Of a stretch of DNA of 64,000 nt, positions 1-64,000 are shown one piece after another. This DNA is from Perkinsela sp. CCAP 1560/9 (lineage: Eukaryota > Protista > Euglenozoa: Kinetoplastea). The notes beneath the pieces were generated by a model. It was not told where the DNA came from, did not search any database, and saw nothing but the letters and a program-made list of their open reading frames with translations. Position 1 is the first letter of the stretch; the number at the start of each line of letters is the position of its first letter. The stretch is from assembly GCA_965644495.1 (NCBI GenBank), contig CBFFSA010000044.1, forward strand, positions 1 through 64,000. The letters are read 5' to 3'. Both the position numbers and the translations under genes were made by a program.

Positions 1-190
1 TCTTTCTTCCTCTTTCTTCCTCTTTCTTCCTCTTTCTTCCTCTTTCTTCCTCTTTCTTCCTCTTTCTTCCTCTTTCTTCCTCTTTCTTCCTCTTTCTTCC
101 TCTTTCTTCCTCTTTCTTCCTCTTTCTTCCTCTTTCTTCCTCTTTCTTCCTCTTTCTTCCTCTTTCTTCCTCTTTCTTCCTCTTTCTTCC
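1..190. repeat. Perfect (TCTTTCTTCC)n 10-bp tandem repeat, 19 units, open at window edge
   Basis: Read directly from the sequence; abuts retroelement coding sequence at 191 with no poly(A) or spacer. Confidence 0.97.
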
Positions 191-828
191 ACCCATGTAC
201 AGCAACAAAAATATACGGACTCAGTCCGTGACGCTAACGGGGTGACGGCCGGGTCATTTGCGGAGCGCTATGCTACCGAAAACAAGAGAAGACAACGGGA
301 AGAGGCTAACACGGCTGGGTACAAGTTCGCGGCAATGGTAGTAGAGTCCTATGGCGCCTGGAGTCCCAGCGCCATGGCGGTTCTTAGGGAAATTTCAACT
401 AGAAAGTCGGCGAACTCAGGGGATACCCTCCCTAAAAGCGATGCCTTGCATCACCTCCTTTCATCTCTCAACATTACCCTCATGAGGTCGCAAGCTCGCA
501 TGCTTGTATTACGATCCCCAGCGGCGGGCCCTGACACAGTGCTCTTAGGTTACGGAAAAGAGGAGTAGGAGCTCAGTAGGAAAGTGAAGGAGTCGGTGTC
601 AAGGGAGGAGGCCTCGTTTCTATTTGCTGGTTTTTCTCGGGTGGTTTCTTTTTGGGGCTTTGGGTATTCGTTTTTTTGGGGAAGGTTTTTTTTTTTTGGG
701 GGGTGGGAACGGGTTCTTATTTGCTGTTTTTTGGGCCGTTTGCTCGGTTGAACATTCTTTTACTTTTCGTACAGTTGCTTGTTTCTATTCTGAGCCTAAC
801 TTTAAAAAGTATCTAAAAAAAAAAAAAA
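191..828 (+). mobile_element. 5'-truncated family E retrotransposon fragment (RLE C-terminus to stop at 568, T-rich 3' UTR, poly(A))
   Basis: Near-identical to 58877-59495; encodes ...AGSFAE...VVESYGAWS...LNITLMRSQAR. Confidence 0.92.
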
Positions 829-1085
829 GTAGTAAGTGTCTAGCAAAAAAAAGGACTCCACTCTTTCGGCCGAAGAAAAATTTCAGAAACTACGAGAATT
901 GCATCCTGATGGGCCCCAAAAAAAAAAAAAAAAAAAAAAAAAGGCTAATATCGGGTCAAATGCCCCGGAAGGGGGTTATAATTTTCAAAAAAAAAAAAAA
1001 AAAAATTCTAACACACACTTTCATTCAAATATTTTCATCGCATTCAAACGAACACAGAATTTAGGCAAAAAAAAAAAAAAAAAAA
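829..1085 (+). other. Chain of four short fragments, each followed by an oligo/poly(A) run
   Basis: 16-65 nt pieces separated by A runs; one encodes DSTLSAEEKFQKLRELHPDGP, resembling DSALPLWEKVDKLRDLHPKGP in family F. Confidence 0.75.
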
Positions 1086-1092
1086 CTTAGAT

Positions 1093-1128
1093 ACTTAACG
1101 ATAAAGATACAGTTTCTGTACCTTGTTG
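1093..1128 (+). other. Spliced-leader exon copy at 5' end of family A
   Basis: Contains the kinetoplastid/diplonemid SL core CAGTTTCTGTAC and ends TTG; followed by an AT-rich UTR, not a GT donor. Confidence 0.9.
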
Positions 1129-1174
1129 AATTATTTTCTTTATTTCATCTTTTCCAGGTACGCGGTTCTTTCTC

Positions 1175-4100
1175 ATGTCTGAAGACGATCTTCTCAAAGC
1201 CTCACCTCCGCCGATGGACGACGATTCATTTTTACAAGAGGAAGCAGTACACAATAGAGGATCCTGGGACCAGTTTGCTGGAAACGCACATCTCATTAAG
1301 CAACGGAGTACGTATAACGAATTGCTCTACACGACCCCTATTCCTGCGAACATTCCGGAAGAATGGAACATGAACGCCGCCTTGATCTCAACTGAGAACC
1401 AGACACGTGATACGGGACAGGTAGATAGTAGCGATGAGGAAACAAACCACTCACGAGTCATCAGATTACATCATGGACACCAAAAAATGCAATCTGATAG
1501 TAACACTATCACTAAAAAGTTTACTCGATGCCAACCATCTTCCACACCCCCAAGCGTCAAAGGGAATCGGGGAATCGTAAAGTCTCATCGAAAAGCGCGC
1601 GAACCAGCTACACCTCGAAAAGGGGAAGCGACGGAACATAACCCCGAAAACAACTCTCCACGCCAAATAATACAAGGAACTTCCCTTGAAATCCCACCTT
1701 CGACGAGCGAACCAGTTCTCACGTTTCCATCTTCCCAAAACCGTCCGACACAAAGGGAGTGCCCCGCAGAAAACTGTATTTGGAAAACTCGTGCCCATGG
1801 AGGTCAATGGCAGTCGTACTACAACCACGTTGCTTACCGACACGGAAATAACATACCCAATGACTGGTGGACAAAGGAAGGACGATTTCTCTGCGACGCA
1901 TGCGGTCGTCATTACGATATTAGCAAGAAAACTTCTCATTTGAATCATTGTAAAATGCAATCTACACCGCCCTCCTCGCAGCCGCCCTCACAACCACAGC
2001 AGCCTTCACAGCTGTCAGAGTCCGGAGAAGCCATGTACGATATGCAAGGTACGCATAGTCTACCGTCCCTAGAGGAAGTTTGCACGACCCAAATAAGCAC
2101 GTGCAAGGATGTCCCACACCGATGTCGATATCTGTGGACCAGAATTTTTACCGCAGCCCTCTCCACCGCGGTAAACGAAAACTCACTGAGAGCCTGGACC
2201 CTTCTTGCCTTGCTTCCGAAATGCGTCCTACCAGCCCCGTACCGAGGAGGCCGTAAAGCTCACAAGTCCTATACCTCCTACATCTCAAAGCGAATGGAAC
2301 TTTGGATACAAGGCCAATATACCACCCTATGGGCCCAAGCAAATTCGGAGCATGACAGGAAGCGCTCAAAAGTGCCGAATAATGAGATTGAGGGTGAAGA
2401 AGACAAGGCTGCAATACGGGCTGAAATTCTGGTTCGCCAAGGAGAATTTTCCCGAGGCATGGCTGCCCTTACTGCAGCTCCACTTGCACCATACAGCGAG
2501 GAAACCCTGCTAAAGCTGCAGGAAAAACACCCTAGCCCCCATGGTAATCCCATCTCGTGCCCCCTACCTCCCCTGGAAGAAGAAGCTTTAAAACTGGACG
2601 AATCCGAGGTAAGAAAAGCAGTAGATACCTTCCGTCGCGGATCCTCTGCTGGGACTATGGGGCTCCGGCCTGAACACCTCCAAACAGCGCTTCAAGAGCA
2701 CGTCGACCAGAATATGAATCCTCTTACGACGCTCACTTCCTTCGTAAACCATCTTCTAGCTGGCAAAGCCCCAGACGAAGTGCAACCTTTTTTTGCAGGG
2801 GCACGGCTATGCGCACTCGAAAAAGGGGAAGATGACGTGCGGCCTATCGCTGCGGGGGAAACCCTTAGACGCCTGGTGAGCAAGGCAGTATGCCTTTCGA
2901 TAAAAGAAAAAGCAGGATCCTTCTTTGGACGTCGTCAATACGGAGTCGCAGCGTCTGCTGGGGCGGAAAGAGTGATACACCTTTGTCGCCGTCTAATGAG
3001 AAATAATGAAGAAAATGAGAACATAACGTTCTGTAAGGTGGATCTTCGGAACGCCTTTAATAACGTGAGCCGACCCGTCTTCATCTTCCTCACACGAAAG
3101 CATTTCCCTGAACTATCCCCATGGGTAGAATGGTGTTATGCCAATCATAGCTGTCTTACATTCGGCGATGATTTTATCCCCTCGGCAGAAGGAGTGCAAC
3201 AAGGAGACCCTCTGGGCCCACTCCTCTTCTCTTTGGTGTTAGCAGAGGTAACAGAAGAAATTGCATCAAATTCTAACCTACGAACACAATTATGGTATTT
3301 AGATGACGGTGTGCTTGTAGGTGATCCCAAAGAAGTCCGTAAAGCCCTAGACGTCCTCGACGAGATAGGACCGAAGTGGGGACTCTTCCTGAATCTCTCC
3401 AAGTGCGAGATCATTACCCCCCCAGCATCAGCTCATACCTCCGTTTTCTTTCCTGACATCCCCAGTGATAAAATACGGTACGACGGGAACTTCGACATTC
3501 TTGGAAGCCCAATAGGCTCTGCGGAACACTGTGCGGAGTTTCTCATGACACACGCGATTGAACCAGCCCGCGAAACATTAGAAGCTACTGCTGTGTTAGA
3601 AGATCCCCAAATAGCTCTCGCACTAATACGGCAATGTTCGGGGTTTTGTCAGATGGTGTACGCACTGCGCACCACTCCTCCCCAAGCCCTTGGAGAATTA
3701 TGCCAAAAACTTGACTCTCATCTAGTCCAGGCCGTGGAGCACGCAATTTCTCCCTTAGGCGTCGCCGCTCGCGACCAAATACAACGACCAAAACGCCACG
3801 GCGGGTTCGGACTTCGCTCATCAATTCTCCACCAGTCAGCAGCCTACGTTTCTTCCGTCGCGCACGCCGCTAGCTTGGACAACTGGGACCCCACAGAAGC
3901 TGAGGGATTTTCCAGCTCAGCACATGACATAAATGACAAAGTTGGGACTGATCTGGTTGATCCATACACTGGACGCATTACCAAACCTAGTGTGCCTGGT
4001 GAATATCATGCAAATCGGAGCATCCTTTCCCGCCCAGCGAAAAGAAAACTCGCACTATCCCTCAATCACTCCCTTCTCCCGGTCTCGACGGATCAGGAAA

Positions 4101-4975
4101 AGATCATCCCGAGGCAAAAACATCTCAGCCAAGCTATCTCGGATAGGGAATTTCAAACGGCATATTCAAAGGCAGACGCAAGAACGCGGGCGCGATGGAT
4201 CTCGCAGTCCGGAAAAGGGGCCGGAAACTGGGCTTTCGCAACTCCCTCCAAGACCAGAGGCTACGCTTTCACTCACACGGAGTTTCGTACCCTAACACGC
4301 TGGTGGCTAGGCATGGGCGTCTTCCCCGAAGATCGGCCTTGCCCAGCTGACGGGTGCACCCTTCCCTTGCTCAAGAATGGAGAGCACGCTTTGCTCTGCA
4401 AGAACGGCCATGGTATCATCTCACGGCACAACGCTCTGGCCCAACAATTTACATCGTTCTGCAGCAGGGCCTTCCTGGCGCCACAGAGAGAGAAGAGTTT
4501 GGGAAATCGGGGTCCTGGGGGGGCTCTCACGAGACCAGCGGACGTATTTCTGCCAACGGCCTCCATCGCCAAAGGATCTTTAGCGCAAGGCATGGTCCTA
4601 GATTTTGCGGTCACTCACGCACAGCAAACAAAGTATTCGGACTCAGTCCACAATGCTAGCTGGGTGACCCCGGGGTCTTTTGCTGAGCACTTCGCGGAGA
4701 CCAAGGCGCGACAGCGACAAGAAGCAGAAAAAGCAGGACATCTCTTCACAGCGATGGTAGTGGAATCCTTTGGTTCCTGGAGCGAGAGTGCGCTAGCGTT
4801 ACTCCGGGACATCGGAACCCAACGGGCGAATGCGTCCAAAGGGCTCCTTTCACGAGACCAAGCGCGAAACGATCTCCTAACGGATCTGAACGTGACGCTA
4901 ATGCGTTCTCAAGCCAGGATGATGGTTTCGCGCATCCGCGTAGAGGACCCAGCGGATCCTTTGGTAGAGGCTTAA
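1175..4975 (+). CDS. Family A polyprotein: LsmAD-like, zinc fingers, reverse transcriptase, CCHC, RLE endonuclease (1266 aa)
   Basis: RPIAAGE, KVDLRNAFN, GVQQGDPLGP, WYLDDG, GGFGL, CPADGC..HALLC, RHN, RPADV..LDFAV motifs. Confidence 0.95.
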   Translation: MSEDDLLKASPPPMDDDSFLQEEAVHNRGSWDQFAGNAHLIKQRSTYNELLYTTPIPANIPEEWNMNAALISTENQTRDTGQVDSSDEETNHSRVIRLHHGHQKMQSDSNTITKKFTRCQPSSTPPSVKGNRGIVKSHRKAREPATPRKGEATEHNPENNSPRQIIQGTSLEIPPSTSEPVLTFPSSQNRPTQRECPAENCIWKTRAHGGQWQSYYNHVAYRHGNNIPNDWWTKEGRFLCDACGRHYDISKKTSHLNHCKMQSTPPSSQPPSQPQQPSQLSESGEAMYDMQGTHSLPSLEEVCTTQISTCKDVPHRCRYLWTRIFTAALSTAVNENSLRAWTLLALLPKCVLPAPYRGGRKAHKSYTSYISKRMELWIQGQYTTLWAQANSEHDRKRSKVPNNEIEGEEDKAAIRAEILVRQGEFSRGMAALTAAPLAPYSEETLLKLQEKHPSPHGNPISCPLPPLEEEALKLDESEVRKAVDTFRRGSSAGTMGLRPEHLQTALQEHVDQNMNPLTTLTSFVNHLLAGKAPDEVQPFFAGARLCALEKGEDDVRPIAAGETLRRLVSKAVCLSIKEKAGSFFGRRQYGVAASAGAERVIHLCRRLMRNNEENENITFCKVDLRNAFNNVSRPVFIFLTRKHFPELSPWVEWCYANHSCLTFGDDFIPSAEGVQQGDPLGPLLFSLVLAEVTEEIASNSNLRTQLWYLDDGVLVGDPKEVRKALDVLDEIGPKWGLFLNLSKCEIITPPASAHTSVFFPDIPSDKIRYDGNFDILGSPIGSAEHCAEFLMTHAIEPARETLEATAVLEDPQIALALIRQCSGFCQMVYALRTTPPQALGELCQKLDSHLVQAVEHAISPLGVAARDQIQRPKRHGGFGLRSSILHQSAAYVSSVAHAASLDNWDPTEAEGFSSSAHDINDKVGTDLVDPYTGRITKPSVPGEYHANRSILSRPAKRKLALSLNHSLLPVSTDQEKIIPRQKHLSQAISDREFQTAYSKADARTRARWISQSGKGAGNWAFATPSKTRGYAFTHTEFRTLTRWWLGMGVFPEDRPCPADGCTLPLLKNGEHALLCKNGHGIISRHNALAQQFTSFCSRAFLAPQREKSLGNRGPGGALTRPADVFLPTASIAKGSLAQGMVLDFAVTHAQQTKYSDSVHNASWVTPGSFAEHFAETKARQRQEAEKAGHLFTAMVVESFGSWSESALALLRDIGTQRANASKGLLSRDQARNDLLTDLNVTLMRSQARMMVSRIRVEDPADPLVEA

Positions 4976-5023
4976 GCCTCTACTGACAGTCCAGTTTCAG
5001 CACGAAGACGCCATAATATCCAG

Positions 5024-5262
5024 GACGGGTGCTGGCCGGGTCGACAGAGTCTATACTCACGCCTAGCCCGCGAGGGCTAGGTACCCCAAGTGAGGTAGTA
5101 CACGGGTAGTGAATCTCCTCCCCGTCGGTCAGCATCCTGTTTCGCGACCGTGTCGCTGTCGACACAGGCCCGCGCCTGCGCCCTCCCATATAGCAAGGGA
5201 AGGGTTCACAAGTCAGGCCGTGGAGTGGTCGAAAGACCCGGTCCGGAACGCGCGAATGGATT
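5024..5262 (+). ncRNA. Conserved structured RNA in family A 3' UTR (unknown class)
   Basis: Several hairpins with GNRA loops; compensatory changes relative to the family B and C copies. Confidence 0.75.
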
Positions 5263-5508
5263 GGGCGTGGATTGCTTCCTTTTTTATTATTATTGTTATC
5301 AGAATCATAAATAACTTAAGGCAGGTTGAATTACTAGTTTTGGGCTACAACATGTGAAATTGCTAATTTGATTGCTTGTTTACAAATCATATACCCCCCC
5401 CAATGGACCTTCATGGTTCATGTATTGGGTAATATAGAGGCAATGCCGCTTTTCATACTTCTCCCCCCTTAAAAAAAAAAAAAAAAACGATAAAGATACG
5501 TTAAAGAT

Positions 5509-5545
5509 ACTTTAACGATAAAGATACAGTTTCTGTACCTTGTTG
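5509..5545 (+). other. Spliced-leader exon copy at 5' end of family B
   Basis: ACTTTAACGATAAAGATACAGTTTCTGTACCTTGTTG. Confidence 0.9.
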
Positions 5546-5588
5546 AATTTTTTTTTTACGTAGTATTCTCTCGGGGCCCAGCTCTTTT

Positions 5589-8500
5589 ATGACGCAAACC
5601 AATACTCCTCAGAGCCCCGCACGCTCGAACGAGGACCACCCCTCATTCCATATGAGTGCAAAGGAAGGAGCTCTCAGCGTAGGCGCTCTCGCCGACGAAG
5701 AACGTGCGCACTCTCTCGGCAGTTGGGACCAATTCCAAGGAAACAAGCATTTGATTCGCGCTGTCAGCACATACGACGAACAACTCTACACTACACCAAT
5801 CCCGGCGAATATTCCTAAGGAATGGTTGGAACGCGCACGTCACATCTCCCAGGAAAAGGAAACCCCAGACACGGGCCACGTAGAGGCCGAAGACGAGGAG
5901 ATGCAGCACTGTGGGGTGAGAAGGCAGAAAATTACTCACGAGGCTACACCCACATCAAAGATCCCCGATGAAGCTCGGACGCTCAAATCCGCAGTGAAGG
6001 ATGCTCTTTCCCACCAAGGTCGAAACACTTCCCCATCGAAAGGAGTTACCAAAGCGGACTCGCGCTCGTCAAGGCGAACACCGGAGCCCCGGACATATTT
6101 CTCTTCACCGCGACACGCCGCAAACCAAAATAACTTCGCTGAAAAGACACAAACAAGAGAAGAGACTCGGGAATGTCCGGCCATGGGATGCACTTGGAGA
6201 AGTCTGCCGCACGGAGGGTCTTGGCAAGCGTTTTATAACCACGTCGCGTGTCGCCACGGAAACGGAGTTCCCGCTACCTGGTGGGATGCAGAAGGCCGAT
6301 TTCTTTGCAACTTATGCGGGCGCCATTATGACATCAACAAAAGGGAAGCTCATCCACAAGCCTGCAAAGGGAACGTTGCGAACCCCCAAATCCCATCGCG
6401 CGCAGCACACTCGAGCGACCCAAGCCACCTTCCGGGGACTCAAACTCATCACTCTGAACTTCCCTCGCTATCCTCTATCTGCACGCTGCGCCTGAACACT
6501 TGCAAGGACGTGCCTCCACGTTGCCGTCAACTGTGGGGAGAAATTATCACCAAAGCAGCCCAAAACGCAGTCACCGAAAACTCTACAGCCGCGTGGACCC
6601 TATTCGCCATGCTCCCCAAGTGCTTACTACCCGCCCCACACCGAGGAGGACGTAAGAACCACACAACTTACGCATCATACGTCCAGAAGTGCATGAACCG
6701 ATGGCTCGCGCAAGATTATGTCTCCCTATGGAATGAAGCAGTAGACAACGCACTCAAGAAACAATCTGTAGCCCCTACAACCGTTCACGACGAAGAGGAA
6801 AAGGCAGCTATCCGAGCAGAGCTTCTAGCTCGACAAGGCGAGTACTCTAGGGGTATGGCTGCACTCACGGCGGATGCTATGGCGCCTGACGACGAAGACA
6901 CACTCCTCAAACTTCAGAGCAAGCACCCGCCCCGACATCCAGACAGTGACATCATCGACTATACGCCTCCGCCCACAGCGCCCCTAATAATGGATGAACC
7001 CGTGGTAGCGAAAACTATCAAGAGCTTTCACCGGGGTTCCTCGTCCGGAACCATGGGTTTACGACCCGAGCACTTGCAAGCTGTACTCCTGGCGCACGTA
7101 GATAACACCGTGAAACCCCTTACTGCCCTTAAAAACCTCGTGAATCATCTACTAGCCGGGAAAGAACCCCTAGAGGTACAACCATATTTTGCGGGAGCCA
7201 GACTTTGCGCGCTTGAAAAGGGCGAAAATGACGTCCGCCCCATAGCAGCGGGAGAAACGATACGTCGATTGGTAAGCAAAGCGGCTTGCAATGCAGTGAG
7301 GAGCAAAGCCAGGGAATTTTTTAAGGGACTACAGTTCGGCGTCGCGACACCGGCCGGTTCGGAACGAATAATTCACACTTGCCGGCACGCAATGACAATT
7401 CATACGGACAACCCCGACATGGTATTATGTAAAGTCGACCTAAGCAACGCATTCAACAACGTTAGCAGAGCAACTTTCTTGAAACTTGTAGGCGAACATT
7501 TTCCGGAATTGTTCCCCTGGGCTAGCTGGTGCTATACGACAACTAGTGCTTTGACCTATCGTGACCACACACTCCTTTCGGATGAAGGCGTCCAACAGGG
7601 CGATCCCCTGGGACCACTTTTCTTTTCACTGGTCTCCTTGGAACTTGCAAAAGAAATCTATCACCAGGCCGACCTGGACTTGCAGCTATGGTACCTAGAC
7701 GACGGGATTCTCATTGGCAGGGCAGAAGACGTCAGGAATTCGTTGGATACAATCGCCAGAGTAGGTCCGCGATGGGGCCTATATCTGAACATGTCCAAGT
7801 GCGAAATAATCACCCCCCCTGCCTCGGCTAACGTTGTAACCATATTTCCGGACATACCCGACGCCAAAATAAACGTGTGCGGTAACTTTAGTGTCCTAGG
7901 AAGCCCAATTGGGTCCCCTGAGTACTGTACTGAATATCTGCTGACACACGCGGTTGAGCCCGCTGAAATGGCCCTTGATGCCATAACCAGAATCCGGGAC
8001 CCCCAGGTAGCCATGGCGCTAATTCGACAATGTGCTGGATTCTGCAAATTGGTACATGCTCTACGAACGACGCCCCCGCAATCAGTTATGAACCTCTGCA
8101 AGCGGCTCGACGACTTCCTAATGCACGCGGTCGAATCCACTCTATGTCCTTTGCCTCCCTCCGCACGCGCCCAAATTCAGCGCTTGAAAAGACACGGAGG
8201 TTTCGGTTTAAAATCGGCGACCGTGCACGCATCCTCCGCTTACGCCTCCTCTGTAGTTTTCGCGGCGGCCACGGACTCATGGGATGCTTCAGAAGTGGAG
8301 GGCTTTCTACAATCGATTGAAGACGTGAATTCGAAAGTTGGTATCAGTCTACTCGACTCAAACGGACTCGTGCGTTCCATCCCGCGCCATAAATGTGAAG
8401 AACTCTCCCCCAAAGCTCGCTTCACCAAGAGATCTCGCGAGGGAGAAACCAGACATCCCTTTGAACCCGCAAATCCGCCTTCCCTTCCTCGTGACCGCGC

Positions 8501-9455
8501 ATTGCCTCATTCCGAAGACTTTCCACACGATACAAACCCCCTTTACGCATCCGAAGATTGCGTTGACGCGCAGCCACCCGACTGGGCAAGTAATAGCGTC
8601 CCCCGCCAAAAAGACATAAGTTACGCGATCTCTGCCACAGAGTTCTCGCACGCATATGAAAACGCCGACGCCCGGACTCGCGCACGCTGGGCTTCTCAGT
8701 GTGGTAAAGGAGCAAGCAGTTGGGCGTTCGTAACTCCTTCCAGAGACACGGGCCACGCCTTTAACCCCACAGAATTCCGCATCCTATCCCGCTGGTGGTT
8801 AGGTGTGCCCGTGTACGGGGAAGAAGGTACATGTCCCAAGGGGAACTGCACACCCCCATTGGACATACACGGCGATCACGCTCTCACATGCAAGCACGGG
8901 GACGGTATCATCGGCCGTCACAACGCCTTGGCCGATCACTTTGCCGATACTTGCAGTAACGCACGCCTAGCTCCCCAACGGGAAAAAAGCCTCGGGAACC
9001 GGGGCCCCGGAGGCGCTCTGACTAGGCCCGGGGACGTCTTCCTTCCGAGTCTCTTCCTCGGGAAACCTATCGTGCTTGACTTCGCGGTCACTCACGCCCA
9101 GCAATCTAAATACACGGACACAGTCCGAAATGCTAGCTGGGTGGCCGCGGGGTCCTTCGCAGAGCATTATGCCTCAGAGCAGAAAGTCCGACAACGCCGT
9201 GAATCTGAAGATGCCGGAAGCGATTTCACAGCTATGGTGGTCGAGAGCTATGGCTCTTGGAGTGCCAGTGCTTTAGCCGTTCTCCGGAAGGTTGGAGAAC
9301 GAAGGGCAAAAGCGTCCAACGGTATCTTGACAGACGAGGCCTCTACGCTCCGTCTCGTGACCGACATGAACGTAACATTGATGCGTTGCCAGGCACGCAT
9401 GATGATTACGCGCCTGCCGGCTGTGGACCCCTTGCCCCCTTTAATCGAGCAATAG
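5589..9455 (+). CDS. Family B polyprotein: LsmAD-like, ZnF, RT, CCHC, RLE (1288 aa)
   Basis: WDQF..STYDEQLYTT, YLDD, GVQQGDPLGP, CPKGNC..HALTC, RPGDV..LDFAV. Confidence 0.95.
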   Translation: MTQTNTPQSPARSNEDHPSFHMSAKEGALSVGALADEERAHSLGSWDQFQGNKHLIRAVSTYDEQLYTTPIPANIPKEWLERARHISQEKETPDTGHVEAEDEEMQHCGVRRQKITHEATPTSKIPDEARTLKSAVKDALSHQGRNTSPSKGVTKADSRSSRRTPEPRTYFSSPRHAANQNNFAEKTQTREETRECPAMGCTWRSLPHGGSWQAFYNHVACRHGNGVPATWWDAEGRFLCNLCGRHYDINKREAHPQACKGNVANPQIPSRAAHSSDPSHLPGTQTHHSELPSLSSICTLRLNTCKDVPPRCRQLWGEIITKAAQNAVTENSTAAWTLFAMLPKCLLPAPHRGGRKNHTTYASYVQKCMNRWLAQDYVSLWNEAVDNALKKQSVAPTTVHDEEEKAAIRAELLARQGEYSRGMAALTADAMAPDDEDTLLKLQSKHPPRHPDSDIIDYTPPPTAPLIMDEPVVAKTIKSFHRGSSSGTMGLRPEHLQAVLLAHVDNTVKPLTALKNLVNHLLAGKEPLEVQPYFAGARLCALEKGENDVRPIAAGETIRRLVSKAACNAVRSKAREFFKGLQFGVATPAGSERIIHTCRHAMTIHTDNPDMVLCKVDLSNAFNNVSRATFLKLVGEHFPELFPWASWCYTTTSALTYRDHTLLSDEGVQQGDPLGPLFFSLVSLELAKEIYHQADLDLQLWYLDDGILIGRAEDVRNSLDTIARVGPRWGLYLNMSKCEIITPPASANVVTIFPDIPDAKINVCGNFSVLGSPIGSPEYCTEYLLTHAVEPAEMALDAITRIRDPQVAMALIRQCAGFCKLVHALRTTPPQSVMNLCKRLDDFLMHAVESTLCPLPPSARAQIQRLKRHGGFGLKSATVHASSAYASSVVFAAATDSWDASEVEGFLQSIEDVNSKVGISLLDSNGLVRSIPRHKCEELSPKARFTKRSREGETRHPFEPANPPSLPRDRALPHSEDFPHDTNPLYASEDCVDAQPPDWASNSVPRQKDISYAISATEFSHAYENADARTRARWASQCGKGASSWAFVTPSRDTGHAFNPTEFRILSRWWLGVPVYGEEGTCPKGNCTPPLDIHGDHALTCKHGDGIIGRHNALADHFADTCSNARLAPQREKSLGNRGPGGALTRPGDVFLPSLFLGKPIVLDFAVTHAQQSKYTDTVRNASWVAAGSFAEHYASEQKVRQRRESEDAGSDFTAMVVESYGSWSASALAVLRKVGERRAKASNGILTDEASTLRLVTDMNVTLMRCQARMMITRLPAVDPLPPLIEQ

Positions 9456-9510
9456 CACGATGACGGATGTGCAAGATGGGCCGCTCAGCCGGAACTCGAA
9501 CAGCTGGTCC

Positions 9511-9750
9511 GGATGCTGGTCGATGCCGGCAGGGTCTATGCTCACGCCTAGTCCGCCAGGGCTAGGTACTCCAAGTGAGGTAGGACATGGGTAGGGAACT
9601 TTGTTCCTCCCCGTCGGCCAGCATCATGCTCCGCGACCGTGCCGCTGTCGGCACAGGCCCATTGCTTGCGCCCTCTCGTACAACAAGAGAAGGGTTACCA
9701 AGGCAAGCTGGGAGAGGTCGAAAGACCCGGTCCGGAACGCGCGAATGGTT
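9511..9750 (+). ncRNA. Conserved structured RNA in family B 3' UTR
   Basis: Homologous to 5024-5262, with compensatory substitutions. Confidence 0.75.
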
Positions 9751-9990
9751 CGGGGAAAGTCTGCCCCTCCTAGCCGAGGGAGACCTTACCCTCCCTGGAA
9801 AGCTGGTAAGATTGGTAAGGGGAAGTGGGTAAGATGGGAAATCATGTATTTGCTAGTTATATATTTTGCTCGTTTTTAAAATGGGGGGAAGTGAGGGAAA
9901 GAAGTTGAGCAAGTAGGAAAGTAAGTGAGAAAGTCATACCGTACATACATATATAAAGTTAGAACTCGTACTCTTCCCCCCCTATTATCT

Positions 9991-10021
<31 letters not shown>

Positions 10022-10025
<4 letters not shown>

Positions 10026-10879
10026 TAGAAGATCTTTAACGATAAAGATACAGTTTCTGTACCTTGTTGAATTATTTTCTTTTCTTTATCTCACTCTTAC
10101 GCGCCATGGTTGTTTTAACTCGATCTAAGGCGAAGCAGGTCTCGAACTTCGAGCGCGAGGTGAAAGCACACACACTCGGCTGCTGGGACCAATTCGACGC
10201 AAACAAGGACCTTGTTAAAGGCAAGAGTACGTACCATGTAGACTTATACACTACACCCCTCCCACCTAATCCTTCAGCTGAATCTTTACGGCGAGCGGAC
10301 GAGATTGCACTCAGCATTACGAACTCTGTGGAAGGTGAGACCCCAGATACAGGGCAACAGCAGACAAGTACGGAAGAGGAACTTTTCTCCAGTGTCCGTC
10401 CAACTGAGGACTTCGAATTCCAGTTTGCGGGAGCAGAATCTTCTTCACTCAGCCTATCAAAAACCACAAATAAGGCTGTGAAGGAGAGGTGCGAACGACA
10501 TATCCGGAGGTCATACGACAACGAATATAATTACGAAAAAGATAAATTGCTCTTCCCCGATCTCACTCCTGAAGACCTTACTGTGTCTGTGAATGGATGC
10601 GGAAAAGGACGGAAAAAGAAGAAGCGACCCAAGAGCATCTCCCTTTCCCAATTGTGTGCTGAGTCCGGGGCCGACAGCGACGACCGTGACACCGCACAAT
10701 CAAGTTCCAACTCCCCTAGGCCATACACTCCTGAGGCTGAAAGTGACAGCAATCTGTCTGCGGCATCATCTCCGAAAAAACCGGACACAAAGCCCCATGC
10801 GGACACTTCAGTAAGTCTCAAGCGACACCGTACATACATATATAAAGTTAGAACTCGTACTCTTCCCCCCCTATTATCT

Positions 10880-10917
<38 letters not shown>
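10022..10917 (+). mobile_element. Short non-autonomous unit (G): SL + LsmAD-like N-terminal ORF fused to family B terminal module + poly(A)
   Basis: SL 10034-10069; ATG 10106; 10827-10881 matches the family B 3' end; poly(A) 10882-10917; no RT. Confidence 0.85.
10106..10830 (+). pseudogene. N-terminal part of an LsmAD-bearing retroelement ORF with no stop before the poly(A)
   Basis: WDQFDANKDLVKGKSTYHVDLYTTPLP..RRADEIA..EEELFSSVR; FPDLTP..KKKRPK shared with family E. Confidence 0.8.
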
Positions 10918-10918
<1 letters not shown>

Positions 10919-11187
10919 GCTTGCCACTGATTGCCTTGTGACCCTGTTTCCCATGGGCAAGATTCCACAGGACATTTCCTGGTGCCATATTGGGCTTTAG
11001 TCGGCGTGCTTGCAAATGACTCGTCTTTTCCTGAGGCTGGGGGAACTCGATGGCGTTTGAGGTTTACCTCACTGGAATCGCAGCTCTCTTGGGTTGATGT
11101 ATGGTCTGTGGTCGTTTCATCGCTACTCTCGGAGCCCAAGTCCTTCCCTGGGGGGCTGGAGGTGACGTTCCGCTTGGGTCGTTTCTT
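10918..11187 (-). mobile_element. Inverted internal fragment of a G/E-like element (linker to first zinc finger)
   Basis: Minus strand encodes NLKRHR..CPVESCPWETGSQGNQWQA, homologous to CPVETCTWKTGPHGGQWRA of family E. Confidence 0.8.
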
Positions 11188-12586
11188 TTTCTGTACCTTG
11201 TTGTGTTTTTATTTTTATTTTTACTCGTATGAACACGCAAAACGCCGAACAAATTATGAAGAGGGGATCAACGCTCAAGCCGACAGCACACGAACGAATT
11301 CACAAGCTGCACGCACCCAGCTAAGAAAGAGCATGAAGAATGAACACGAGAAGACAGCAGCAGAATTGAATGCAATACCGAGATTCCAAAATATCATAAA
11401 GCGAACGAAGGAGGCGAACAATCACTTAGATTCAACGTGCAACTACGTAAATCCATATCTTTTTCGTTACACTCTAATGATGCGCCTAGGAATTGCTCTA
11501 AGTAATGTGTCAGGCGAGATTACATGCCCTGGATGTGGAACAATCGAAACATCAAGCAAAATCATTCCTCACGTAGCGGGATGTTCACGATGTGCTGGCA
11601 TGAATTGCACGAGAAAACATTCTCATTTGGTACGCTATATTGCCGAAATGTGTTCCAAAGCTGGTCTTCCATGTGCGATCGAACCTCGTATTCATGCGTC
11701 CTTTTTTTGCACCAAATGCAAGTGCTCAATTTCCCCAGAAGCGGCGGAATACCATCCTTGCCGAGCGCGTCGAATTAGATCTGGCCCAGACCTAGCGATT
11801 ATGTGGCCAGATGTTGGAGAAATTTTATACGACGTTACCGTGGTACATACGTGCTGCAGCAGCTATGCAAAGCAGAGCAGCAATGCCCTGCTGCAGAGTG
11901 CGGAAGAGCGGAAGATAGCAAAATATGTCAAAGAAAAAGGTCTTGATCCAGAATGCTTTCGCTGCATAGCTGTGACAGATTGTGGAGTACTACATGAAGA
12001 GACAAAGGTTTTGCTGAAAACATTGGCGAAAAGAAATGATGTTGATTACAAGATTGTACGAGAAGCTTTTCAACTTGAACTGGAAAAATATTCAGCCTAT
12101 GCAGTCGTCTCTCAATTGCGCCAATATATAGAAACCGAGAAATGGGTAGGAGGACTCCGTCTTTAAACACTCCTCTGAATATTACATTTTCGCTGCTTTT
12201 AACATTTCGTTAATAATGTTTCGTTGCTTTCAGCCTTTGGTGATTAATAATGTTTCGTTGCTTTCAGCCTTTGGTGATTACTGTTTCGCTGCTTGGTTAG
12301 GTTTCAGCCTTTGGTTATTTTTGTTTTGCTGCTTGGTGATTATTGTTCCGCAGCTTTCAGCTCTTGGTTGTTACTGTTTCGCTGCTTTGGGTTATCACCG
12401 TTTCGCTGCTTTGAGTCGTCACTTTTTCGCTGCTTTCAGCATTCGGCTATTACTGTTTTGCTTTTTTGAGTAACATGTGAATAAATAAAGGAACGGAAAA
12501 CACGTGAAACTATTATTTTGAGTATACAGCAACATTGTATACTGCCATTGTATACTACAACAAGACGTTAAAGTCGTAAAAAAAAA
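11188..12586 (+). mobile_element. Internally deleted family F element: partial SL, short 5' end, joined to the CCHC/RLE-coding 3' part and 3' UTR
   Basis: SL 3' half at 11188-11203; 11276-12648 duplicates 15632-17004 (offset 4356); stop at 12166. Confidence 0.85.
12187..12465 (+). repeat. Degenerate TGTTTCGCTGCTTTCAGC-type tandem repeats in family F 3' UTR (second copy ~16543-16821)
   Basis: Recurring TTTCG(C/T)TGCTT(TCAGC) units read directly. Confidence 0.8.
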
Positions 12587-12756
12587 GGGATGCTTGTCGG
12601 GCGTGGTACTGTCGTCTGGCGGCTCTACATTTTCGGGAGACTTCTTTCGTACAAAATTGCAAGTCAGTAAAAATAAAAACAAAAATTTCACTTCAAACTC
12701 GGAAACAATACAAAAGCAAGTCAAAGACGAACACCATAGCGAAAAATGCCGGAAAC

Positions 12757-13277
12757 TTACAGTTTACATACGCTTACTATATCTGATTGACTATATGTTT
12801 TTCTTCCGGAAGTGCAATTCTAAAAGTTTACGAAAAGAACTGTACAATGGAAATTTTGATTTCTGAGAATTATATTTACGTTAGTTGGCCGACGGGCATT
12901 GTACGTTTGTTATTCATAAGCTAGTATAGTGACACAAAGCATTATACAGTGAACTGGTAATAGAGCGCGTTTTTATCCTTTGAAACTTTTTGCCCCACCC
13001 ACCAACCCCCAAACCACTCCCCGCGTGGACACCCGTTCGAGAAAGGGAGGGAAGGGAGTTCTCTCCAGGAAAAAGTTCATGAGGTATATAAAATAGATTT
13101 GATACTTACTTCGCGAAGTTGATATTACAGTACTGGTGAAGATAATGTCTTTTACTCTGTTGTCCATGATGGATGTTATATTTCGGTAGCTCTGTAGTTC
13201 TACAGATTAAACATTACAGTTTACATACGCTTACTATATCTGATTGACTATATGTTTTTCTTCCGGAAGTGCAATTC
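12757..13277 (+). repeat. 64-bp direct repeat (12757-12820 and 13214-13277) in an AT-rich spacer
   Basis: TTACAGTTTACATACG...GGAAGTGCAATTC occurs twice. Confidence 0.85.
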
Positions 13278-13390
13278 GTGTTTAATACAGTTGAAGTCAT
13301 GTTGCGCGGTGAATTCCTAGATCTTTTGACTGTATTTTGATCACTAGTTTCCTGATTATCGTTTTTGTACCTGTTAAAAAAAAAAAAAAA

Positions 13391-16300
13391 CATCCTGAAG
13401 ATTGCGAAGGCGCCTCCGATGATACCACAGGCGAAGAATCTGATGTGATGTCGGTGGATGAGGAAGTGACGTCGATGGATGGGGAAGTGGGGCAACGCAA
13501 AAACGAAGAATTTCCGAAGGCTCCAGATCACATCAACACCATTATCCATGAATGGGGCAAAGGAACGACGTGCGAACTGAGATGGGGATTCAAAAAAGAG
13601 CAGAAATATGCCTCAAAAGGAGTAGTGGTGAAGAGGACTGTCCGAAAAGGTATTGTAAAGCTGAAGGTGGAATACAAGCCAAGCGACGGAGACAATGGAC
13701 CCTCTGGTTTTATCTACCTTCCTCCATCTGCAAAAGTGAAAATTTGGTCCATTAAGGCACTGTGTCTAAATAAAGTAAAAAGCGTCGATGTGTCAATGGA
13801 AAACACTGGAAATTCAGAGAACAAGGAGGAGCGAGGCATTGAGGGAACATCTGATTTGGAACCGCTGCCAAAGATGGCACAAATTGATCCAACGTTTGCC
13901 GTCCATGTAATCGCGATTTTTCGTTCCATTATTAAAGCGTACCCGAAGGCTCAGACAGAAGCAGAAAGAACTGTTATCTGGCACAAACTCCTCGATACAC
14001 CACGGGACTCTTTGGCCACAATCCGTCTAAACTACCTACGGCGCCAGAGCTCCGTACAGCGTCGAGGGAGACGTGAGTGGGAAACTATCGATACGAACAT
14101 TACCGAGGAAGAACGACTTGTACAAGAAGTAGACAAACGATCAATTCGAAATGCATTGCAAGCAGCAAAGGCAGGAAATCTTGGAAAAGCTACCCGCATA
14201 CTCGACAATGTTTACAAGGACTCTGCTCTTCCACTCTGGGAAAAGGTTGACAAACTTCGAGATCTACACCCCAAAGGCCCTACACCTCAAACTTCTGATC
14301 GAGACTTCCCGCGAATTGCGATATTGGAACCTTCTGAACTTCGTCTAGCGACTGAAAAATTGTCAAAAGGTGCAGCTCCTGGCCCGACAGGTCTGAGTGA
14401 AAGCATGATGCGAATTTTAGTGGAGGACGAAGAATCCTGCCTTTCACTCTGCCACATGCTGAGAGACGTCATAAATGGGGAAGTTGCGAAAAGTGTCCGA
14501 GTAAGATTAACACGATGCAGAATGATAGCCCTTGCAAAACCGAACAATGGAATACGACCGGTTGCAATGGGGGAAACGCTGCTAAAAATTTGCGGTTGTA
14601 TCCTCCTTGAGCGCCATGCGAACTCCTTGTCAGACATATTCCAACCGATCCAAAGAGGCATATTACAAAAGAATGCATGTGAGTCCATTGTACATGAACT
14701 TTTGGAAGAGCATGAAGCTGGAGCCACAATTTTGACGATTGACTTCAAGAATGCATACAATACGCCACAACGTACGGCAATAGAAGAAGCGCTCCTTCAA
14801 TACCCGGTATTCAAACACTTTATGCGAATGTTCTATTTTGAATATGGTCAACCATCGGAACTTTTATTTTTCGCCAACGACTCATTACATTCCGTGATCG
14901 AAAGCTCGTCTGGGGTCCGTCAAGGATCAGCACTCTCTTCGGTTTATTTTTGCGCACTGCTACAAGGTCCTTTGAAAGAAATTGCGAAGCTCTATCCAGA
15001 GGTTACTATCAGAGCCTACCAGGACGATGTGACGATGAGCTCCAAAAATGAGTCGTCTTTGGAAGTTGCGTTCCTTCACCTCAAAGAACTAGCAAGTGGT
15101 CTGAATCTTGAAATTAATTCCCGTAAATGCGAAGTATTCCAAGGCAACAGTTCAACGAATAATCGAGGGATGGATCTCAAGGAACTTGGGGTGGAAGACT
15201 GTGTGGATTCCATCAAGGTCCTAGGAGCATACATCGGGCATAATAAAGCCGTTGAACGAAAGCTCTTGGAGAAGTTAGGGAAACATAAATGTTTATTTCG
15301 AAGACTTCGCGCTATGGGTCCCAGCAACTTGTCACTAGCGATTCTCAAGCGATGTACCATACCCCGTCATGATTACCACCTTCGAGTCCACAAACCTGGA
15401 GCTTCGTTTCTTCTTGCCCAGGTGTTCGACGAGGAAATCCATGAGATCTTAAAGAAATGGTGTGGTGCAGATAGTGAAGCACTTAAACTCTCTGCCCTCC
15501 CATGTAAAATGGGAGGTCTAGGAATCACCTCAACCGTTCTAAAGCAACGCTACTTTTTCGAAGCGTCCCTAAAATCTATTGATGAGCGATCGAAACCCAT
15601 TAATGCTCCGGTAGATAAGGGAGGCAAGAAACAAGCCGACAGCACACGAACGAATTCACAAGCTGCACGCACCCAGCTAAGAAAGAGCATGAAGAATGAA
15701 CACGAGAAGACAGCAGCAGAATTGAATGCAATACCGAGATTCCAAAATATCATAAAGCGAACGAAGGAGGCGAACAATCACTTAGATTCAACGTGCAACT
15801 ACGTAAATCCATATCTTTTTCGTTACACTCTAATGATGCGCCTAGGAATTGCTCTAAGTAATGTGTCAGGCGAGATTACATGCCCTGGATGTGGAACAAT
15901 CGAAACATCAAGCAAAATCATTCCTCACGTAGCGGGATGTTCACGATGTGCTGGCATGAATTGCACGAGAAAACATTCTCATTTGGTACGCTATATTGCC
16001 GAAATGTGTTCCAAAGCTGGTCTTCCATGTGCGATCGAACCTCGTATTCATGCGTCCTTTTTTTGCACCAAATGCAAGTGCTCAATTTCCCCAGAAGCGG
16101 CGGAATACCATCCTTGCCGAGCGCGTCGAATTAGATCTGGCCCAGACCTAGCGATTATGTGGCCAGATGTTGGAGAAATTTTATACGACGTTACCGTGGT
16201 ACATACGTGCTGCAGCAGCTATGCAAAGCAGAGCAGCAATGCCCTGCTGCAGAGTGCGGAAGAGCGGAAGATAGCAAAATATGTCAAAGAAAAAGGTCTT

Positions 16301-16522
16301 GGTCCAGAATGCTTTCGCTGCATAGCTGTGACAGATTGTGGAGTACTACATGAAGAGACAAAGGTTTTGCTGAAAACATTGGCGAAAAGAAATGATGTTG
16401 ATTACAAGATTGTACGAGAAGCTTTTCAACTTGAACTGGAAAAATATTCAGCCTATGCAGTCGTCTCTCAATTGCGCCAATATATAGAAACCGAGAAATG
16501 GGTAGGAGGACTCCGTCTTTAA
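13391..16522 (+). CDS. Family F RT/CCHC/RLE ORF, N-terminally truncated (the track start at 13337 reads through poly(A))
   Basis: IRPVAMGE, IDFKNAYN, GVRQGSALS, AYQDD, MGGLGI, CPGC..HVAGC, GPDL..YDVTV..ERKIAKY. Confidence 0.9.
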   Translation, partial: HPEDCEGASDDTTGEESDVMSVDEEVTSMDGEVGQRKNEEFPKAPDHINTIIHEWGKGTTCELRWGFKKEQKYASKGVVVKRTVRKGIVKLKVEYKPSDGDNGPSGFIYLPPSAKVKIWSIKALCLNKVKSVDVSMENTGNSENKEERGIEGTSDLEPLPKMAQIDPTFAVHVIAIFRSIIKAYPKAQTEAERTVIWHKLLDTPRDSLATIRLNYLRRQSSVQRRGRREWETIDTNITEEERLVQEVDKRSIRNALQAAKAGNLGKATRILDNVYKDSALPLWEKVDKLRDLHPKGPTPQTSDRDFPRIAILEPSELRLATEKLSKGAAPGPTGLSESMMRILVEDEESCLSLCHMLRDVINGEVAKSVRVRLTRCRMIALAKPNNGIRPVAMGETLLKICGCILLERHANSLSDIFQPIQRGILQKNACESIVHELLEEHEAGATILTIDFKNAYNTPQRTAIEEALLQYPVFKHFMRMFYFEYGQPSELLFFANDSLHSVIESSSGVRQGSALSSVYFCALLQGPLKEIAKLYPEVTIRAYQDDVTMSSKNESSLEVAFLHLKELASGLNLEINSRKCEVFQGNSSTNNRGMDLKELGVEDCVDSIKVLGAYIGHNKAVERKLLEKLGKHKCLFRRLRAMGPSNLSLAILKRCTIPRHDYHLRVHKPGASFLLAQVFDEEIHEILKKWCGADSEALKLSALPCKMGGLGITSTVLKQRYFFEASLKSIDERSKPINAPVDKGGKKQADSTRTNSQAARTQLRKSMKNEHEKTAAELNAIPRFQNIIKRTKEANNHLDSTCNYVNPYLFRYTLMMRLGIALSNVSGEITCPGCGTIETSSKIIPHVAGCSRCAGMNCTRKHSHLVRYIAEMCSKAGLPCAIEPRIHASFFCTKCKCSISPEAAEYHPCRARRIRSGPDLAIMWPDVGEILYDVTVVHTCCSSYAKQSSNALLQSAEERKIAKYVKEKGLGPECFRCIAVTDCGVLHEETKVLLKTLAKRNDVDYKIVREAFQLELEKYSAYAVVSQLRQYIETEKWVGGLRL

Positions 16523-16942
16523 ACACTCCTCTGAATATTACATTTTCGCTGCTTTTAACATTTCGTTAATAATGTTTCGTTGCTTTCAGCCTTTGGTGAT
16601 TAATAATGTTTCGTTGCTTTCAGCCTTTGGTGATTACTGTTTCGCTGCTTGGTTAGGTTTCAGCCTTTGGTTATTTTTGTTTTGCTGCTTGGTGATTATT
16701 GTTCCGCAGCTTTCAGCTCTTGGTTGTTACTGTTTCGCTGCTTTGGGTTATCACCGTTTCGCTGCTTTGAGTCGTCACTTTTTCGCTGCTTTCAGCATTC
16801 GGCTATTACTGTTTTGCTTTTTTGAGTAACATGTGAATAAATAAAGGAACGGAAAACACGTGAAACTATTATTTTGAGTATACAGCAACATTGTATACTG
16901 CCATTGTATACTACAACAAGACGTTAAAGTCGTAAAAAAAAA
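13391..16942 (+). mobile_element. 5'-truncated family F non-LTR retrotransposon (divergent RLE family)
   Basis: Preceded by an A run at 13376-13390; RT and RLE motifs; repeat-rich 3' UTR ending in a short A run. Confidence 0.9.
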
Positions 16943-17112
16943 GGGATGCTTGTCGGGCGTGGTACTGTCGTCTGGCGGCTCTACATTTTCGGGAGACTTC
17001 TTTCTTTTGGCTCTCAGCCAGCATACTATTTATTCACCCTTTCTGTTCTTCCCCGACTTGGTCTCCCACACCCCGACGTTCATTCATTAACAAAATCATT
17101 GTTCATTAACAT

Positions 17113-17585
17113 TCATTTTTTCTTGTGTTTCTGCGGATCGTTCGATACAGAAAAGTCCAGATTCGGAGGTGTGAGATCGGGAAACGCTAGGATACTGGAA
17201 CCATATGTGTGGTGGTGACCTTCCGATTTCCGAAAATAACGCATGCGCTGCTCCTTCACAGCCTTGTTGGATGACTTTAACTGGCTGGGTGAAGGATCAT
17301 CTGCTCCCACGAATCGAAAACCTGAGGGGCAAGAAGACGAAGTAGAAGAGTCCGCTTCTTCAGACTGGACGTCGGATTGCTCGGTCGGACGGACTCTGGA
17401 GAAAAGTTCCTCCTCCGAGTTCGGTTGCGCGTGTCCAGTATCAGGAGTTGCACCTTCCCTAGAGTTTGTAATGCTGATCGCAATCTCGTCGGCGCGCTGC
17501 GTTGATTCGGGCGAAGGGTACGGTGGAAGAGGCGTCGTATACAGTTCTTCGGCGTACGTGCTCGCACCTTTTACGAGGTCTTTGT
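17113..17585 (-). mobile_element. Inverted fragment of another LsmAD-bearing (G-like) element
   Basis: Minus strand encodes KDLVKGASTYAEELYTTPLP..RADEIAISITNS..EEELFSRVRP..FPDLTPP. Confidence 0.85.
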
Positions 17586-18173
17586 TTCTGTACCTTGTTG
17601 ATTCATTTTAATTTTCTATTTTTCTACGCTTATGACACGCCTTTCTCGTACGTCTTCTCGTTTAGATTCCGAAAACACGCGGAAAAAGGGCAGCAGAACA
17701 ACAGTGAACAACGGGAAGTCTCACGGGAGAGTTGAAAAACAACGTACTCAACGAGATCAAAGCAAGACGAACGGAATAAAGGTAGCAGAAGAATCAGGAT
17801 CGCACACGGAGACACCAGTGAAGGTGAAGAAGACTCCAAAGATCAAGATAATAGGTTCCAAAACACTAGCCCCGAATTGGGCGGACCATGAGCCTCCGTG
17901 TGAAATCACATCGCGGAATCTAATCAAAATCAAAGCCAAGAACTTCCGCATCGGATCTACGAGTCAATCACACGAGAACATAGCCCATGACGAAAACCAT
18001 ATCCAAGAGGACCCAGCCAAAGAAATGTCCGAAACAGAAAGCGAGACCAGTGATACAATGTGTCTGGACGACGATGGATCGACGCAAGATCGAGTACAGG
18101 AGCTAATGACACAGGTCGGCAACAAATCGCCCGACCAAGTGTACAACATCGTTTCCAAGTGGGGCAAGGGTAC
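17584..18173 (+). mobile_element. 5' end of an F-like element (partial SL 17584-17600, ATG 17632), broken off at 18173
   Basis: SPDQVYNIVSKWGKGT aligns with APDHINTIIHEWGKGT of family F; followed abruptly by poly(T). Confidence 0.8.
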
Positions 18174-18353
18174 TTTTTTTTTTTGTCTTAACAAAAGAAG
18201 GGGTCTTAACAAAAGAAAGTTTTTTTTTTTTTTTTTTTTTTTTTTTGCAAATAATTGGGGGGAATAGTATTGGGTCTAACTTTTTATGTATGGAGTCCAA
18301 CTTTTCCACAATTTCCACACTTACGGCCCTTCACTATGTTGGTACGACGGGCG

Positions 18354-18388
<35 letters not shown>

Positions 18389-18642
18389 ACTTTCCTACTT
18401 ACTTTACTTCGCCCTTATCAACTTCGCCCGCTTCTCTCCCTTATCTCCACCCCTCAAAGAAACCATCCGCGACTTTCCGACTTCACCCGCTTCTTTCCCT
18501 CACTTCCCCCCCCCCGAGCATCCATCCGCGCCTTCCAAACTTTGCCCTCCTCTTTCCCTCACTTCCCCCCAGAAATCAATCCGCGCGTGCTCCACCCCTT
18601 CTTCCAGCAGTGCGCGCTTCGGACCGGGTCTCTCGACCTCTC
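18174..18642 (-). mobile_element. Stack of short polyadenylated 3'-end fragments from additional families
   Basis: Poly(T) runs at 18174, ~18220-18246 and 18358-18384; a terminal-module variant at 18247-18300; a structured-RNA tail variant at ~18610-18641. Confidence 0.75.
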
Positions 18643-20744
18643 TTTTTTTTTTTTGCAGTTAATAAGGGGGGAGAAGTATGAATCGCGGCATTGCCTCTAT
18701 ATTTTGACCCAGTATACGAACCAAGTACATAGTAGGTCCATTGGGGGGGTATACGAATTTAAAACAAGCAATCAAATTAGCAAATCTTTTTATTTCCACA
18801 GAAGTATATTTTCTTTTTCTTTTTTCTCAGCCCAAAACTAGCAATTCAATCTCCCCTAGGTATATACGACAAACAAGACACAGTAAAAATAAAAACAAGC
18901 AATGCAGGCCCAATCCATTCGCGCGTTCCGGACCGGGTCTTTCGACCACTCCACGGCCTGACTTGTGAACCCGTCCCTTGCTATATGGGAGGGCGCAGGC
19001 GCGGGCCTGTGTCGACAGCGACACGGTCGCGAAACAGGATGCTGGCCGACGGGGAGGAGATTCACTGCCCGTGTACTACCTCACTTGGGGTACCTAGCCC
19101 TCGCGGGCTAGGCGTGAGCATAGACTCTGTCGACCCGACCAGCACCCGTCCTGGATACCATGGCGTCTTCGTGCTGAAATAGGACTGTCAGTAGAGGCTT
19201 AAGCCTCTACCAAAGGATCCGCTGGGTCCTCTACGCGGATGCGCGAAACCATCATCCTGGCTTGAGAACGCATTAGCGTCACGTTCAGATCTGTTAGGAG
19301 ATCGTTTCGCGCTTGGTCTCGTGAAAGGAGCCCTTTGGATGCATTCGCCCGTTGGGTTCCGATGTCCCGGAGTAACGCTAGCGCACTCTCGCTCCAGGAA
19401 CCAAAGGATTCCACCACCATCGCTGTGAAGAGGTGTCCTGCTTTTTCTGCTTCTTGTCGCTGTCGCGCCTTGGTCTCCGCGAAGTGCTCGGCAAAAGACC
19501 CCGGGGTCACCCAGCTAGCATTGTGGACTGAGTCCAAATACTTTGTTTGCTGTGCGTGAGTGACCGCAAAATCTAGGACCATGCCTTGCGCTAAAGATCC
19601 TTTGGCGATGGAGGCAGTTGGCAGAAATACGTCTGCTGGTCTCGTGAGAGCCCCCCCAGGACCCCGATTTCCCAAACTCTTCTCTCTCTGTGGCGCCAGG
19701 AAGGCTCTGCTGCAGAACGATGTAAATTGTTGGGCCAGAGCGTTGTGCCGTGAGATGATACCATGGCCGTTCTTGCAGAGCAAAGCGTGCTCTCCATTCT
19801 TGAGCAAGGGAAGGGTGCACCCGTCAGCTGGGCAAGGCCGATCTTCGGGGAAGACGTCCATGCCTAGCCACCAGCGTGTTAGGGTACGAAACTCCGTGTG
19901 GGTGAAAGCGTAGCCTCTGGTCTTGGAGGGAGTTGCGAAAGCCCAGTTTCCGGCCCCTTTTCCGGACTGCGAGATCCATCGCGCCCGCGTTCTTGCGTCT
20001 GCCTTTGAATATGCCGTTTGAAATTCCCTATCCGAGATAGCTTGGCTGAGATGTTTTTGCCTCGGGATGATCTTTTCCTGATCCGTCGAGACCGGGAGAA
20101 GGGCGTGATTGAGGGATTGTGCGAGTTTTCTTTTCGCTGGGCGGGAAAGGATGCTCCGATTTGCATGATATTCACCAGGCACACTAGGTTTGGTAATGCG
20201 TCCAGTGTATGGATCAACCAGATCAGTCCCAACTTTGTCATTTATGTCATGTGCTGAGCTGGAAAATCCCTCAGCTTCTGTGGGGTCCCAGTTGTCCAAG
20301 CTAGCGGCGTGCGCGACGGAAGAAACGTAGGCTGCTGACTGGTGGAGAATTGATGAGCGAAGTCCGAACCCGCCGTGGCGTTTTGGTCGTTGTATTTGGT
20401 CGCGAGCGGCGACGCCTAAGGGAGAAATTGCGTGCTCCACGGCCTGGACTAGATGAGAGTCAAGTTTTTGGCATAATTCTCCAAGGGCTTGGGGAGGAGT
20501 GGTACGCAGTGCGTACACCATCTGACAAAACCCCGAACATTGCCGTATTAGTGCGAGAGCTATTTGGGGATCTTCTAACACAGCAGTAGCTTCTAATGTT
20601 TCGCGGGCTGGTTCAATCGCGTGTGTCATGAGAAACTCCGCACAGTGTTCCGCAGAGCCTATTGGGCTTCCAAGAATGTCGAAGTTCCCGTCGTACCGTA
20701 TTTTATCACTGGGGATGTCAGGAAAGAAAACGGAGGTATGAGCT

Positions 20745-20747
<3 letters not shown>
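18643..20747 (-). mobile_element. 5'-truncated family A copy (ORF remnant 19199-20746, structured RNA ~18910-19150)
   Basis: Near-identical to ~3430-5262; distal 3' UTR differs from the first A copy. Confidence 0.93.
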
Positions 20748-20775
<28 letters not shown>

Positions 20776-23700
20776 GCAATTAATAGGGGGGAAGAGTATG
20801 AGTTCTAACTTTCTATGAATGTACGGTATCAGTTTTTTTTTTTTTTTTTTCAAATTTATCTCTATAAATCAATCTACAACAAATCACTCTATTTGACGAA
20901 ACCAAACTAAAGAAAAGAAAAAGAAAAGAAAAATGCATCACCCTCTAATTCAGGAGCAGAGGTGGATCCGGGTCATCTTCTGCCATCCGCGCCACCATCA
21001 TACGAGCCTGAGCTCGCATTAAAGTGACATTCAAGTCACGGATGAGATTTGCCGTCGCCGTTCCCCTGTCCATCGTCCCTTGGGACGTAGCAGAGCGCCA
21101 CGCTCCAACCTTCTTAAGCACAGCGAGGGCGCTGTCGGACCACGAGCCATAGGAGCCTACGACCATGGCCGCGAAGTCGTGCCCAGCAGTCTCGGCGTCC
21201 CGTCGCTGCACCTGCTTATGGCTTGTGGCATAGCTCTCGGCGAATGATCCCGCCGTCACCCCGTTAGCGTTACGGACGAGGTCCGCGTATTTGGGTTGCT
21301 GAACGTGGGTAACGGCGAAATCAAGCACCAGAGACTTGCCTAAGCCAATGCTGGGCAAAACGACATCACCAGGCCTCGTGGGCGCTCCAGCGGGACCGCG
21401 ATTGCCAAGACTTACCTCCCGTTGGGGGGCGAGGTGCGCCTTACTGCAGAAATCGACAAATTGACACGCCAACGCGTTGTGGCGCGTCATGATGCCATGT
21501 CCACACTTACAGGACACGGCATGGTCGCCTTTTGGTCCCAACGGTTGCTGACACCTCCCCATAGGACAGGGCCGCGTTCCGGGGTAAATGTCTGCTCCCA
21601 ACCACCAGCGGGACAAGGCGCGAAACTCAGTAGGAGTGTAAGAGTATCCTCTCTCCTTGGAGGGAATAACGAATGCCCAACTCGCGGCCCCTCTCCCAGT
21701 TTGCGAAATCAAACGTGCGCGTGTGTTGAAGTCTGCTGCCTCATATGCTGAAGAAAATTCCCGGTCGCCTATCTCGCGACAAAGGTGTTTCTGTCGCGGG
21801 ATAATCAGCTTTTCATTCATCCCGGCATCTAGGCTGTGATCATGGTGTGCATTGAGAGGGTTGGTTGATGCGTTATAATCTTTGTGGATTAGTGCCTCCT
21901 GTATTTTGCCGGTTGTCGAATCCACCAAAGTCTTTCCCGCCTGGCGGTTAACACGCTCCACTGCCTCGGAAAACCATTTCGCCTCGGACGGTGCCCAGTC
22001 ATCTTGAGAACCCGCAAAGGCTGCTGAAGAGACATAAGCTGCAGATGAATGTATAACGGAGGATCTTAGGCCAAAACCACCGTGTCTCTTGTCGCGTTGG
22101 ATTTGTGCTCGTGCCGGGGCGTCTAGAGGACAGAGTATAAGCTCCGTAGCGCGGAGCACGGCGTTATCAAGCCTCTGACAGAGGTCTACCATGTATTTTG
22201 GTGGCGTTGTGCGGAGGGAGTAGACTAATTGGCAAAAGCCAGCGCAGTGGCGAATTAGCGTGAGGGCTACCTGTGGGTCTTCTAGTATGCCTATCGCCTT
22301 TAGAGTTGCTTCCGCAGGTTCGATCGCAAACTCACGTAGGTATTCAATACAGAACTCTTCTGACCCTACTGGGCTACCCAAAATGCTAAAGTTTCCTTCG
22401 TGATTTTTCATTCTGGCTGGGATGGTAGTGAATGAGTCCGTGCAACGCGAGGATACCGGATGAGATATTATCTCGCATTTACTCGCATTAAGATGGAGCC
22501 CCCACTGAGGTCCCGCACATGCTATAGCATCCAACGCCCTCCGTACGCTGTCGGATTTTCCGGCTAAAACACCGTCATCGAGATACCAAAGGTGCAAGAG
22601 GAGTCCGCTGGGCACTTCATTCTCGATCAGTTCAGTAATCTCTCGCAGAACCATGGAGAAAAGGAGGGGCCCTAAAGGGTCCCCCTGTTGAACTCCTTCG
22701 GTGGAGGCAACTGTTTGAGAACCATATGTGAGTGCGCTATCGGTGGAGTAGCACCAATTTATCCAAGGAGTCAACTCGGGGAAGTGCTTTTCTGATAGAG
22801 ATATGAACGCCGCCCTGGAAACCGTATTGAATGCGTTACGAAGGTCCACCTTGCATAAGACAAACTCTGGGTCATTCTTTGTGGACTCCACCACTTGGCG
22901 GCAGAGGTGGATAACCCTTTCGGAGCCAGATGCCGTTGCCACACCATATTGACGTCCTTGGAAAAGTGTGCTAGCTTTGGACTTTACAACAGAGCAGGCA
23001 GCCTTGCTGACCATGCGGCGCAACGTTTCCCCTGCTGCGATAGGTCTTACATCATTTTGCCCTTTCTGCAATGCACACAATCGAGCCCCTGCGTAATATT
23101 GTTGTGCTTCAACTGGAGCCTTACCGGCGAGTAGGTGATTGGCAAGCTTTGTGAGACTCTCGAGGGGATGAACATCCGTGTCAGTTCCAGCGAATAATGC
23201 CGCTTGTATGTGTTCCGCTCGTAGCGCCATGGTTCCACCTGAGGAGCCCCTGTTAAAGCTTTGGATCGCCTTTCGTACATCATCCTCATTGACAGTCAAG
23301 GAAATGATTTCGTTGGAGGACGGTGCGCTTTGGCGTAGTGGACCGAACAGCCGGCTCGGGTGCTTGGTGACTAGTTTGTTATATGTCTCCTCATTGTCGG
23401 GTGCCATTGGCGCCGAAGTGAGTGCAGCTATTCCTCGAGAAACTTCTCCTTGACGGACCAGTAGTTCGGAGCGAATCGCTTTCTTTTCCTCATCCAGTAG
23501 TGTACCTGCTCCGGATCCTTGCTTCCTCTTCTTCTGGTGTTCAAGTACAGCTTCTTTCCACAGGGCTGAATATTCGTGTGCTTCCCAGCGATCCAGACAT
23601 TTCCGCACGTGGGAGGCGTACGAGCTATTTCCCTTTCGTCCTCTTCTATGCGGGGCTGGAAGGACACATTTCGGAAGCATCGCTAGTCGTGTCCATGCAG

Positions 23701-25084
23701 CGACGGTGTTCTCCCTCTCGGCTGTTGCGACGGTGGCTGTTAGGACCGTAGCCCACTGGCGTCGGCATCGGAAAGGAACGTCTTTGGACGTGGTCATAGG
23801 TGTTGTACAGACCGCTCTTAGGCTAGGGAAACATGGTGGGTCTATAGTGGGCGGTAAGCTAGATTCCTCTGGCGTCTCTGAAGGGTACGCGGGGTCAGGA
23901 AGATCTGTTGTTGGTGATGGCTGTGTGGGAGGTGGGTCCGCCCCGTAGCATTGAATTGAATGGGCTTCCTTCTTGGTCAACACAAAATGTTTGTTGCACA
24001 CCGTGCAAAGAAATCTGCCTTCACGTGCCCACCACTCTAGCGGTATGCCTTCGGCGTGTCGGGAGGCCACATGATTATAAAAAGCTTGCCATTTGCCGCC
24101 GTGGGATTGTGCGGACCACGCACATCCGTCTGCCGGACAGTACCGACGTTCCGGGAGGGGCGGGTCCCCCGCAGAATGAAGAGGTGGCACGACAGCTTCC
24201 GTTGCAGGACCAGCTAGAGTCACAGCGCGGTGAGGGTCGCATAGTACGGTCTCCTGAGTTGAGTCAGTCTCGTCGGTTGGGGATACAGGAATCAATAACT
24301 CAAAGCTAGGAGGATTGCTCAAGGTAACAGAGAACGTGGTGGGGGGGGCAGGTTGCGGTGAGACACAATTTCGTTTACGTGTGCAGAGGTTTAGCGTCAC
24401 AGGGGGGTCATGACCTGGTGCGGCAACGTCCTTGGAACGAAGTGAAAGCAGACCACGCGTTTTCAATATAATGCTCCCGACCAGGCATGCGACTGTCCAA
24501 GTCACCGTGCATCCTAGGGCGAGGACGTTCCCTACAATAACGCTAGTGTACTTAAGTATGAAGAAGACGATCGTCACCAGTACGTATGCAAACTGTATGT
24601 ATGTGATGGGAACTGTCAATAGGCGCCTCCACTGCGCCGTGCGGGCTGGGGCGTGTGCACGCTTACAGCACTGGTGTCTGCACGTCGACTTTACCTTGCA
24701 GCTGTGGTGGCACGGTTTCGTGGACAGATTTTCCTGCGTCGCGTGTGGCCGCGTGAATTCCGTACCAGTGTTGAGATCGCGCTTGCAACAACTGTGTTTG
24801 CATGTCAGTTTGTTTTTACATATGTGTTTGCAAGGATTAGTGGAATCTTCGCGAGGGAGATCAGAAATTTTTACCGGTGAATCCGTCGGAGAAGTTTTTG
24901 CGTCGTGGGGATTTGGAAGCAAGGAATCCTTCAGGGGGCGGTTCTTATGTCCGCGGCACAAAGGTAAGGGTGGTGTTTCAATGTGTTGGCCCGAGCGTAT
25001 GGCTACGGAGCGAGTCAACGCGACCATTTGGAGAGGATTAGTAAATAAATCAACAAGGTACAGAAACTGTATCTTTATCGTTAA

Positions 25085-25088
<4 letters not shown>
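20748..25088 (-). mobile_element. Full-length family D copy 1 (SL 25051-25088)
   Basis: Poly(T) 20748-20775, intact ORF, SL. Confidence 0.95.
20945..25027 (-). CDS. Family D polyprotein: twin Cys/His motifs, hydrophobic segment, ZnF, RT, CCHC, RLE (1360 aa)
   Basis: YLDD, GVQQGDPLGP, CPMGRC..HAVSC, RPGDV..LDFAV. Confidence 0.95.
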   Translation of the reverse strand: MVALTRSVAIRSGQHIETPPLPLCRGHKNRPLKDSLLPNPHDAKTSPTDSPVKISDLPREDSTNPCKHICKNKLTCKHSCCKRDLNTGTEFTRPHATQENLSTKPCHHSCKVKSTCRHQCCKRAHAPARTAQWRRLLTVPITYIQFAYVLVTIVFFILKYTSVIVGNVLALGCTVTWTVACLVGSIILKTRGLLSLRSKDVAAPGHDPPVTLNLCTRKRNCVSPQPAPPTTFSVTLSNPPSFELLIPVSPTDETDSTQETVLCDPHRAVTLAGPATEAVVPPLHSAGDPPLPERRYCPADGCAWSAQSHGGKWQAFYNHVASRHAEGIPLEWWAREGRFLCTVCNKHFVLTKKEAHSIQCYGADPPPTQPSPTTDLPDPAYPSETPEESSLPPTIDPPCFPSLRAVCTTPMTTSKDVPFRCRRQWATVLTATVATAERENTVAAWTRLAMLPKCVLPAPHRRGRKGNSSYASHVRKCLDRWEAHEYSALWKEAVLEHQKKRKQGSGAGTLLDEEKKAIRSELLVRQGEVSRGIAALTSAPMAPDNEETYNKLVTKHPSRLFGPLRQSAPSSNEIISLTVNEDDVRKAIQSFNRGSSGGTMALRAEHIQAALFAGTDTDVHPLESLTKLANHLLAGKAPVEAQQYYAGARLCALQKGQNDVRPIAAGETLRRMVSKAACSVVKSKASTLFQGRQYGVATASGSERVIHLCRQVVESTKNDPEFVLCKVDLRNAFNTVSRAAFISLSEKHFPELTPWINWCYSTDSALTYGSQTVASTEGVQQGDPLGPLLFSMVLREITELIENEVPSGLLLHLWYLDDGVLAGKSDSVRRALDAIACAGPQWGLHLNASKCEIISHPVSSRCTDSFTTIPARMKNHEGNFSILGSPVGSEEFCIEYLREFAIEPAEATLKAIGILEDPQVALTLIRHCAGFCQLVYSLRTTPPKYMVDLCQRLDNAVLRATELILCPLDAPARAQIQRDKRHGGFGLRSSVIHSSAAYVSSAAFAGSQDDWAPSEAKWFSEAVERVNRQAGKTLVDSTTGKIQEALIHKDYNASTNPLNAHHDHSLDAGMNEKLIIPRQKHLCREIGDREFSSAYEAADFNTRARLISQTGRGAASWAFVIPSKERGYSYTPTEFRALSRWWLGADIYPGTRPCPMGRCQQPLGPKGDHAVSCKCGHGIMTRHNALACQFVDFCSKAHLAPQREVSLGNRGPAGAPTRPGDVVLPSIGLGKSLVLDFAVTHVQQPKYADLVRNANGVTAGSFAESYATSHKQVQRRDAETAGHDFAAMVVGSYGSWSDSALAVLKKVGAWRSATSQGTMDRGTATANLIRDLNVTLMRAQARMMVARMAEDDPDPPLLLN

Positions 25089-25123
<35 letters not shown>

Positions 25124-28100
25124 AGTTCTAACTTTCTATGAATGTACGGTATCAGTTTTTTTTTTTTTTTTTTTCAAATTTATCTCTATAAATCAATCTA
25201 CAACAAATCACTCTATTTGACGAAACCAAACTAAAGAAAAGAAAAAGAAAAGAAAAATGCATCACCCTCTAATTCAGGAGCAGAGGTGGATCCGGGTCAT
25301 CTTCTGCCATCCGCGCCACCATCATACGAGCCTGAGCTCGCATTAAAGTGACATTCAAGTCACGGATGAGATTTGCCGTCGCCGTTCCCCTGTCCATCGT
25401 CCCTTGGGACGTAGCAGAGCGCCACGCTCCAACCTTCTTAAGCACAGCGAGGGCGCTGTCGGACCACGAGCCATAGGAGCCTACGACCATGGCCGCGAAG
25501 TCGTGCCCAGCAGTCTCGGCGTCCCGTCGCTGCACCTGCTTATGGCTTGTGGCATAGCTCTCGGCGAATGATCCCGCCGTCACCCCGTTAGCGTTACGGA
25601 CGAGGTCCGCGTATTTGGGTTGCTGAACGTGGGTAACGGCGAAATCAAGCACCAGAGACTTGCCTAAGCCAATGCTGGGCAAAACGACATCACCAGGCCT
25701 CGTGGGCGCTCCAGCGGGACCGCGATTGCCAAGACTTACCTCCCGTTGGGGGGCGAGGTGCGCCTTACTGCAGAAATCGACAAATTGACACGCCAGCGCG
25801 TTGTGGCGCGTCATGATGCCATGTCCACACTTACAGGACACGGCATGGTCGCCTTTTGGTCCCAACGGTTGCTGACACCTCCCCATAGGACAGGGCCGCG
25901 TTCCGGGGTAAATGTCTGCTCCCAACCACCAGCGGGACAAGGCGCGAAACTCAGTAGGAGTGTAAGAGTATCCTCTCTCCTTGGAGGGAATAACGAATGC
26001 CCAACTCGCGGCCCCTCTCCCAGTTTGCGAAATCAAACGTGCGCGTGTGTTGAAGTCTGCTGCCTCATATGCTGAAGAAAATTCCCGGTCGCCTATCTCG
26101 CGACAAAGGTGTTTCTGTCGCGGGATAATCAGCTTTTCATTCATCCCGGCATCTAGGCTGTGATCATGGTGTGCATTGAGAGGGTTGGTTGATGCGTTAT
26201 AATCTTTGTGGATTAGTGCCTCCTGTATTTTGCCGGTTGTCGAATCCACCAAAGTCTTTCCCGCCTGGCGGTTAACACGCTCCACTGCCTCGGAAAACCA
26301 TTTCGCCTCGGACGGTGCCCAGTCATCTTGAGAACCCGCAAAGGCTGCTGAAGAGACATAAGCTGCAGATGAATGTATAACGGAGGATCTTAGGCCAAAA
26401 CCACCGTGTCTCTTGTCGCGTTGGATTTGTGCTCGTGCCGGGGCGTCTAGAGGACAGAGTATAAGCTCCGTAGCGCGGAGCACGGCGTTATCAAGCCTCT
26501 GACAGAGGTCTACCATGTATTTTGGTGGCGTTGTGCGGAGGGAGTAGACTAATTGGCAAAAGCCAGCGCAGTGGCGAATTAGCGTGAGGGCTACCTGTGG
26601 GTCTTCTAGTATGCCTATCGCCTTTAGAGTTGCTTCCGCAGGTTCGATCGCAAACTCACGTAGGTATTCAATACAGAACTCTTCTGACCCTACTGGGCTA
26701 CCCAAAATGCTAAAGTTTCCTTCGTGATTTTTCATTCTGGCTGGGATGGTAGTGAATGAGTCCGTGCAACGCGAGGATACCGGATGAGATATTATCTCGC
26801 ATTTACTCGCATTAAGATGGAGCCCCCACTGAGGTCCCGCACATGCTATAGCATCCAACGCCCTCCGTACGCTGTCGGATTTTCCGGCTAAAACACCGTC
26901 ATCGAGATACCAAAGGTGCAAGAGGAGTCCGCTGGGCACTTCATTCTCGATCAGTTCAGTAATCTCTCGCAGAACCATGGAGAAAAGGAGGGGCCCTAAA
27001 GGGTCCCCCTGTTGAACTCCTTCGGTGGAGGCAACTGTTTGAGAACCATATGTGAGTGCGCTATCGGTGGAGTAGCACCAATTTATCCAAGGAGTCAACT
27101 CGGGGAAGTGCTTTTCTGATAGAGATATGAACGCCGCCCTGGAAACCGTATTGAATGCGTTACGAAGGTCCACCTTGCATAAGACAAACTCTGGGTCATT
27201 CTTTGTGGACTCCACCACTTGGCGGCAGAGGTGGATAACCCTTTCGGAGCCAGATGCCGTTGCCACACCATATTGACGTCCTTGGAAAAGTGTGCTAGCT
27301 TTGGACTTTACAACAGAGCAGGCAGCCTTGCTGACCATGCGGCGCAACGTTTCCCCTGCTGCGATAGGTCTTACATCATTTTGCCCTTTCTGCAATGCAC
27401 ACAATCGAGCCCCTGCGTAATATTGTTGTGCTTCAACTGGAGCCTTACCGGCGAGTAGGTGATTGGCAAGCTTTGTGAGACTCTCGAGGGGATGAACATC
27501 CGTGTCAGTTCCAGCGAATAATGCCGCTTGTATGTGTTCCGCTCGTAGCGCCATGGTTCCACCTGAGGAGCCCCTGTTAAAGCTTTGGATCGCCTTTCGT
27601 ACATCATCCTCATTGACAGTCAAGGAAATGATTTCGTTGGAGGACGGTGCGCTTTGGCGTAGTGGACCGAACAGCCGGCTCGGGTGCTTGGTGACTAGTT
27701 TGTTATATGTCTCCTCATTGTCGGGTGCCATTGGCGCCGAAGTGAGTGCAGCTATTCCTCGAGAAACTTCTCCTTGACGGACCAGTAGTTCGGAGCGAAT
27801 CGCTTTCTTTTCCTCATCCAGTAGTGTACCTGCTCCGGATCCTTGCTTCCTCTTCTTCTGGTGTTCAAGTACAGCTTCTTTCCACAGGGCTGAATATTCG
27901 TGTGCTTCCCAGCGATCCAGACATTTCCGCACGTGGGAGGCGTACGAGCTATTTCCCTTTCGTCCTCTTCTATGCGGGGCTGGAAGGACACATTTCGGAA
28001 GCATCGCTAGTCGTGTCCATGCAGCGACGGTGTTCTCCCTCTCGGCTGTTGCGACGGTGGCTGTTAGGACCGTAGCCCACTGGCGTCGGCATCGGAAAGG

Positions 28101-29416
28101 AACGTCTTTGGACGTGGTCATAGGTGTTGTACAGACCGCTCTTAGGCTAGGGAAACATGGTGGGTCTATAGTGGGCGGTAAGCTAGATTCCTCTGGCGTC
28201 TCTGAAGGGTAGGCGGGGTCAGGAAGATCTGTTGTTGGTGATGGCTGTGTGGGAGGTGGGTCCGCCCCGTAGCATTGAATTGAATGGGCTTCCTTCTTGG
28301 TCAACACAAAATGTTTGTTGCACACCGTGCAAAGAAATCTGCCTTCACGTGCCCACCACTCTAGCGGTATGCCTTCGGCGTGTCGGGAGGCCACATGATT
28401 ATAAAAAGCTTGCCATTTGCCGCCGTGGGATTGTGCGGACCACGCACATCCGTCTGCCGGACAGTACCGACGTTCCGGGAGGGGCGGGTCCCCCGCAGAA
28501 TGAAGAGGTGGCACGACAGCTTCCGTTGCAGGACCAGCTAGAGTCACAGCGCGGTGAGGGTCGCATAGTACGGTCTCCTGAGTTGAGTCAGTCTCGTCGG
28601 TTGGGGATACAGGAATCAATAACTCAAAGCTAGGAGGATTGCTCAAGGTAACAGAGAACGTGGTGGGGGGGGCAGGTTGCGGTGAGACACAATTTCGTTT
28701 ACGTGTGCAGAGGTTTAGCGTCACAGGGGGGTCATGACCTGGTGCGGCAACGTCCTTGGAACGAAGTGAAAGCAGACCACGCGTTTTCAATATAATGCTC
28801 CCGACCAGGCATGCGACTGTCCAAGTCACCGTGCATCCTAGGGCGAGGACGTTCCCTACAATAACGCTAGTGTACTTAAGTATGAAGAAGACGATCGTCA
28901 CCAGTACGTATGCAAACTGTATGTATGTGATGGGAACTGTCAATAGGCGCCTCCACTGCGCCGTGCGGGCTGGGGCGTGTGCACGCTTACAGCACTGGTG
29001 TCTGCACGTCGACTTTACCTTGCAGCTGTGGTGGCACGGTTTCGTGGACAGATTTTCCTGCGTCGCGTGTGGCCGCGTGAATTCCGTACCAGTGTTGAGA
29101 TCGCGCTTGCAACAACTGTGTTTGCATGTCAGTTTGTTTTTACATATGTGTTTGCAAGGATTAGTGGAATCTTCGCGAGGGAGATCAGAAATTTTTACCG
29201 GTGAATCCGTCGGAGAAGTTTTTGCGTCGTGGGGATTTGGAAGCAAGGAATCCTTCAGGGGGCGGTTCTTATGTCCGCGGCACAAAGGTAAGGGTGGTGT
29301 TTCAATGTGTTGGCCCGAGCGTATGGCTACGGAGCGAGTCAACGCGACCATTTGGAGAGGATTAGTAAATAAATCAACAAGGCAACAAGGTACAGAAACT
29401 GTATCTTTATCGTTAA

Positions 29417-29420
<4 letters not shown>
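25087..29420 (-). mobile_element. Full-length family D copy 2 (SL 29383-29420 plus an extra CCTTGTTG at 29375-29382)
   Basis: Near-identical to copy 1; polyadenylated earlier (after AGAACTCAT). Confidence 0.95.
25269..29351 (-). CDS. Family D polyprotein (1360 aa)
   Basis: Same translation as copy 1 in the ORF track. Confidence 0.95.
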   Translation of the reverse strand: MVALTRSVAIRSGQHIETPPLPLCRGHKNRPLKDSLLPNPHDAKTSPTDSPVKISDLPREDSTNPCKHICKNKLTCKHSCCKRDLNTGTEFTRPHATQENLSTKPCHHSCKVKSTCRHQCCKRAHAPARTAQWRRLLTVPITYIQFAYVLVTIVFFILKYTSVIVGNVLALGCTVTWTVACLVGSIILKTRGLLSLRSKDVAAPGHDPPVTLNLCTRKRNCVSPQPAPPTTFSVTLSNPPSFELLIPVSPTDETDSTQETVLCDPHRAVTLAGPATEAVVPPLHSAGDPPLPERRYCPADGCAWSAQSHGGKWQAFYNHVASRHAEGIPLEWWAREGRFLCTVCNKHFVLTKKEAHSIQCYGADPPPTQPSPTTDLPDPAYPSETPEESSLPPTIDPPCFPSLRAVCTTPMTTSKDVPFRCRRQWATVLTATVATAERENTVAAWTRLAMLPKCVLPAPHRRGRKGNSSYASHVRKCLDRWEAHEYSALWKEAVLEHQKKRKQGSGAGTLLDEEKKAIRSELLVRQGEVSRGIAALTSAPMAPDNEETYNKLVTKHPSRLFGPLRQSAPSSNEIISLTVNEDDVRKAIQSFNRGSSGGTMALRAEHIQAALFAGTDTDVHPLESLTKLANHLLAGKAPVEAQQYYAGARLCALQKGQNDVRPIAAGETLRRMVSKAACSVVKSKASTLFQGRQYGVATASGSERVIHLCRQVVESTKNDPEFVLCKVDLRNAFNTVSRAAFISLSEKHFPELTPWINWCYSTDSALTYGSQTVASTEGVQQGDPLGPLLFSMVLREITELIENEVPSGLLLHLWYLDDGVLAGKSDSVRRALDAIACAGPQWGLHLNASKCEIISHPVSSRCTDSFTTIPARMKNHEGNFSILGSPVGSEEFCIEYLREFAIEPAEATLKAIGILEDPQVALTLIRHCAGFCQLVYSLRTTPPKYMVDLCQRLDNAVLRATELILCPLDAPARAQIQRDKRHGGFGLRSSVIHSSAAYVSSAAFAGSQDDWAPSEAKWFSEAVERVNRQAGKTLVDSTTGKIQEALIHKDYNASTNPLNAHHDHSLDAGMNEKLIIPRQKHLCREIGDREFSSAYEAADFNTRARLISQTGRGAASWAFVIPSKERGYSYTPTEFRALSRWWLGADIYPGTRPCPMGRCQQPLGPKGDHAVSCKCGHGIMTRHNALACQFVDFCSKAHLAPQREVSLGNRGPAGAPTRPGDVVLPSIGLGKSLVLDFAVTHVQQPKYADLVRNANGVTAGSFAESYATSHKQVQRRDAETAGHDFAAMVVGSYGSWSDSALAVLKKVGAWRSATSQGTMDRGTATANLIRDLNVTLMRAQARMMVARMAEDDPDPPLLLN

Positions 29421-29456
<36 letters not shown>

Positions 29457-32400
29457 AATTAATAGGGGGGAAGAGTATGAGTTCTAACTTTCTATGAATG
29501 TACGGTATCAGTTTTTTTTTTTTTTTTTTCAAATTTATCTCTATAAATCAATCTACAACAAATCACTCTATTTGACGAAACCAAACTAAAGAAAAGAAAA
29601 AGAAAAGAAAAATGCATCACCCTCTAATTCAGGAGCAGAGGTGGATCCGGGTCATCTTCTGCCATCCGCGCCACCATCATACGAGCCTGAGCTCGCATTA
29701 AAGTGACATTCAAGTCACGGATGAGATTTGCCGTCGCCGTTCCCCTGTCCATCGTCCCTTGGGACGTAGCAGAGCGCCACGCTCCAACCTTCTTAAGCAC
29801 AGCGAGGGCGCTGTCGGACCACGAGCCATAGGAGCCTACGACCATGGCCGCGAAGTCGTGCCCAGCAGTCTCGGCGTCCCGTCGCTGCACCTGCTTATGG
29901 CTTGTGGCATAGCTCTCGGCGAATGATCCCGCCGTCACCCCGTTAGCGTTACGGACGAGGTCCGCGTATTTGGGTTGCTGAACGTGGGTAACGGCGAAAT
30001 CAAGCACCAGAGACTTGCCTAAGCCAATGCTGGGCAAAACGACATCACCAGGCCTCGTGGGCGCTCCAGCGGGACCGCGATTGCCAAGACTTACCTCCCG
30101 TTGGGGGGCGAGGTGCGCCTTACTGCAGAAATCGACAAATTGACACGCCAGCGCGTTGTGGCGCGTCATGATGCCATGTCCACACTTACAGGACACGGCA
30201 TGGTCGCCTTTTGGTCCCAACGGTTGCTGACACCTCCCCATAGGACAGGGCCGCGTTCCGGGGTAAATGTCTGCTCCCAACCACCAGCGGGACAAGGCGC
30301 GAAACTCAGTAGGAGTGTAAGAGTATCCTCTCTCCTTGGAGGGAATAACGAATGCCCAACTCGCGGCCCCTCTCCCAGTTTGCGAAATCAAACGTGCGCG
30401 TGTGTTGAAGTCTGCTGCCTCATATGCTGAAGAAAATTCCCGGTCGCCTATCTCGCGACAAAGGTGTTTCTGTCGCGGGATAATCAGCTTTTCATTCATC
30501 CCGGCATCTAGGCTGTGATCATGGTGTGCATTGAGAGGGTTGGTTGATGCGTTATAATCTTTGTGGATTAGTGCCTCCTGTATTTTGCCGGTTGTCGAAT
30601 CCACCAAAGTCTTTCCCGCCTGGCGGTTAACACGCTCCACTGCCTCGGAAAACCATTTCGCCTCGGACGGTGCCCAGTCATCTTGAGAACCCGCAAAGGC
30701 TGCTGAAGAGACATAAGCTGCAGATGAATGTATAACGGAGGATCTTAGGCCAAAACCACCGTGTCTCTTGTCGCGTTGGATTTGTGCTCGTGCCGGGGCG
30801 TCTAGAGGACAGAGTATAAGCTCCGTAGCGCGGAGCACGGCGTTATCAAGCCTCTGACAGAGGTCTACCATGTATTTTGGTGGCGTTGTGCGGAGGGAGT
30901 AGACTAATTGGCAAAAGCCAGCGCAGTGGCGAATTAGCGTGAGGGCTACCTGTGGGTCTTCTAGTATGCCTATCGCCTTTAGAGTTGCTTCCGCAGGTTC
31001 GATCGCAAACTCACGTAGGTATTCAATACAGAACTCTTCTGACCCTACTGGGCTACCCAAAATGCTAAAGTTTCCTTCGTGATTTTTCATTCTGGCTGGG
31101 ATGGTAGTGAATGAGTCCGTGCAACGCGAGGATACCGGATGAGATATTATCTCGCATTTACTCGCATTAAGATGGAGCCCCCACTGAGGTCCCGCACATG
31201 CTATAGCATCCAACGCCCTCCGTACGCTGTCGGATTTTCCGGCTAAAACACCGTCATCGAGATACCAAAGGTGCAAGAGGAGTCCGCTGGGCACTTCATT
31301 CTCGATCAGTTCAGTAATCTCTCGCAGAACCATGGAGAAAAGGAGGGGCCCTAAAGGGTCCCCCTGTTGAACTCCTTCGGTGGAGGCAACTGTTTGAGAA
31401 CCATATGTGAGTGCGCTATCGGTGGAGTAGCACCAATTTATCCAAGGAGTCAACTCGGGGAAGTGCTTTTCTGATAGAGATATGAACGCCGCCCTGGAAA
31501 CCGTATTGAATGCGTTACGAAGGTCCACCTTGCATAAGACAAACTCTGGGTCATTCTTTGTGGACTCCACCACTTGGCGGCAGAGGTGGATAACCCTTTC
31601 GGAGCCAGATGCCGTTGCCACACCATATTGACGTCCTTGGAAAAGTGTGCTAGCTTTGGACTTTACAACAGAGCAGGCAGCCTTGCTGACCATGCGGCGC
31701 AACGTTTCCCCTGCTGCGATAGGTCTTACATCATTTTGCCCTTTCTGCAATGCACACAATCGAGCCCCTGCGTAATATTGTTGTGCTTCAACTGGAGCCT
31801 TACCGGCGAGTAGGTGATTGGCAAGCTTTGTGAGACTCTCGAGGGGATGAACATCCGTGTCAGTTCCAGCGAATAATGCCGCTTGTATGTGTTCCGCTCG
31901 TAGCGCCATGGTTCCACCTGAGGAGCCCCTGTTAAAGCTTTGGATCGCCTTTCGTACATCATCCTCATTGACAGTCAAGGAAATGATTTCGTTGGAGGAC
32001 GGTGCGCTTTGGCGTAGTGGACCGAACAGCCGGCTCGGGTGCTTGGTGACTAGTTTGTTATATGTCTCCTCATTGTCGGGTGCCATTGGCGCCGAAGTGA
32101 GTGCAGCTATTCCTCGAGAAACTTCTCCTTGACGGACCAGTAGTTCGGAGCGAATCGCTTTCTTTTCCTCATCCAGTAGTGTACCTGCTCCGGATCCTTG
32201 CTTCCTCTTCTTCTGGTGTTCAAGTACAGCTTCTTTCCACAGGGCTGAATATTCGTGTGCTTCCCAGCGATCCAGACATTTCCGCACGTGGGAGGCGTAC
32301 GAGCTATTTCCCTTTCGTCCTCTTCTATGCGGGGCTGGAAGGACACATTTCGGAAGCATCGCTAGTCGTGTCCATGCAGCGACGGTGTTCTCCCTCTCGG

Positions 32401-33355
32401 CTGTTGCGACGGTGGCTGTTAGGACCGTAGCCCACTGGCGTCGGCATCGGAAAGGAACGTCTTTGGACGTGGTCATAGGTGTTGTACAGACCGCTCTTAG
32501 GCTAGGGAAACATGGTGGGTCTATAGTGGGCGGTAAGCTAGATTCCTCTGGCGTCTCTGAAGGGTACGCGGGGTCAGGAAGATCTGTTGTTGGTGATGGC
32601 TGTGTGGGAGGTGGGTCCGCCCCGTAGCATTGAATTGAATGGGCTTCCTTCTTGGTCAACACAAAATGTTTGTTGCACACCGTGCAAAGAAATCTGCCTT
32701 CACGTGCCCACCACTCTAGCGGTATGCCTTCGGCGTGTCGGGAGGCCACATGATTATAAAAAGCTTGCCATTTGCCGCCGTGGGATTGTGCGGACCACGC
32801 ACATCCGTCTGCCGGACAGTACCGACGTTCCGGGAGGGGCGGGTCCCCCGCAGAATGAAGAGGTGGCACGACAGCTTCCGTTGCAGGACCAGCTAGAGTC
32901 ACAGCGCGGTGAGGGTCGCATAGTACGGTCTCCTGAGTTGAGTCAGTCTCGTCGGTTGGGGATACAGGAATCAATAACTCAAAGCTAGGAGGATTGCTCA
33001 AGGTAACAGAGAACGTGGTGGGGGGGGCAGGTTGCGGTGAGACACAATTTCGTTTACGTGTGCAGAGGTTTAGCGTCACAGGGGGGTCATGACCTGGTGC
33101 GGCAACGTCCTTGGAACGAAGTGAAAGCAGACCACGCGTTTTCAATATAATGCTCCCGACCAGGCATGCGACTGTCCAAGTCACCGTGCATCCTAGGGCG
33201 AGGACGTTCCCTACAATAACGCTAGTGTACTTAAGTATGAAGAAGACGATCGTCACCAGTACGTATGCAAACTGTATGTATGTGATGGGAACTGTCAATA
33301 GGCGCCTCCACTGCGCCGTGCGGGCTGGGGCGTGTGCACGCTTACAGCACTGGTG
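29419..33355 (-). mobile_element. 5'-truncated family D copy 3 (ORF remnant 29624-33355)
   Basis: Truncated inside the second Cys/His motif and fused to the poly(A) of family C. Confidence 0.93.
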
Positions 33356-36131
33356 TTTTTTTTTTTTTTTTTTTATGAAACGCGGCATTGCCTCTATATT
33401 ACCCAATACATGAACCATGAAGGTCCATTGGGGGGGGTATATGATTTGTAAACAAGCAATCAAATTTGCAATTTCACATGTTGTAGCCCAAAACTAGTAA
33501 TTCAACCTGCCTTAAGTTATTTATGATTCTGATAACAATAATAATAAAAAAGGAAGCAATCCACGCCCAATCCATCCGCGCGTTCTGGACCGGGTCTTTC
33601 GACCTCTCCACGGCCTGACTTGTGGACCCTTCCCTTGTTATACGGGAGGGCGCAGGCGCGGGCCTGTGTCGACAGCGACACGGTCGCGAAACAGGATGCT
33701 GGCCGACGGGGAGGAGATTCACTACCCGTGTACTACCTCACTTGGGGTACCTAGCCCTGACGGACTAGGCGTGAGCATAGACTCTGTCGACTCGACCAGC
33801 ATCCGGGCCAGAGGTATGTGGCCCTGCGCATGGCGTCTTCACCATGCCCCTAAGCGCCTTCAAGGGGGGCGTTAGGGTCACTGACAACTATCCTGGAGAC
33901 CATCATCCGAGCCTGGGAACGCATCAACGTGACATTAAGCTCTTTCAAAAGGATGTTTCGTGCCTGAGTGTCTGTTAAAAGACCGTTCGACGCGTTGGCA
34001 CGTAACGCTCCCACCTTCCACAGGACCGTCAAGGCACTTCTGCTCCATGAGCCGAAGGACTCAACAATCATCGCTGTGAACAGTAACTGAGCTGCTTCCG
34101 CTTCTTGGCGCTGCTTCCCTTTCGTTTCAGAGAAGTGTTCAGCAAAAGACCCCGCAGCCACCCAGCTAGCATTACGGACTGAGTCCAAATACTTCAATTG
34201 CTGTGCGTGGGTGACTGCGAAGTCTAGAACCATGCCACCTCCCAGTTCATAGTTGGGAAGAAAAACATCGCCTGGTCTGGTGAGTCCTCCTCCAGGTCCC
34301 CGATTTCCGAGACTTTTTTCCCTTTGCGGAGCCATATTGGCCTTGCTGCAGAAGGAGGTGAACTGTTGGCAGACCGCATTGTGGCGGGTGATGAGGCCGT
34401 GCCCGTTCTTACACATCAGAGCGTGTTCCCCATTTTTTAGGAGTGGTAAGTCACATCCTTTTGCTGGACAAGGTCGATCCTCTGGATAGACATCCATGCC
34501 CAACCACCAGCGGGATAAGGTACGGAACTCTGTGGGAGTGAAAGCGTATCCCTTGGTCCGCGAAGGAGTCACGAAAGCCCAGCTCCCGGCACCTTTTCCG
34601 GACTCTGATATCCATCTTGCACGTGTGCGGGGGTCAGCCTTCTCGTATGCAGTGTTAAATTCTTGCTGGGAAATGACTTGGCTGAGCTGTTGCTGTCTAG
34701 GGATAATCATCTCCGGTTCGGCCGTCTTCTCTGATCCCTTTTTATTCTGCGTCCGCCGAGGGCGTTTTGTTTGCGAGGACAAGCTATGACGTAGATCAGA
34801 ATCTGTGCGAGGATTGTTTTGTTTGGGAGTGCGTCCTGTGCATGGGTCCACAAGCGCTGCGCCTGCTTTATCGTTTACGTCTTGCACGGAGGTAGTAAAT
34901 CCTTGAGCTTCCAAGGGGTCCCAGTCGTCCATGTCGGCGGCATGAGCGACAGATGAAACGTATGCCGCCGTTGCGTGCAGTGTCGACGATCTGAGACCGA
35001 AGCCTCCGTGGCGCTTCCTGCGTAGTATTTGATCACGTGCGGGGGGGTCCAGGGGAAAAAGTGCCCGCTCTACAGCCGTCATGACAGAGTCGTCTAGTAA
35101 AAAGCAAAGATGGGTAAGGGCCTGTGGGGGTGTAGTTCGGAGGGCGTATACCATCTGACAGAACCCCGTGCATTGACGGATTAGAGCACTGGCCACTTGG
35201 GGGTCTCCTATTAAACCTATGGCGGCTAGGGTCTCACGTGCTGGGTCGATGGCGTGCTGCATCAGGAACTCCGCGCAGTGCTCGTCCGACCCGATCGGGC
35301 TCCCAAGGATATCGAAGTTCCCGTCGTGCCGGATTTTCGCCTTTGGGATCTCGGGAAAAAGCGTTGTGAGATGAGCCGAGGCAGGTGGCGTTATGATTTC
35401 ACTTTTCGCAGGATTCAAGAAAAGTCCGCACCGGGGGCCAACTTCCGAAAAAACGTCCACCGCCTTTCTGACCTCCACAGCCTCTCCCATAAGAACCCCA
35501 TCGTCGAGGTACCACAGTTGCGAGTCAAGGTTTGATCGGGATGCTATCTCTTCCGTCACCTCAGAAAGCACTAGAGAGAATAAAAGTGGGCCTAAAGGAT
35601 CACCTTGTTGCACGCCTTCGGCTGAAGAGATGAAATTGTTTCCATACGTGAGGCAACTCGGACTTGAGTAGCACCATTCTACCCAGGGCGAAAGTTCCGG
35701 AAAATGTAGGCGCGTGAGAAGAGCGAAGACGGGTCTGCTGACGTTGTTAAAAGCGTTTCGCAGATCAACCTTGCAGAAAACCAGCTTGTCGCTCCCCATG
35801 TTGTTGAGCATAGTTTTCCGACAGAGATGAATCACTCGTTCGGACCCCGCAGATGCGGCAACACCGTATTGGCGTCCACGGAATAACGTTCCCGCCTTCT
35901 CCTTTACGGCGAGGCATGCTGCCTTGCTTACTAGGCGCCTTAGGGTTTCGCCCGCCGCAATGGGACGTACGTCGTCTTCGCCTTTCTCCAGAGCACAAAG
36001 TCTAGCTCCTGCATAGGACTGCTGAACTTCAGGCGGCGCCTTTCCCTCGAGTAAGTGGTTCACGAGGCGTTTGAGAGCTGAGAGAGGACTTACGTTTTTG
36101 TCCTCGTGTTCCAAAATAGCCGACTGGAGAC
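33356..36131 (-). mobile_element. 5'-truncated family C element (A-related; RT-RLE ORF remnant 33850-36131; structured RNA ~33568-33806)
   Basis: YLDD, CPAKGC..HALMC, RPGDV..LDFAV; 3' UTR homologous to family A. Confidence 0.93.
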
Positions 36132-39100
36132 TTTTTTTTTTTTTTTTTTTTTTTTAGGGGGGAAGAGTATGAGTTCTAACTTTCTATGAATGTACGGTAT
36201 CAGTTTTTTTTTTTTTTTTTTTCAAATTTATCTCTATAAATCAATCTACAACAAATCACTCTATTTGACGAAACCAAACTAAAGAAAAGAAAAAGAAAAG
36301 AAAAATGCATCACCCTCTAATTCAGGAGCAGAGGTGGATCCGGGTCATCTTCTGCCATCCGCGCCACCATCATACGAGCCTGAGCTCGCATTAAAGTGAC
36401 ATTCAAGTCACGGATGAGATTTGCCGTCGCCGTTCCCCTGTCCATCGTCCCTTGGGACGTAGCAGAGCGCCACGCTCCAACCTTCTTAAGCACAGCGAGG
36501 GCGCTGTCGGACCACGAGCCATAGGAGCCTACGACCATGGCCGCGAAGTCGTGCCCAGCAGTCTCGGCGTCCCGTCGCTGCACCTGCTTATGGCTTGTGG
36601 CATAGCTCTCGGCGAATGATCCCGCCGTCACCCCGTTAGCGTTACGGACGAGGTCCGCGTATTTGGGTTGCTGAACGTGGGTAACGGCGAAATCAAGCAC
36701 CAGAGACTTGCCTAAGCCAATGCTGGGCAAAACGACATCACCAGGCCTCGTGGGCGCTCCAGCGGGACCGCGATTGCCAAGACTTACCTCCCGTTGGGGG
36801 GCGAGGTGCGCCTTACTGCAGAAATCGACAAATTGACACGCCAGCGCGTTGTGGCGCGTCATGATGCCATGTCCACACTTACAGGACACGGCATGGTCGC
36901 CTTTTGGTCCCAACGGTTGCTGACACCTCCCCATAGGACAGGGCCGCGTTCCGGGGTAAATGTCTGCTCCCAACCACCAGCGGGACAAGGCGCGAAACTC
37001 AGTAGGAGTGTAAGAGTATCCTCTCTCCTTGGAGGGAATAACGAATGCCCAACTCGCGGCCCCTCTCCCAGTTTGCGAAATCAAACGTGCGCGTGTGTTG
37101 AAGTCTGCTGCCTCATATGCTGAAGAAAATTCCCGGTCGCCTATCTCGCGACAAAGGTGTTTCTGTCGCGGGATAATCAGCTTTTCATTCATCCCGGCAT
37201 CTAGGCTGTGATCATGGTGTGCATTGAGAGGGTTGGTTGATGCGTTATAATCTTTGTGGATTAGTGCCTCCTGTATTTTGCCGGTTGTCGAATCCACCAA
37301 AGTCTTTCCCGCCTGGCGGTTAACACGCTCCACTGCCTCGGAAAACCATTTCGCCTCGGACGGTGCCCAGTCATCTTGAGAACCCGCAAAGGCTGCTGAA
37401 GAGACATAAGCTGCAGATGAATGTATAACGGAGGATCTTAGGCCAAAACCACCGTGTCTCTTGTCGCGTTGGATTTGTGCTCGTGCCGGGGCGTCTAGAG
37501 GACAGAGTATAAGCTCCGTAGCGCGGAGCACGGCGTTATCAAGCCTCTGACAGAGGTCTACCATGTATTTTGGTGGCGTTGTGCGGAGGGAGTAGACTAA
37601 TTGGCAAAAGCCAGCGCAGTGGCGAATTAGCGTGAGGGCTACCTGTGGGTCTTCTAGTATGCCTATCGCCTTTAGAGTTGCTTCCGCAGGTTCGATCGCA
37701 AACTCACGTAGGTATTCAATACAGAACTCTTCTGACCCTACTGGGCTACCCAAAATGCTAAAGTTTCCTTCGTGATTTTTCATTCTGGCTGGGATGGTAG
37801 TGAATGAGTCCGTGCAACGCGAGGATACCGGATGAGATATTATCTCGCATTTACTCGCATTAAGATGGAGCCCCCACTGAGGTCCCGCACATGCTATAGC
37901 ATCCAACGCCCTCCGTACGCTGTCGGATTTTCCGGCTAAAACACCGTCATCGAGATACCAAAGGTGCAAGAGGAGTCCGCTGGGCACTTCATTCTCGATC
38001 AGTTCAGTAATCTCTCGCAGAACCATGGAGAAAAGGAGGGGCCCTAAAGGGTCCCCCTGTTGAACTCCTTCGGTGGAGGCAACTGTTTGAGAACCATATG
38101 TGAGTGCGCTATCGGTGGAGTAGCACCAATTTATCCAAGGAGTCAACTCGGGGAAGTGCTTTTCTGATAGAGATATGAACGCCGCCCTGGAAACCGTATT
38201 GAATGCGTTACGAAGGTCCACCTTGCATAAGACAAACTCTGGGTCATTCTTTGTGGACTCCACCACTTGGCGGCAGAGGTGGATAACCCTTTCGGAGCCA
38301 GATGCCGTTGCCACACCATATTGACGTCCTTGGAAAAGTGTGCTAGCTTTGGACTTTACAACAGAGCAGGCAGCCTTGCTGACCATGCGGCGCAACGTTT
38401 CCCCTGCTGCGATAGGTCTTACATCATTTTGCCCTTTCTGCAATGCACACAATCGAGCCCCTGCGTAATATTGTTGTGCTTCAACTGGAGCCTTACCGGC
38501 GAGTAGGTGATTGGCAAGCTTTGTGAGACTCTCGAGGGGATGAACATCCGTGTCAGTTCCAGCGAATAATGCCGCTTGTATGTGTTCCGCTCGTAGCGCC
38601 ATGGTTCCACCTGAGGAGCCCCTGTTAAAGCTTTGGATCGCCTTTCGTACATCATCCTCATTGACAGTCAAGGAAATGATTTCGTTGGAGGACGGTGCGC
38701 TTTGGCGTAGTGGACCGAACAGCCGGCTCGGGTGCTTGGTGACTAGTTTGTTATATGTCTCCTCATTGTCGGGTGCCATTGGCGCCGAAGTGAGTGCAGC
38801 TATTCCTCGAGAAACTTCTCCTTGACGGACCAGTAGTTCGGAGCGAATCGCTTTCTTTTCCTCATCCAGTAGTGTACCTGCTCCGGATCCTTGCTTCCTC
38901 TTCTTCTGGTGTTCAAGTACAGCTTCTTTCCACAGGGCTGAATATTCGTGTGCTTCCCAGCGATCCAGACATTTCCGCACGTGGGAGGCGTACGAGCTAT
39001 TTCCCTTTCGTCCTCTTCTATGCGGGGCTGGAAGGACACATTTCGGAAGCATCGCTAGTCGTGTCCATGCAGCGACGGTGTTCTCCCTCTCGGCTGTTGC

Positions 39101-40464
39101 GACGGTGGCTGTTAGGACCGTAGCCCACTGGCGTCGGCATCGGAAAGGAACGTCTTTGGACGTGGTCATAGGTGTTGTACAGACCGCTCTTAGGCTAGGG
39201 AAACATGGTGGGTCTATAGTGGGCGGTAAGCTAGATTCCTCTGGCGTCTCTGAAGGGTACGCGGGGTCAGGAAGATCTGTTGTTGGTGATGGCTGTGTGG
39301 GAGGTGGGTCCGCCCCGTAGCATTGAATTGAATGGGCTTCCTTCTTGGTCAACACAAAATGTTTGTTGCACACCGTGCAAAGAAATCTGCCTTCACGTGC
39401 CCACCACTCTAGCGGTATGCCTTCGGCGTGTCGGGAGGCCACATGATTATAAAAAGCTTGCCATTTGCCGCCGTGGGATTGTGCGGACCACGCACATCCG
39501 TCTGCCGGACAGTACCGACGTTCCGGGAGGGGCGGGTCCCCCGCAGAATGAAGAGGTGGCACGACAGCTTCCGTTGCAGGACCAGCTAGAGTCACAGCGC
39601 GGTGAGGGTCGCATAGTACGGTCTCCTGAGTTGAGTCAGTCTCGTCGGTTGGGGATACAGGAATCAATAACTCAAAGCTAGGAGGATTGCTCAAGGTAAC
39701 AGAGAACGTGGTGGGGGGGGCAGGTTGCGGTGAGACACAATTTCGTTTACGTGTGCAGAGGTTTAGCGTCACAGGGGGGTCATGACCTGGTGCGGCAACG
39801 TCCTTGGAACGAAGTGAAAGCAGACCACGCGTTTTCAATATAATGCTCCCGACCAGGCATGCGACTGTCCAAGTCACCGTGCATCCTAGGGCGAGGACGT
39901 TCCCTACAATAACGCTAGTGTACTTAAGTATGAAGAAGACGATCGTCACCAGTACGTATGCAAACTGTATGTATGTGATGGGAACTGTCAATAGGCGCCT
40001 CCACTGCGCCGTGCGGGCTGGGGCGTGTGCACGCTTACAGCACTGGTGTCTGCACGTCGACTTTACCTTGCAGCTGTGGTGGCACGGTTTCGTGGACAGA
40101 TTTTCCTGCGTCGCGTGTGGCCGCGTGAATTCCGTACCAGTGTTGAGATCGCGCTTGCAACAACTGTGTTTGCATGTCAGTTTGTTTTTACATATGTGTT
40201 TGCAAGGATTAGTGGAATCTTCGCGAGGGAGATCAGAAATTTTTACCGGTGAATCCGTCGGAGAAGTTTTTGCGTCGTGGGGATTTGGAAGCAAGGAATC
40301 CTTCAGGGGGCGGTTCTTATGTCCGCGGCACAAAGGTAAGGGTGGTGTTTCAATGTGTTGGCCCGAGCGTATGGCTACGGAGCGAGTCAACGCGACCATT
40401 TGGAGAGGATTAGTAAATAAATCAACAAGGCAACAAGGTACAGAAACTGTATCTTTATCGTTAA

Positions 40465-40468
<4 letters not shown>
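36132..40468 (-). mobile_element. Full-length family D copy 4 (SL 40431-40468 plus an extra CCTTGTTG)
   Basis: Same 5' junction as copy 2. Confidence 0.95.
36317..40399 (-). CDS. Family D polyprotein (1360 aa)
   Basis: Intact ORF, same motifs. Confidence 0.95.
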   Translation of the reverse strand: MVALTRSVAIRSGQHIETPPLPLCRGHKNRPLKDSLLPNPHDAKTSPTDSPVKISDLPREDSTNPCKHICKNKLTCKHSCCKRDLNTGTEFTRPHATQENLSTKPCHHSCKVKSTCRHQCCKRAHAPARTAQWRRLLTVPITYIQFAYVLVTIVFFILKYTSVIVGNVLALGCTVTWTVACLVGSIILKTRGLLSLRSKDVAAPGHDPPVTLNLCTRKRNCVSPQPAPPTTFSVTLSNPPSFELLIPVSPTDETDSTQETVLCDPHRAVTLAGPATEAVVPPLHSAGDPPLPERRYCPADGCAWSAQSHGGKWQAFYNHVASRHAEGIPLEWWAREGRFLCTVCNKHFVLTKKEAHSIQCYGADPPPTQPSPTTDLPDPAYPSETPEESSLPPTIDPPCFPSLRAVCTTPMTTSKDVPFRCRRQWATVLTATVATAERENTVAAWTRLAMLPKCVLPAPHRRGRKGNSSYASHVRKCLDRWEAHEYSALWKEAVLEHQKKRKQGSGAGTLLDEEKKAIRSELLVRQGEVSRGIAALTSAPMAPDNEETYNKLVTKHPSRLFGPLRQSAPSSNEIISLTVNEDDVRKAIQSFNRGSSGGTMALRAEHIQAALFAGTDTDVHPLESLTKLANHLLAGKAPVEAQQYYAGARLCALQKGQNDVRPIAAGETLRRMVSKAACSVVKSKASTLFQGRQYGVATASGSERVIHLCRQVVESTKNDPEFVLCKVDLRNAFNTVSRAAFISLSEKHFPELTPWINWCYSTDSALTYGSQTVASTEGVQQGDPLGPLLFSMVLREITELIENEVPSGLLLHLWYLDDGVLAGKSDSVRRALDAIACAGPQWGLHLNASKCEIISHPVSSRCTDSFTTIPARMKNHEGNFSILGSPVGSEEFCIEYLREFAIEPAEATLKAIGILEDPQVALTLIRHCAGFCQLVYSLRTTPPKYMVDLCQRLDNAVLRATELILCPLDAPARAQIQRDKRHGGFGLRSSVIHSSAAYVSSAAFAGSQDDWAPSEAKWFSEAVERVNRQAGKTLVDSTTGKIQEALIHKDYNASTNPLNAHHDHSLDAGMNEKLIIPRQKHLCREIGDREFSSAYEAADFNTRARLISQTGRGAASWAFVIPSKERGYSYTPTEFRALSRWWLGADIYPGTRPCPMGRCQQPLGPKGDHAVSCKCGHGIMTRHNALACQFVDFCSKAHLAPQREVSLGNRGPAGAPTRPGDVVLPSIGLGKSLVLDFAVTHVQQPKYADLVRNANGVTAGSFAESYATSHKQVQRRDAETAGHDFAAMVVGSYGSWSDSALAVLKKVGAWRSATSQGTMDRGTATANLIRDLNVTLMRAQARMMVARMAEDDPDPPLLLN

Positions 40469-40504
<36 letters not shown>

Positions 40505-43500
40505 AATTAATAGGGGGGAAGAGTATGAGTTCTAACTTTCTATGAATGTACGGTATCAGTTTTTTTTTTTTTTTTTTCAAATTTATCTCTATAAATCAAT
40601 CTACAACAAATCACTCTATTTGACGAAACCAAACTAAAGAAAAGAAAAAGAAAAGAAAAATGCATCACCCTCTAATTCAGGAGCAGAGGTGGATCCGGGT
40701 CATCTTCTGCCATCCGCGCCACCATCATACGAGCCTGAGCTCGCATTAAAGTGACATTCAAGTCACGGATGAGATTTGCCGTCGCCGTTCCCCTGTCCAT
40801 CGTCCCTTGGGACGTAGCAGAGCGCCACGCTCCAACCTTCTTAAGCACAGCGAGGGCGCTGTCGGACCACGAGCCATAGGAGCCTACGACCATGGCCGCG
40901 AAGTCGTGCCCAGCAGTCTCGGCGTCCCGTCGCTGCACCTGCTTATGGCTTGTGGCATAGCTCTCGGCGAATGATCCCGCCGTCACCCCGTTAGCGTTAC
41001 GGACGAGGTCCGCGTATTTGGGTTGCTGAACGTGGGTAACGGCGAAATCAAGCACCAGAGACTTGCCTAAGCCAATGCTGGGCAAAACGACATCACCAGG
41101 CCTCGTGGGCGCTCCAGCGGGACCGCGATTGCCAAGACTTACCTCCCGTTGGGGGGCGAGGTGCGCCTTACTGCAGAAATCGACAAATTGACACGCCAGC
41201 GCGTTGTGGCGCGTCATGATGCCATGTCCACACTTACAGGACACGGCATGGTCGCCTTTTGGTCCCAACGGTTGCTGACACCTCCCCATAGGACAGGGCC
41301 GCGTTCCGGGGTAAATGTCTGCTCCCAACCACCAGCGGGACAAGGCGCGAAACTCAGTAGGAGTGTAAGAGTATCCTCTCTCCTTGGAGGGAATAACGAA
41401 TGCCCAACTCGCGGCCCCTCTCCCAGTTTGCGAAATCAAACGTGCGCGTGTGTTGAAGTCTGCTGCCTCATATGCTGAAGAAAATTCCCGGTCGCCTATC
41501 TCGCGACAAAGGTGTTTCTGTCGCGGGATAATCAGCTTTTCATTCATCCCGGCATCTAGGCTGTGATCATGGTGTGCATTGAGAGGGTTGGTTGATGCGT
41601 TATAATCTTTGTGGATTAGTGCCTCCTGTATTTTGCCGGTTGTCGAATCCACCAAAGTCTTTCCCGCCTGGCGGTTAACACGCTCCACTGCCTCGGAAAA
41701 CCATTTCGCCTCGGACGGTGCCCAGTCATCTTGAGAACCCGCAAAGGCTGCTGAAGAGACATAAGCTGCAGATGAATGTATAACGGAGGATCTTAGGCCA
41801 AAACCACCGTGTCTCTTGTCGCGTTGGATTTGTGCTCGTGCCGGGGCGTCTAGAGGACAGAGTATAAGCTCCGTAGCGCGGAGCACGGCGTTATCAAGCC
41901 TCTGACAGAGGTCTACCATGTATTTTGGTGGCGTTGTGCGGAGGGAGTAGACTAATTGGCAAAAGCCAGCGCAGTGGCGAATTAGCGTGAGGGCTACCTG
42001 TGGGTCTTCTAGTATGCCTATCGCCTTTAGAGTTGCTTCCGCAGGTTCGATCGCAAACTCACGTAGGTATTCAATACAGAACTCTTCTGACCCTACTGGG
42101 CTACCCAAAATGCTAAAGTTTCCTTCGTGATTTTTCATTCTGGCTGGGATGGTAGTGAATGAGTCCGTGCAACGCGAGGATACCGGATGAGATATTATCT
42201 CGCATTTACTCGCATTAAGATGGAGCCCCCACTGAGGTCCCGCACATGCTATAGCATCCAACGCCCTCCGTACGCTGTCGGATTTTCCGGCTAAAACACC
42301 GTCATCGAGATACCAAAGGTGCAAGAGGAGTCCGCTGGGCACTTCATTCTCGATCAGTTCAGTAATCTCTCGCAGAACCATGGAGAAAAGGAGGGGCCCT
42401 AAAGGGTCCCCCTGTTGAACTCCTTCGGTGGAGGCAACTGTTTGAGAACCATATGTGAGTGCGCTATCGGTGGAGTAGCACCAATTTATCCAAGGAGTCA
42501 ACTCGGGGAAGTGCTTTTCTGATAGAGATATGAACGCCGCCCTGGAAACCGTATTGAATGCGTTACGAAGGTCCACCTTGCATAAGACAAACTCTGGGTC
42601 ATTCTTTGTGGACTCCACCACTTGGCGGCAGAGGTGGATAACCCTTTCGGAGCCAGATGCCGTTGCCACACCATATTGACGTCCTTGGAAAAGTGTGCTA
42701 GCTTTGGACTTTACAACAGAGCAGGCAGCCTTGCTGACCATGCGGCGCAACGTTTCCCCTGCTGCGATAGGTCTTACATCATTTTGCCCTTTCTGCAATG
42801 CACACAATCGAGCCCCTGCGTAATATTGTTGTGCTTCAACTGGAGCCTTACCGGCGAGTAGGTGATTGGCAAGCTTTGTGAGACTCTCGAGGGGATGAAC
42901 ATCCGTGTCAGTTCCAGCGAATAATGCCGCTTGTATGTGTTCCGCTCGTAGCGCCATGGTTCCACCTGAGGAGCCCCTGTTAAAGCTTTGGATCGCCTTT
43001 CGTACATCATCCTCATTGACAGTCAAGGAAATGATTTCGTTGGAGGACGGTGCGCTTTGGCGTAGTGGACCGAACAGCCGGCTCGGGTGCTTGGTGACTA
43101 GTTTGTTATATGTCTCCTCATTGTCGGGTGCCATTGGCGCCGAAGTGAGTGCAGCTATTCCTCGAGAAACTTCTCCTTGACGGACCAGTAGTTCGGAGCG
43201 AATCGCTTTCTTTTCCTCATCCAGTAGTGTACCTGCTCCGGATCCTTGCTTCCTCTTCTTCTGGTGTTCAAGTACAGCTTCTTTCCACAGGGCTGAATAT
43301 TCGTGTGCTTCCCAGCGATCCAGACATTTCCGCACGTGGGAGGCGTACGAGCTATTTCCCTTTCGTCCTCTTCTATGCGGGGCTGGAAGGACACATTTCG
43401 GAAGCATCGCTAGTCGTGTCCATGCAGCGACGGTGTTCTCCCTCTCGGCTGTTGCGACGGTGGCTGTTAGGACCGTAGCCCACTGGCGTCGGCATCGGAA

Positions 43501-44402
43501 AGGAACGTCTTTGGACGTGGTCATAGGTGTTGTACAGACCGCTCTTAGGCTAGGGAAACATGGTGGGTCTATAGTGGGCGGTAAGCTAGATTCCTCTGGC
43601 GTCTCTGAAGGGTACGCGGGGTCAGGAAGATCTGTTGTTGGTGATGGCTGTGTGGGAGGTGGGTCCGCCCCGTAGCATTGAATTGAATGGGCTTCCTTCT
43701 TGGTCAACACAAAATGTTTGTTGCACACCGTGCAAAGAAATCTGCCTTCACGTGCCCACCACTCTAGCGGTATGCCTTCGGCGTGTCGGGAGGCCACATG
43801 ATTATAAAAAGCTTGCCATTTGCCGCCGTGGGATTGTGCGGACCACGCACATCCGTCTGCCGGACAGTACCGACGTTCCGGGAGGGGCGGGTCCCCCGCA
43901 GAATGAAGAGGTGGCACGACAGCTTCCGTTGCAGGACCAGCTAGAGTCACAGCGCGGTGAGGGTCGCATAGTACGGTCTCCTGAGTTGAGTCAGTCTCGT
44001 CGGTTGGGGATACAGGAATCAATAACTCAAAGCTAGGAGGATTGCTCAAGGTAACAGAGAACGTGGTGGGGGGGGCAGGTTGCGGTGAGACACAATTTCG
44101 TTTACGTGTGCAGAGGTTTAGCGTCACAGGGGGGTCATGACCTGGTGCGGCAACGTCCTTGGAACGAAGTGAAAGCAGACCACGCGTTTTCAATATAATG
44201 CTCCCGACCAGGCATGCGACTGTCCAAGTCACCGTGCATCCTAGGGCGAGGACGTTCCCTACAATAACGCTAGTGTACTTAAGTATGAAGAAGACGATCG
44301 TCACCAGTACGTATGCAAACTGTATGTATGTGATGGGAACTGTCAATAGGCGCCTCCACTGCGCCGTGCGGGCTGGGGCGTGTGCACGCTTACAGCACTG
44401 GT

Positions 44403-44403
<1 letters not shown>
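40467..44403 (-). mobile_element. 5'-truncated family D copy 5 (ORF remnant 40672-44403)
   Basis: Same truncation point as copy 3. Confidence 0.93.
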
Positions 44404-44439
<36 letters not shown>

Positions 44440-47400
44440 GGGGGAAGAGTATGAGTTCTAACTTTCTATGAATGTACGGTATCAGTTTTTTTTTTTTTTT
44501 TTCAAATTTATCTCTATAAATCAATCTACAACAAATCACTCTATTTGACGAAACCAAACTAAAGAAAAGAAAAAGAAAAGAAAAATGCATCACCCTCTAA
44601 TTCAGGAGCAGAGGTGGATCCGGGTCATCTTCTGCCATCCGCGCCACCATCATACGAGCCTGAGCTCGCATTAAAGTGACATTCAAGTCACGGATGAGAT
44701 TTGCCGTCGCCGTTCCCCTGTCCATCGTCCCTTGGGACGTAGCAGAGCGCCACGCTCCAACCTTCTTAAGCACAGCGAGGGCGCTGTCGGACCACGAGCC
44801 ATAGGAGCCTACGACCATGGCCGCGAAGTCGTGCCCAGCAGTCTCGGCGTCCCGTCGCTGCACCTGCTTATGGCTTGTGGCATAGCTCTCGGCGAATGAT
44901 CCCGCCGTCACCCCGTTAGCGTTACGGACGAGGTCCGCGTATTTGGGTTGCTGAACGTGGGTAACGGCGAAATCAAGCACCAGAGACTTGCCTAAGCCAA
45001 TGCTGGGCAAAACGACATCACCAGGCCTCGTGGGCGCTCCAGCGGGACCGCGATTGCCAAGACTTACCTCCCGTTGGGGGGCGAGGTGCGCCTTACTGCA
45101 GAAATCGACAAATTGACACGCCAGCGCGTTGTGGCGCGTCATGATGCCATGTCCACACTTACAGGACACGGCATGGTCGCCTTTTGGTCCCAACGGTTGC
45201 TGACACCTCCCCATAGGACAGGGCCGCGTTCCGGGGTAAATGTCTGCTCCCAACCACCAGCGGGACAAGGCGCGAAACTCAGTAGGAGTGTAAGAGTATC
45301 CTCTCTCCTTGGAGGGAATAACGAATGCCCAACTCGCGGCCCCTCTCCCAGTTTGCGAAATCAAACGTGCGCGTGTGTTGAAGTCTGCTGCCTCATATGC
45401 TGAAGAAAATTCCCGGTCGCCTATCTCGCGACAAAGGTGTTTCTGTCGCGGGATAATCAGCTTTTCATTCATCCCGGCATCTAGGCTGTGATCATGGTGT
45501 GCATTGAGAGGGTTGGTTGATGCGTTATAATCTTTGTGGATTAGTGCCTCCTGTATTTTGCCGGTTGTCGAATCCACCAAAGTCTTTCCCGCCTGGCGGT
45601 TAACACGCTCCACTGCCTCGGAAAACCATTTCGCCTCGGACGGTGCCCAGTCATCTTGAGAACCCGCAAAGGCTGCTGAAGAGACATAAGCTGCAGATGA
45701 ATGTATAACGGAGGATCTTAGGCCAAAACCACCGTGTCTCTTGTCGCGTTGGATTTGTGCTCGTGCCGGGGCGTCTAGAGGACAGAGTATAAGCTCCGTA
45801 GCGCGGAGCACGGCGTTATCAAGCCTCTGACAGAGGTCTACCATGTATTTTGGTGGCGTTGTGCGGAGGGAGTAGACTAATTGGCAAAAGCCAGCGCAGT
45901 GGCGAATTAGCGTGAGGGCTACCTGTGGGTCTTCTAGTATGCCTATCGCCTTTAGAGTTGCTTCCGCAGGTTCGATCGCAAACTCACGTAGGTATTCAAT
46001 ACAGAACTCTTCTGACCCTACTGGGCTACCCAAAATGCTAAAGTTTCCTTCGTGATTTTTCATTCTGGCTGGGATGGTAGTGAATGAGTCCGTGCAACGC
46101 GAGGATACCGGATGAGATATTATCTCGCATTTACTCGCATTAAGATGGAGCCCCCACTGAGGTCCCGCACATGCTATAGCATCCAACGCCCTCCGTACGC
46201 TGTCGGATTTTCCGGCTAAAACACCGTCATCGAGATACCAAAGGTGCAAGAGGAGTCCGCTGGGCACTTCATTCTCGATCAGTTCAGTAATCTCTCGCAG
46301 AACCATGGAGAAAAGGAGGGGCCCTAAAGGGTCCCCCTGTTGAACTCCTTCGGTGGAGGCAACTGTTTGAGAACCATATGTGAGTGCGCTATCGGTGGAG
46401 TAGCACCAATTTATCCAAGGAGTCAACTCGGGGAAGTGCTTTTCTGATAGAGATATGAACGCCGCCCTGGAAACCGTATTGAATGCGTTACGAAGGTCCA
46501 CCTTGCATAAGACAAACTCTGGGTCATTCTTTGTGGACTCCACCACTTGGCGGCAGAGGTGGATAACCCTTTCGGAGCCAGATGCCGTTGCCACACCATA
46601 TTGACGTCCTTGGAAAAGTGTGCTAGCTTTGGACTTTACAACAGAGCAGGCAGCCTTGCTGACCATGCGGCGCAACGTTTCCCCTGCTGCGATAGGTCTT
46701 ACATCATTTTGCCCTTTCTGCAATGCACACAATCGAGCCCCTGCGTAATATTGTTGTGCTTCAACTGGAGCCTTACCGGCGAGTAGGTGATTGGCAAGCT
46801 TTGTGAGACTCTCGAGGGGATGAACATCCGTGTCAGTTCCAGCGAATAATGCCGCTTGTATGTGTTCCGCTCGTAGCGCCATGGTTCCACCTGAGGAGCC
46901 CCTGTTAAAGCTTTGGATCGCCTTTCGTACATCATCCTCATTGACAGTCAAGGAAATGATTTCGTTGGAGGACGGTGCGCTTTGGCGTAGTGGACCGAAC
47001 AGCCGGCTCGGGTGCTTGGTGACTAGTTTGTTATATGTCTCCTCATTGTCGGGTGCCATTGGCGCCGAAGTGAGTGCAGCTATTCCTCGAGAAACTTCTC
47101 CTTGACGGACCAGTAGTTCGGAGCGAATCGCTTTCTTTTCCTCATCCAGTAGTGTACCTGCTCCGGATCCTTGCTTCCTCTTCTTCTGGTGTTCAAGTAC
47201 AGCTTCTTTCCACAGGGCTGAATATTCGTGTGCTTCCCAGCGATCCAGACATTTCCGCACGTGGGAGGCGTACGAGCTATTTCCCTTTCGTCCTCTTCTA
47301 TGCGGGGCTGGAAGGACACATTTCGGAAGCATCGCTAGTCGTGTCCATGCAGCGACGGTGTTCTCCCTCTCGGCTGTTGCGACGGTGGCTGTTAGGACCG

Positions 47401-48291
47401 TAGCCCACTGGCGTCGGCATCGGAAAGGAACGTCTTTGGACGTGGTCATAGGTGTTGTACAGACCGCTCTTAGGCTAGGGAAACATGGTGGGTCTATAGT
47501 GGGCGGTAAGCTAGATTCCTCTGGCGTCTCTGAAGGGTACGCGGGGTCAGGAAGATCTGTTGTTGGTGATGGCTGTGTGGGAGGTGGGTCCGCCCCGTAG
47601 CATTGAATTGAATGGGCTTCCTTCTTGGTCAACACAAAATGTTTGTTGCACACCGTGCAAAGAAATCTGCCTTCACGTGCCCACCACTCTAGCGGTATGC
47701 CTTCGGCGTGTCGGGAGGCCACATGATTATAAAAAGCTTGCCATTTGCCGCCGTGGGATTGTGCGGACCACGCACATCCGTCTGCCGGACAGTACCGACG
47801 TTCCGGGAGGGGCGGGTCCCCCGCAGAATGAAGAGGTGGCACGACAGCTTCCGTTGCAGGACCAGCTAGAGTCACAGCGCGGTGAGGGTCGCATAGTACG
47901 GTCTCCTGAGTTGAGTCAGTCTCGTCGGTTGGGGATACAGGAATCAATAACTCAAAGCTAGGAGGATTGCTCAAGGTAACAGAGAACGTGGTGGGGGGGG
48001 CAGGTTGCGGTGAGACACAATTTCGTTTACGTGTGCAGAGGTTTAGCGTCACAGGGGGGTCATGACCTGGTGCGGCAACGTCCTTGGAACGAAGTGAAAG
48101 CAGACCACGCGTTTTCAATATAATGCTCCCGGCCAGGCATGCGACTGTCCAAGTCACCGTGCATCCTAGGGCGAGGACGTTCCCTACAATAACGCTAGTG
48201 TACTTAAGTATGAAGAAGACGATCGTCACCAGTACGTATGCAAACTGTATGTATGTGATGGGAACTGTCAATAGGCGCCTCCACTGCGCCG
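44404..48291 (-). mobile_element. 5'-truncated family D copy 6 (ORF remnant 44597-48291)
   Basis: About 52 nt shorter than copies 3 and 5; V->A change (CLAGS). Confidence 0.93.
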
Positions 48292-48876
48292 TTTTTTTTT
48301 TTTTTTTTTTTTGCAATTAATAAGGGGGGAGAAGTATGAATCGCGGCATTGCCTCTATATTTTGACCCAGTAGACGAACCAAGTAGGTCCATTGGGGGGG
48401 GTATACGAGTTAAAAACAAGCAATCAAATTAGCAATTCTTTTTGTTTCCACAGATGTACCTTTTGTTTTTTCTCAGCCCAAAACTAGCAATTTAATCTCC
48501 CCTAAGTATATACTACAAACAAGAAACAGTAAAAACTAAAACAAGCAATACAGACCCAATCCATTCGCGCGTTCCGGACCGGGTCTTTCGACCACTCCAC
48601 GGCCTGACTTGTGAACCCTTCCCTTGCTATATGGGAGGGCGCAGGCGCGGGCCTGTGTCGACAGCGACACGGTCGCGAAACAGGATGCTGGCCGACGGGG
48701 AGGAGATTCACTACCCGTGTACTACCTCACTTGGGGTACCTAGCCCTCGCGGGCTAGGCGTGAGTATAGACTCTGTCGACCCGGCCAGCACCCGTCCTGG
48801 ATATTATGGCGTCTTCGTGCTGAAACTGGACTGTCAGTAGAGGCTTAAGCCTCTACCAAAGGATCCGCTGGGTCCT
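48292..48876 (-). mobile_element. Severely 5'-truncated family A copy (last codons plus whole 3' UTR; structured RNA ~48556-48796)
   Basis: Ends DPADPLVEA*; followed at 48882-48924 by a second small piece of the structured RNA and short poly(T) runs. Confidence 0.88.
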
Positions 48877-48949
48877 TTGACGCTAGGCGTGAGCATAGAC
48901 TCTGTCGACCCGACCAGCACCCGTGGCCTTTTTTTTTTTTTGCAGCCCC

Positions 48950-51900
48950 TTTTTTTTTTTTTTTTTTTTTGCAGATAATAGGGGGGGAAGAGTACGAGTG
49001 CTAACTTTATATATGTATGTACGGTATGACTTTCTCACTTACTTTCCTACTTGCTCAACTTCTTTCCCTCACTTCCCCCCATTTTAAAAACGAGCAAAAT
49101 ATATAACTAGCAAATATATGCTTTCCCATCTTACCCACTTCCCCTTACCAATCTTACCAGCTTTCCAGGGAGGGTAAGGTCTCCCTCGGCTAGGAGGGGC
49201 AGACTTTCCCCGAACCATTCGCGCGTTCCGGACCGGGTCTTTCGACCTCTCCCAGCTTGCCTTGGTAACCCTTCTCTTGTTGTACGAGAGGGCGCAAGCA
49301 ATGGGCCTGTGCCGACAGCGGCACGGTCGCGGAGCATGATGCTGGCCGACGGGGAGGAACAAAGTTCCCTACCCATGTCCTACCTCACTTGGAGTACCTA
49401 GCCCTGGCGGACTAGGCGTGAGCATAGACCCTGCCGGCATCGACCAGCATCCGGACCAGCTGTTCGAGTTCCGGCTGAGCGGCCCATCTTGCACATCCGT
49501 CATCGTGCTATTGCTCGATTAAAGGGGGCAAGGGGTCCACAGCCGGCAGGCGCGTAATCATCATGCGTGCCTGGCAACGCATCAATGTTACGTTCATGTC
49601 GGTCACGAGACGGAGCGTAGAGGCCTCGTCTGTCAAGATACCGTTGGACGCTTTTGCCCTTCGTTCTCCAACCTTCCGGAGAACGGCTAAAGCACTGGCA
49701 CTCCAAGAGCCATAGCTCTCGACCACCATAGCTGTGAAATCGCTTCCGGCATCTTCAGATTCACGGCGTTGTCGGACTTTCTGCTCTGAGGCATAATGCT
49801 CTGCGAAGGACCCCGCGGCCACCCAGCTAGCATTTCGGACTGTGTCCGTGTATTTAGATTGCTGGGCGTGAGTGACCGCGAAGTCAAGCACGATAGGTTT
49901 CCCGAGGAAGAGACTCGGAAGGAAGACGTCCCCGGGCCTAGTCAGAGCGCCTCCGGGGCCCCGGTTCCCGAGGCTTTTTTCCCGTTGGGGAGCTAGGCGT
50001 GCGTTACTGCAAGTATCGGCAAAGTGATCGGCCAAGGCGTTGTGACGGCCGATGATACCGTCCCCGTGCTTGCATGTGAGAGCGTGATCGCCGTGTATGT
50101 CCAATGGGAGTGTGCAGTTCCCCTTGGGACATGTACCTTCTTCCCCGTACACGGGCACACCTAACCACCAGCGGGATAGGATGCGGAATTCTGTGGGGTT
50201 AAAGGCGTGGCCCGTGTCTCTGGAAGGAGTTACGAACGCCAAACTGCTTGCTCCTTTACCACACTGAGAAGCCCAGCGTGCGCGAGTCCGGGCGTCGGCG
50301 TTTTCATATGCGTGCGAGAACTCTGTGGCAGAGATCGCGTAACTTATGTCTTTTTGGCGGGGGACGCTATTACTTGCCCAGTCGGGTGGCTGCGCGTCAA
50401 CGCAATCTTCGGATGCGTAAAGGGGGTTTGTATCGTGTGGAAAGTCTTCGGAATGAGGCAATGCGCGGTCACGAGGAAGGGAAGGCGGATTTGCGGGTTC
50501 AAAGGGATGTCTGGTTTCTCCCTCGCGAGATCTCTTGGTGAAGCGAGCTTTGGGGGAGAGTTCTTCACATTTATGGCGCGGGATGGAACGCACGAGTCCG
50601 TTTGAGTCGAGTAGACTGATACCAACTTTCGAATTCACGTCTTCAATCGATTGTAGAAAGCCCCCCACTTCTGAAGCATCCCATGAGTCCGTGGCCGCCG
50701 CGAAAACTACAGAGGAGGCGTAAGCGGAGGATGCGTGCACGGTCGCCGATTTTAAACCGAAACCTCCGTGTCTTTTCAAGCGCTGAATTTGGGCGCGTGC
50801 GGAGGGAGGCAAAGGACATAGAGTGGATTCGACCGCGTGCATTAGGAAGTCGTCGAGCCGCTTGCAGAGGTTCATAACTGATTGCGGGGGCGTCGTTCGT
50901 AGAGCATGTACCAATTTGCAGAATCCAGCACATTGTCGAATTAGCGCCATGGCTACCTGGGGGTCCCGGATTCTGGTTATGGCATCAAGGGCCATTTCAG
51001 CGGGCTCAACCGCGTGTGTCAGCAGATATTCAGTACAGTACTCAGGGGACCCAATTGGGCTTCCTAGGACACTAAAGTTACCGCACACGTTTATTTTGGC
51101 GTCGGGTATGTCCGGAAATATGGTTACAACGTTAGCCGAGGCAGGGGGGGTGATTATTTCGCACTTGGACATGTTCAGATATAGGCCCCATCGCGGACCT
51201 ACTCTGGCGATTGTATCCAACGAATTCCTGACGTCTTCTGCCCTGCCAATGAGAATCCCGTCGTCTAGGTACCATAGCTGCAAGTCCAGGTCGGCCTGGT
51301 GATAGATTTCTTTTGCAAGTTCCAAGGAGACCAGTGAAAAGAAAAGTGGTCCCAGGGGATCGCCCTGTTGGACGCCTTCATCCGAAAGGAGTGTGTGGTC
51401 ACGATAGGTCAAAGCACTAGTTGTCGTATAGCACCAGCTAGCCCAGGGGAACAATTCCGGAAAATGTTCGCCTACAAGTTTCAAGAAAGTTGCTCTGCTA
51501 ACGTTGTTGAATGCGTTGCTTAGGTCGACTTTACATAATACCATGTCGGGGTTGTCCGTATGAATTGTCATTGCGTGCCGGCAAGTGTGAATTATTCGTT
51601 CCGAACCGGCCGGTGTCGCGACGCCGAACTGTAGTCCCTTAAAAAATTCCCTGGCTTTGCTCCTCACTGCATTGCAAGCCGCTTTGCTTACCAATCGACG
51701 TATCGTTTCTCCCGCTGCTATGGGGCGGACGTCATTTTCGCCCTTTTCAAGCGCGCAAAGTCTTGCTCCCGCAAAATATGGTTGTACCTCTAGGGGTGCT
51801 TTCCCGGCTAGTAGATGATTCACGAGGTTTTTAAGGGCAGTAAGGGGTTTCACGGTGTTATCTACGTGCGCCAGGAGTACAGCTTGCAAGTGCTCGGGTC

Positions 51901-53478
51901 GTAAACCCATGGTTCCGGACGAGGAACCCCGGTGAAAGCTCTTGATAGTTTTCGCTACCACGGGTTCATCCATTATTAGGGGCGCTGTGGGCGGAGGCGA
52001 TAGTCGATGATGTCACTGTCTGGATGTCGGGGCGGGTGCTTGCTCTGAAGTTTGAGGAGTGTGTCTTCGTCGTCAGGCGCCATAGCATCCGCCGTGAGTG
52101 CAGCCATACCCCTAGAGTACTCGCCTTGTCGAGCTAGAAGCTCTGCTCGGATAGCTGCCTTTTCCTCTTCGTCGTGAACGGTTGTAGGGGCTACAGATTG
52201 TTTCTTGAGTGCGTTGTCTACTGCTTCATTCCATAGGGAGACATAATCTTGCGCGAGCCATCGGTTCATGCACTTCTGGACGTATGATGCGTAAGTTGTG
52301 TGGTTCTTACGTCCTCCTCGGTGTGGGGCGGGTAGTAAGCACTTGGGGAGCATGGCGAATAGGGTCCACGCGGCTGTAGAGTTTTCGGTGACTGCGTTTT
52401 GGGCTGCTTTGGTGATAATTTCTCCCCACAGTTGACGGCAACGTGGAGGCACGTCCTTGCAAGTGTTCAGGCGCAGCGTGCAGATAGAGGATAGCGAGGG
52501 AAGTTCAGAGTGATGAGTTTGAGTCCCCGGAAGGTGGCTTGGGTCGCTCGAGTGTGCTGCGCGCGATGGGATTTGGGGGTTCGCAACGTTCCCTTTGCAG
52601 GCTTGTGGATGAGCTTCCCTTTTGTTGATGTCATAATGGCGCCCGCATAAGTTGCAAAGAAATCGGCCTTCTGCATCCCACCAGGTAGCGGGAACTCCGT
52701 TTCCGTGGCGACACGCGACGTGGTTATAAAACGCTTGCCAAGACCCTCCGTGCGGCAGACTTCTCCAAGTGCATCCCATGGCCGGACATTCCCGAGTCTC
52801 TTCTCTTGTTTGTGTCTTTTCAGCGAAGTTATTTTGGTTTGCGGCGTGTCGCGGTGAAGAGAAATATGTCCGGGGCTCCGGTGTTCGCCTTGACGAGCGC
52901 GAGTCCGCTTTGGTCACTCCTTTCGATGGGGAAGTGTTTCGACCTTGGTGGGAAAGAGCATCCTTCACTGCGGATTTGAGCGTCCGAGCTTCATCGGGGA
53001 TCTTTGATGTGGGTGTAGCCTCGTGAGTAATTTTCTGCCTTCTCACCCCACAGTGCTGCATCTCCTCGTCTTCGGCCTCTACGTGGCCCGTGTCTGGGGT
53101 TTCCTTTTCCTGGGAGATGTGACGTGCGCGTTCCAACCATTCCTTAGGAATATTCGCCGGGATTGGTGTAGTGTAGAGTTGTTCGTCGTATGTGCTGACA
53201 GCGCGAATCAAATGCTTGTTTCCTTGGAATTGGTCCCAACTGCCGAGAGAGTGCGCACGTTCTTCGTCGGCGAGAGCGCCTACGCTGAGAGCTCCTTCCT
53301 TTGCACTCATATGGAATGAGGGGTGGTCCTCGTTCGAGCGTGCGGGGCTCTGAGGAGTATTGGTTTGCGTCATAAAAGAGCTGGGCCCCGAGAGAATACT
53401 ACGTAAAAAAAAATTCAACAAGGTACAGAAACTGTATCTTTATCGTTAAAGTTCTAAGTTATCGTTAAAGTTCTAAAG
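48950..53478 (-). mobile_element. Full-length family B copy with a frameshift (SL 53416-53453; structured RNA ~49213-49453)
   Basis: Near-identical to 5488-10021. Confidence 0.93.
49508..53373 (-). pseudogene. Family B ORF split by a 1-bp deletion near 52000
   Basis: GACTATACGCCT in other copies vs GACTATCGCCT here; could be a sequencing error. Confidence 0.8.
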
Positions 53479-53581
53479 TTTTTTTTTTTTTTTTTTTTTT
53501 TTTGTTGCGAGTTTTTTTTTTTTTTTTCCTTGTTGCTTGTTGCTTGTTGTTTTTTTTTCCCTTACTCAGTTAACTTTTCAG

Positions 53582-54166
53582 ATGTCCTGGGGCAAAGGCC
53601 CCGACGGTGGTAAGGAGAAAGCGGCCGCGGACAGCAGCATTCGTACAATTCAAATCCTGCCTTGTGACTCTTCGCGATCTGAAGTGCAAGACTACCTCCA
53701 TTTGCATTTAGCATTCATGAAAACAAAGTGTATGACCTCTTTTTCGCCTGACCTTGAGCCTGTAAAACCCTCTTCTGCTCGGTCCGGTCCTGAGGATTTC
53801 ATTCGCCATATTTGCGCTACGCGAGTCAGTGTAAAAGGTCGAACGCTTTTATTTCGGATAGCGAGTTTTCGCTGGTATGATGCGACGCTGATTTTGGCAA
53901 CGGAAATCAAGGTCGGTAGATCAGAAGATTGGTTCATTGAGCGCCGAAATCCCTTTTCTGCTCTGTTCCAATCTTCAAAACTGCTGTCCAAGATTTACGT
54001 GGAGCCGAGGAATCCGTCAGAAATCACTTTGAGCGCAACAAAATTATGGCCCATTGAGCATCTAAATCCCTTTTCTGCTCTGTGCCTTTTTTTCCAGCAC
54101 TCGTACGATTTCGCATGGGTACGTACGATTTCGCATGGGACTACATTCCGGATGCGAATTGGGTAG
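53582..54166 (+). CDS. Hypothetical non-retroelement ORF (~194 aa) behind a polypyrimidine tract/AG
   Basis: T-rich tract ending TTTTCAG|ATG; internal repeat IExxNPFSAL twice; poly(A) at 54441-54465. No recognised domain. Confidence 0.4.
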   Translation: MSWGKGPDGGKEKAAADSSIRTIQILPCDSSRSEVQDYLHLHLAFMKTKCMTSFSPDLEPVKPSSARSGPEDFIRHICATRVSVKGRTLLFRIASFRWYDATLILATEIKVGRSEDWFIERRNPFSALFQSSKLLSKIYVEPRNPSEITLSATKLWPIEHLNPFSALCLFFQHSYDFAWVRTISHGTTFRMRIG

Positions 54167-54434
54167 GTGGTATGAAGCAGTAAAAGAACTCCAAAAATAA
54201 ATTTCTCAATCATTCTTGGTATGATGTTGATGTTTCACGGGAGGCTGTTGCTGTTGAGCATCGCTATATCTTAGAAGTTTATGCTGCTTACCCTAGAAAA
54301 ATATGCTGGTCTATTCGAAACCTGAAAACATCAATGATTCATCTTACTTTGCTTACTTGTTTGCTCGTTTTTCCTAGAAGGATTGTTATTCTAGGTTGAA
54401 AAGTGATATTCAAAATGTGCTATTCAATAAAACG

Positions 54435-54465
<31 letters not shown>

Positions 54466-54727
54466 GTATAACAAGGGAAAGGTCCACAAGTCAGGCCGTG
54501 GAGAGGTCGAAAGACCCGGTCCGGAACGCGCGAATGGTTGAGGAGCCGCCTGCAGGCCGGGTGAGGCGAAGCTGAGGGAGACCTTACCCCCCCTGAAAAG
54601 TTGAAAAGTTGGGTAGGGGAAAGCAGGAAAGTAGGGAGAAAGGTGGGAAAAGTATGTCAAGAGGTGAGAAAGAGGAGAAAGAGAGAGAAAAATTTTCTTT
54701 ATTTGCATAAAAACAAAAAAAAAAAAA
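54466..54727 (+). mobile_element. 3'-UTR fragment of a further family (3' part of the structured RNA, purine-rich tail, A run)
   Basis: Contains CAGGCCGTGGAGAGGTCGAAAGACCCGGTCCGGAACGCGCGAATGG and a B-like CCTTACCC..GGGTAGGG hairpin. Confidence 0.8.
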
Positions 54728-54844
54728 GAGGAAAAATCTTTTAAATCTCTTAAAAAATCTTTAACGATAAAGATACAGTTTCTGTACCTTGTTGAATTAT
54801 TTTTCTTCATTTCAATTACTTTTCAGGCACGAGCCTCCCCCCCT

Positions 54845-57800
54845 ATGCCCGACGCCGACAAAACGACGACCCATTCCACGACACACCCCGAAGCAAAGCG
54901 AGAATCAAACTTTGGTGACGAGGCCGCCTCACACGAATTGGGTTCTTGGGATCAATTTGAAGCGAACAAACACCTCACGATCGGGGAAAGCACATATGAT
55001 GAGGCGCTGTATACTACTAAACTTCCTGACGATCTTCCGCCGGAATTGACACAGCGATCCGAAGAAATCGCTCGAAGTATCATCAAATCGCGCGCAGGCC
55101 CTACACCAGATACGGGGAACGTTGAAGGAATGTCGGAAGCGGATGTTCACTCCAATGTTCGTCATGATGAGGAATTAAACTCTGTTCTCAAGTTCTCCGG
55201 ACTAGGAACCTCTTCACCCAGCCAACTCACGATTTCAAATCAGGCTGTGAAAGGGAAATATCTCCGAAAAACTAATCAGAATGGTTACAACTATGACGAG
55301 CAAAGAGTCATTTTCCCTGACCTCACGCCACAGGACCTGGATTTTACTGTCAGCAGAAGCCCTGGAGGCCGAAAAAAGAAAAAGCACCCCAAGAGCGACC
55401 GTCACTCCCGAGTAGACCTAGAGTCCGAAACCGACAGTGGAGATGGTGCAGTCCCAGAATGCCCTCCCAACGACAGCGCTTCTGAATCCCCAGATGGAAA
55501 ACGCAAGCGTCGCGAGCTTACCACCGAAACGGCCAATGGCTTATCGACCGCAAATGTGACGACGGACACCCAACAGACCAAAGAGCGAAACTGTCCAGTG
55601 GAGACGTGTACATGGAAGACGGGGCCACACGGTGGCCAATGGCGAGCTTTTTATAACCATGTTGCCCACAAGCACTGGGAGGAAGTCTCAGACTCTTGGT
55701 GGACAGGGGAAGGGAGATTTCTGTGTGTAAAATGCTGCAGGCACTATGACTTAGGAAAGCAAGAATCCCATGAGAAACATTGCGAGTTTCAACTCTCACC
55801 CTCTCAACTCTCACGCTCTCGAGAACAGAAAGCACCCGTTGCCCCTACCAATTCTGCAACCACTACTCCCTCAGAGCGCGCCGCCCAAACCGAAGTCGCC
55901 ACCTTACCTGCACAGACAGCCGCTGACCTAGAGGCCAAGAATGGAAAGATGAGTATCGACGAACCTCTGCCGCCCCTAGCCTCCATATGCTCCGCGCCTA
56001 TCAACACCTGCAAGGATATTCCAAACAGTTGCCGACAAGCATGGGCCAAAATATTCTGCGAATATCTATCCTCAGCTGTCCGGGAAAACACGACTAAGGC
56101 TTGGACGCTCCTTGCAATGTTGCCAAAGTGTGTGTTGCCGGCCCCAAGGCGCGGAGGTCATAGGGCGAAAACTTCTTACGCTTCACACGTCCGGAAATGT
56201 CTAGCCAAATGGTCGTCAAAACAATATCTATCACTTTGGAACGAAACATGTAAGACTTTGAATCGTAAGAAACGTGCTGCGCAAGCAACAAGCCTAGAAG
56301 ACGAGGGGAAGAAAGCGTGTCTTCGCGCGGAGCGACTGGCCCGCGACGGAGAACTTTCTCGCGCCATGACCGCACTGACTTCTTCGCCGCTAGCACCAGA
56401 CGACGACAACACGTACGCCAAACTTCAGGCCAAACACCCCCCACGAATCTCCGCATCCACAACATCCCCCAGCTTAACTCCGGAAACAGAACCACTCAAA
56501 GTCACCGAGGAAGAAGTCGCAGCTGCGCTCTCAACCTTCCACAGAGGATCATCAGGTGGCGCACTTTGCCTCCGCCCAGAACACGTGCAAGCGGCAATGC
56601 AATATCACAATGACGGGCACACAAATCCACTGGGCAAGCTCACAAATTTCACCAACCATATGCTCGCTGGGAAGTTACCACTCGACGTTCAAGACCACTT
56701 TGCCGGAGGAAGGCTATGTGCTTTGGAAAAGGGAGAACACGACGTGCGCCCAATAGCCGCTGGAGAAACGCTCCGCCGTCTGGTGAGTAAAGTGGCCTGC
56801 CTATCAGTAAAAGCGCGAGCCCGCAAAATTTTCAAAGGCCACCAGTACGGGGTAGCCACGCCCGCCGGGGCCGAGCGAGTTATACATCTGTGTCGCCAGG
56901 CCTTTGCTGCTCGCACGGAAGATGACGACTTTGTTCTCTGTAAAATCGACCTACGTAATGCCTTCAACCAAGTTTCAAGGGACTGGTTCATAGCACTAAC
57001 ACGCGAGCATTTCCCCACGCTTACTCCTTACGTCGAATGGTGCTACACTTCGGAAAGTAAGCTTACCTTTGGAACACGCGTTATTAAATCTCGTGAGGGT
57101 GTCCAGCAAGGGGACCCTTTGGGCCCTCTTCTTTTCTCGTTAGTCATGAGGGAAGTCGCCTCAGAAATTCACGCAGCAGCCCCCAAATTAGACCTAAACC
57201 TCTGGTACCTGGATGATGGAGTTTTGGCTGGCACTTCCTGTGATGTGCGACACGCGTTCGACGTTATCGAAATGAAGGGTCCACAATGGGGCCTACACCT
57301 CAACGCTGCAAAATGTGAGATTATTACCCACCCAGCATCTTCTCATCGTTCTTCTGTTTTTCCCGATCTCCCTGGCCCTAACAAAAACCTCGAAGGCAAT
57401 TTTTACATTCTGGGAAGCCCCGTTGGATCGCCAGAGTTTTGTCGTGAATATCTCGTCAACAATGCAGTCGAAATGGCAGAAGATTCTCTGGACGCTATAA
57501 CGCACCTCGAAGACCCCCAGGTTGCCTTATCCCTCATTCGTCACTGCACTGGCTTCTGCCAGATGGTTTACTCCCTACGAACAACCCCAACATCTGAACT
57601 TCGGGATCTCTGTCGGCGCTTGGACGACGCCGTGCAACGCGCGGTAGAGAATTTTTTCCGTCCTCTGACCCCCGAGGCCCGCCGTCAAACACAACGAAAC
57701 AAGCGATTTGGCGGGTTAGGACTCCGTTCCGCGGAAGAGCACTCTACTTCAGCCTATATCGCCTCTGTCGCATTTGCATCGGAGCTAGATCGCTGGGACC

Positions 57801-59253
57801 CCACGGAGGCAGAAGGTTTCGAAGAAGCCGTAAGCGATGTCAATAAAAGGGTGGGGAAAGACATCGTAGACATTCAATCAGGGAGAATACCGAAAGGTTT
57901 CGCCTTGTCATCCACTCCGCCTTTCAGTAAACGTGGCATTACAGAATCCAGCACCGAATCAGTAATCCCTCGGCAACGAGATCTAAGCGATGCAATCTCA
58001 TCTCACGAGTTTCATCAAGCACTCTCCCTCGCTGACCCACGTACGAGGGCTCGATGGATTTCGGAAACGGGGCACGGAGCAGCAGAATGGGCTTTTGTAT
58101 TGCCGTCGAAAAAGAACGGCCACGCTTATACCCCAACCGAGTTTCGGACTCTGGTACGTTGGTGGCTAGGGGAGCAAATATATCCGGGTCCCCGATCTTG
58201 TCCCATGGAGAAGTGCACCCAACCGTTGGGTCCTGAGGGCGATCACGCATTGGCTTGCAAAAGTGGACATGGTATCACCTCGCGGCATAATGCCCTGGCC
58301 GCAGAATTTTCTTCTGAATGTTCTAAGGCTGGGTTCACTACCCAGAGGGAAATGAGCTTGGGAAACAAGGGGCCGGGGGGCGCCCTCACCAGGCCTGGTG
58401 ATGTCTAATAGTTCACGTTTTGAAATTTAGCCGAGGGGCGGCTATATATTTGCCTGCTGTCCCTTCGGGGCACATAATTTTCTCAAATTATGATGTAGTA
58501 TTCTCTAATTGCATGGAGGGGGGTGTTTACTCGTTTGTTATATTCTTGTTAGGTTGTTATTTTGTTACGTTTAAAGTTTTGTGCCCACCCACCGAGCCCC
58601 CAGCCATTTGGCCGAGGGTTCCGGTGGGGGGGAACCCCGTTAACAGAGTGACATTGATTGTGTTGTTTTATGCAGGCTTGTTTCTTTTCCATCTTTGTGC
58701 GTGTGAAATGAATGAATGATATGTTGTGTCATTTTGAATTACGATTGAGCTATTCATAGTTGTTCATTTATTCATATATGTTATCAGTGTATATGTTTCC
58801 AGGGAGCCCCTCGGCGTGGATTTCTTCATCAAAAATTTCGGGCTTGGCGAGGGTCTTGTGCTTGACTTTGCCGTCACCCATGTACAGCAACAAAAATATA
58901 CGGACTCAGTCCGTGACGCTAACGGGGTGACGGCCGGGTCATTTGCGGAGCGCTATGCTACCGAGAACAAGAGAAGACAACGGGAAGAGGCTAACACGGC
59001 TGGGTACAAGTTCGCGGCAATGGTAGTAGAGTCCTATGGCGCCTGGAGTCCCAGCGCCATGGCGGTTCTTAGGGAAATTTCAACTAGAAAGATGGCGAAC
59101 TCAGGGGATACCCTCCCTAAAAGCGATGCCTTGCATCACCTCCTTTCATCTCTCAACATTACCCTCATGAGGTCGCAAGCTCGCATGCTTGTATTACGAT
59201 CCCCAGCGGCGGTCCCTGACACAGTGCTCTTAGGTTACGGAAAAGAGGAGTAG
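54845..59253 (+). pseudogene. Family E polyprotein ORF interrupted by a 419-bp insertion
   Basis: Removing 58406-58824 restores in-frame RPGDV|FIKNFGLGEGLVLDFAVTH. Confidence 0.88.
58406..58824. other. 419-bp foreign T-rich insertion
   Basis: Absent from the other families' RLE motif; flanked by GATGTC / GATTTC. Confidence 0.85.
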
Positions 59254-59501
59254 GAGCTCAGTAGGAAAGTGAAGGAGTCGGTGTCAAGGGAGGAGGCCTC
59301 GTTTCTATTTGCTGGTTTTCTCGGGTGGTTTCTTTTTGGGGCTTCGTTTCTTTTTGGGTATTCGTTTTTTGGGGAAGGTTTTTTTTGGGGGTGGGAACGG
59401 GTTCTTATTTGCTGTTTTTTGGGCCGTTTGCTCGGTTGAACATTCTTTTACTTTTCGTACAGTTGCTTGTTTCTATTCTGAGCCTAACTTTAAAAAAAAA
59501 A

Positions 59502-59629
59502 ATGTGAAATTGCTAATTTGATTGCTTGTTTACAAATCATATACCCCCCCCAATGGACCTACTTGGTTCGTCTACTGAGTAAAAATATAGAGGCAATGCC
59601 GCGTTTTATACTTCTCCCCCCTATTTATT

Positions 59630-59663
<34 letters not shown>
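59502..59663 (+). mobile_element. Isolated A/C-type 3'-terminal module with poly(A)
   Basis: Matches ~5351-5470; absent after the other E 3' end (~810). Confidence 0.85.
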
Positions 59664-59664
<1 letters not shown>

Positions 59665-62600
59665 GATAAAGATAAAAAGCTAAATACTTTAACGATAAAG
59701 ATACAGTTTCTGTACCTTGTTGAAATTTTTTTTTACGTAGTATTCTCTCGGGGCCCAGCTCTTTTATGACGCAAACCAATACTCCTCAGAGCCCCGCACG
59801 CTCGAACGAGGACCACCCCTCATTCCATATGAGTGCAAAGGAAGGAGCTCTCAGCGTAGGCGCTCTCGCCGACGAAGAACGTGCGCACTCTCTCGGCAGT
59901 TGGGACCAATTCCAAGGAAACAAGCATTTGATTCGCGCTGTCAGCACATACGACGAACAACTCTACACTACACCAATCCCGGCGAATATTCCTAAGGAAT
60001 GGTTGGAACGCGCACGTCACATCTCCCAGGAAAAGGAAACCCCAGACACGGGCCACGTAGAGGCCGAAGACGAGGAGATGCAGCACTGTGGGGTGAGAAG
60101 GCAGAAAATTACTCACGAGGCTACACCCACATCAAAGATCCCCGATGAAGCTCGGACGCTCAAATCCGCAGTGAAGGATGCTCTTTCCCACCAAGGTCGA
60201 AACACTTCCCCATCGAAAGGAGTGACCAAAGCGGACTCGCGCTCGTCAAGGCGAACACCGGAGCCCCGGACATATTTCTCTTCACCGCGACACGCCGCAA
60301 ACCAAAATAACTTCGCTGAAAAGACACAAACAAGAGAAGAGACTCGGGAATGTCCGGCCATGGGATGCACTTGGAGAAGTCTGCCGCACGGAGGGTCTTG
60401 GCAAGCGTTTTATAACCACGTCGCGTGTCGCCACGGAAACGGAGTTCCCGCTACCTGGTGGGATGCAGAAGGCCGATTTCTTTGCAACTTATGCGGGCGC
60501 CATTATGACATCAACAAAAGGGAAGCTCATCCACAAGCCTGCAAAGGGAACGTTGCGAACCCCCAAATCCCATCGCGCGCAGCACACTCGAGCGACCCAA
60601 GCCACCTTCCGGGGACTCAAACTCATCACTCTGAACTTCCCTCGCTATCCTCTATCTGCACGCTGCGCCTGAACACTTGCAAGGACGTGCCTCCACGTTG
60701 CCGTCAACTGTGGGGAGAAATTATCACCAAAGCAGCCCAAAACGCAGTCACCGAAAACTCTACAGCCGCGTGGACCCTATTCGCCATGCTCCCCAAGTGC
60801 TTACTACCCGCCCCACACCGAGGAGGACGTAAGAACCACACAACTTACGCATCATACGTCCAGAAGTGCATGAACCGATGGCTCGCGCAAGATTATGTCT
60901 CCCTATGGAATGAAGCAGTAGACAACGCACTCAAGAAACAATCTGTAGCCCCTACAACCGTTCACGACGAAGAGGAAAAGGCAGCTATCCGAGCAGAGCT
61001 TCTAGCTCGACAAGGCGAGTACTCTAGGGGTATGGCTGCACTCACGGCGGATGCTATGGCGCCTGACGACGAAGACACACTCCTCAAACTTCAGAGCAAG
61101 CACCCGCCCCGACATCCAGACAGTGACATCATCGACTATACGCCTCCGCCCACAGCGCCCCTAATAATGGATGAACCCGTGGTAGCGAAAACTATCAAGA
61201 GCTTTCACCGGGGTTCCTCGTCCGGAACCATGGGTTTACGACCCGAGCACTTGCAAGCTGTACTCCTGGCGCACGTAGATAACACCGTGAAACCCCTTAC
61301 TTCCCTTAAAAACCTCGTGAATCATCTACTAGCCGGGAAAGCACCCCTAGAGGTACAACCATATTTTGCGGGAGCCAGACTTTGCGCGCTTGAAAAGGGC
61401 GAAAATGACGTCCGCCCCATAGCAGCGGGAGAAACGATACGTCGATTGGTAAGCAAAGCGGCTTGCAATGCAGTGAGGAGCAAAGCCAGGGAATTTTTTA
61501 AGGGACTACAGTTCGGCGTCGCGACACCGGCCGGTTCGGAACGAATAATTCACACTTGCCGGCACGCAATGACAATTCATACGGACAACCCCGACATGGT
61601 ATTATGTAAAGTCGACCTAAGCAACGCATTCAACAACGTTAGCAGAGCAACTTTCTTGAAACTTGTAGGCGAACATTTTCCGGAATTGTTCCCCTGGGCT
61701 AGCTGGTGCTATACGACAACTAGTGCTTTGACCTATCGTGACCACACACTCCTTTCGGATGAAGGCGTCCAACAGGGCGATCCCCTGGGACCACTTTTCT
61801 TTTCACTGGTCTCCTTGGAACTTGCAAAAGAAATCTATCACCAGGCCGACCTGGACTTGCAGCTATGGTACCTAGACGACGGGATTCTCATTGGCAGGGC
61901 AGAAGACGTCAGGAATTCGTTGGATACAATCGCCAGAGTAGGTCCGCGATGGGGCCTATATCTGAACATGTCCAAGTGCGAAATAATCACCCCCCCTGCC
62001 TCGGCTAACGTTGTAACCATATTTCCGGACATACCCGACGCCAAAATAAACGTGTGCGGTAACTTTAGTGTCCTAGGAAGCCCAATTGGGTCCCCTGAGT
62101 ACTGTACTGAATATCTGCTGACACACGCGGTTGAGCCCGCTGAAATGGCCCTTGATGCCATAACCAGAATCCGGGACCCCCAGGTAGCCATGGCGCTAAT
62201 TCGACAATGTGCTGGATTCTGCAAATTGGTACATGCTCTACGAACGACGCCCCCGCAATCAGTTATGAACCTCTGCAAGCGGCTCGACGACTTCCTAATG
62301 CACGCGGTCGAATCCACTCTATGTCCTTTGCCTCCCTCCGCACGCGCCCAAATTCAGCGCTTGAAAAGACACGGAGGTTTCGGTTTAAAATCGGCGACCG
62401 TGCACGCATCCTCCGCTTACGCCTCCTCTGTAGTTTTCGCGGCGGCCACGGACTCATGGGATGCTTCAGAAGTGGAGGGCTTTCTACAATCGATTGAAGA
62501 CGTGAATTCGAAAGTTGGTATCAGTCTACTCGACTCAAACGGACTCGTGCGTTCCATCCCGCGCCATAAATGTGAAGAACTCTCCCCCAAAGCTCGCTTC

Positions 62601-64000
62601 ACCAAGAGATCTCGCGAGGGAGAAACCAGACATCCCTTTGAACCCGCAAATCCGCCTTCCCTTCCTCGTGACCGCGCATTGCCTCATTCCGAAGACTTTC
62701 CACACGATACAAACCCCCTTTACGCATCCGAAGATTGCGTTGACGCGCAGCCACCCGACTGGGCAAGTAATAGCGTCCCCCGCCAAAAAGACATAAGTTA
62801 CGCGATCTCTGCCACAGAGTTCTCGCACGCATATGAAAACGCCGACGCCCGGACTCGCGCACGCTGGGCTTCTCAGTGTGGTAAAGGAGCAAGCAGTTGG
62901 GCGTTCGTAACTCCTTCCAGAGACACGGGCCACGCCTTTAACCCCACAGAATTCCGCATCCTATCCCGCTGGTGGTTAGGTGTGCCCGTGTACGGGGAAG
63001 AAGGTACATGTCCCAAGGGGAACTGCACACTCCCATTGGACATACACGGCGATCACGCTCTCACATGCAAGCACGGGGACGGTATCATCGGCCGTCACAA
63101 CGCCTTGGCCGATCACTTTGCCGATACTTGCAGTAACGCACGCCTAGCTCCCCAACGGGAAAAAAGCCTCGGGAACCGGGGCCCCGGAGGCGCTCTGACT
63201 AGGCCCGGGGACGTCTTCCTTCCGAGTCTCTTCCTCGGGAAACCTATCGTGCTTGACTTCGCGGTCACTCACGCCCAGCAATCTAAATACACGGACACAG
63301 TCCGAAATGCTAGCTGGGTGGCCGCGGGGTCCTTCGCAGAGCATTATGCCTCAGAGCAGAAAGTCCGACAACGCCGTGAATCTGAAGATGCCGGAAGCGA
63401 TTTCACAGCTATGGTGGTCGAGAGCTATGGCTCTTGGAGTGCCAGTGCTTTAGCCGTTCTCCGGAAGGTTGGAGAACGAAGGGCAAAAGCGTCCAACGGT
63501 ATCTTGACAGACGAGGCCTCTACGCTCCGTCTCGTGACCGACATGAACGTAACATTGATGCGTTGCCAGGCACGCATGATGATTACGCGCCTGCCGGCTG
63601 TGGACCCCTTGCCCCCTTTAATCGAGCAATAGCACGATGACGGATGTGCAAGATGGGCCGCTCAGCCGGAACTCGAACAGCTGGTCCGGATGCTGGTCGA
63701 TGCCGGCAGGGTCTATGCTCACGCCTAGTCCGCCAGGGCTAGGTACTCCAAGTGAGGTAGGACATGGGTAGGGAACTTTGTTCCTCCCCGTCGGCCAGCA
63801 TCATGCTCCGCGACCGTGCCGCTGTCGGCACAGGCCCATTGCTTGCGCCCTCTCGTACAACAAGAGAAGGGTTACCAAGGCAAGCTGGGAGAGGTCGAAA
63901 GACCCGGTCCGGAACGCGCGAATGGTTCGGGGAAAGTCTGCCCCTCCTAGCCGAGGGAGACCTTACCCTCCCTGGAAAGCTGGTAAGATTGGTAAGGGGA
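59664..64000 (+). mobile_element. Family B copy with intact ORF, 3' UTR running off the window (SL 59686-59722; structured RNA ~63688-63927)
   Basis: Near-identical to 5488-9830. Confidence 0.95.
59766..63632 (+). CDS. Family B polyprotein (1288 aa)
   Basis: Intact ORF with a few substitutions relative to 5589-9455. Confidence 0.95.
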   Translation: MTQTNTPQSPARSNEDHPSFHMSAKEGALSVGALADEERAHSLGSWDQFQGNKHLIRAVSTYDEQLYTTPIPANIPKEWLERARHISQEKETPDTGHVEAEDEEMQHCGVRRQKITHEATPTSKIPDEARTLKSAVKDALSHQGRNTSPSKGVTKADSRSSRRTPEPRTYFSSPRHAANQNNFAEKTQTREETRECPAMGCTWRSLPHGGSWQAFYNHVACRHGNGVPATWWDAEGRFLCNLCGRHYDINKREAHPQACKGNVANPQIPSRAAHSSDPSHLPGTQTHHSELPSLSSICTLRLNTCKDVPPRCRQLWGEIITKAAQNAVTENSTAAWTLFAMLPKCLLPAPHRGGRKNHTTYASYVQKCMNRWLAQDYVSLWNEAVDNALKKQSVAPTTVHDEEEKAAIRAELLARQGEYSRGMAALTADAMAPDDEDTLLKLQSKHPPRHPDSDIIDYTPPPTAPLIMDEPVVAKTIKSFHRGSSSGTMGLRPEHLQAVLLAHVDNTVKPLTSLKNLVNHLLAGKAPLEVQPYFAGARLCALEKGENDVRPIAAGETIRRLVSKAACNAVRSKAREFFKGLQFGVATPAGSERIIHTCRHAMTIHTDNPDMVLCKVDLSNAFNNVSRATFLKLVGEHFPELFPWASWCYTTTSALTYRDHTLLSDEGVQQGDPLGPLFFSLVSLELAKEIYHQADLDLQLWYLDDGILIGRAEDVRNSLDTIARVGPRWGLYLNMSKCEIITPPASANVVTIFPDIPDAKINVCGNFSVLGSPIGSPEYCTEYLLTHAVEPAEMALDAITRIRDPQVAMALIRQCAGFCKLVHALRTTPPQSVMNLCKRLDDFLMHAVESTLCPLPPSARAQIQRLKRHGGFGLKSATVHASSAYASSVVFAAATDSWDASEVEGFLQSIEDVNSKVGISLLDSNGLVRSIPRHKCEELSPKARFTKRSREGETRHPFEPANPPSLPRDRALPHSEDFPHDTNPLYASEDCVDAQPPDWASNSVPRQKDISYAISATEFSHAYENADARTRARWASQCGKGASSWAFVTPSRDTGHAFNPTEFRILSRWWLGVPVYGEEGTCPKGNCTLPLDIHGDHALTCKHGDGIIGRHNALADHFADTCSNARLAPQREKSLGNRGPGGALTRPGDVFLPSLFLGKPIVLDFAVTHAQQSKYTDTVRNASWVAAGSFAEHYASEQKVRQRRESEDAGSDFTAMVVESYGSWSASALAVLRKVGERRAKASNGILTDEASTLRLVTDMNVTLMRCQARMMITRLPAVDPLPPLIEQ

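What the first reader, a model, noticed from the sequence alone, without database searches (positions are those of the whole stretch)
191..64000. Multi-family concatemer of SL-capped, polyadenylated retroelement mRNAs, suggesting array growth by serial template jumping or end-extension
Seen: about 20 units from at least six RT families joined poly(A)-to-5'-end. Joins go to an SL (1086, 5488, 10022, 25087, 29419, 40467, 54728, 59664) or straight into truncated coding sequence (13391, 20747, 33355, 36131, 44403, 48291). No target-site duplication is visible and there is almost no host DNA. Known: CRE/SLACS/CZAR insert site-specifically into SL RNA genes with target duplications; R2-type RTs can jump from a template 5' end to another RNA's 3' end; HeT-A/TART and Giardia GilM/GilT form head-to-tail terminal arrays. 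Inference: joins to arbitrary truncated ends argue against simple sequence-specific insertion. They favour addition of each new cDNA onto the free end of the previous one, i.e. a cooperative retroelement system that extends or heals DNA ends.
Basis: partly seen in the sequence, partly recalled or inferred. Interest (0 to 1): 0.92.

Follow-up and report, generated by a model that had tools for sequence, protein, structure and literature searches.

The report
Retrotransposon copies stacked on poly(A) tails
This 64-kb stretch of a kinetoplastid-type protist genome is a real pile of retrotransposon copies made from leader-capped, polyadenylated RNAs. It most likely grows because new copies land in the poly(A) tails of older ones and the pile then duplicates locally, not because it extends or heals chromosome ends.

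Summary
The window holds about 27 poly(A)-ended units from at least seven R2-like (RT plus restriction-like endonuclease) families. They are joined poly(A)-to-head. All nine full spliced-leader (SL) heads sit within about 32 nt behind a poly(A) run; shuffles give none.

The end-extension reading is not supported:
- Orientation flips twice.
- The same stacks lie deep inside a 4.1-Mb contig.
- The leading (TCTTTCTTCC)n is the head array of another LINE clade, not a telomere.
- One unit (U6, 33356-36131) sits between the same two flanks that are joined directly by A34 elsewhere in the window. At least one event was therefore an insertion into, or next to, an internal poly(A) tract.
- Six D copies differ by three substitutions. 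Two share one 5' truncation point found nowhere else in 21 Mb, which means local duplication.

Best reading (0.68): target-primed reverse transcription into poly(A)/poly(T) tracts, which hides target duplications, followed by unequal crossover. It works like Zepp in green algae, but with SL-headed RLE elements.

Public runs gave only short contigs that break at every poly(A), so the junctions remain unconfirmed by reads. The scan already reached the same reading on other pieces of this genome.

The parts
1..190 (.). (TCTTTCTTCC)19 at the contig start. It is the head array of a different LINE clade, not a telomere repeat.
   Evidence: tandem repeat; the same array occurs inside C1 at 397 kb and 402 kb within a 5.1-kb repeat, behind a conserved hairpin flank.
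191..828 (+). 5'-truncated 3' part of family E with A14, joined to the satellite.
   Evidence: 96.7% to 58875-59496.
829..1085 (+). String of three or four tiny fragments (63-114 nt), each ending in A19-A25.
1086..5487 (+). A1: full-length family A element. It has an SL head, an intact 1266-aa ORF (1175-4975) with LsmAD-like N-terminus, RT, CCHC and RLE, and A17.
5488..10021 (+). B1: full-length family B element. Partial SL pieces precede the full SL. ORF 5589-9455, A29.
10022..10917 (+). Chimeric short unit: 13 extra nt, SL, 808 nt of family C, the last 55 nt of a B 3' UTR, then A36.
   Evidence: 10827-10910 is identical to 64115-64198.
10918..13390 (+). F2: 5'-truncated copy of the distant family F with A15.
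13391..17004 (+). F1: 5'-truncated family F copy (ORF 13337-16522), broken at its 3' side at 17004 with no poly(A).
17005..17579 (.). Unassigned 575 bp. It is the only candidate non-element DNA and matches nothing else in the window.
17580..18173 (+). 5' piece of another element, headed by SL nt 23-38 only. It abuts the tail end of the minus-strand stack.
18174..18642 (-). Three short poly(A)-ended fragments (46, 138 and 285 nt; A11, A27, A27).
18643..20747 (-). U10: family A copy, 5'-truncated, A12.
   Evidence: 97.6% to 3430-5346.
20748..25086 (-). U9: full-length family D. SL head, intact 1360-aa ORF, full 3' end, A28.
25087..29418 (-). U8: full-length D. SL followed by an 8-nt relict SL repeat. 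The 3' end stops 22 nt early, then A34.
29419..33355 (-). U7: D copy truncated at D position 419 (head CACCAGTG), A36. It is identical to U4.
33356..36131 (-). U6: 5'-truncated family A2 copy with an early 3' end and A19. It lies between a D tail (A24) and the U7 head. This is the 'filled' site.
   Evidence: 99.89% identical to a full-length A2 element on contig C7.
36132..40466 (-). U5: full-length D. SL plus 8-nt relict. The 3' end stops 9 nt early, then A24.
40467..44403 (-). U4: D copy truncated at position 419, A36. Twin of U7.
   Evidence: 25120-33374 matches 36168-44422 at 99.988%.
44404..48291 (-). U3: D copy truncated at position 456. Its tail stops 9 nt early, and A34 is joined directly to the U4 head. 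This is the 'empty' site.
48292..48949 (-). U2: 637-nt A-like 3' fragment with A21, preceded by an 8-nt piece with A13.
48950..53478 (-). U1: full-length family B copy. One in-frame stop splits the ORF. Partial SL pieces precede the SL. A21.
53479..53527 (-). A25, an 8-nt piece and A16, at the head-to-head boundary with the next block.
53528..54465 (+). G: 0.9-kb unit without RT. It is headed by a truncated, stuttered SL 3' end and ends in A25. A full SL-headed twin lies on C7.
   Evidence: 100% over 912 bp.
54466..54727 (+). 262-nt 3' fragment (A2-like 3' UTR module) with A13.
54728..59502 (+). E1: full-length family E. About 32 extra nt precede the SL. ORF 54845-58408 ends inside the RLE motif. 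A11.
59503..59663 (+). 161-nt A-like 3' fragment with A32.
59664..64000 (+). B3: full-length family B. It runs to 64198 on the contig and is followed there by the same 13-nt-plus-SL family C join as at 10022.

Best explanation
The window is a nest of R2-like non-LTR retrotransposons. Each has a single ORF with N-terminal Cys/His motifs, a reverse transcriptase and a C-terminal CCHC plus restriction-like endonuclease (RLE). Short riders accompany them.

Shown:
- Each unit is a DNA copy of a processed RNA.
- It begins with the cell's 38-nt spliced-leader exon, ending exactly at the splice donor position.
- It ends in poly(A) added at one of several alternative sites.

Inferred:
- New copies integrate by target-primed reverse transcription.
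- The primer is the T-run opposite a resident copy's poly(A) tail, which anneals to the poly(A) of the incoming RNA.
- The new copy therefore lands inside or at the end of the old tail, in the same orientation.
- Its 5' end, full-length with SL or truncated, then abuts the remaining A-run, and any target-site duplication is made of A's and cannot be seen.
- Any poly(A)-tailed unit of any family can host the next one, which makes multi-family head-to-tail stacks.

Shown for the D sub-array: once several near-identical copies lie side by side, the stack also grows by local duplication. This is unequal crossover, or possibly re-copying of a read-through two-unit RNA.

The stack is not a chromosome-end structure.
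For: Anatomy:
- 27 poly(A)-to-head joins.
- 9 of 9 SL heads lie behind poly(A); shuffles give none.
- Extra or SL-derived nucleotides lie between the A-run and the SL. This marks a 5' junction of the downstream unit, not a 3' junction of the upstream one.

Internal event:
- The flanks CTCTTCCCCCCT and CACCAGTGCTG are joined by A34 at 44404-44437.
- The same flanks are separated by A24 + U6 (2.7 kb) + A19 at 33356-36155.
- That truncated head occurs only twice in 21 Mb, both times here.
- U8 lacks the last 22 nt that U5 has, so U5 cannot derive from U8.

Local duplication:
- 8255 bp are repeated at 99.988%.
- Six D copies differ by 3 substitutions.

Not terminal:
- There are three orientation blocks.
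- Stacks lie deep inside the 4.1-Mb contig C1 and on many other contigs.

Preference, not obligation: about 26% of SL heads genome-wide lie within 9 nt behind A10 (40 of 156 on the reverse strand).

Machinery:
- RVT_1 is present.
- The C-terminal CCHC..RHN..E..RPxD..D..K region aligns to the R2 endonuclease region (E 4e-6).

RNA origin:
- The SL matches the SL RNA gene exon up to the donor.
- There are three alternative 3' ends.
- SL nt 2 reads T instead of A in 14 of 39 sampled heads, with stray bases before it. This fits copying of a modified capped 5' end.

Precedent: Zepp clusters arise by nested insertion into existing copies, giving tandem arrays of 5'-truncated units (PMC8226300).
Against: - No target-site duplication or empty allele outside an A-tract was found; my automated TSD scan gave only noise.
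- Only one clean empty/filled pair turned up in about 300 kb examined. It depends on the assembly being right in a 27-kb run of near-identical copies.
- Public runs gave only short contigs that break at every poly(A) junction, so no read bridges a join.
- The block boundaries (17004, 17579, 18173, 53527) are not explained by this model.
- Strings of 8-114-nt poly(A)-ended pieces could equally be template switches within one event.
- About three quarters of SL heads in the genome are not directly behind poly(A), so other targets exist.
- Whether the endonuclease itself cuts A/T tracts is untested.
Confidence: 0.68

Rival explanations
1. End addition, as for HeT-A/TART. Each new cDNA is primed from the free 3' end of a chromosome end or break. 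The array then grows outward, and truncated heads come from terminal erosion.
For: - The join types (poly(A) to full or truncated 5' end, no TSD) are what this model predicts.
- The first block (191-17004) has its 5' ends towards the contig start.
- No TTAGGG x3 occurs in 21 Mb, and no telomere-like end was seen on 40 contig ends.
- No TERT RBD hit was found, but the control was silent too.
Against: - Orientation flips twice within 64 kb.
- The same stacks are internal in a 4.1-Mb contig.
- The 10-bp repeat at the contig start is an internal LINE head array elsewhere.
- Two D units share one truncation point, which independent erosion would not give.
- The source copy (U4-U5, complete 3' end) lies distal to its derivative (U7-U8), or else U6 was inserted internally. 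Either way the terminal order is violated.
Confidence: 0.07
2. Each stack is made in one run. A single priming event is followed by serial template jumps of the R2-like RT from one RNA to the poly(A) end of the next, giving a concatemer cDNA.
For: - Partial SL pieces (about nt 9-22) in front of full SLs show that the RT restarts on another SL-bearing RNA after reaching a 5' end.
- One unit is a chimera of family C and a B 3' end.
- There are runs of 8-114-nt poly(A)-ended pieces.
- An earlier scan note (s1-377443) reports a ten-unit stack inside one 9-bp TSD. I did not check it.
Against: - End-to-end jumping does not explain joins to bodies truncated at arbitrary internal points.
- The same truncated head appears twice, and the 8.3-kb duplicate needs a pre-existing DNA dimer.
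- U6 sits between flanks that are joined directly elsewhere.
- Units in one stack range from intact to stop-bearing, 3'-broken or 96.7%-identical copies, which suggests different ages.
Confidence: 0.1
3. SL-targeted insertion. As with CRE/SLACS/CZAR, the endonuclease recognises the spliced-leader sequence, here the DNA-encoded SL at the head of a resident copy. New copies land just upstream of it.
For: - All nine SL heads in the window have a poly(A) in front.
- The elements are RLE-type, like the SL-gene specialists.
Against: - At least 12 joins go from poly(A) to a truncated body with no SL.
- U6 or its neighbour was inserted at a join without any SL.
- Extra nucleotides lie between the A-run and the SL, which a precise 3' junction would not have.
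- The SL behind each poly(A) is complete, not split at an internal position.
- Only 6 SL-plus-intron genes were found, against 331 SL copies.
Confidence: 0.05
4. Artefact: a mis-assembly of near-identical repeats, or cDNA concatemers that entered the assembly.
For: - The 70-kb contig is almost pure repeat and ends in a satellite.
- Poly(A) runs cap at about 36 nt.
- No read-level bridge of any junction could be obtained.
Against: - The same join types occur inside Mb-scale contigs next to ordinary sequence.
- They also occur in ENA assembly ERZ24900291, although that may derive from the same data and so may not be independent.
- Units include stop-bearing, 3'-broken and interrupted copies, and there are no adaptor sequences at the joins.
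- The unit bodies are present in four runs of one study.
- Each key join is shorter than one long read.
Confidence: 0.05

Closest known systems
Zepp / Zepp-like LINEs of green algae (Chlorella, Coccomyxa, Chlamydomonas)
   Same: New copies insert into existing copies. This builds head-to-tail clusters made largely of 5'-truncated units (PMC8226300; PMC3446292). The clusters were first taken for telomeric structures and are mostly internal.
   Different: - Zepp is one L1-clade family with an AP-type endonuclease. Here at least seven RLE-type (R2-like) families and their riders share the stacks.
- Copies here carry a spliced leader.
- There are several clusters per contig, not one per chromosome.
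CRE1/CRE2, SLACS, CZAR of trypanosomatids
   Same: Euglenozoan host, single-ORF RT plus C-terminal RLE, poly(A) tail, and an association with the spliced leader (from my knowledge of the family; RLE shown).
   Different: - Those elements insert site-specifically inside SL RNA genes and split the SL exon.
- Here the SL is complete, is carried on the RNA as its 5' end, and copies are dispersed or stacked on poly(A).
- Phylogenetic membership could not be tested because no reference sequences were on hand.
HeT-A / TART / TAHRE of Drosophila; GilM/GilT of Giardia
   Same: Head-to-tail arrays joined poly(A)-to-5' end, with variable 5' truncation, several families in one array and no TSD.
   Different: Those arrays are terminal and uniformly oriented. 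This one flips orientation, recurs internally and shows an internal insertion or duplication.
SL-tagged retrogenes of dinoflagellates
   Same: There is a DNA-encoded spliced leader at the 5' end of retro-copies. Relict partial SLs behind it are taken as traces of repeated trans-splicing and retro-copying (PMC12014239 and PMC5585692, listed). Here relicts occur in U5/U8 and at L067:3780-3836.
   Different: There it concerns ordinary genes in a different phylum. Here the tagged RNAs are the retrotransposons themselves, and the copies stack on poly(A).
SL fragments near retrotransposons in Perkinsela sp. (Tanifuji et al. 2017)
   Same: That kinetoplastid has a 38-nt SL, one intact SL gene, hundreds of SL fragments and 24 cases next to retrotransposon sequences (PMC5601477).
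   Different: - The elements there were described as ingi/L1Tc-like.
- No poly(A)-to-SL stacking or SL-headed full-length copies were described.
- The SL intron there is 468 bp, whereas the gene repeat here is 297 bp. This is probably a different organism.
L1/Alu insertion into A-rich tails of older copies in mammals
   Same: The T-rich primer strand anneals to the RNA poly(A), so A-tails are favoured targets and the TSDs are A-rich (my knowledge).
   Different: It is an AP-endonuclease element with a mild preference and does not build long multi-family stacks.

Membership tests
RLE-bearing (R2-supergroup) non-LTR retrotransposons | Reverse transcriptase domain in a single long ORF | tested here: met
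   RVT_1 at E 1e-15 to 1e-19 in families A, A2, B, D, E and F. The best solved relatives are R2 proteins.
RLE-bearing (R2-supergroup) non-LTR retrotransposons | C-terminal CCHC motif followed by a PD-(D/E)xK restriction-like endonuclease | tested here: met
   Invariant C..C..H..C, RHN, E, RPxD, D and K columns. A profile of the C-terminal 260 aa hits the C-terminal region of R2 structures 9nl3 and 9dou at E 4e-6. The E1 copy is cut off inside this motif.
CRE / SLACS / CZAR clade | Site-specific insertion inside the SL RNA gene, splitting the SL exon, with target duplication | tested here: not met
   The SL at each head is complete up to the donor and is followed by the element's 5' UTR, not by the SL intron. 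There are 331 SL copies but only 6 with the intron.
CRE / SLACS / CZAR clade | Phylogenetic placement of the RT with CRE-clade references | not testable with these tools
   Protein searches returned only unnamed metagenome proteins. No CRE, SLACS or CZAR sequence was available from a tool.
Telomeric retrotransposon arrays (HeT-A/TART type) | Uniform orientation, poly(A) towards the centromere | tested here: not met
   Three blocks: + 191-18173, - 18174-53527, + 53528-64000.
Telomeric retrotransposon arrays (HeT-A/TART type) | Confined to chromosome ends | tested here: not met
   The same stacks lie at C1:1.44, 2.3 and 3.1-3.27 Mb of a 4.1-Mb contig, and at C2, C4 and C10. Whether this particular 70-kb contig is terminal cannot be told.
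Telomeric retrotransposon arrays (HeT-A/TART type) | Strictly terminal order of addition (distal means younger, no internal gain) | tested here: not met
   See the empty/filled pair and the direction of descent U5 to U8.
Zepp-type self-nesting LINE clusters | Head-to-tail arrays formed by insertion into resident copies, with frequent 5' truncation | tested here: met
   This is a likeness of mechanism only.
Zepp-type self-nesting LINE clusters | L1-clade element with AP endonuclease | tested here: not met
   The endonuclease is RLE-type, and no AP-endonuclease domain was found by Pfam.
One-run template-jump concatemer | Whole stack bounded by one target-site duplication and units of equal age | tested here: inconclusive
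   The TSD scan gave no clear case. Units differ in intactness. A duplicated truncated head argues against one run for the D sub-array.
SL-tagged retro-copies (dinoflagellate type) | DNA-encoded SL at the 5' end, sometimes with relict partial SLs behind it | tested here: met

The most novel reading that the evidence does not exclude
In an organism where no TTAGGG tract and no telomere-like contig end was seen, poly(A)-primed stacking by these RLE elements could also act at broken or eroding DNA ends. Some stacks, and the strings of very short poly(A)-ended pieces, would then be products of end healing or of multi-template runs of one RT. A second new element may be that whole stack segments are re-copied from polycistronic read-through RNA: the U7-U8 dimer carries its own alternative poly(A) site.
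Probability: 0.1. Interest if true: 0.85.

Novelty: new variant of a known kind. Interest (0 to 1): 0.5.

Why it matters
Restriction-like-endonuclease retrotransposons are the textbook site-specific elements (28S rDNA, SL genes, microsatellites). Here a whole radiation of them seems to use the poly(A) tail of any earlier retro-copy as its preferred site. That makes self-growing, multi-family nests.

The copies also carry the host's spliced leader, with cap-proximal misreads and relict leaders. This gives a built-in tag for full-length copying and for counting rounds of retro-copying in a kinetoplastid-type genome, as relict leaders do in dinoflagellates.

In practice, such nests break assemblies and can be mistaken for telomeric or SL-gene-associated structures.

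Tried and rejected
- Reads: one search and one lay. Only short assembled contigs of four runs from one study were available. They stop at 33345-33384 and 36124-36310, so no junction is bridged. This is inconclusive, not negative.
- Telomere checks: TTAGGG x5 and x3 gave no hit in 21 Mb. The Telomerase_RBD family gave no hit, but the controls were silent too, so this is uninformative. The 40 ends of contigs C1-C20 show satellites or unique sequence and no N runs.
- (TCTTTCTTCC)n as a telomere: rejected.
- TSD search around stacks by exact flank matching: only repeat noise.
- Further empty/filled pairs in about 300 kb: none beyond U6.
- Master copies behind an SL-gene promoter: none; the promoter flank occurs only at the two true genes.
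- Copies trans-spliced at the downstream CCAG acceptor: none.
- Rfam on the window: no family reached threshold.
- Protein Atlas and homology search: only unnamed RT clusters.
- The idea that the right-hand block (59503 onward) is a retro-copy of a three-unit RNA from the left block: dropped. The A-fragment tails differ, and the four B copies share no derived substitutions. Only the join from B's tail to the family C head is clearly shared.


Full report
WHERE THE WINDOW LIES

The window is the first 64,000 bases of a 69,982-base contig (G000:C44) in a 21-Mb set of 110 contigs. It opens with (TCTTTCTTCC)19. Nearly all the rest is retrotransposon sequence. Every ORF of 250 aa or more is either a reverse transcriptase (RVT_1) or a fragment of an RT-family polyprotein.

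Pairwise comparison gives one clade of five families, A, A2, B, D and E, at 47-71% amino-acid identity. Family F is distant (22%). There are also units without RT.

The proteins carry a C-terminal CCHC motif followed by conserved RHN, E, RPxD, D and K positions. A profile of that region matches the C-terminal endonuclease region of solved R2 proteins at E 4e-6, and R2 proteins are also the best whole-protein matches. These are therefore R2-like elements with a restriction-like endonuclease (RLE). Whether they belong to the CRE/SLACS/CZAR clade could not be tested, because protein searches returned only unnamed sequences.

THE OBSERVATION

The leader is genuine. Two tandem SL RNA genes at C1:661.3 kb read AACTTTAACGATAAAGATACAGTTTCTGTACCTTGTTG followed by a GT donor. 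In the element copies the same 38 nt stop exactly at the donor position and run on into the element's 5' UTR.

The window has nine SL cores, and all lie within about 32 nt behind a run of A12 or more. Eight fit the pattern, where 100 shuffles gave none. The ninth has a 31-nt spacer.

Splitting the contig at its A/T runs gives about 27 poly(A)-to-next-unit joins in the window. They lead to full SL heads, to bodies truncated at arbitrary points, or to very short pieces of 8-285 nt.

In the clade that ends in CTCTTCCCCCCTATTAATTGC, the 3' ends fall at three alternative positions. That is what heterogeneous polyadenylation gives.

At the other end, 16 of 39 sampled SL heads match the gene only from nt 3 (CTTTAACG). 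In 14 of these 16 the base before it is T, where the gene has A, and stray G, C or longer extras often precede it. I read this as copying of a modified, capped 5' end. That is an inference.

THE JOINS ARE NOT ALL INDEPENDENT

- 25120-33374 and 36168-44422 are 99.988% identical over 8255 bp.
- The six family D copies differ by three substitutions plus A-run lengths and ends.
- The join at 10022, with its unique 13 extra nucleotides, recurs just beyond the window at 64199.
- Four B copies differ by 12 substitutions, none shared.

The families are very young, and recombination among copies is expected.

THE TEST BETWEEN MODELS

Read on the minus strand, the D sub-array is:
- U3 (truncated at D position 456)
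- U4 (truncated at 419)
- U5 (full, SL)
- U6 (family A2, truncated)
- U7 (truncated at 419)
- U8 (full, SL)
- U9 (full, SL)
- U10 (family A, truncated)

The tail of U3 is joined to the head of U4 as ...CTCTTCCCCCCT-A34-CACCAGTGCTG.... The tail of U5 and the head of U7 have the same two flanks, but between them lie A24, the 2.7-kb U6 and A19. The truncated head CACCAGTG behind an A-run occurs only twice in the 21 Mb, both times here, so U4 and U7 are copies of one event.

Two histories fit.
- S1: an unequal crossover between D copies duplicated the pair, and U6 then inserted into the A34 tract.
- S4: a read-through RNA spanning U4, A36 and U5 was polyadenylated 22 nt early and copied into the tail of U6, upstream of U9.

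U8 lacks the last 22 nt that U5 has, so U5 cannot descend from U8. Under S4 the source therefore lies distal to its copy.

Either history needs an insertion at an internal poly(A) tract. Neither fits strictly terminal addition, or a single run of template jumps.

U6 itself is a fresh copy. A full-length SL-headed A2 element on contig C7 is 99.89% identical to it.

FURTHER POINTS AGAINST AN END STRUCTURE

- Orientation is + to 18173, - to 53527, then + again.
- The SL 30-mer occurs 331 times in the genome, against six SL-plus-intron genes.
- Stacks of the same kind lie deep inside the 4.1-Mb contig C1 and on C2, C4, C7, C10, C22 and C24.
- About a quarter of SL heads genome-wide sit within 9 nt behind A10 (40 of 156 on the reverse strand). 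This is a strong preference, not an obligation. Family D heads also occur singly on four other contigs.
- The 10-bp repeat at the window start recurs inside C1 at 397 and 402 kb, as a short array within a 5.1-kb repeat behind a conserved hairpin flank. A related flank precedes the (CCCCCCCTGGAT)n found at other contig ends. These satellites are head arrays of another LINE clade, and they break the assembly. An earlier scan note (s1-682841) gave me that lead, and I checked it only on these loci.

WHY THE SL IS NOT THE LANDING SITE

At least a dozen joins go to truncated bodies without any SL. The U6 event happened at such a join. The extra nucleotides between the A-run and the SL are typical of the 5' junction of the downstream unit. 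The SL behind each poly(A) is whole, not split.

WHAT REMAINS OF THE TEMPLATE-JUMPING IDEA

Pieces of SL (about nt 9 to 20 or 22) stand in front of full SLs at 5488, 53478 and 59664, and at several other loci. One short unit fuses 808 nt of family C to the last 55 nt of a B 3' UTR. The RT evidently switches templates at or near RNA 5' ends. The strings of tiny poly(A)-ended pieces (829-1085, 18174-18642) could be made that way. I cannot tell them from repeated abortive insertions.

WEAK POINTS

- No read bridges any join. The four public runs, from one study, are kept only as short assembled contigs that end at each poly(A).
- No TSD outside an A-tract was found.
- Only one empty/filled pair was found.
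- The four block boundaries are unexplained.
- No TTAGGG tract and no telomere-like end was seen, and the telomerase search was uninformative. What caps the chromosomes is therefore unknown, and a role of such stacks at ends is not excluded, only unsupported.
- ENA assembly ERZ24900291 holds the same families and the same stacks, but it may derive from the same data.

OPEN POINT ABOUT THE LEADER

Every copy encodes the SL in DNA. No copy sits behind the SL-gene promoter flank. No copy has the SL joined at the downstream pyrimidine-tract CCAG acceptor.

Some copies carry relict SL 3' parts behind the SL. U5 and U8 repeat CCTTGTTG. A D copy at L067:3780-3836 has the SL, then SL nt 23-38, then nt 29-38. 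One relict starts right after the SL-internal CAG.

This resembles the relict leaders of dinoflagellate retrogenes (papers listed). It suggests that read-through transcripts are trans-spliced again within or at the end of the encoded leader. The Perkinsela genome paper reports hundreds of SL fragments, some beside retrotransposons, and frequent TG and AT 'acceptors' (PMC5601477). That may be the same phenomenon in a relative.

COMPARISON AND VERDICT

[quoted passage not shown] Those clusters are mostly internal despite first being seen at termini (PMC3446292).

The differences here are the RLE-type enzyme, the many families sharing one nest, and the spliced-leader head.

I rate this a new variant of a known kind, of moderate interest. 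Other agents of this scan reached the same 'stacked on poly(A) tails' reading on other pieces of this genome (s1-682843, s1-389382, s1-377445). I formed the hypothesis before reading them and tested it here on independent evidence.

Noticed in passing
window 1-190; L046 (C1:397.0 and 402.2 kb); ends of C6, C9, C16, C17: The 10-bp (TCTTTCTTCC)n and 12-bp (CCCCCCCTGGAT)n satellites sit behind a shared conserved flank with a GC hairpin. They look like variable-length head arrays of another LINE clade, and many contigs end in them.
   Followed up: partly
SL heads in the window and in 14 other loci: 16 of 39 heads match the SL gene only from nt 3, and in 14 of these the preceding base is T where the gene has A. 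Stray G, C or longer extras often lie upstream. This looks like misreading of a modified cap-proximal base.
   Followed up: partly
window 29380-29395, 40428-40443 (U8, U5); 53528-53549; L067:3780-3836: Relict partial SL 3' ends lie directly behind the full SL (8, 7+7, and 16+10 nt). They are possibly traces of repeated trans-splicing and retro-copying cycles, as in dinoflagellates.
   Followed up: partly
window 5488-5510, 53445-53478, 59664-59687; C2:561.4 kb; C22:25.6 kb: Partial SL pieces (about nt 9-22) stand in front of full SLs. The RT seems to restart on a second SL-bearing RNA after reaching a 5' end.
   Followed up: partly
window 10022-10917: Chimeric unit: SL plus 808 nt of family C, fused to the last 55 nt of a family B 3' UTR and A36. 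The intact family C copy lies at 64199-68857 of the contig.
   Followed up: partly
window 58400-59502: The family E ORF stops at 58408 inside the RPxD endonuclease motif, although the unit runs on for 1.1 kb. Another note (s1-399933) calls this a 419-nt insert. I did not check the insert.
   Followed up: no
window 1256-1466, 5760-5900, 10220-10400, 54985-55160: A weak LsmAD (ataxin-2 type) match occurs near the N-terminus of families B, C and E (E 8e-6 to 1e-3). Family D has Cys/His-rich sequence there instead.
   Followed up: no
window 5026-5259, 9510-9754, 18909-19148, 33566-33811, 48555-48794, 49209-49453, 63687-63925: A module of about 240 nt just after the stop codon is kept at 83-85% identity between families that share only about 50% protein identity. 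No Rfam family matches it.
   Followed up: partly
window 48929-48949 and 53479-53511: Two 'units' consist of only 8 nt (GGGGCTGC, CTCGCAAC) plus A13 and A25, wedged between full units.
   Followed up: no
whole genome G000: There is no (TTAGGG)3 anywhere in 21 Mb, and none of the 40 ends of the 20 largest contigs looks telomeric. Poly(A) runs at joins never exceed about 36 nt.
   Followed up: partly
window 51974-51978: The family B copy U1 has a single in-frame stop that splits its ORF into 481 and 821 aa. B1 and B3 are intact.
   Followed up: no
window 53528-54465; C7:12050-12985: A 0.9-kb SL-headed, poly(A)-tailed unit (G) has no RT and a different 3' end, and its two copies are 100% identical over 912 bp. 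It is mobilised in trans, so the machinery does not need the clade's 3' motif.
   Followed up: partly

Follow-up and report, generated by a model that had tools for sequence, protein, structure and literature searches.

RLE non-LTR elements of the R2, CRE-SLACS-CZAR and NeSL type encode a single ORF with N-terminal Cys/His motifs, a central reverse transcriptase domain (RVT_1) and, towards the C-terminus, a CCHC motif and then R-H-N ... P-G-D ... D-x-x-V-T-H; they leave copies with A-rich tails, some of them truncated at the 5' end. Non-LTR elements are known to gain nucleic-acid-binding or endonuclease modules, and we know of no RLE member with a domain of a host RNA-granule protein at its N-terminus. 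Such a domain would be LsmAD, which in ataxin-2, Pbp1 and PBP1 stands downstream of SM-ATX in proteins that also have PAM2, the motif through which ataxin-2 binds PABP. In Edc3 and LSM14 an Lsm domain is followed by a motif that binds DDX6, comparable to the Lsm and LsmAD of ataxin-2. Human ataxin-2 binds DDX6 through its Lsm/LsmAD region, according to a citation in PMC12898128, and the isolated human LSmAD is poorly folded and does not bind RNA (PMC11898529). On the yeast homologue Dhh1, a surface named patch 3 is bound by a Pat1 helix with Phe42 and by Trp91 of yeast Edc3, and Pat1, Edc3 and RNA are mutually exclusive on Dhh1 (PMC3783180). Among retroelements, Ty3 retrotransposition relies on P-body components including Dhh1 (PMC4589538).

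Here we describe LsmAD-bearing elements in a window, which is the whole stretch of DNA analysed: 64,000 nt of Perkinsela sp. CCAP 1560/9, contig CBFFSA010000044.1, positions 1-64,000, forward strand (GCA_965644495.1).

Results

Seven copies of an LsmAD segment lie in the window, each of about 80 residues with the pattern WDQF..N…STY…LYTT…TPDTG…DEE..S.V; six form the N-terminus of single-ORF retrotransposon proteins with an RT and a putative RLE, and the seventh is a 5'-truncated fragment (Table 1). An HMM built from the element domains matched the window seven times, at 91-145 bits, and together with a six-frame motif search it confirmed the coordinates of the motif that a sequence-only reading of this DNA had placed at 1253-1465 and at several other positions. 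The location at the N-terminus of non-LTR ORFs claimed by that reading was also borne out, and RVT_1 was found in the same long ORFs. In families A, B and E the segment begins 17-45 residues past the ATG, and the RVT_1-bearing ORFs are 1187-1288 aa long.

Table 1 LsmAD segments and the ORFs that carry them; motif start is the nucleotide found by the six-frame search for WDQF..N..STY..LYTT
Feature	Position	Strand	Motif start	Evidence
LsmAD, family A	1226..1474	+	1265	HMM 110 bits
LsmAD, family B	5688..5930	+	5724	HMM 124 bits
LsmAD, family G copy	10142..10426	+	10184	HMM 145 bits; Pfam 27.4 bits in genome scan
LsmAD fragment, 5'-truncated, without WDQF part	17362..17586	-		HMM 91 bits from profile position 21; Pfam 24.5
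LsmAD, second family B copy	53032..53274	-	53238	Motif search and HMM
LsmAD, family E	54905..55183	+	54947	HMM 131 bits; Pfam 24.5, 25.5 with in-frame neighbours
LsmAD, third family B copy	59865..60107	+	59901	Motif search and HMM; domain identical to 5688-5930 copy
Family A single ORF, 1266 aa	1175..4975	+		RVT_1 E 1e-18, residues 550-763
Family B ORF, 1288 aa	5589..9455	+		RVT_1 E 4e-15
Family G ORF start	10106	+		Copy truncated downstream
Second family B copy ORF, broken in two	51976-53421 and 49508-51973	-		
Family E ORF	54845-58408	+		
Third family B copy ORF	59766-63632	+		

For the family A protein, motif reading in the translation gives the order LsmAD, linker, two zinc-finger-like Cys/His motifs, RT, and a CCHC plus RLE-like C-terminus; the C-terminal patterns visible by eye in the translations are C-x2-4-C...H-x4-C, G-R-H-N, R-P-G-D-V and V-L-D-F-A-V-T-H. 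The single ORF, the N-terminal Cys/His motifs, the central RVT_1, the A-rich tails and the 5'-truncated copies are all shared with the RLE elements described above, and the C-terminal series, read by eye, resembles theirs. The N-terminal LsmAD is the extra part, unlike the closest relatives outside this organism, which are from Diplonema papillatum (23-27% identity) and have no LsmAD. In the element ORFs, SM-ATX (PF14438) gave no match even at E<=10, PAM2 gave no Pfam match, and neither an FDF motif nor Pfam FDF was found. Family D, whose 1360-aa ORFs lie on the minus strand within the window, is without LsmAD and sits nested among LsmAD-bearing families.

The sequence-only reading had identified the segment as LsmAD, and this is supported by Pfam, profile and pairwise comparisons. 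All nine element segments that were tested matched Pfam LsmAD (PF06741) and no other family (E<=0.01, best 2.2e-8). Relative to the Pfam gathering cut-off of 25 bits, family B scored 25.5-25.6, family G is listed in Table 1, and the other genomic element families reached up to 34.4; family A, the copy at 1253-1465, fell under the cut-off with 20.4 bits (E 7e-4), and its membership rests on the pairwise match to host PBP1 together with the profile. In BLASTP against the genome's own PBP1, family B showed 45% identity over 92 residues (E 4e-17) and family A 57% identity over 42 aa (E 2e-15). Because all nine segments are LsmAD-only in Pfam and the pairwise matches to PBP1 are this strong, the resemblance is far beyond chance. 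A genome scan with Pfam LsmAD returned 105 matches, the best being host PBP1 and most of the others lying in open frames of 1200-1350 aa. The element-only profile recovered host PBP1 with 75.9 bits and, from 1.84 billion representatives, 1,202 proteins at E<1e-3; among the matches listed, those ranked under the element N-termini align about 140-300 residues in, like ataxin-2/PBP1 orthologues, and a Pfam scan of six long ones found LsmAD in all six, with SM-ATX and PAM2 also present in one.

At the residue level, Q17, F18, N21 and Y36 are invariant in a 92-sequence LsmAD alignment and are kept by the elements, which also have W15, E33, T37, E72, E73, S77 and V79, conserved in at least 90% of the sequences. 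Elements and ataxin-2/Pbp1/PBP1 thus have in common W-D-Q-F-x-x-N, S-T-Y-x-E-x-L-Y-T-T, an A..IA..I helix and D-E-E-x-x-x-S-x-V, whereas the central 'ERG' stretch of the ataxin-2-type domain is replaced by an element-specific T-P-D-T-G, and the element LsmAD stands alone before the reverse transcriptase without the SM-ATX and PAM2 of the ataxin-2 type. Neither the element profile nor a typical ataxin-2 N-terminus found a sequence relative of LsmAD in the PDB. The AF2 model of the element domain is extended and partly helical (pLDDT 76, pTM 0.30), too extended for a meaningful fold search, and this form agrees with the poor folding of the isolated human LSmAD (PMC11898529).

The same genome encodes a PBP1 with SM-ATX and LsmAD, which also has an L-N-P-N-A-R-A-F-T-P stretch resembling the Perkinsela PAM2-like motif quoted in PMC12898128, and a second host LsmAD gene (C16); diplonemids have PDZ/RRM proteins that bear two or three LsmADs. 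In a domain tree that also took in 108 other LsmADs and no PBP1 from other kinetoplastids, all element domains grouped with host PBP1, C16 and a metagenomic protein (P0025), with the 108 outside this clade (UFBoot 99 / SH-aLRT 94). The element and host group also shares a derived state, the proline in LYTTx[IL]P, which occurs in 13 of its 13 sequences, while 63 of 79 other LsmADs have aspartate. Since the element domains cluster with two host LsmAD genes, their source lies in the host lineage. Monophyly of the elements inside the clade is weak (27/27), and the second host gene together with the multi-LsmAD proteins of diplonemids makes PBP1 just one possible donor. The proposed capture from Ataxin-2/Pbp1 therefore stands as regards the host lineage but not as regards PBP1 as the specific donor; the existence of a second host gene, the metagenomic P0025 and the low support within the clade led us to the more modest claim that some LsmAD gene in the host lineage was captured. 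Other kinetoplastid PBP1s were sought by word-indexed searches with the host protein, which brought up one element and one unnamed protein and nothing else, and a metagenome scan with the element alignment gave no confirmed relative.

The conservation of the domain noted from the sequence alone reflects purifying selection, with dN/dS of about 0.1-0.2. Over 79 codons, dN was 0.10-0.11 against a dS of 0.57-1.04, and omega was 0.10-0.19 for unsaturated pairs, to which the estimate was confined, dS being saturated in most pairs. Purifying selection maintains LsmAD across many families of elements, which fall into two very different classes. Between classes I and II the LsmADs are 45-48% identical and the RTs only 26-31%, whereas within class I the corresponding values are 44-58% and 60-64%. 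The excess of LsmAD over RT identity between the classes points to transfer between them or to two captures. A single capture inherited vertically by both classes was considered and is unlikely, because the LsmAD and RT identities mismatch. Taken together, the LsmAD of these elements is almost certainly a real domain of the host lineage that selection maintains.

We then consider a possible partner. Host DHH1 was identified by a 578-bit match to yeast Dhh1 (PDB 1s2m), and its complex with the family B LsmAD, given as a 96-residue partner chain, was predicted for this one pair in three runs with three controls. The ipSAE values were 0.78, 0.79 and 0.78, and the best of the three controls reached 0.06; in the benchmark, 51 of 78 solved complexes but just 2 of 108 mismatched pairs attained this mark, a calibration whose tested range does not include peptide-like or disordered partners and which pairs similar to solved complexes (DDX6 with Edc3, Pat1, LSM14, 4E-T or GIGYF peptides) may pass because the predictor already knows those structures. 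The three runs had at least 42% of contacts in common, and the partner pLDDT was about 49-51, so that its own fold is uncertain. Placement was confident only for residues 1-25 of the 96. The confident contacts on the LsmAD side are W15, Q17, F18, N21 and L24, all of them invariant or nearly so across LsmAD, and on the DHH1 side S280, N282, R283 and L286, corresponding to yeast S292, N294, R295 and L298 of patch 3 on RecA2. The model thus predicts that WDQFxxN of the element LsmAD is placed on patch 3 of the DHH1/DDX6 RecA2 domain, which is support and not proof. Among the short DDX6/Dhh1-binding motifs (Pat1, Edc3, LSM14/Scd6, 4E-T and GIGYF), the predicted acidic helix with aromatic residues on patch 3 is comparable to the Pat1 helix with Phe42 and to Trp91 of yeast Edc3 (PMC3783180). 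Some DDX6/Dhh1 partners fill the pocket of patch 1 with an FDF (or DW) motif, but the element LsmAD, a predicted binder, is without FDF; the named residues of this FDF pocket are absent from the confident contacts, which map to patch 3 and to surface next to it. Some 70 of the 96 residues lie outside the predicted interface. Among them are STY..LYTT, the long helix and DEE..S.V, which are equally conserved and may bind something else.

Discussion

We propose that an LsmAD from a gene of the host (kinetoplastid-type) lineage was captured at the N-terminus of the single ORF, without SM-ATX and without PAM2, and has since been kept by selection for docking the element protein on DHH1. The first part of the domain, in which an acidic helix precedes G-S-W-D-Q-F-x-x-N, would dock on the C-terminal RecA2 of the DEAD-box helicase DHH1/DDX6, at the patch 3 surface also used by Pat1 and yeast Edc3, thereby coupling the element protein and its bound RNA to DHH1-containing mRNPs. 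The likely benefit would be help in moving element RNA out of translation and into RNP assembly, storage or reverse transcription. With the DHH1 mechanism included, we consider the whole statement evenly poised between right and wrong. Like Ty3/Ty1, the element would then rely on RNPs that contain Dhh1/DDX6 (PMC4589538 for Ty3), but the link in yeast runs via Gag and host factors, while the Perkinsela element would carry a copy of an adaptor domain from the host in its own protein. A wider version, in which LsmAD is an autonomous binder of DDX6/DHH1 patch 3 in all eukaryotes and the retrotransposons of this protist captured or swapped it more than once to bring DHH1 to their own RNA, is tentative, and we would sooner expect it to fail than to hold. 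The sequence-only reading had suggested a tether to poly(A) mRNPs or granules, or a decoy; the elements lack PAM2, by which ataxin-2 binds PABP, and the partner favoured by our one complex prediction is DHH1/DDX6.

The domain might instead recruit the activating PBP1 network (MKT1-PBP1-LSM12-PABP) or polysomes, docking on a member of the PBP1 complex or on ribosomes, and thereby stabilize element mRNA and raise its translation; in its favour, the predicted DHH1 interface leaves roughly 70 residues unused, conserved motifs included. Where gene control is almost entirely post-transcriptional this would be a strong lever. Tethered PBP1, LSM12, MKT1 or PABP raises mRNA expression in trypanosomes (bioRxiv 10.1101/2020.03.02.973057), and the fly Lsm/LsmAD is sufficient for polysome association (PMC5485521). 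Moreover, LSmAD modulates the adjoining LSm domain (PMC11898529), so a lone LsmAD might dock in trans on the Lsm domain of PBP1 or LSM12. However, we found no domain-level binding of LsmAD to these proteins in the literature searched, the elements lack PAM2, which is the known link to PABP, and the Mkt1-binding region of yeast Pbp1 is in the middle of the protein, outside LsmAD (PMC12345631). A search of the genome with the Pfam AD model (LSM12) gave 0 matches, as did the controls of the same search. We regard recruitment of this network as unlikely. A partner might also be shared in the opposite sense, the domain acting as a decoy that draws it away from host PBP1 and from the other host LsmAD protein and so weakens a host pathway restraining the element. 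It keeps the invariant residues of host PBP1 and is present in more than 100 genomic copies, and thus could titrate a shared ligand; the predicted DHH1 site is itself contested, with Pat1, Edc3 and RNA excluding one another (PMC3783180). Yet a free small protein would serve equally well or better, whereas here the domain is always in-frame with an RT protein, and this protein is expected to work in cis on the RNA that encodes it. As a diffusible decoy would give the encoding copy no advantage, strong purifying selection in each family would be harder to explain, and a decoy role appears quite improbable.

The domain could finally have no function for the element, as a neutral passenger or a chance resemblance, and the score of family A (20.4 bits against the gathering score of 25) and the ability of family D, nested among LsmAD-bearing families, to manage without it may be read in this way. 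Nevertheless, the pairwise E values of 4e-17 and 2e-15 to host PBP1, the LsmAD-only matches of nine out of nine families tested and a dN/dS of about 0.1-0.2 led us to reject both forms; the invariant residues also coincide with those of the LsmAD family at large, and the domain occurs in two element classes whose RTs are just 26-31% identical. The chance that it is functionless is slight in the extreme. Instead, its retention by selection in many families and its movement between two unrelated classes, or second capture, argue for a strong advantage, for which docking on DHH1 is our preferred explanation.

The sequence-only reading knew of no retrotransposon with LsmAD, and our searches agree: no report of a fusion of LsmAD with a non-LTR RT was found in the literature, and no LsmAD plus RT architecture outside this organism in the protein collections searched. 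In a 2026 catalogue of ataxin-2 chimeras neither 'reverse transcriptase' nor any word starting with 'transpos' occurs, and we found no earlier case, in the literature searched, of a non-LTR element with a domain taken from a host regulator of mRNPs or granules. If the wider version of the proposal is true, this would be the first non-LTR element to encode its own adaptor to the P-body machinery, and DDX6/DHH1 binding would supply the function that ataxin-2's second hallmark domain still lacks. The elements are a natural "LsmAD-only" experiment for the ataxin-2 field, and the predicted contact of WDQFxxN with patch 3 is a hypothesis that can be tested by mutagenesis and transferred to ataxin-2 (SCA2/ALS) biology. 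The domain had been called the hallmark of Ataxin-2/Pbp1; it is a true LsmAD, but in Euglenozoa it is not exclusive to ataxin-2/PBP1, as the second host gene and the multi-LsmAD proteins of diplonemids show that it is a shuffled module there and not a private mark of ataxin-2.

Identity of the domain

We are almost certain that a real LsmAD (Pfam PF06741) of host-lineage origin is fused to retrotransposon ORFs in this genome and is kept by selection. The window is almost wholly an array of single-ORF retrotransposons, and the sequence-only reading had described an LsmAD-like segment at the N-terminus of several of them. A six-frame search of the window placed W-D-Q-F..N..S-T-Y..L-Y-T-T at nt 1265, 5724, 10184, 54947, 59901 and, on the reverse strand, 53238, and an HMM made from element segments detected seven domain copies (see the table), which in families A, B and E start 17-45 residues past the ATG in ORFs 1187-1288 aa long. 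Since motif, HMM and ORF positions agree, that description and its coordinates were correct. RVT_1 was found in LsmAD-headed ORFs (E 1e-18 and 4e-15). Cys/His motifs of zinc-finger-like type are present in families A, B and E as well, and their C-terminal CCHC and R-H-N / P-G-D / D..V-T-H block appears typical of RLE non-LTR elements. We read the element as a probable RLE non-LTR retrotransposon that has captured a regulator domain of host mRNPs.

Pfam LsmAD was the sole family matched by the element segments tested (nine of nine; best E 2.2e-8). The 21-Mb genome contains 105 PF06741 matches, of which the top one is host PBP1 (contig C3; SM-ATX and LsmAD), and most of the others, scoring up to 34.4 bits, lie within open frames of 1200-1350 aa. 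The family A copy reaches only 20.4 bits against the Pfam cut-off of 25 bits; its identity to host PBP1 is 57% across 42 residues (E 2e-15), and that of family B is 45% across 92 residues (E 4e-17). Together, the Pfam matches and the similarity to PBP1 establish the element segment as a real LsmAD. In a 92-sequence alignment, the elements retain every residue that is invariant across the family (Q, F and N of WDQFxxN, Y of LYTT) or shared by 90% or more of the sequences (W, E, T, DEE, S, V). An element-only profile gave 1,202 matches at E<1e-3 among 1.84 billion representative proteins; among the best 150, below the element N-termini, most match about 140-300 residues from the protein start, the place expected for an ataxin-2/PBP1 orthologue. 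All six long non-element matches scanned with Pfam had LsmAD, accompanied in one case by SM-ATX and PAM2.

Coordinates of LsmAD copies, related elements and host genes (window nt unless a locus is named)
Feature	Position	Strand	Remark
LsmAD copy	1226-1474	+	element HMM; family A
LsmAD copy	5688-5930	+	element HMM; family B
LsmAD copy	10142-10426	+	element HMM; family G
LsmAD copy	54905-55183	+	element HMM; family E
LsmAD copy	59865-60107	+	element HMM
LsmAD copy	53032-53274	-	element HMM
LsmAD fragment	17362-17586	-	element HMM; without WDQF part
Class II RT + RLE-like copies	13337-16522; 10931-12166	+	5'-truncated
Family D, three identical 1360-aa ORFs	20945-25027; 25269-29351; 36317-40399	-	N-terminus differs; LsmAD absent
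Class II element	L037:455-4096	-	
Class II element	L038:379-4095	+	
Host C16 gene (P0034), 360 aa	L039:2468-3562 (G000:C16, about 75.5 kb)	-	LsmAD at very C-terminus
Host PBP1	L031:3225-5702	-	825 aa counted from Lsm domain onwards

In the G/E group (window about 10430-10700 and 55190-55480; loci L003, L006, L016 and L025), LsmAD is followed by a second conserved block, F-Q-F-E-G..S-S-L-S-Q-L-K..A-V-K-G-K...E-Y-x-Y...L-x-F-P-D-L-T-P-x-D-L-x-F-S...G-R-K-K-K-K-R-P-K, on which purifying selection likewise acts (omega about 0.16); its end resembles a nuclear localisation signal. Immediately upstream of the family A element, at 624-1092, a row of short A-rich tracts, which look like remains of oligo(A)-tailed fragments, gives spurious poly-Lys ORFs.

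Occurrence and origin

In the literature searched we found nothing joining LsmAD and retrotransposons, the five text matches being plant "LsMADS" gene names, and neither "transpos…" nor "reverse transcriptase" occurs in a 2026 survey of ataxin-2 chimeras. Among the matches listed, every N-terminal-LsmAD protein that was traced comes from ENA contigs, two with RVT_1 confirmed; the one contig compared matches this genome at 100% identity and thus stems from the same organism. LsmAD is absent from the most similar RT proteins of other organisms (Diplonema papillatum, 23-27% identity), and a metagenome scan with the element alignment gave no confirmed relative. The novelty proposed earlier held in the architecture search, which found no LsmAD + RVT_1 fusion outside this organism in the best 150 of 1,202 profile matches, a comparison set without trypanosomatid CRE/SLACS elements. 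Within the scope of these searches, we have moderate confidence that the fusion is new to the literature and to other organisms.

In a maximum-likelihood tree of 132 LsmAD domains, with host PBP1 as its only kinetoplastid PBP1, all element domains, host PBP1, the C16 gene and metagenomic P0025 form one clade (UFBoot 99 / SH-aLRT 94), apart from 108 other ataxin-2-type domains and from the diplonemid clade. Shared derived residues back this grouping: Pro in L-Y-T-T-x-[IL]-P in 13 of 13 members versus Asp in 63 of 79 others, V/I/T where other LsmADs have F/Y, and His five residues ahead of Trp. Element-profile scores are 85 bits for P0025, 76 for host PBP1, 68 for the C16 gene and at most 62 for every other LsmAD. 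We conclude from these sequence comparisons that the elements captured their domain from a host-lineage LsmAD gene. Because branching inside the clade is poorly supported (element monophyly 27/27), and because the clade also holds the C16 gene and P0025, we dropped PBP1 as the stated donor. P0025, the nearest non-element relative, is a 350-aa environmental protein from a 1.6-kb JGI metagenome contig and joins an unrelated domain at the N-terminus to LsmAD at the C-terminus; its flank before WDQF, S-F-L-N-E-E-A-A-H-N-R-G, is almost that of family A, S-F-L-Q-E-E-A-V-H-N-R-G.

Selection and exchange of the module

For 79 codons of LsmAD in three pairs with unsaturated dS, dN was 0.10-0.11 against dS of 0.57-1.04, giving omega of 0.10-0.19, equal to or below that of the flanks. 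Many copies differ little or not at all, a sign of recent activity. LsmAD also heads some families of the very divergent class II RT-RLE elements, such as those at L037 and L038. Identity within class I is 44-58% for LsmAD and 60-64% for RT, whereas between classes it is 45-48% and 26-31%; the domain is thus much younger than the class split, and was either exchanged between the classes or captured twice. Family D branches within the LsmAD-bearing families of class I in the whole-protein tree, which means that its N-terminal module was replaced; since most class II families also lack LsmAD, the N-terminus is a swappable module. At the family D N-terminus, LsmAD gives way to two Cys/His-rich motifs (K-H-x-C-K-x-K-x-T-C-K/R-H-x-C-C-K-R) and a hydrophobic stretch of membrane-like character. 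Class II proteins have a W-G-K-G-T-T-C motif, and their RT is just 26-31% identical to that of families A, B and E.

Possible function

LsmAD elements offer a testable handle on the unexplained LsmAD of ataxin-2. Researchers have found that human LSmAD on its own folds poorly and lacks RNA binding (PMC11898529), that in flies mRNA targeting neither requires Lsm + LsmAD nor follows from it alone (PMC7946432), and that the Lsm/LsmAD region binds DDX6 (cited in PMC12898128). The family B domain comes out extended in its AF2 model (pLDDT 76, pTM 0.30), with one long helix besides short ones, and has the look of a module folding on a partner. The host DHH1/DDX6 (L046; 408 aa; 578 bits to yeast Dhh1) was modelled as one pair, RecA2 (residues 230-408) with a 96-residue family B LsmAD, giving ipSAE of 0.78, 0.79 and 0.78 against 0.06 for the best of three controls; in the benchmark, 51 of 78 solved complexes attain that ipSAE mark, as do 2 of 108 mismatched pairs. 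At least 42% of contacts were common to runs, with partner pLDDT about 49-51. The confident contacts fall in partner residues 1-25, an acidic helix followed by W15, Q17, F18, N21 and L24, and on DHH1 residues 255-259, 280-300, 304-305, 312-313 and 321-322. As host numbering is yeast minus 12 (4bru alignment; residue identity at 14 of 19 named positions), the predicted interface includes S280, N282, R283 and L286, that is, yeast S292, N294, R295 and L298 of "patch 3", which binds the Pat1 acidic helix and Phe42 and yeast Edc3 Trp91, partners that compete with RNA there (PMC3783180). No named FDF-pocket (patch 1) residue is among the confident contacts. The prediction supports LsmAD-DHH1 binding, short of demonstration, for a peptide-like partner with three quarters of LsmAD unplaced and with several DDX6-peptide complexes already solved.

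We give patch 3 binding slightly under an even chance of being the mechanism. New element protein would bring DHH1 to the RNA it occupies, which may favour a shift from translation to RNP assembly, storage or reverse transcription; such a benefit would resemble the need of Ty3 for Dhh1-containing P-bodies (PMC4589538). Alternatively, LsmAD may draw in the activating PBP1/MKT1/PABP network or polysomes, and in flies Lsm + LsmAD is sufficient for polysome association (PMC5485521); it may also be a decoy against PBP1 or, very improbably, a neutral passenger, against which the low omega of the domain speaks.

Other LsmAD genes

The C16 gene shows that LsmAD is not confined to PBP1 in this genome. 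Its N-terminal part is uncharacterised, SM-ATX is absent, and its neighbours are ordinary same-strand host genes, one FCP1/NIF-like. Host PBP1 carries L-N-P-N-A-R-A-F-T-P, close to the PAM2-like motif L-N-P-N-A-T-A-F-L-P given for Perkinsela PBP1 in PMC12898128, a likeness in keeping with a host of prokinetoplastid type. Diplonemid proteins of 750-1100 aa (P0011, P0023, P0015, P0026, P0032; from Diplonema papillatum KAJ9472136, Lacrimia lanifica, Flectonema neradi, Diplonema japonicum and an ENA contig) combine PDZ-like and RRM-like domains with two or three LsmAD repeats and no SM-ATX, an architecture of which the consulted parts of the ataxin-2 survey make no mention. Their LsmADs form a clade of their own (100/97).
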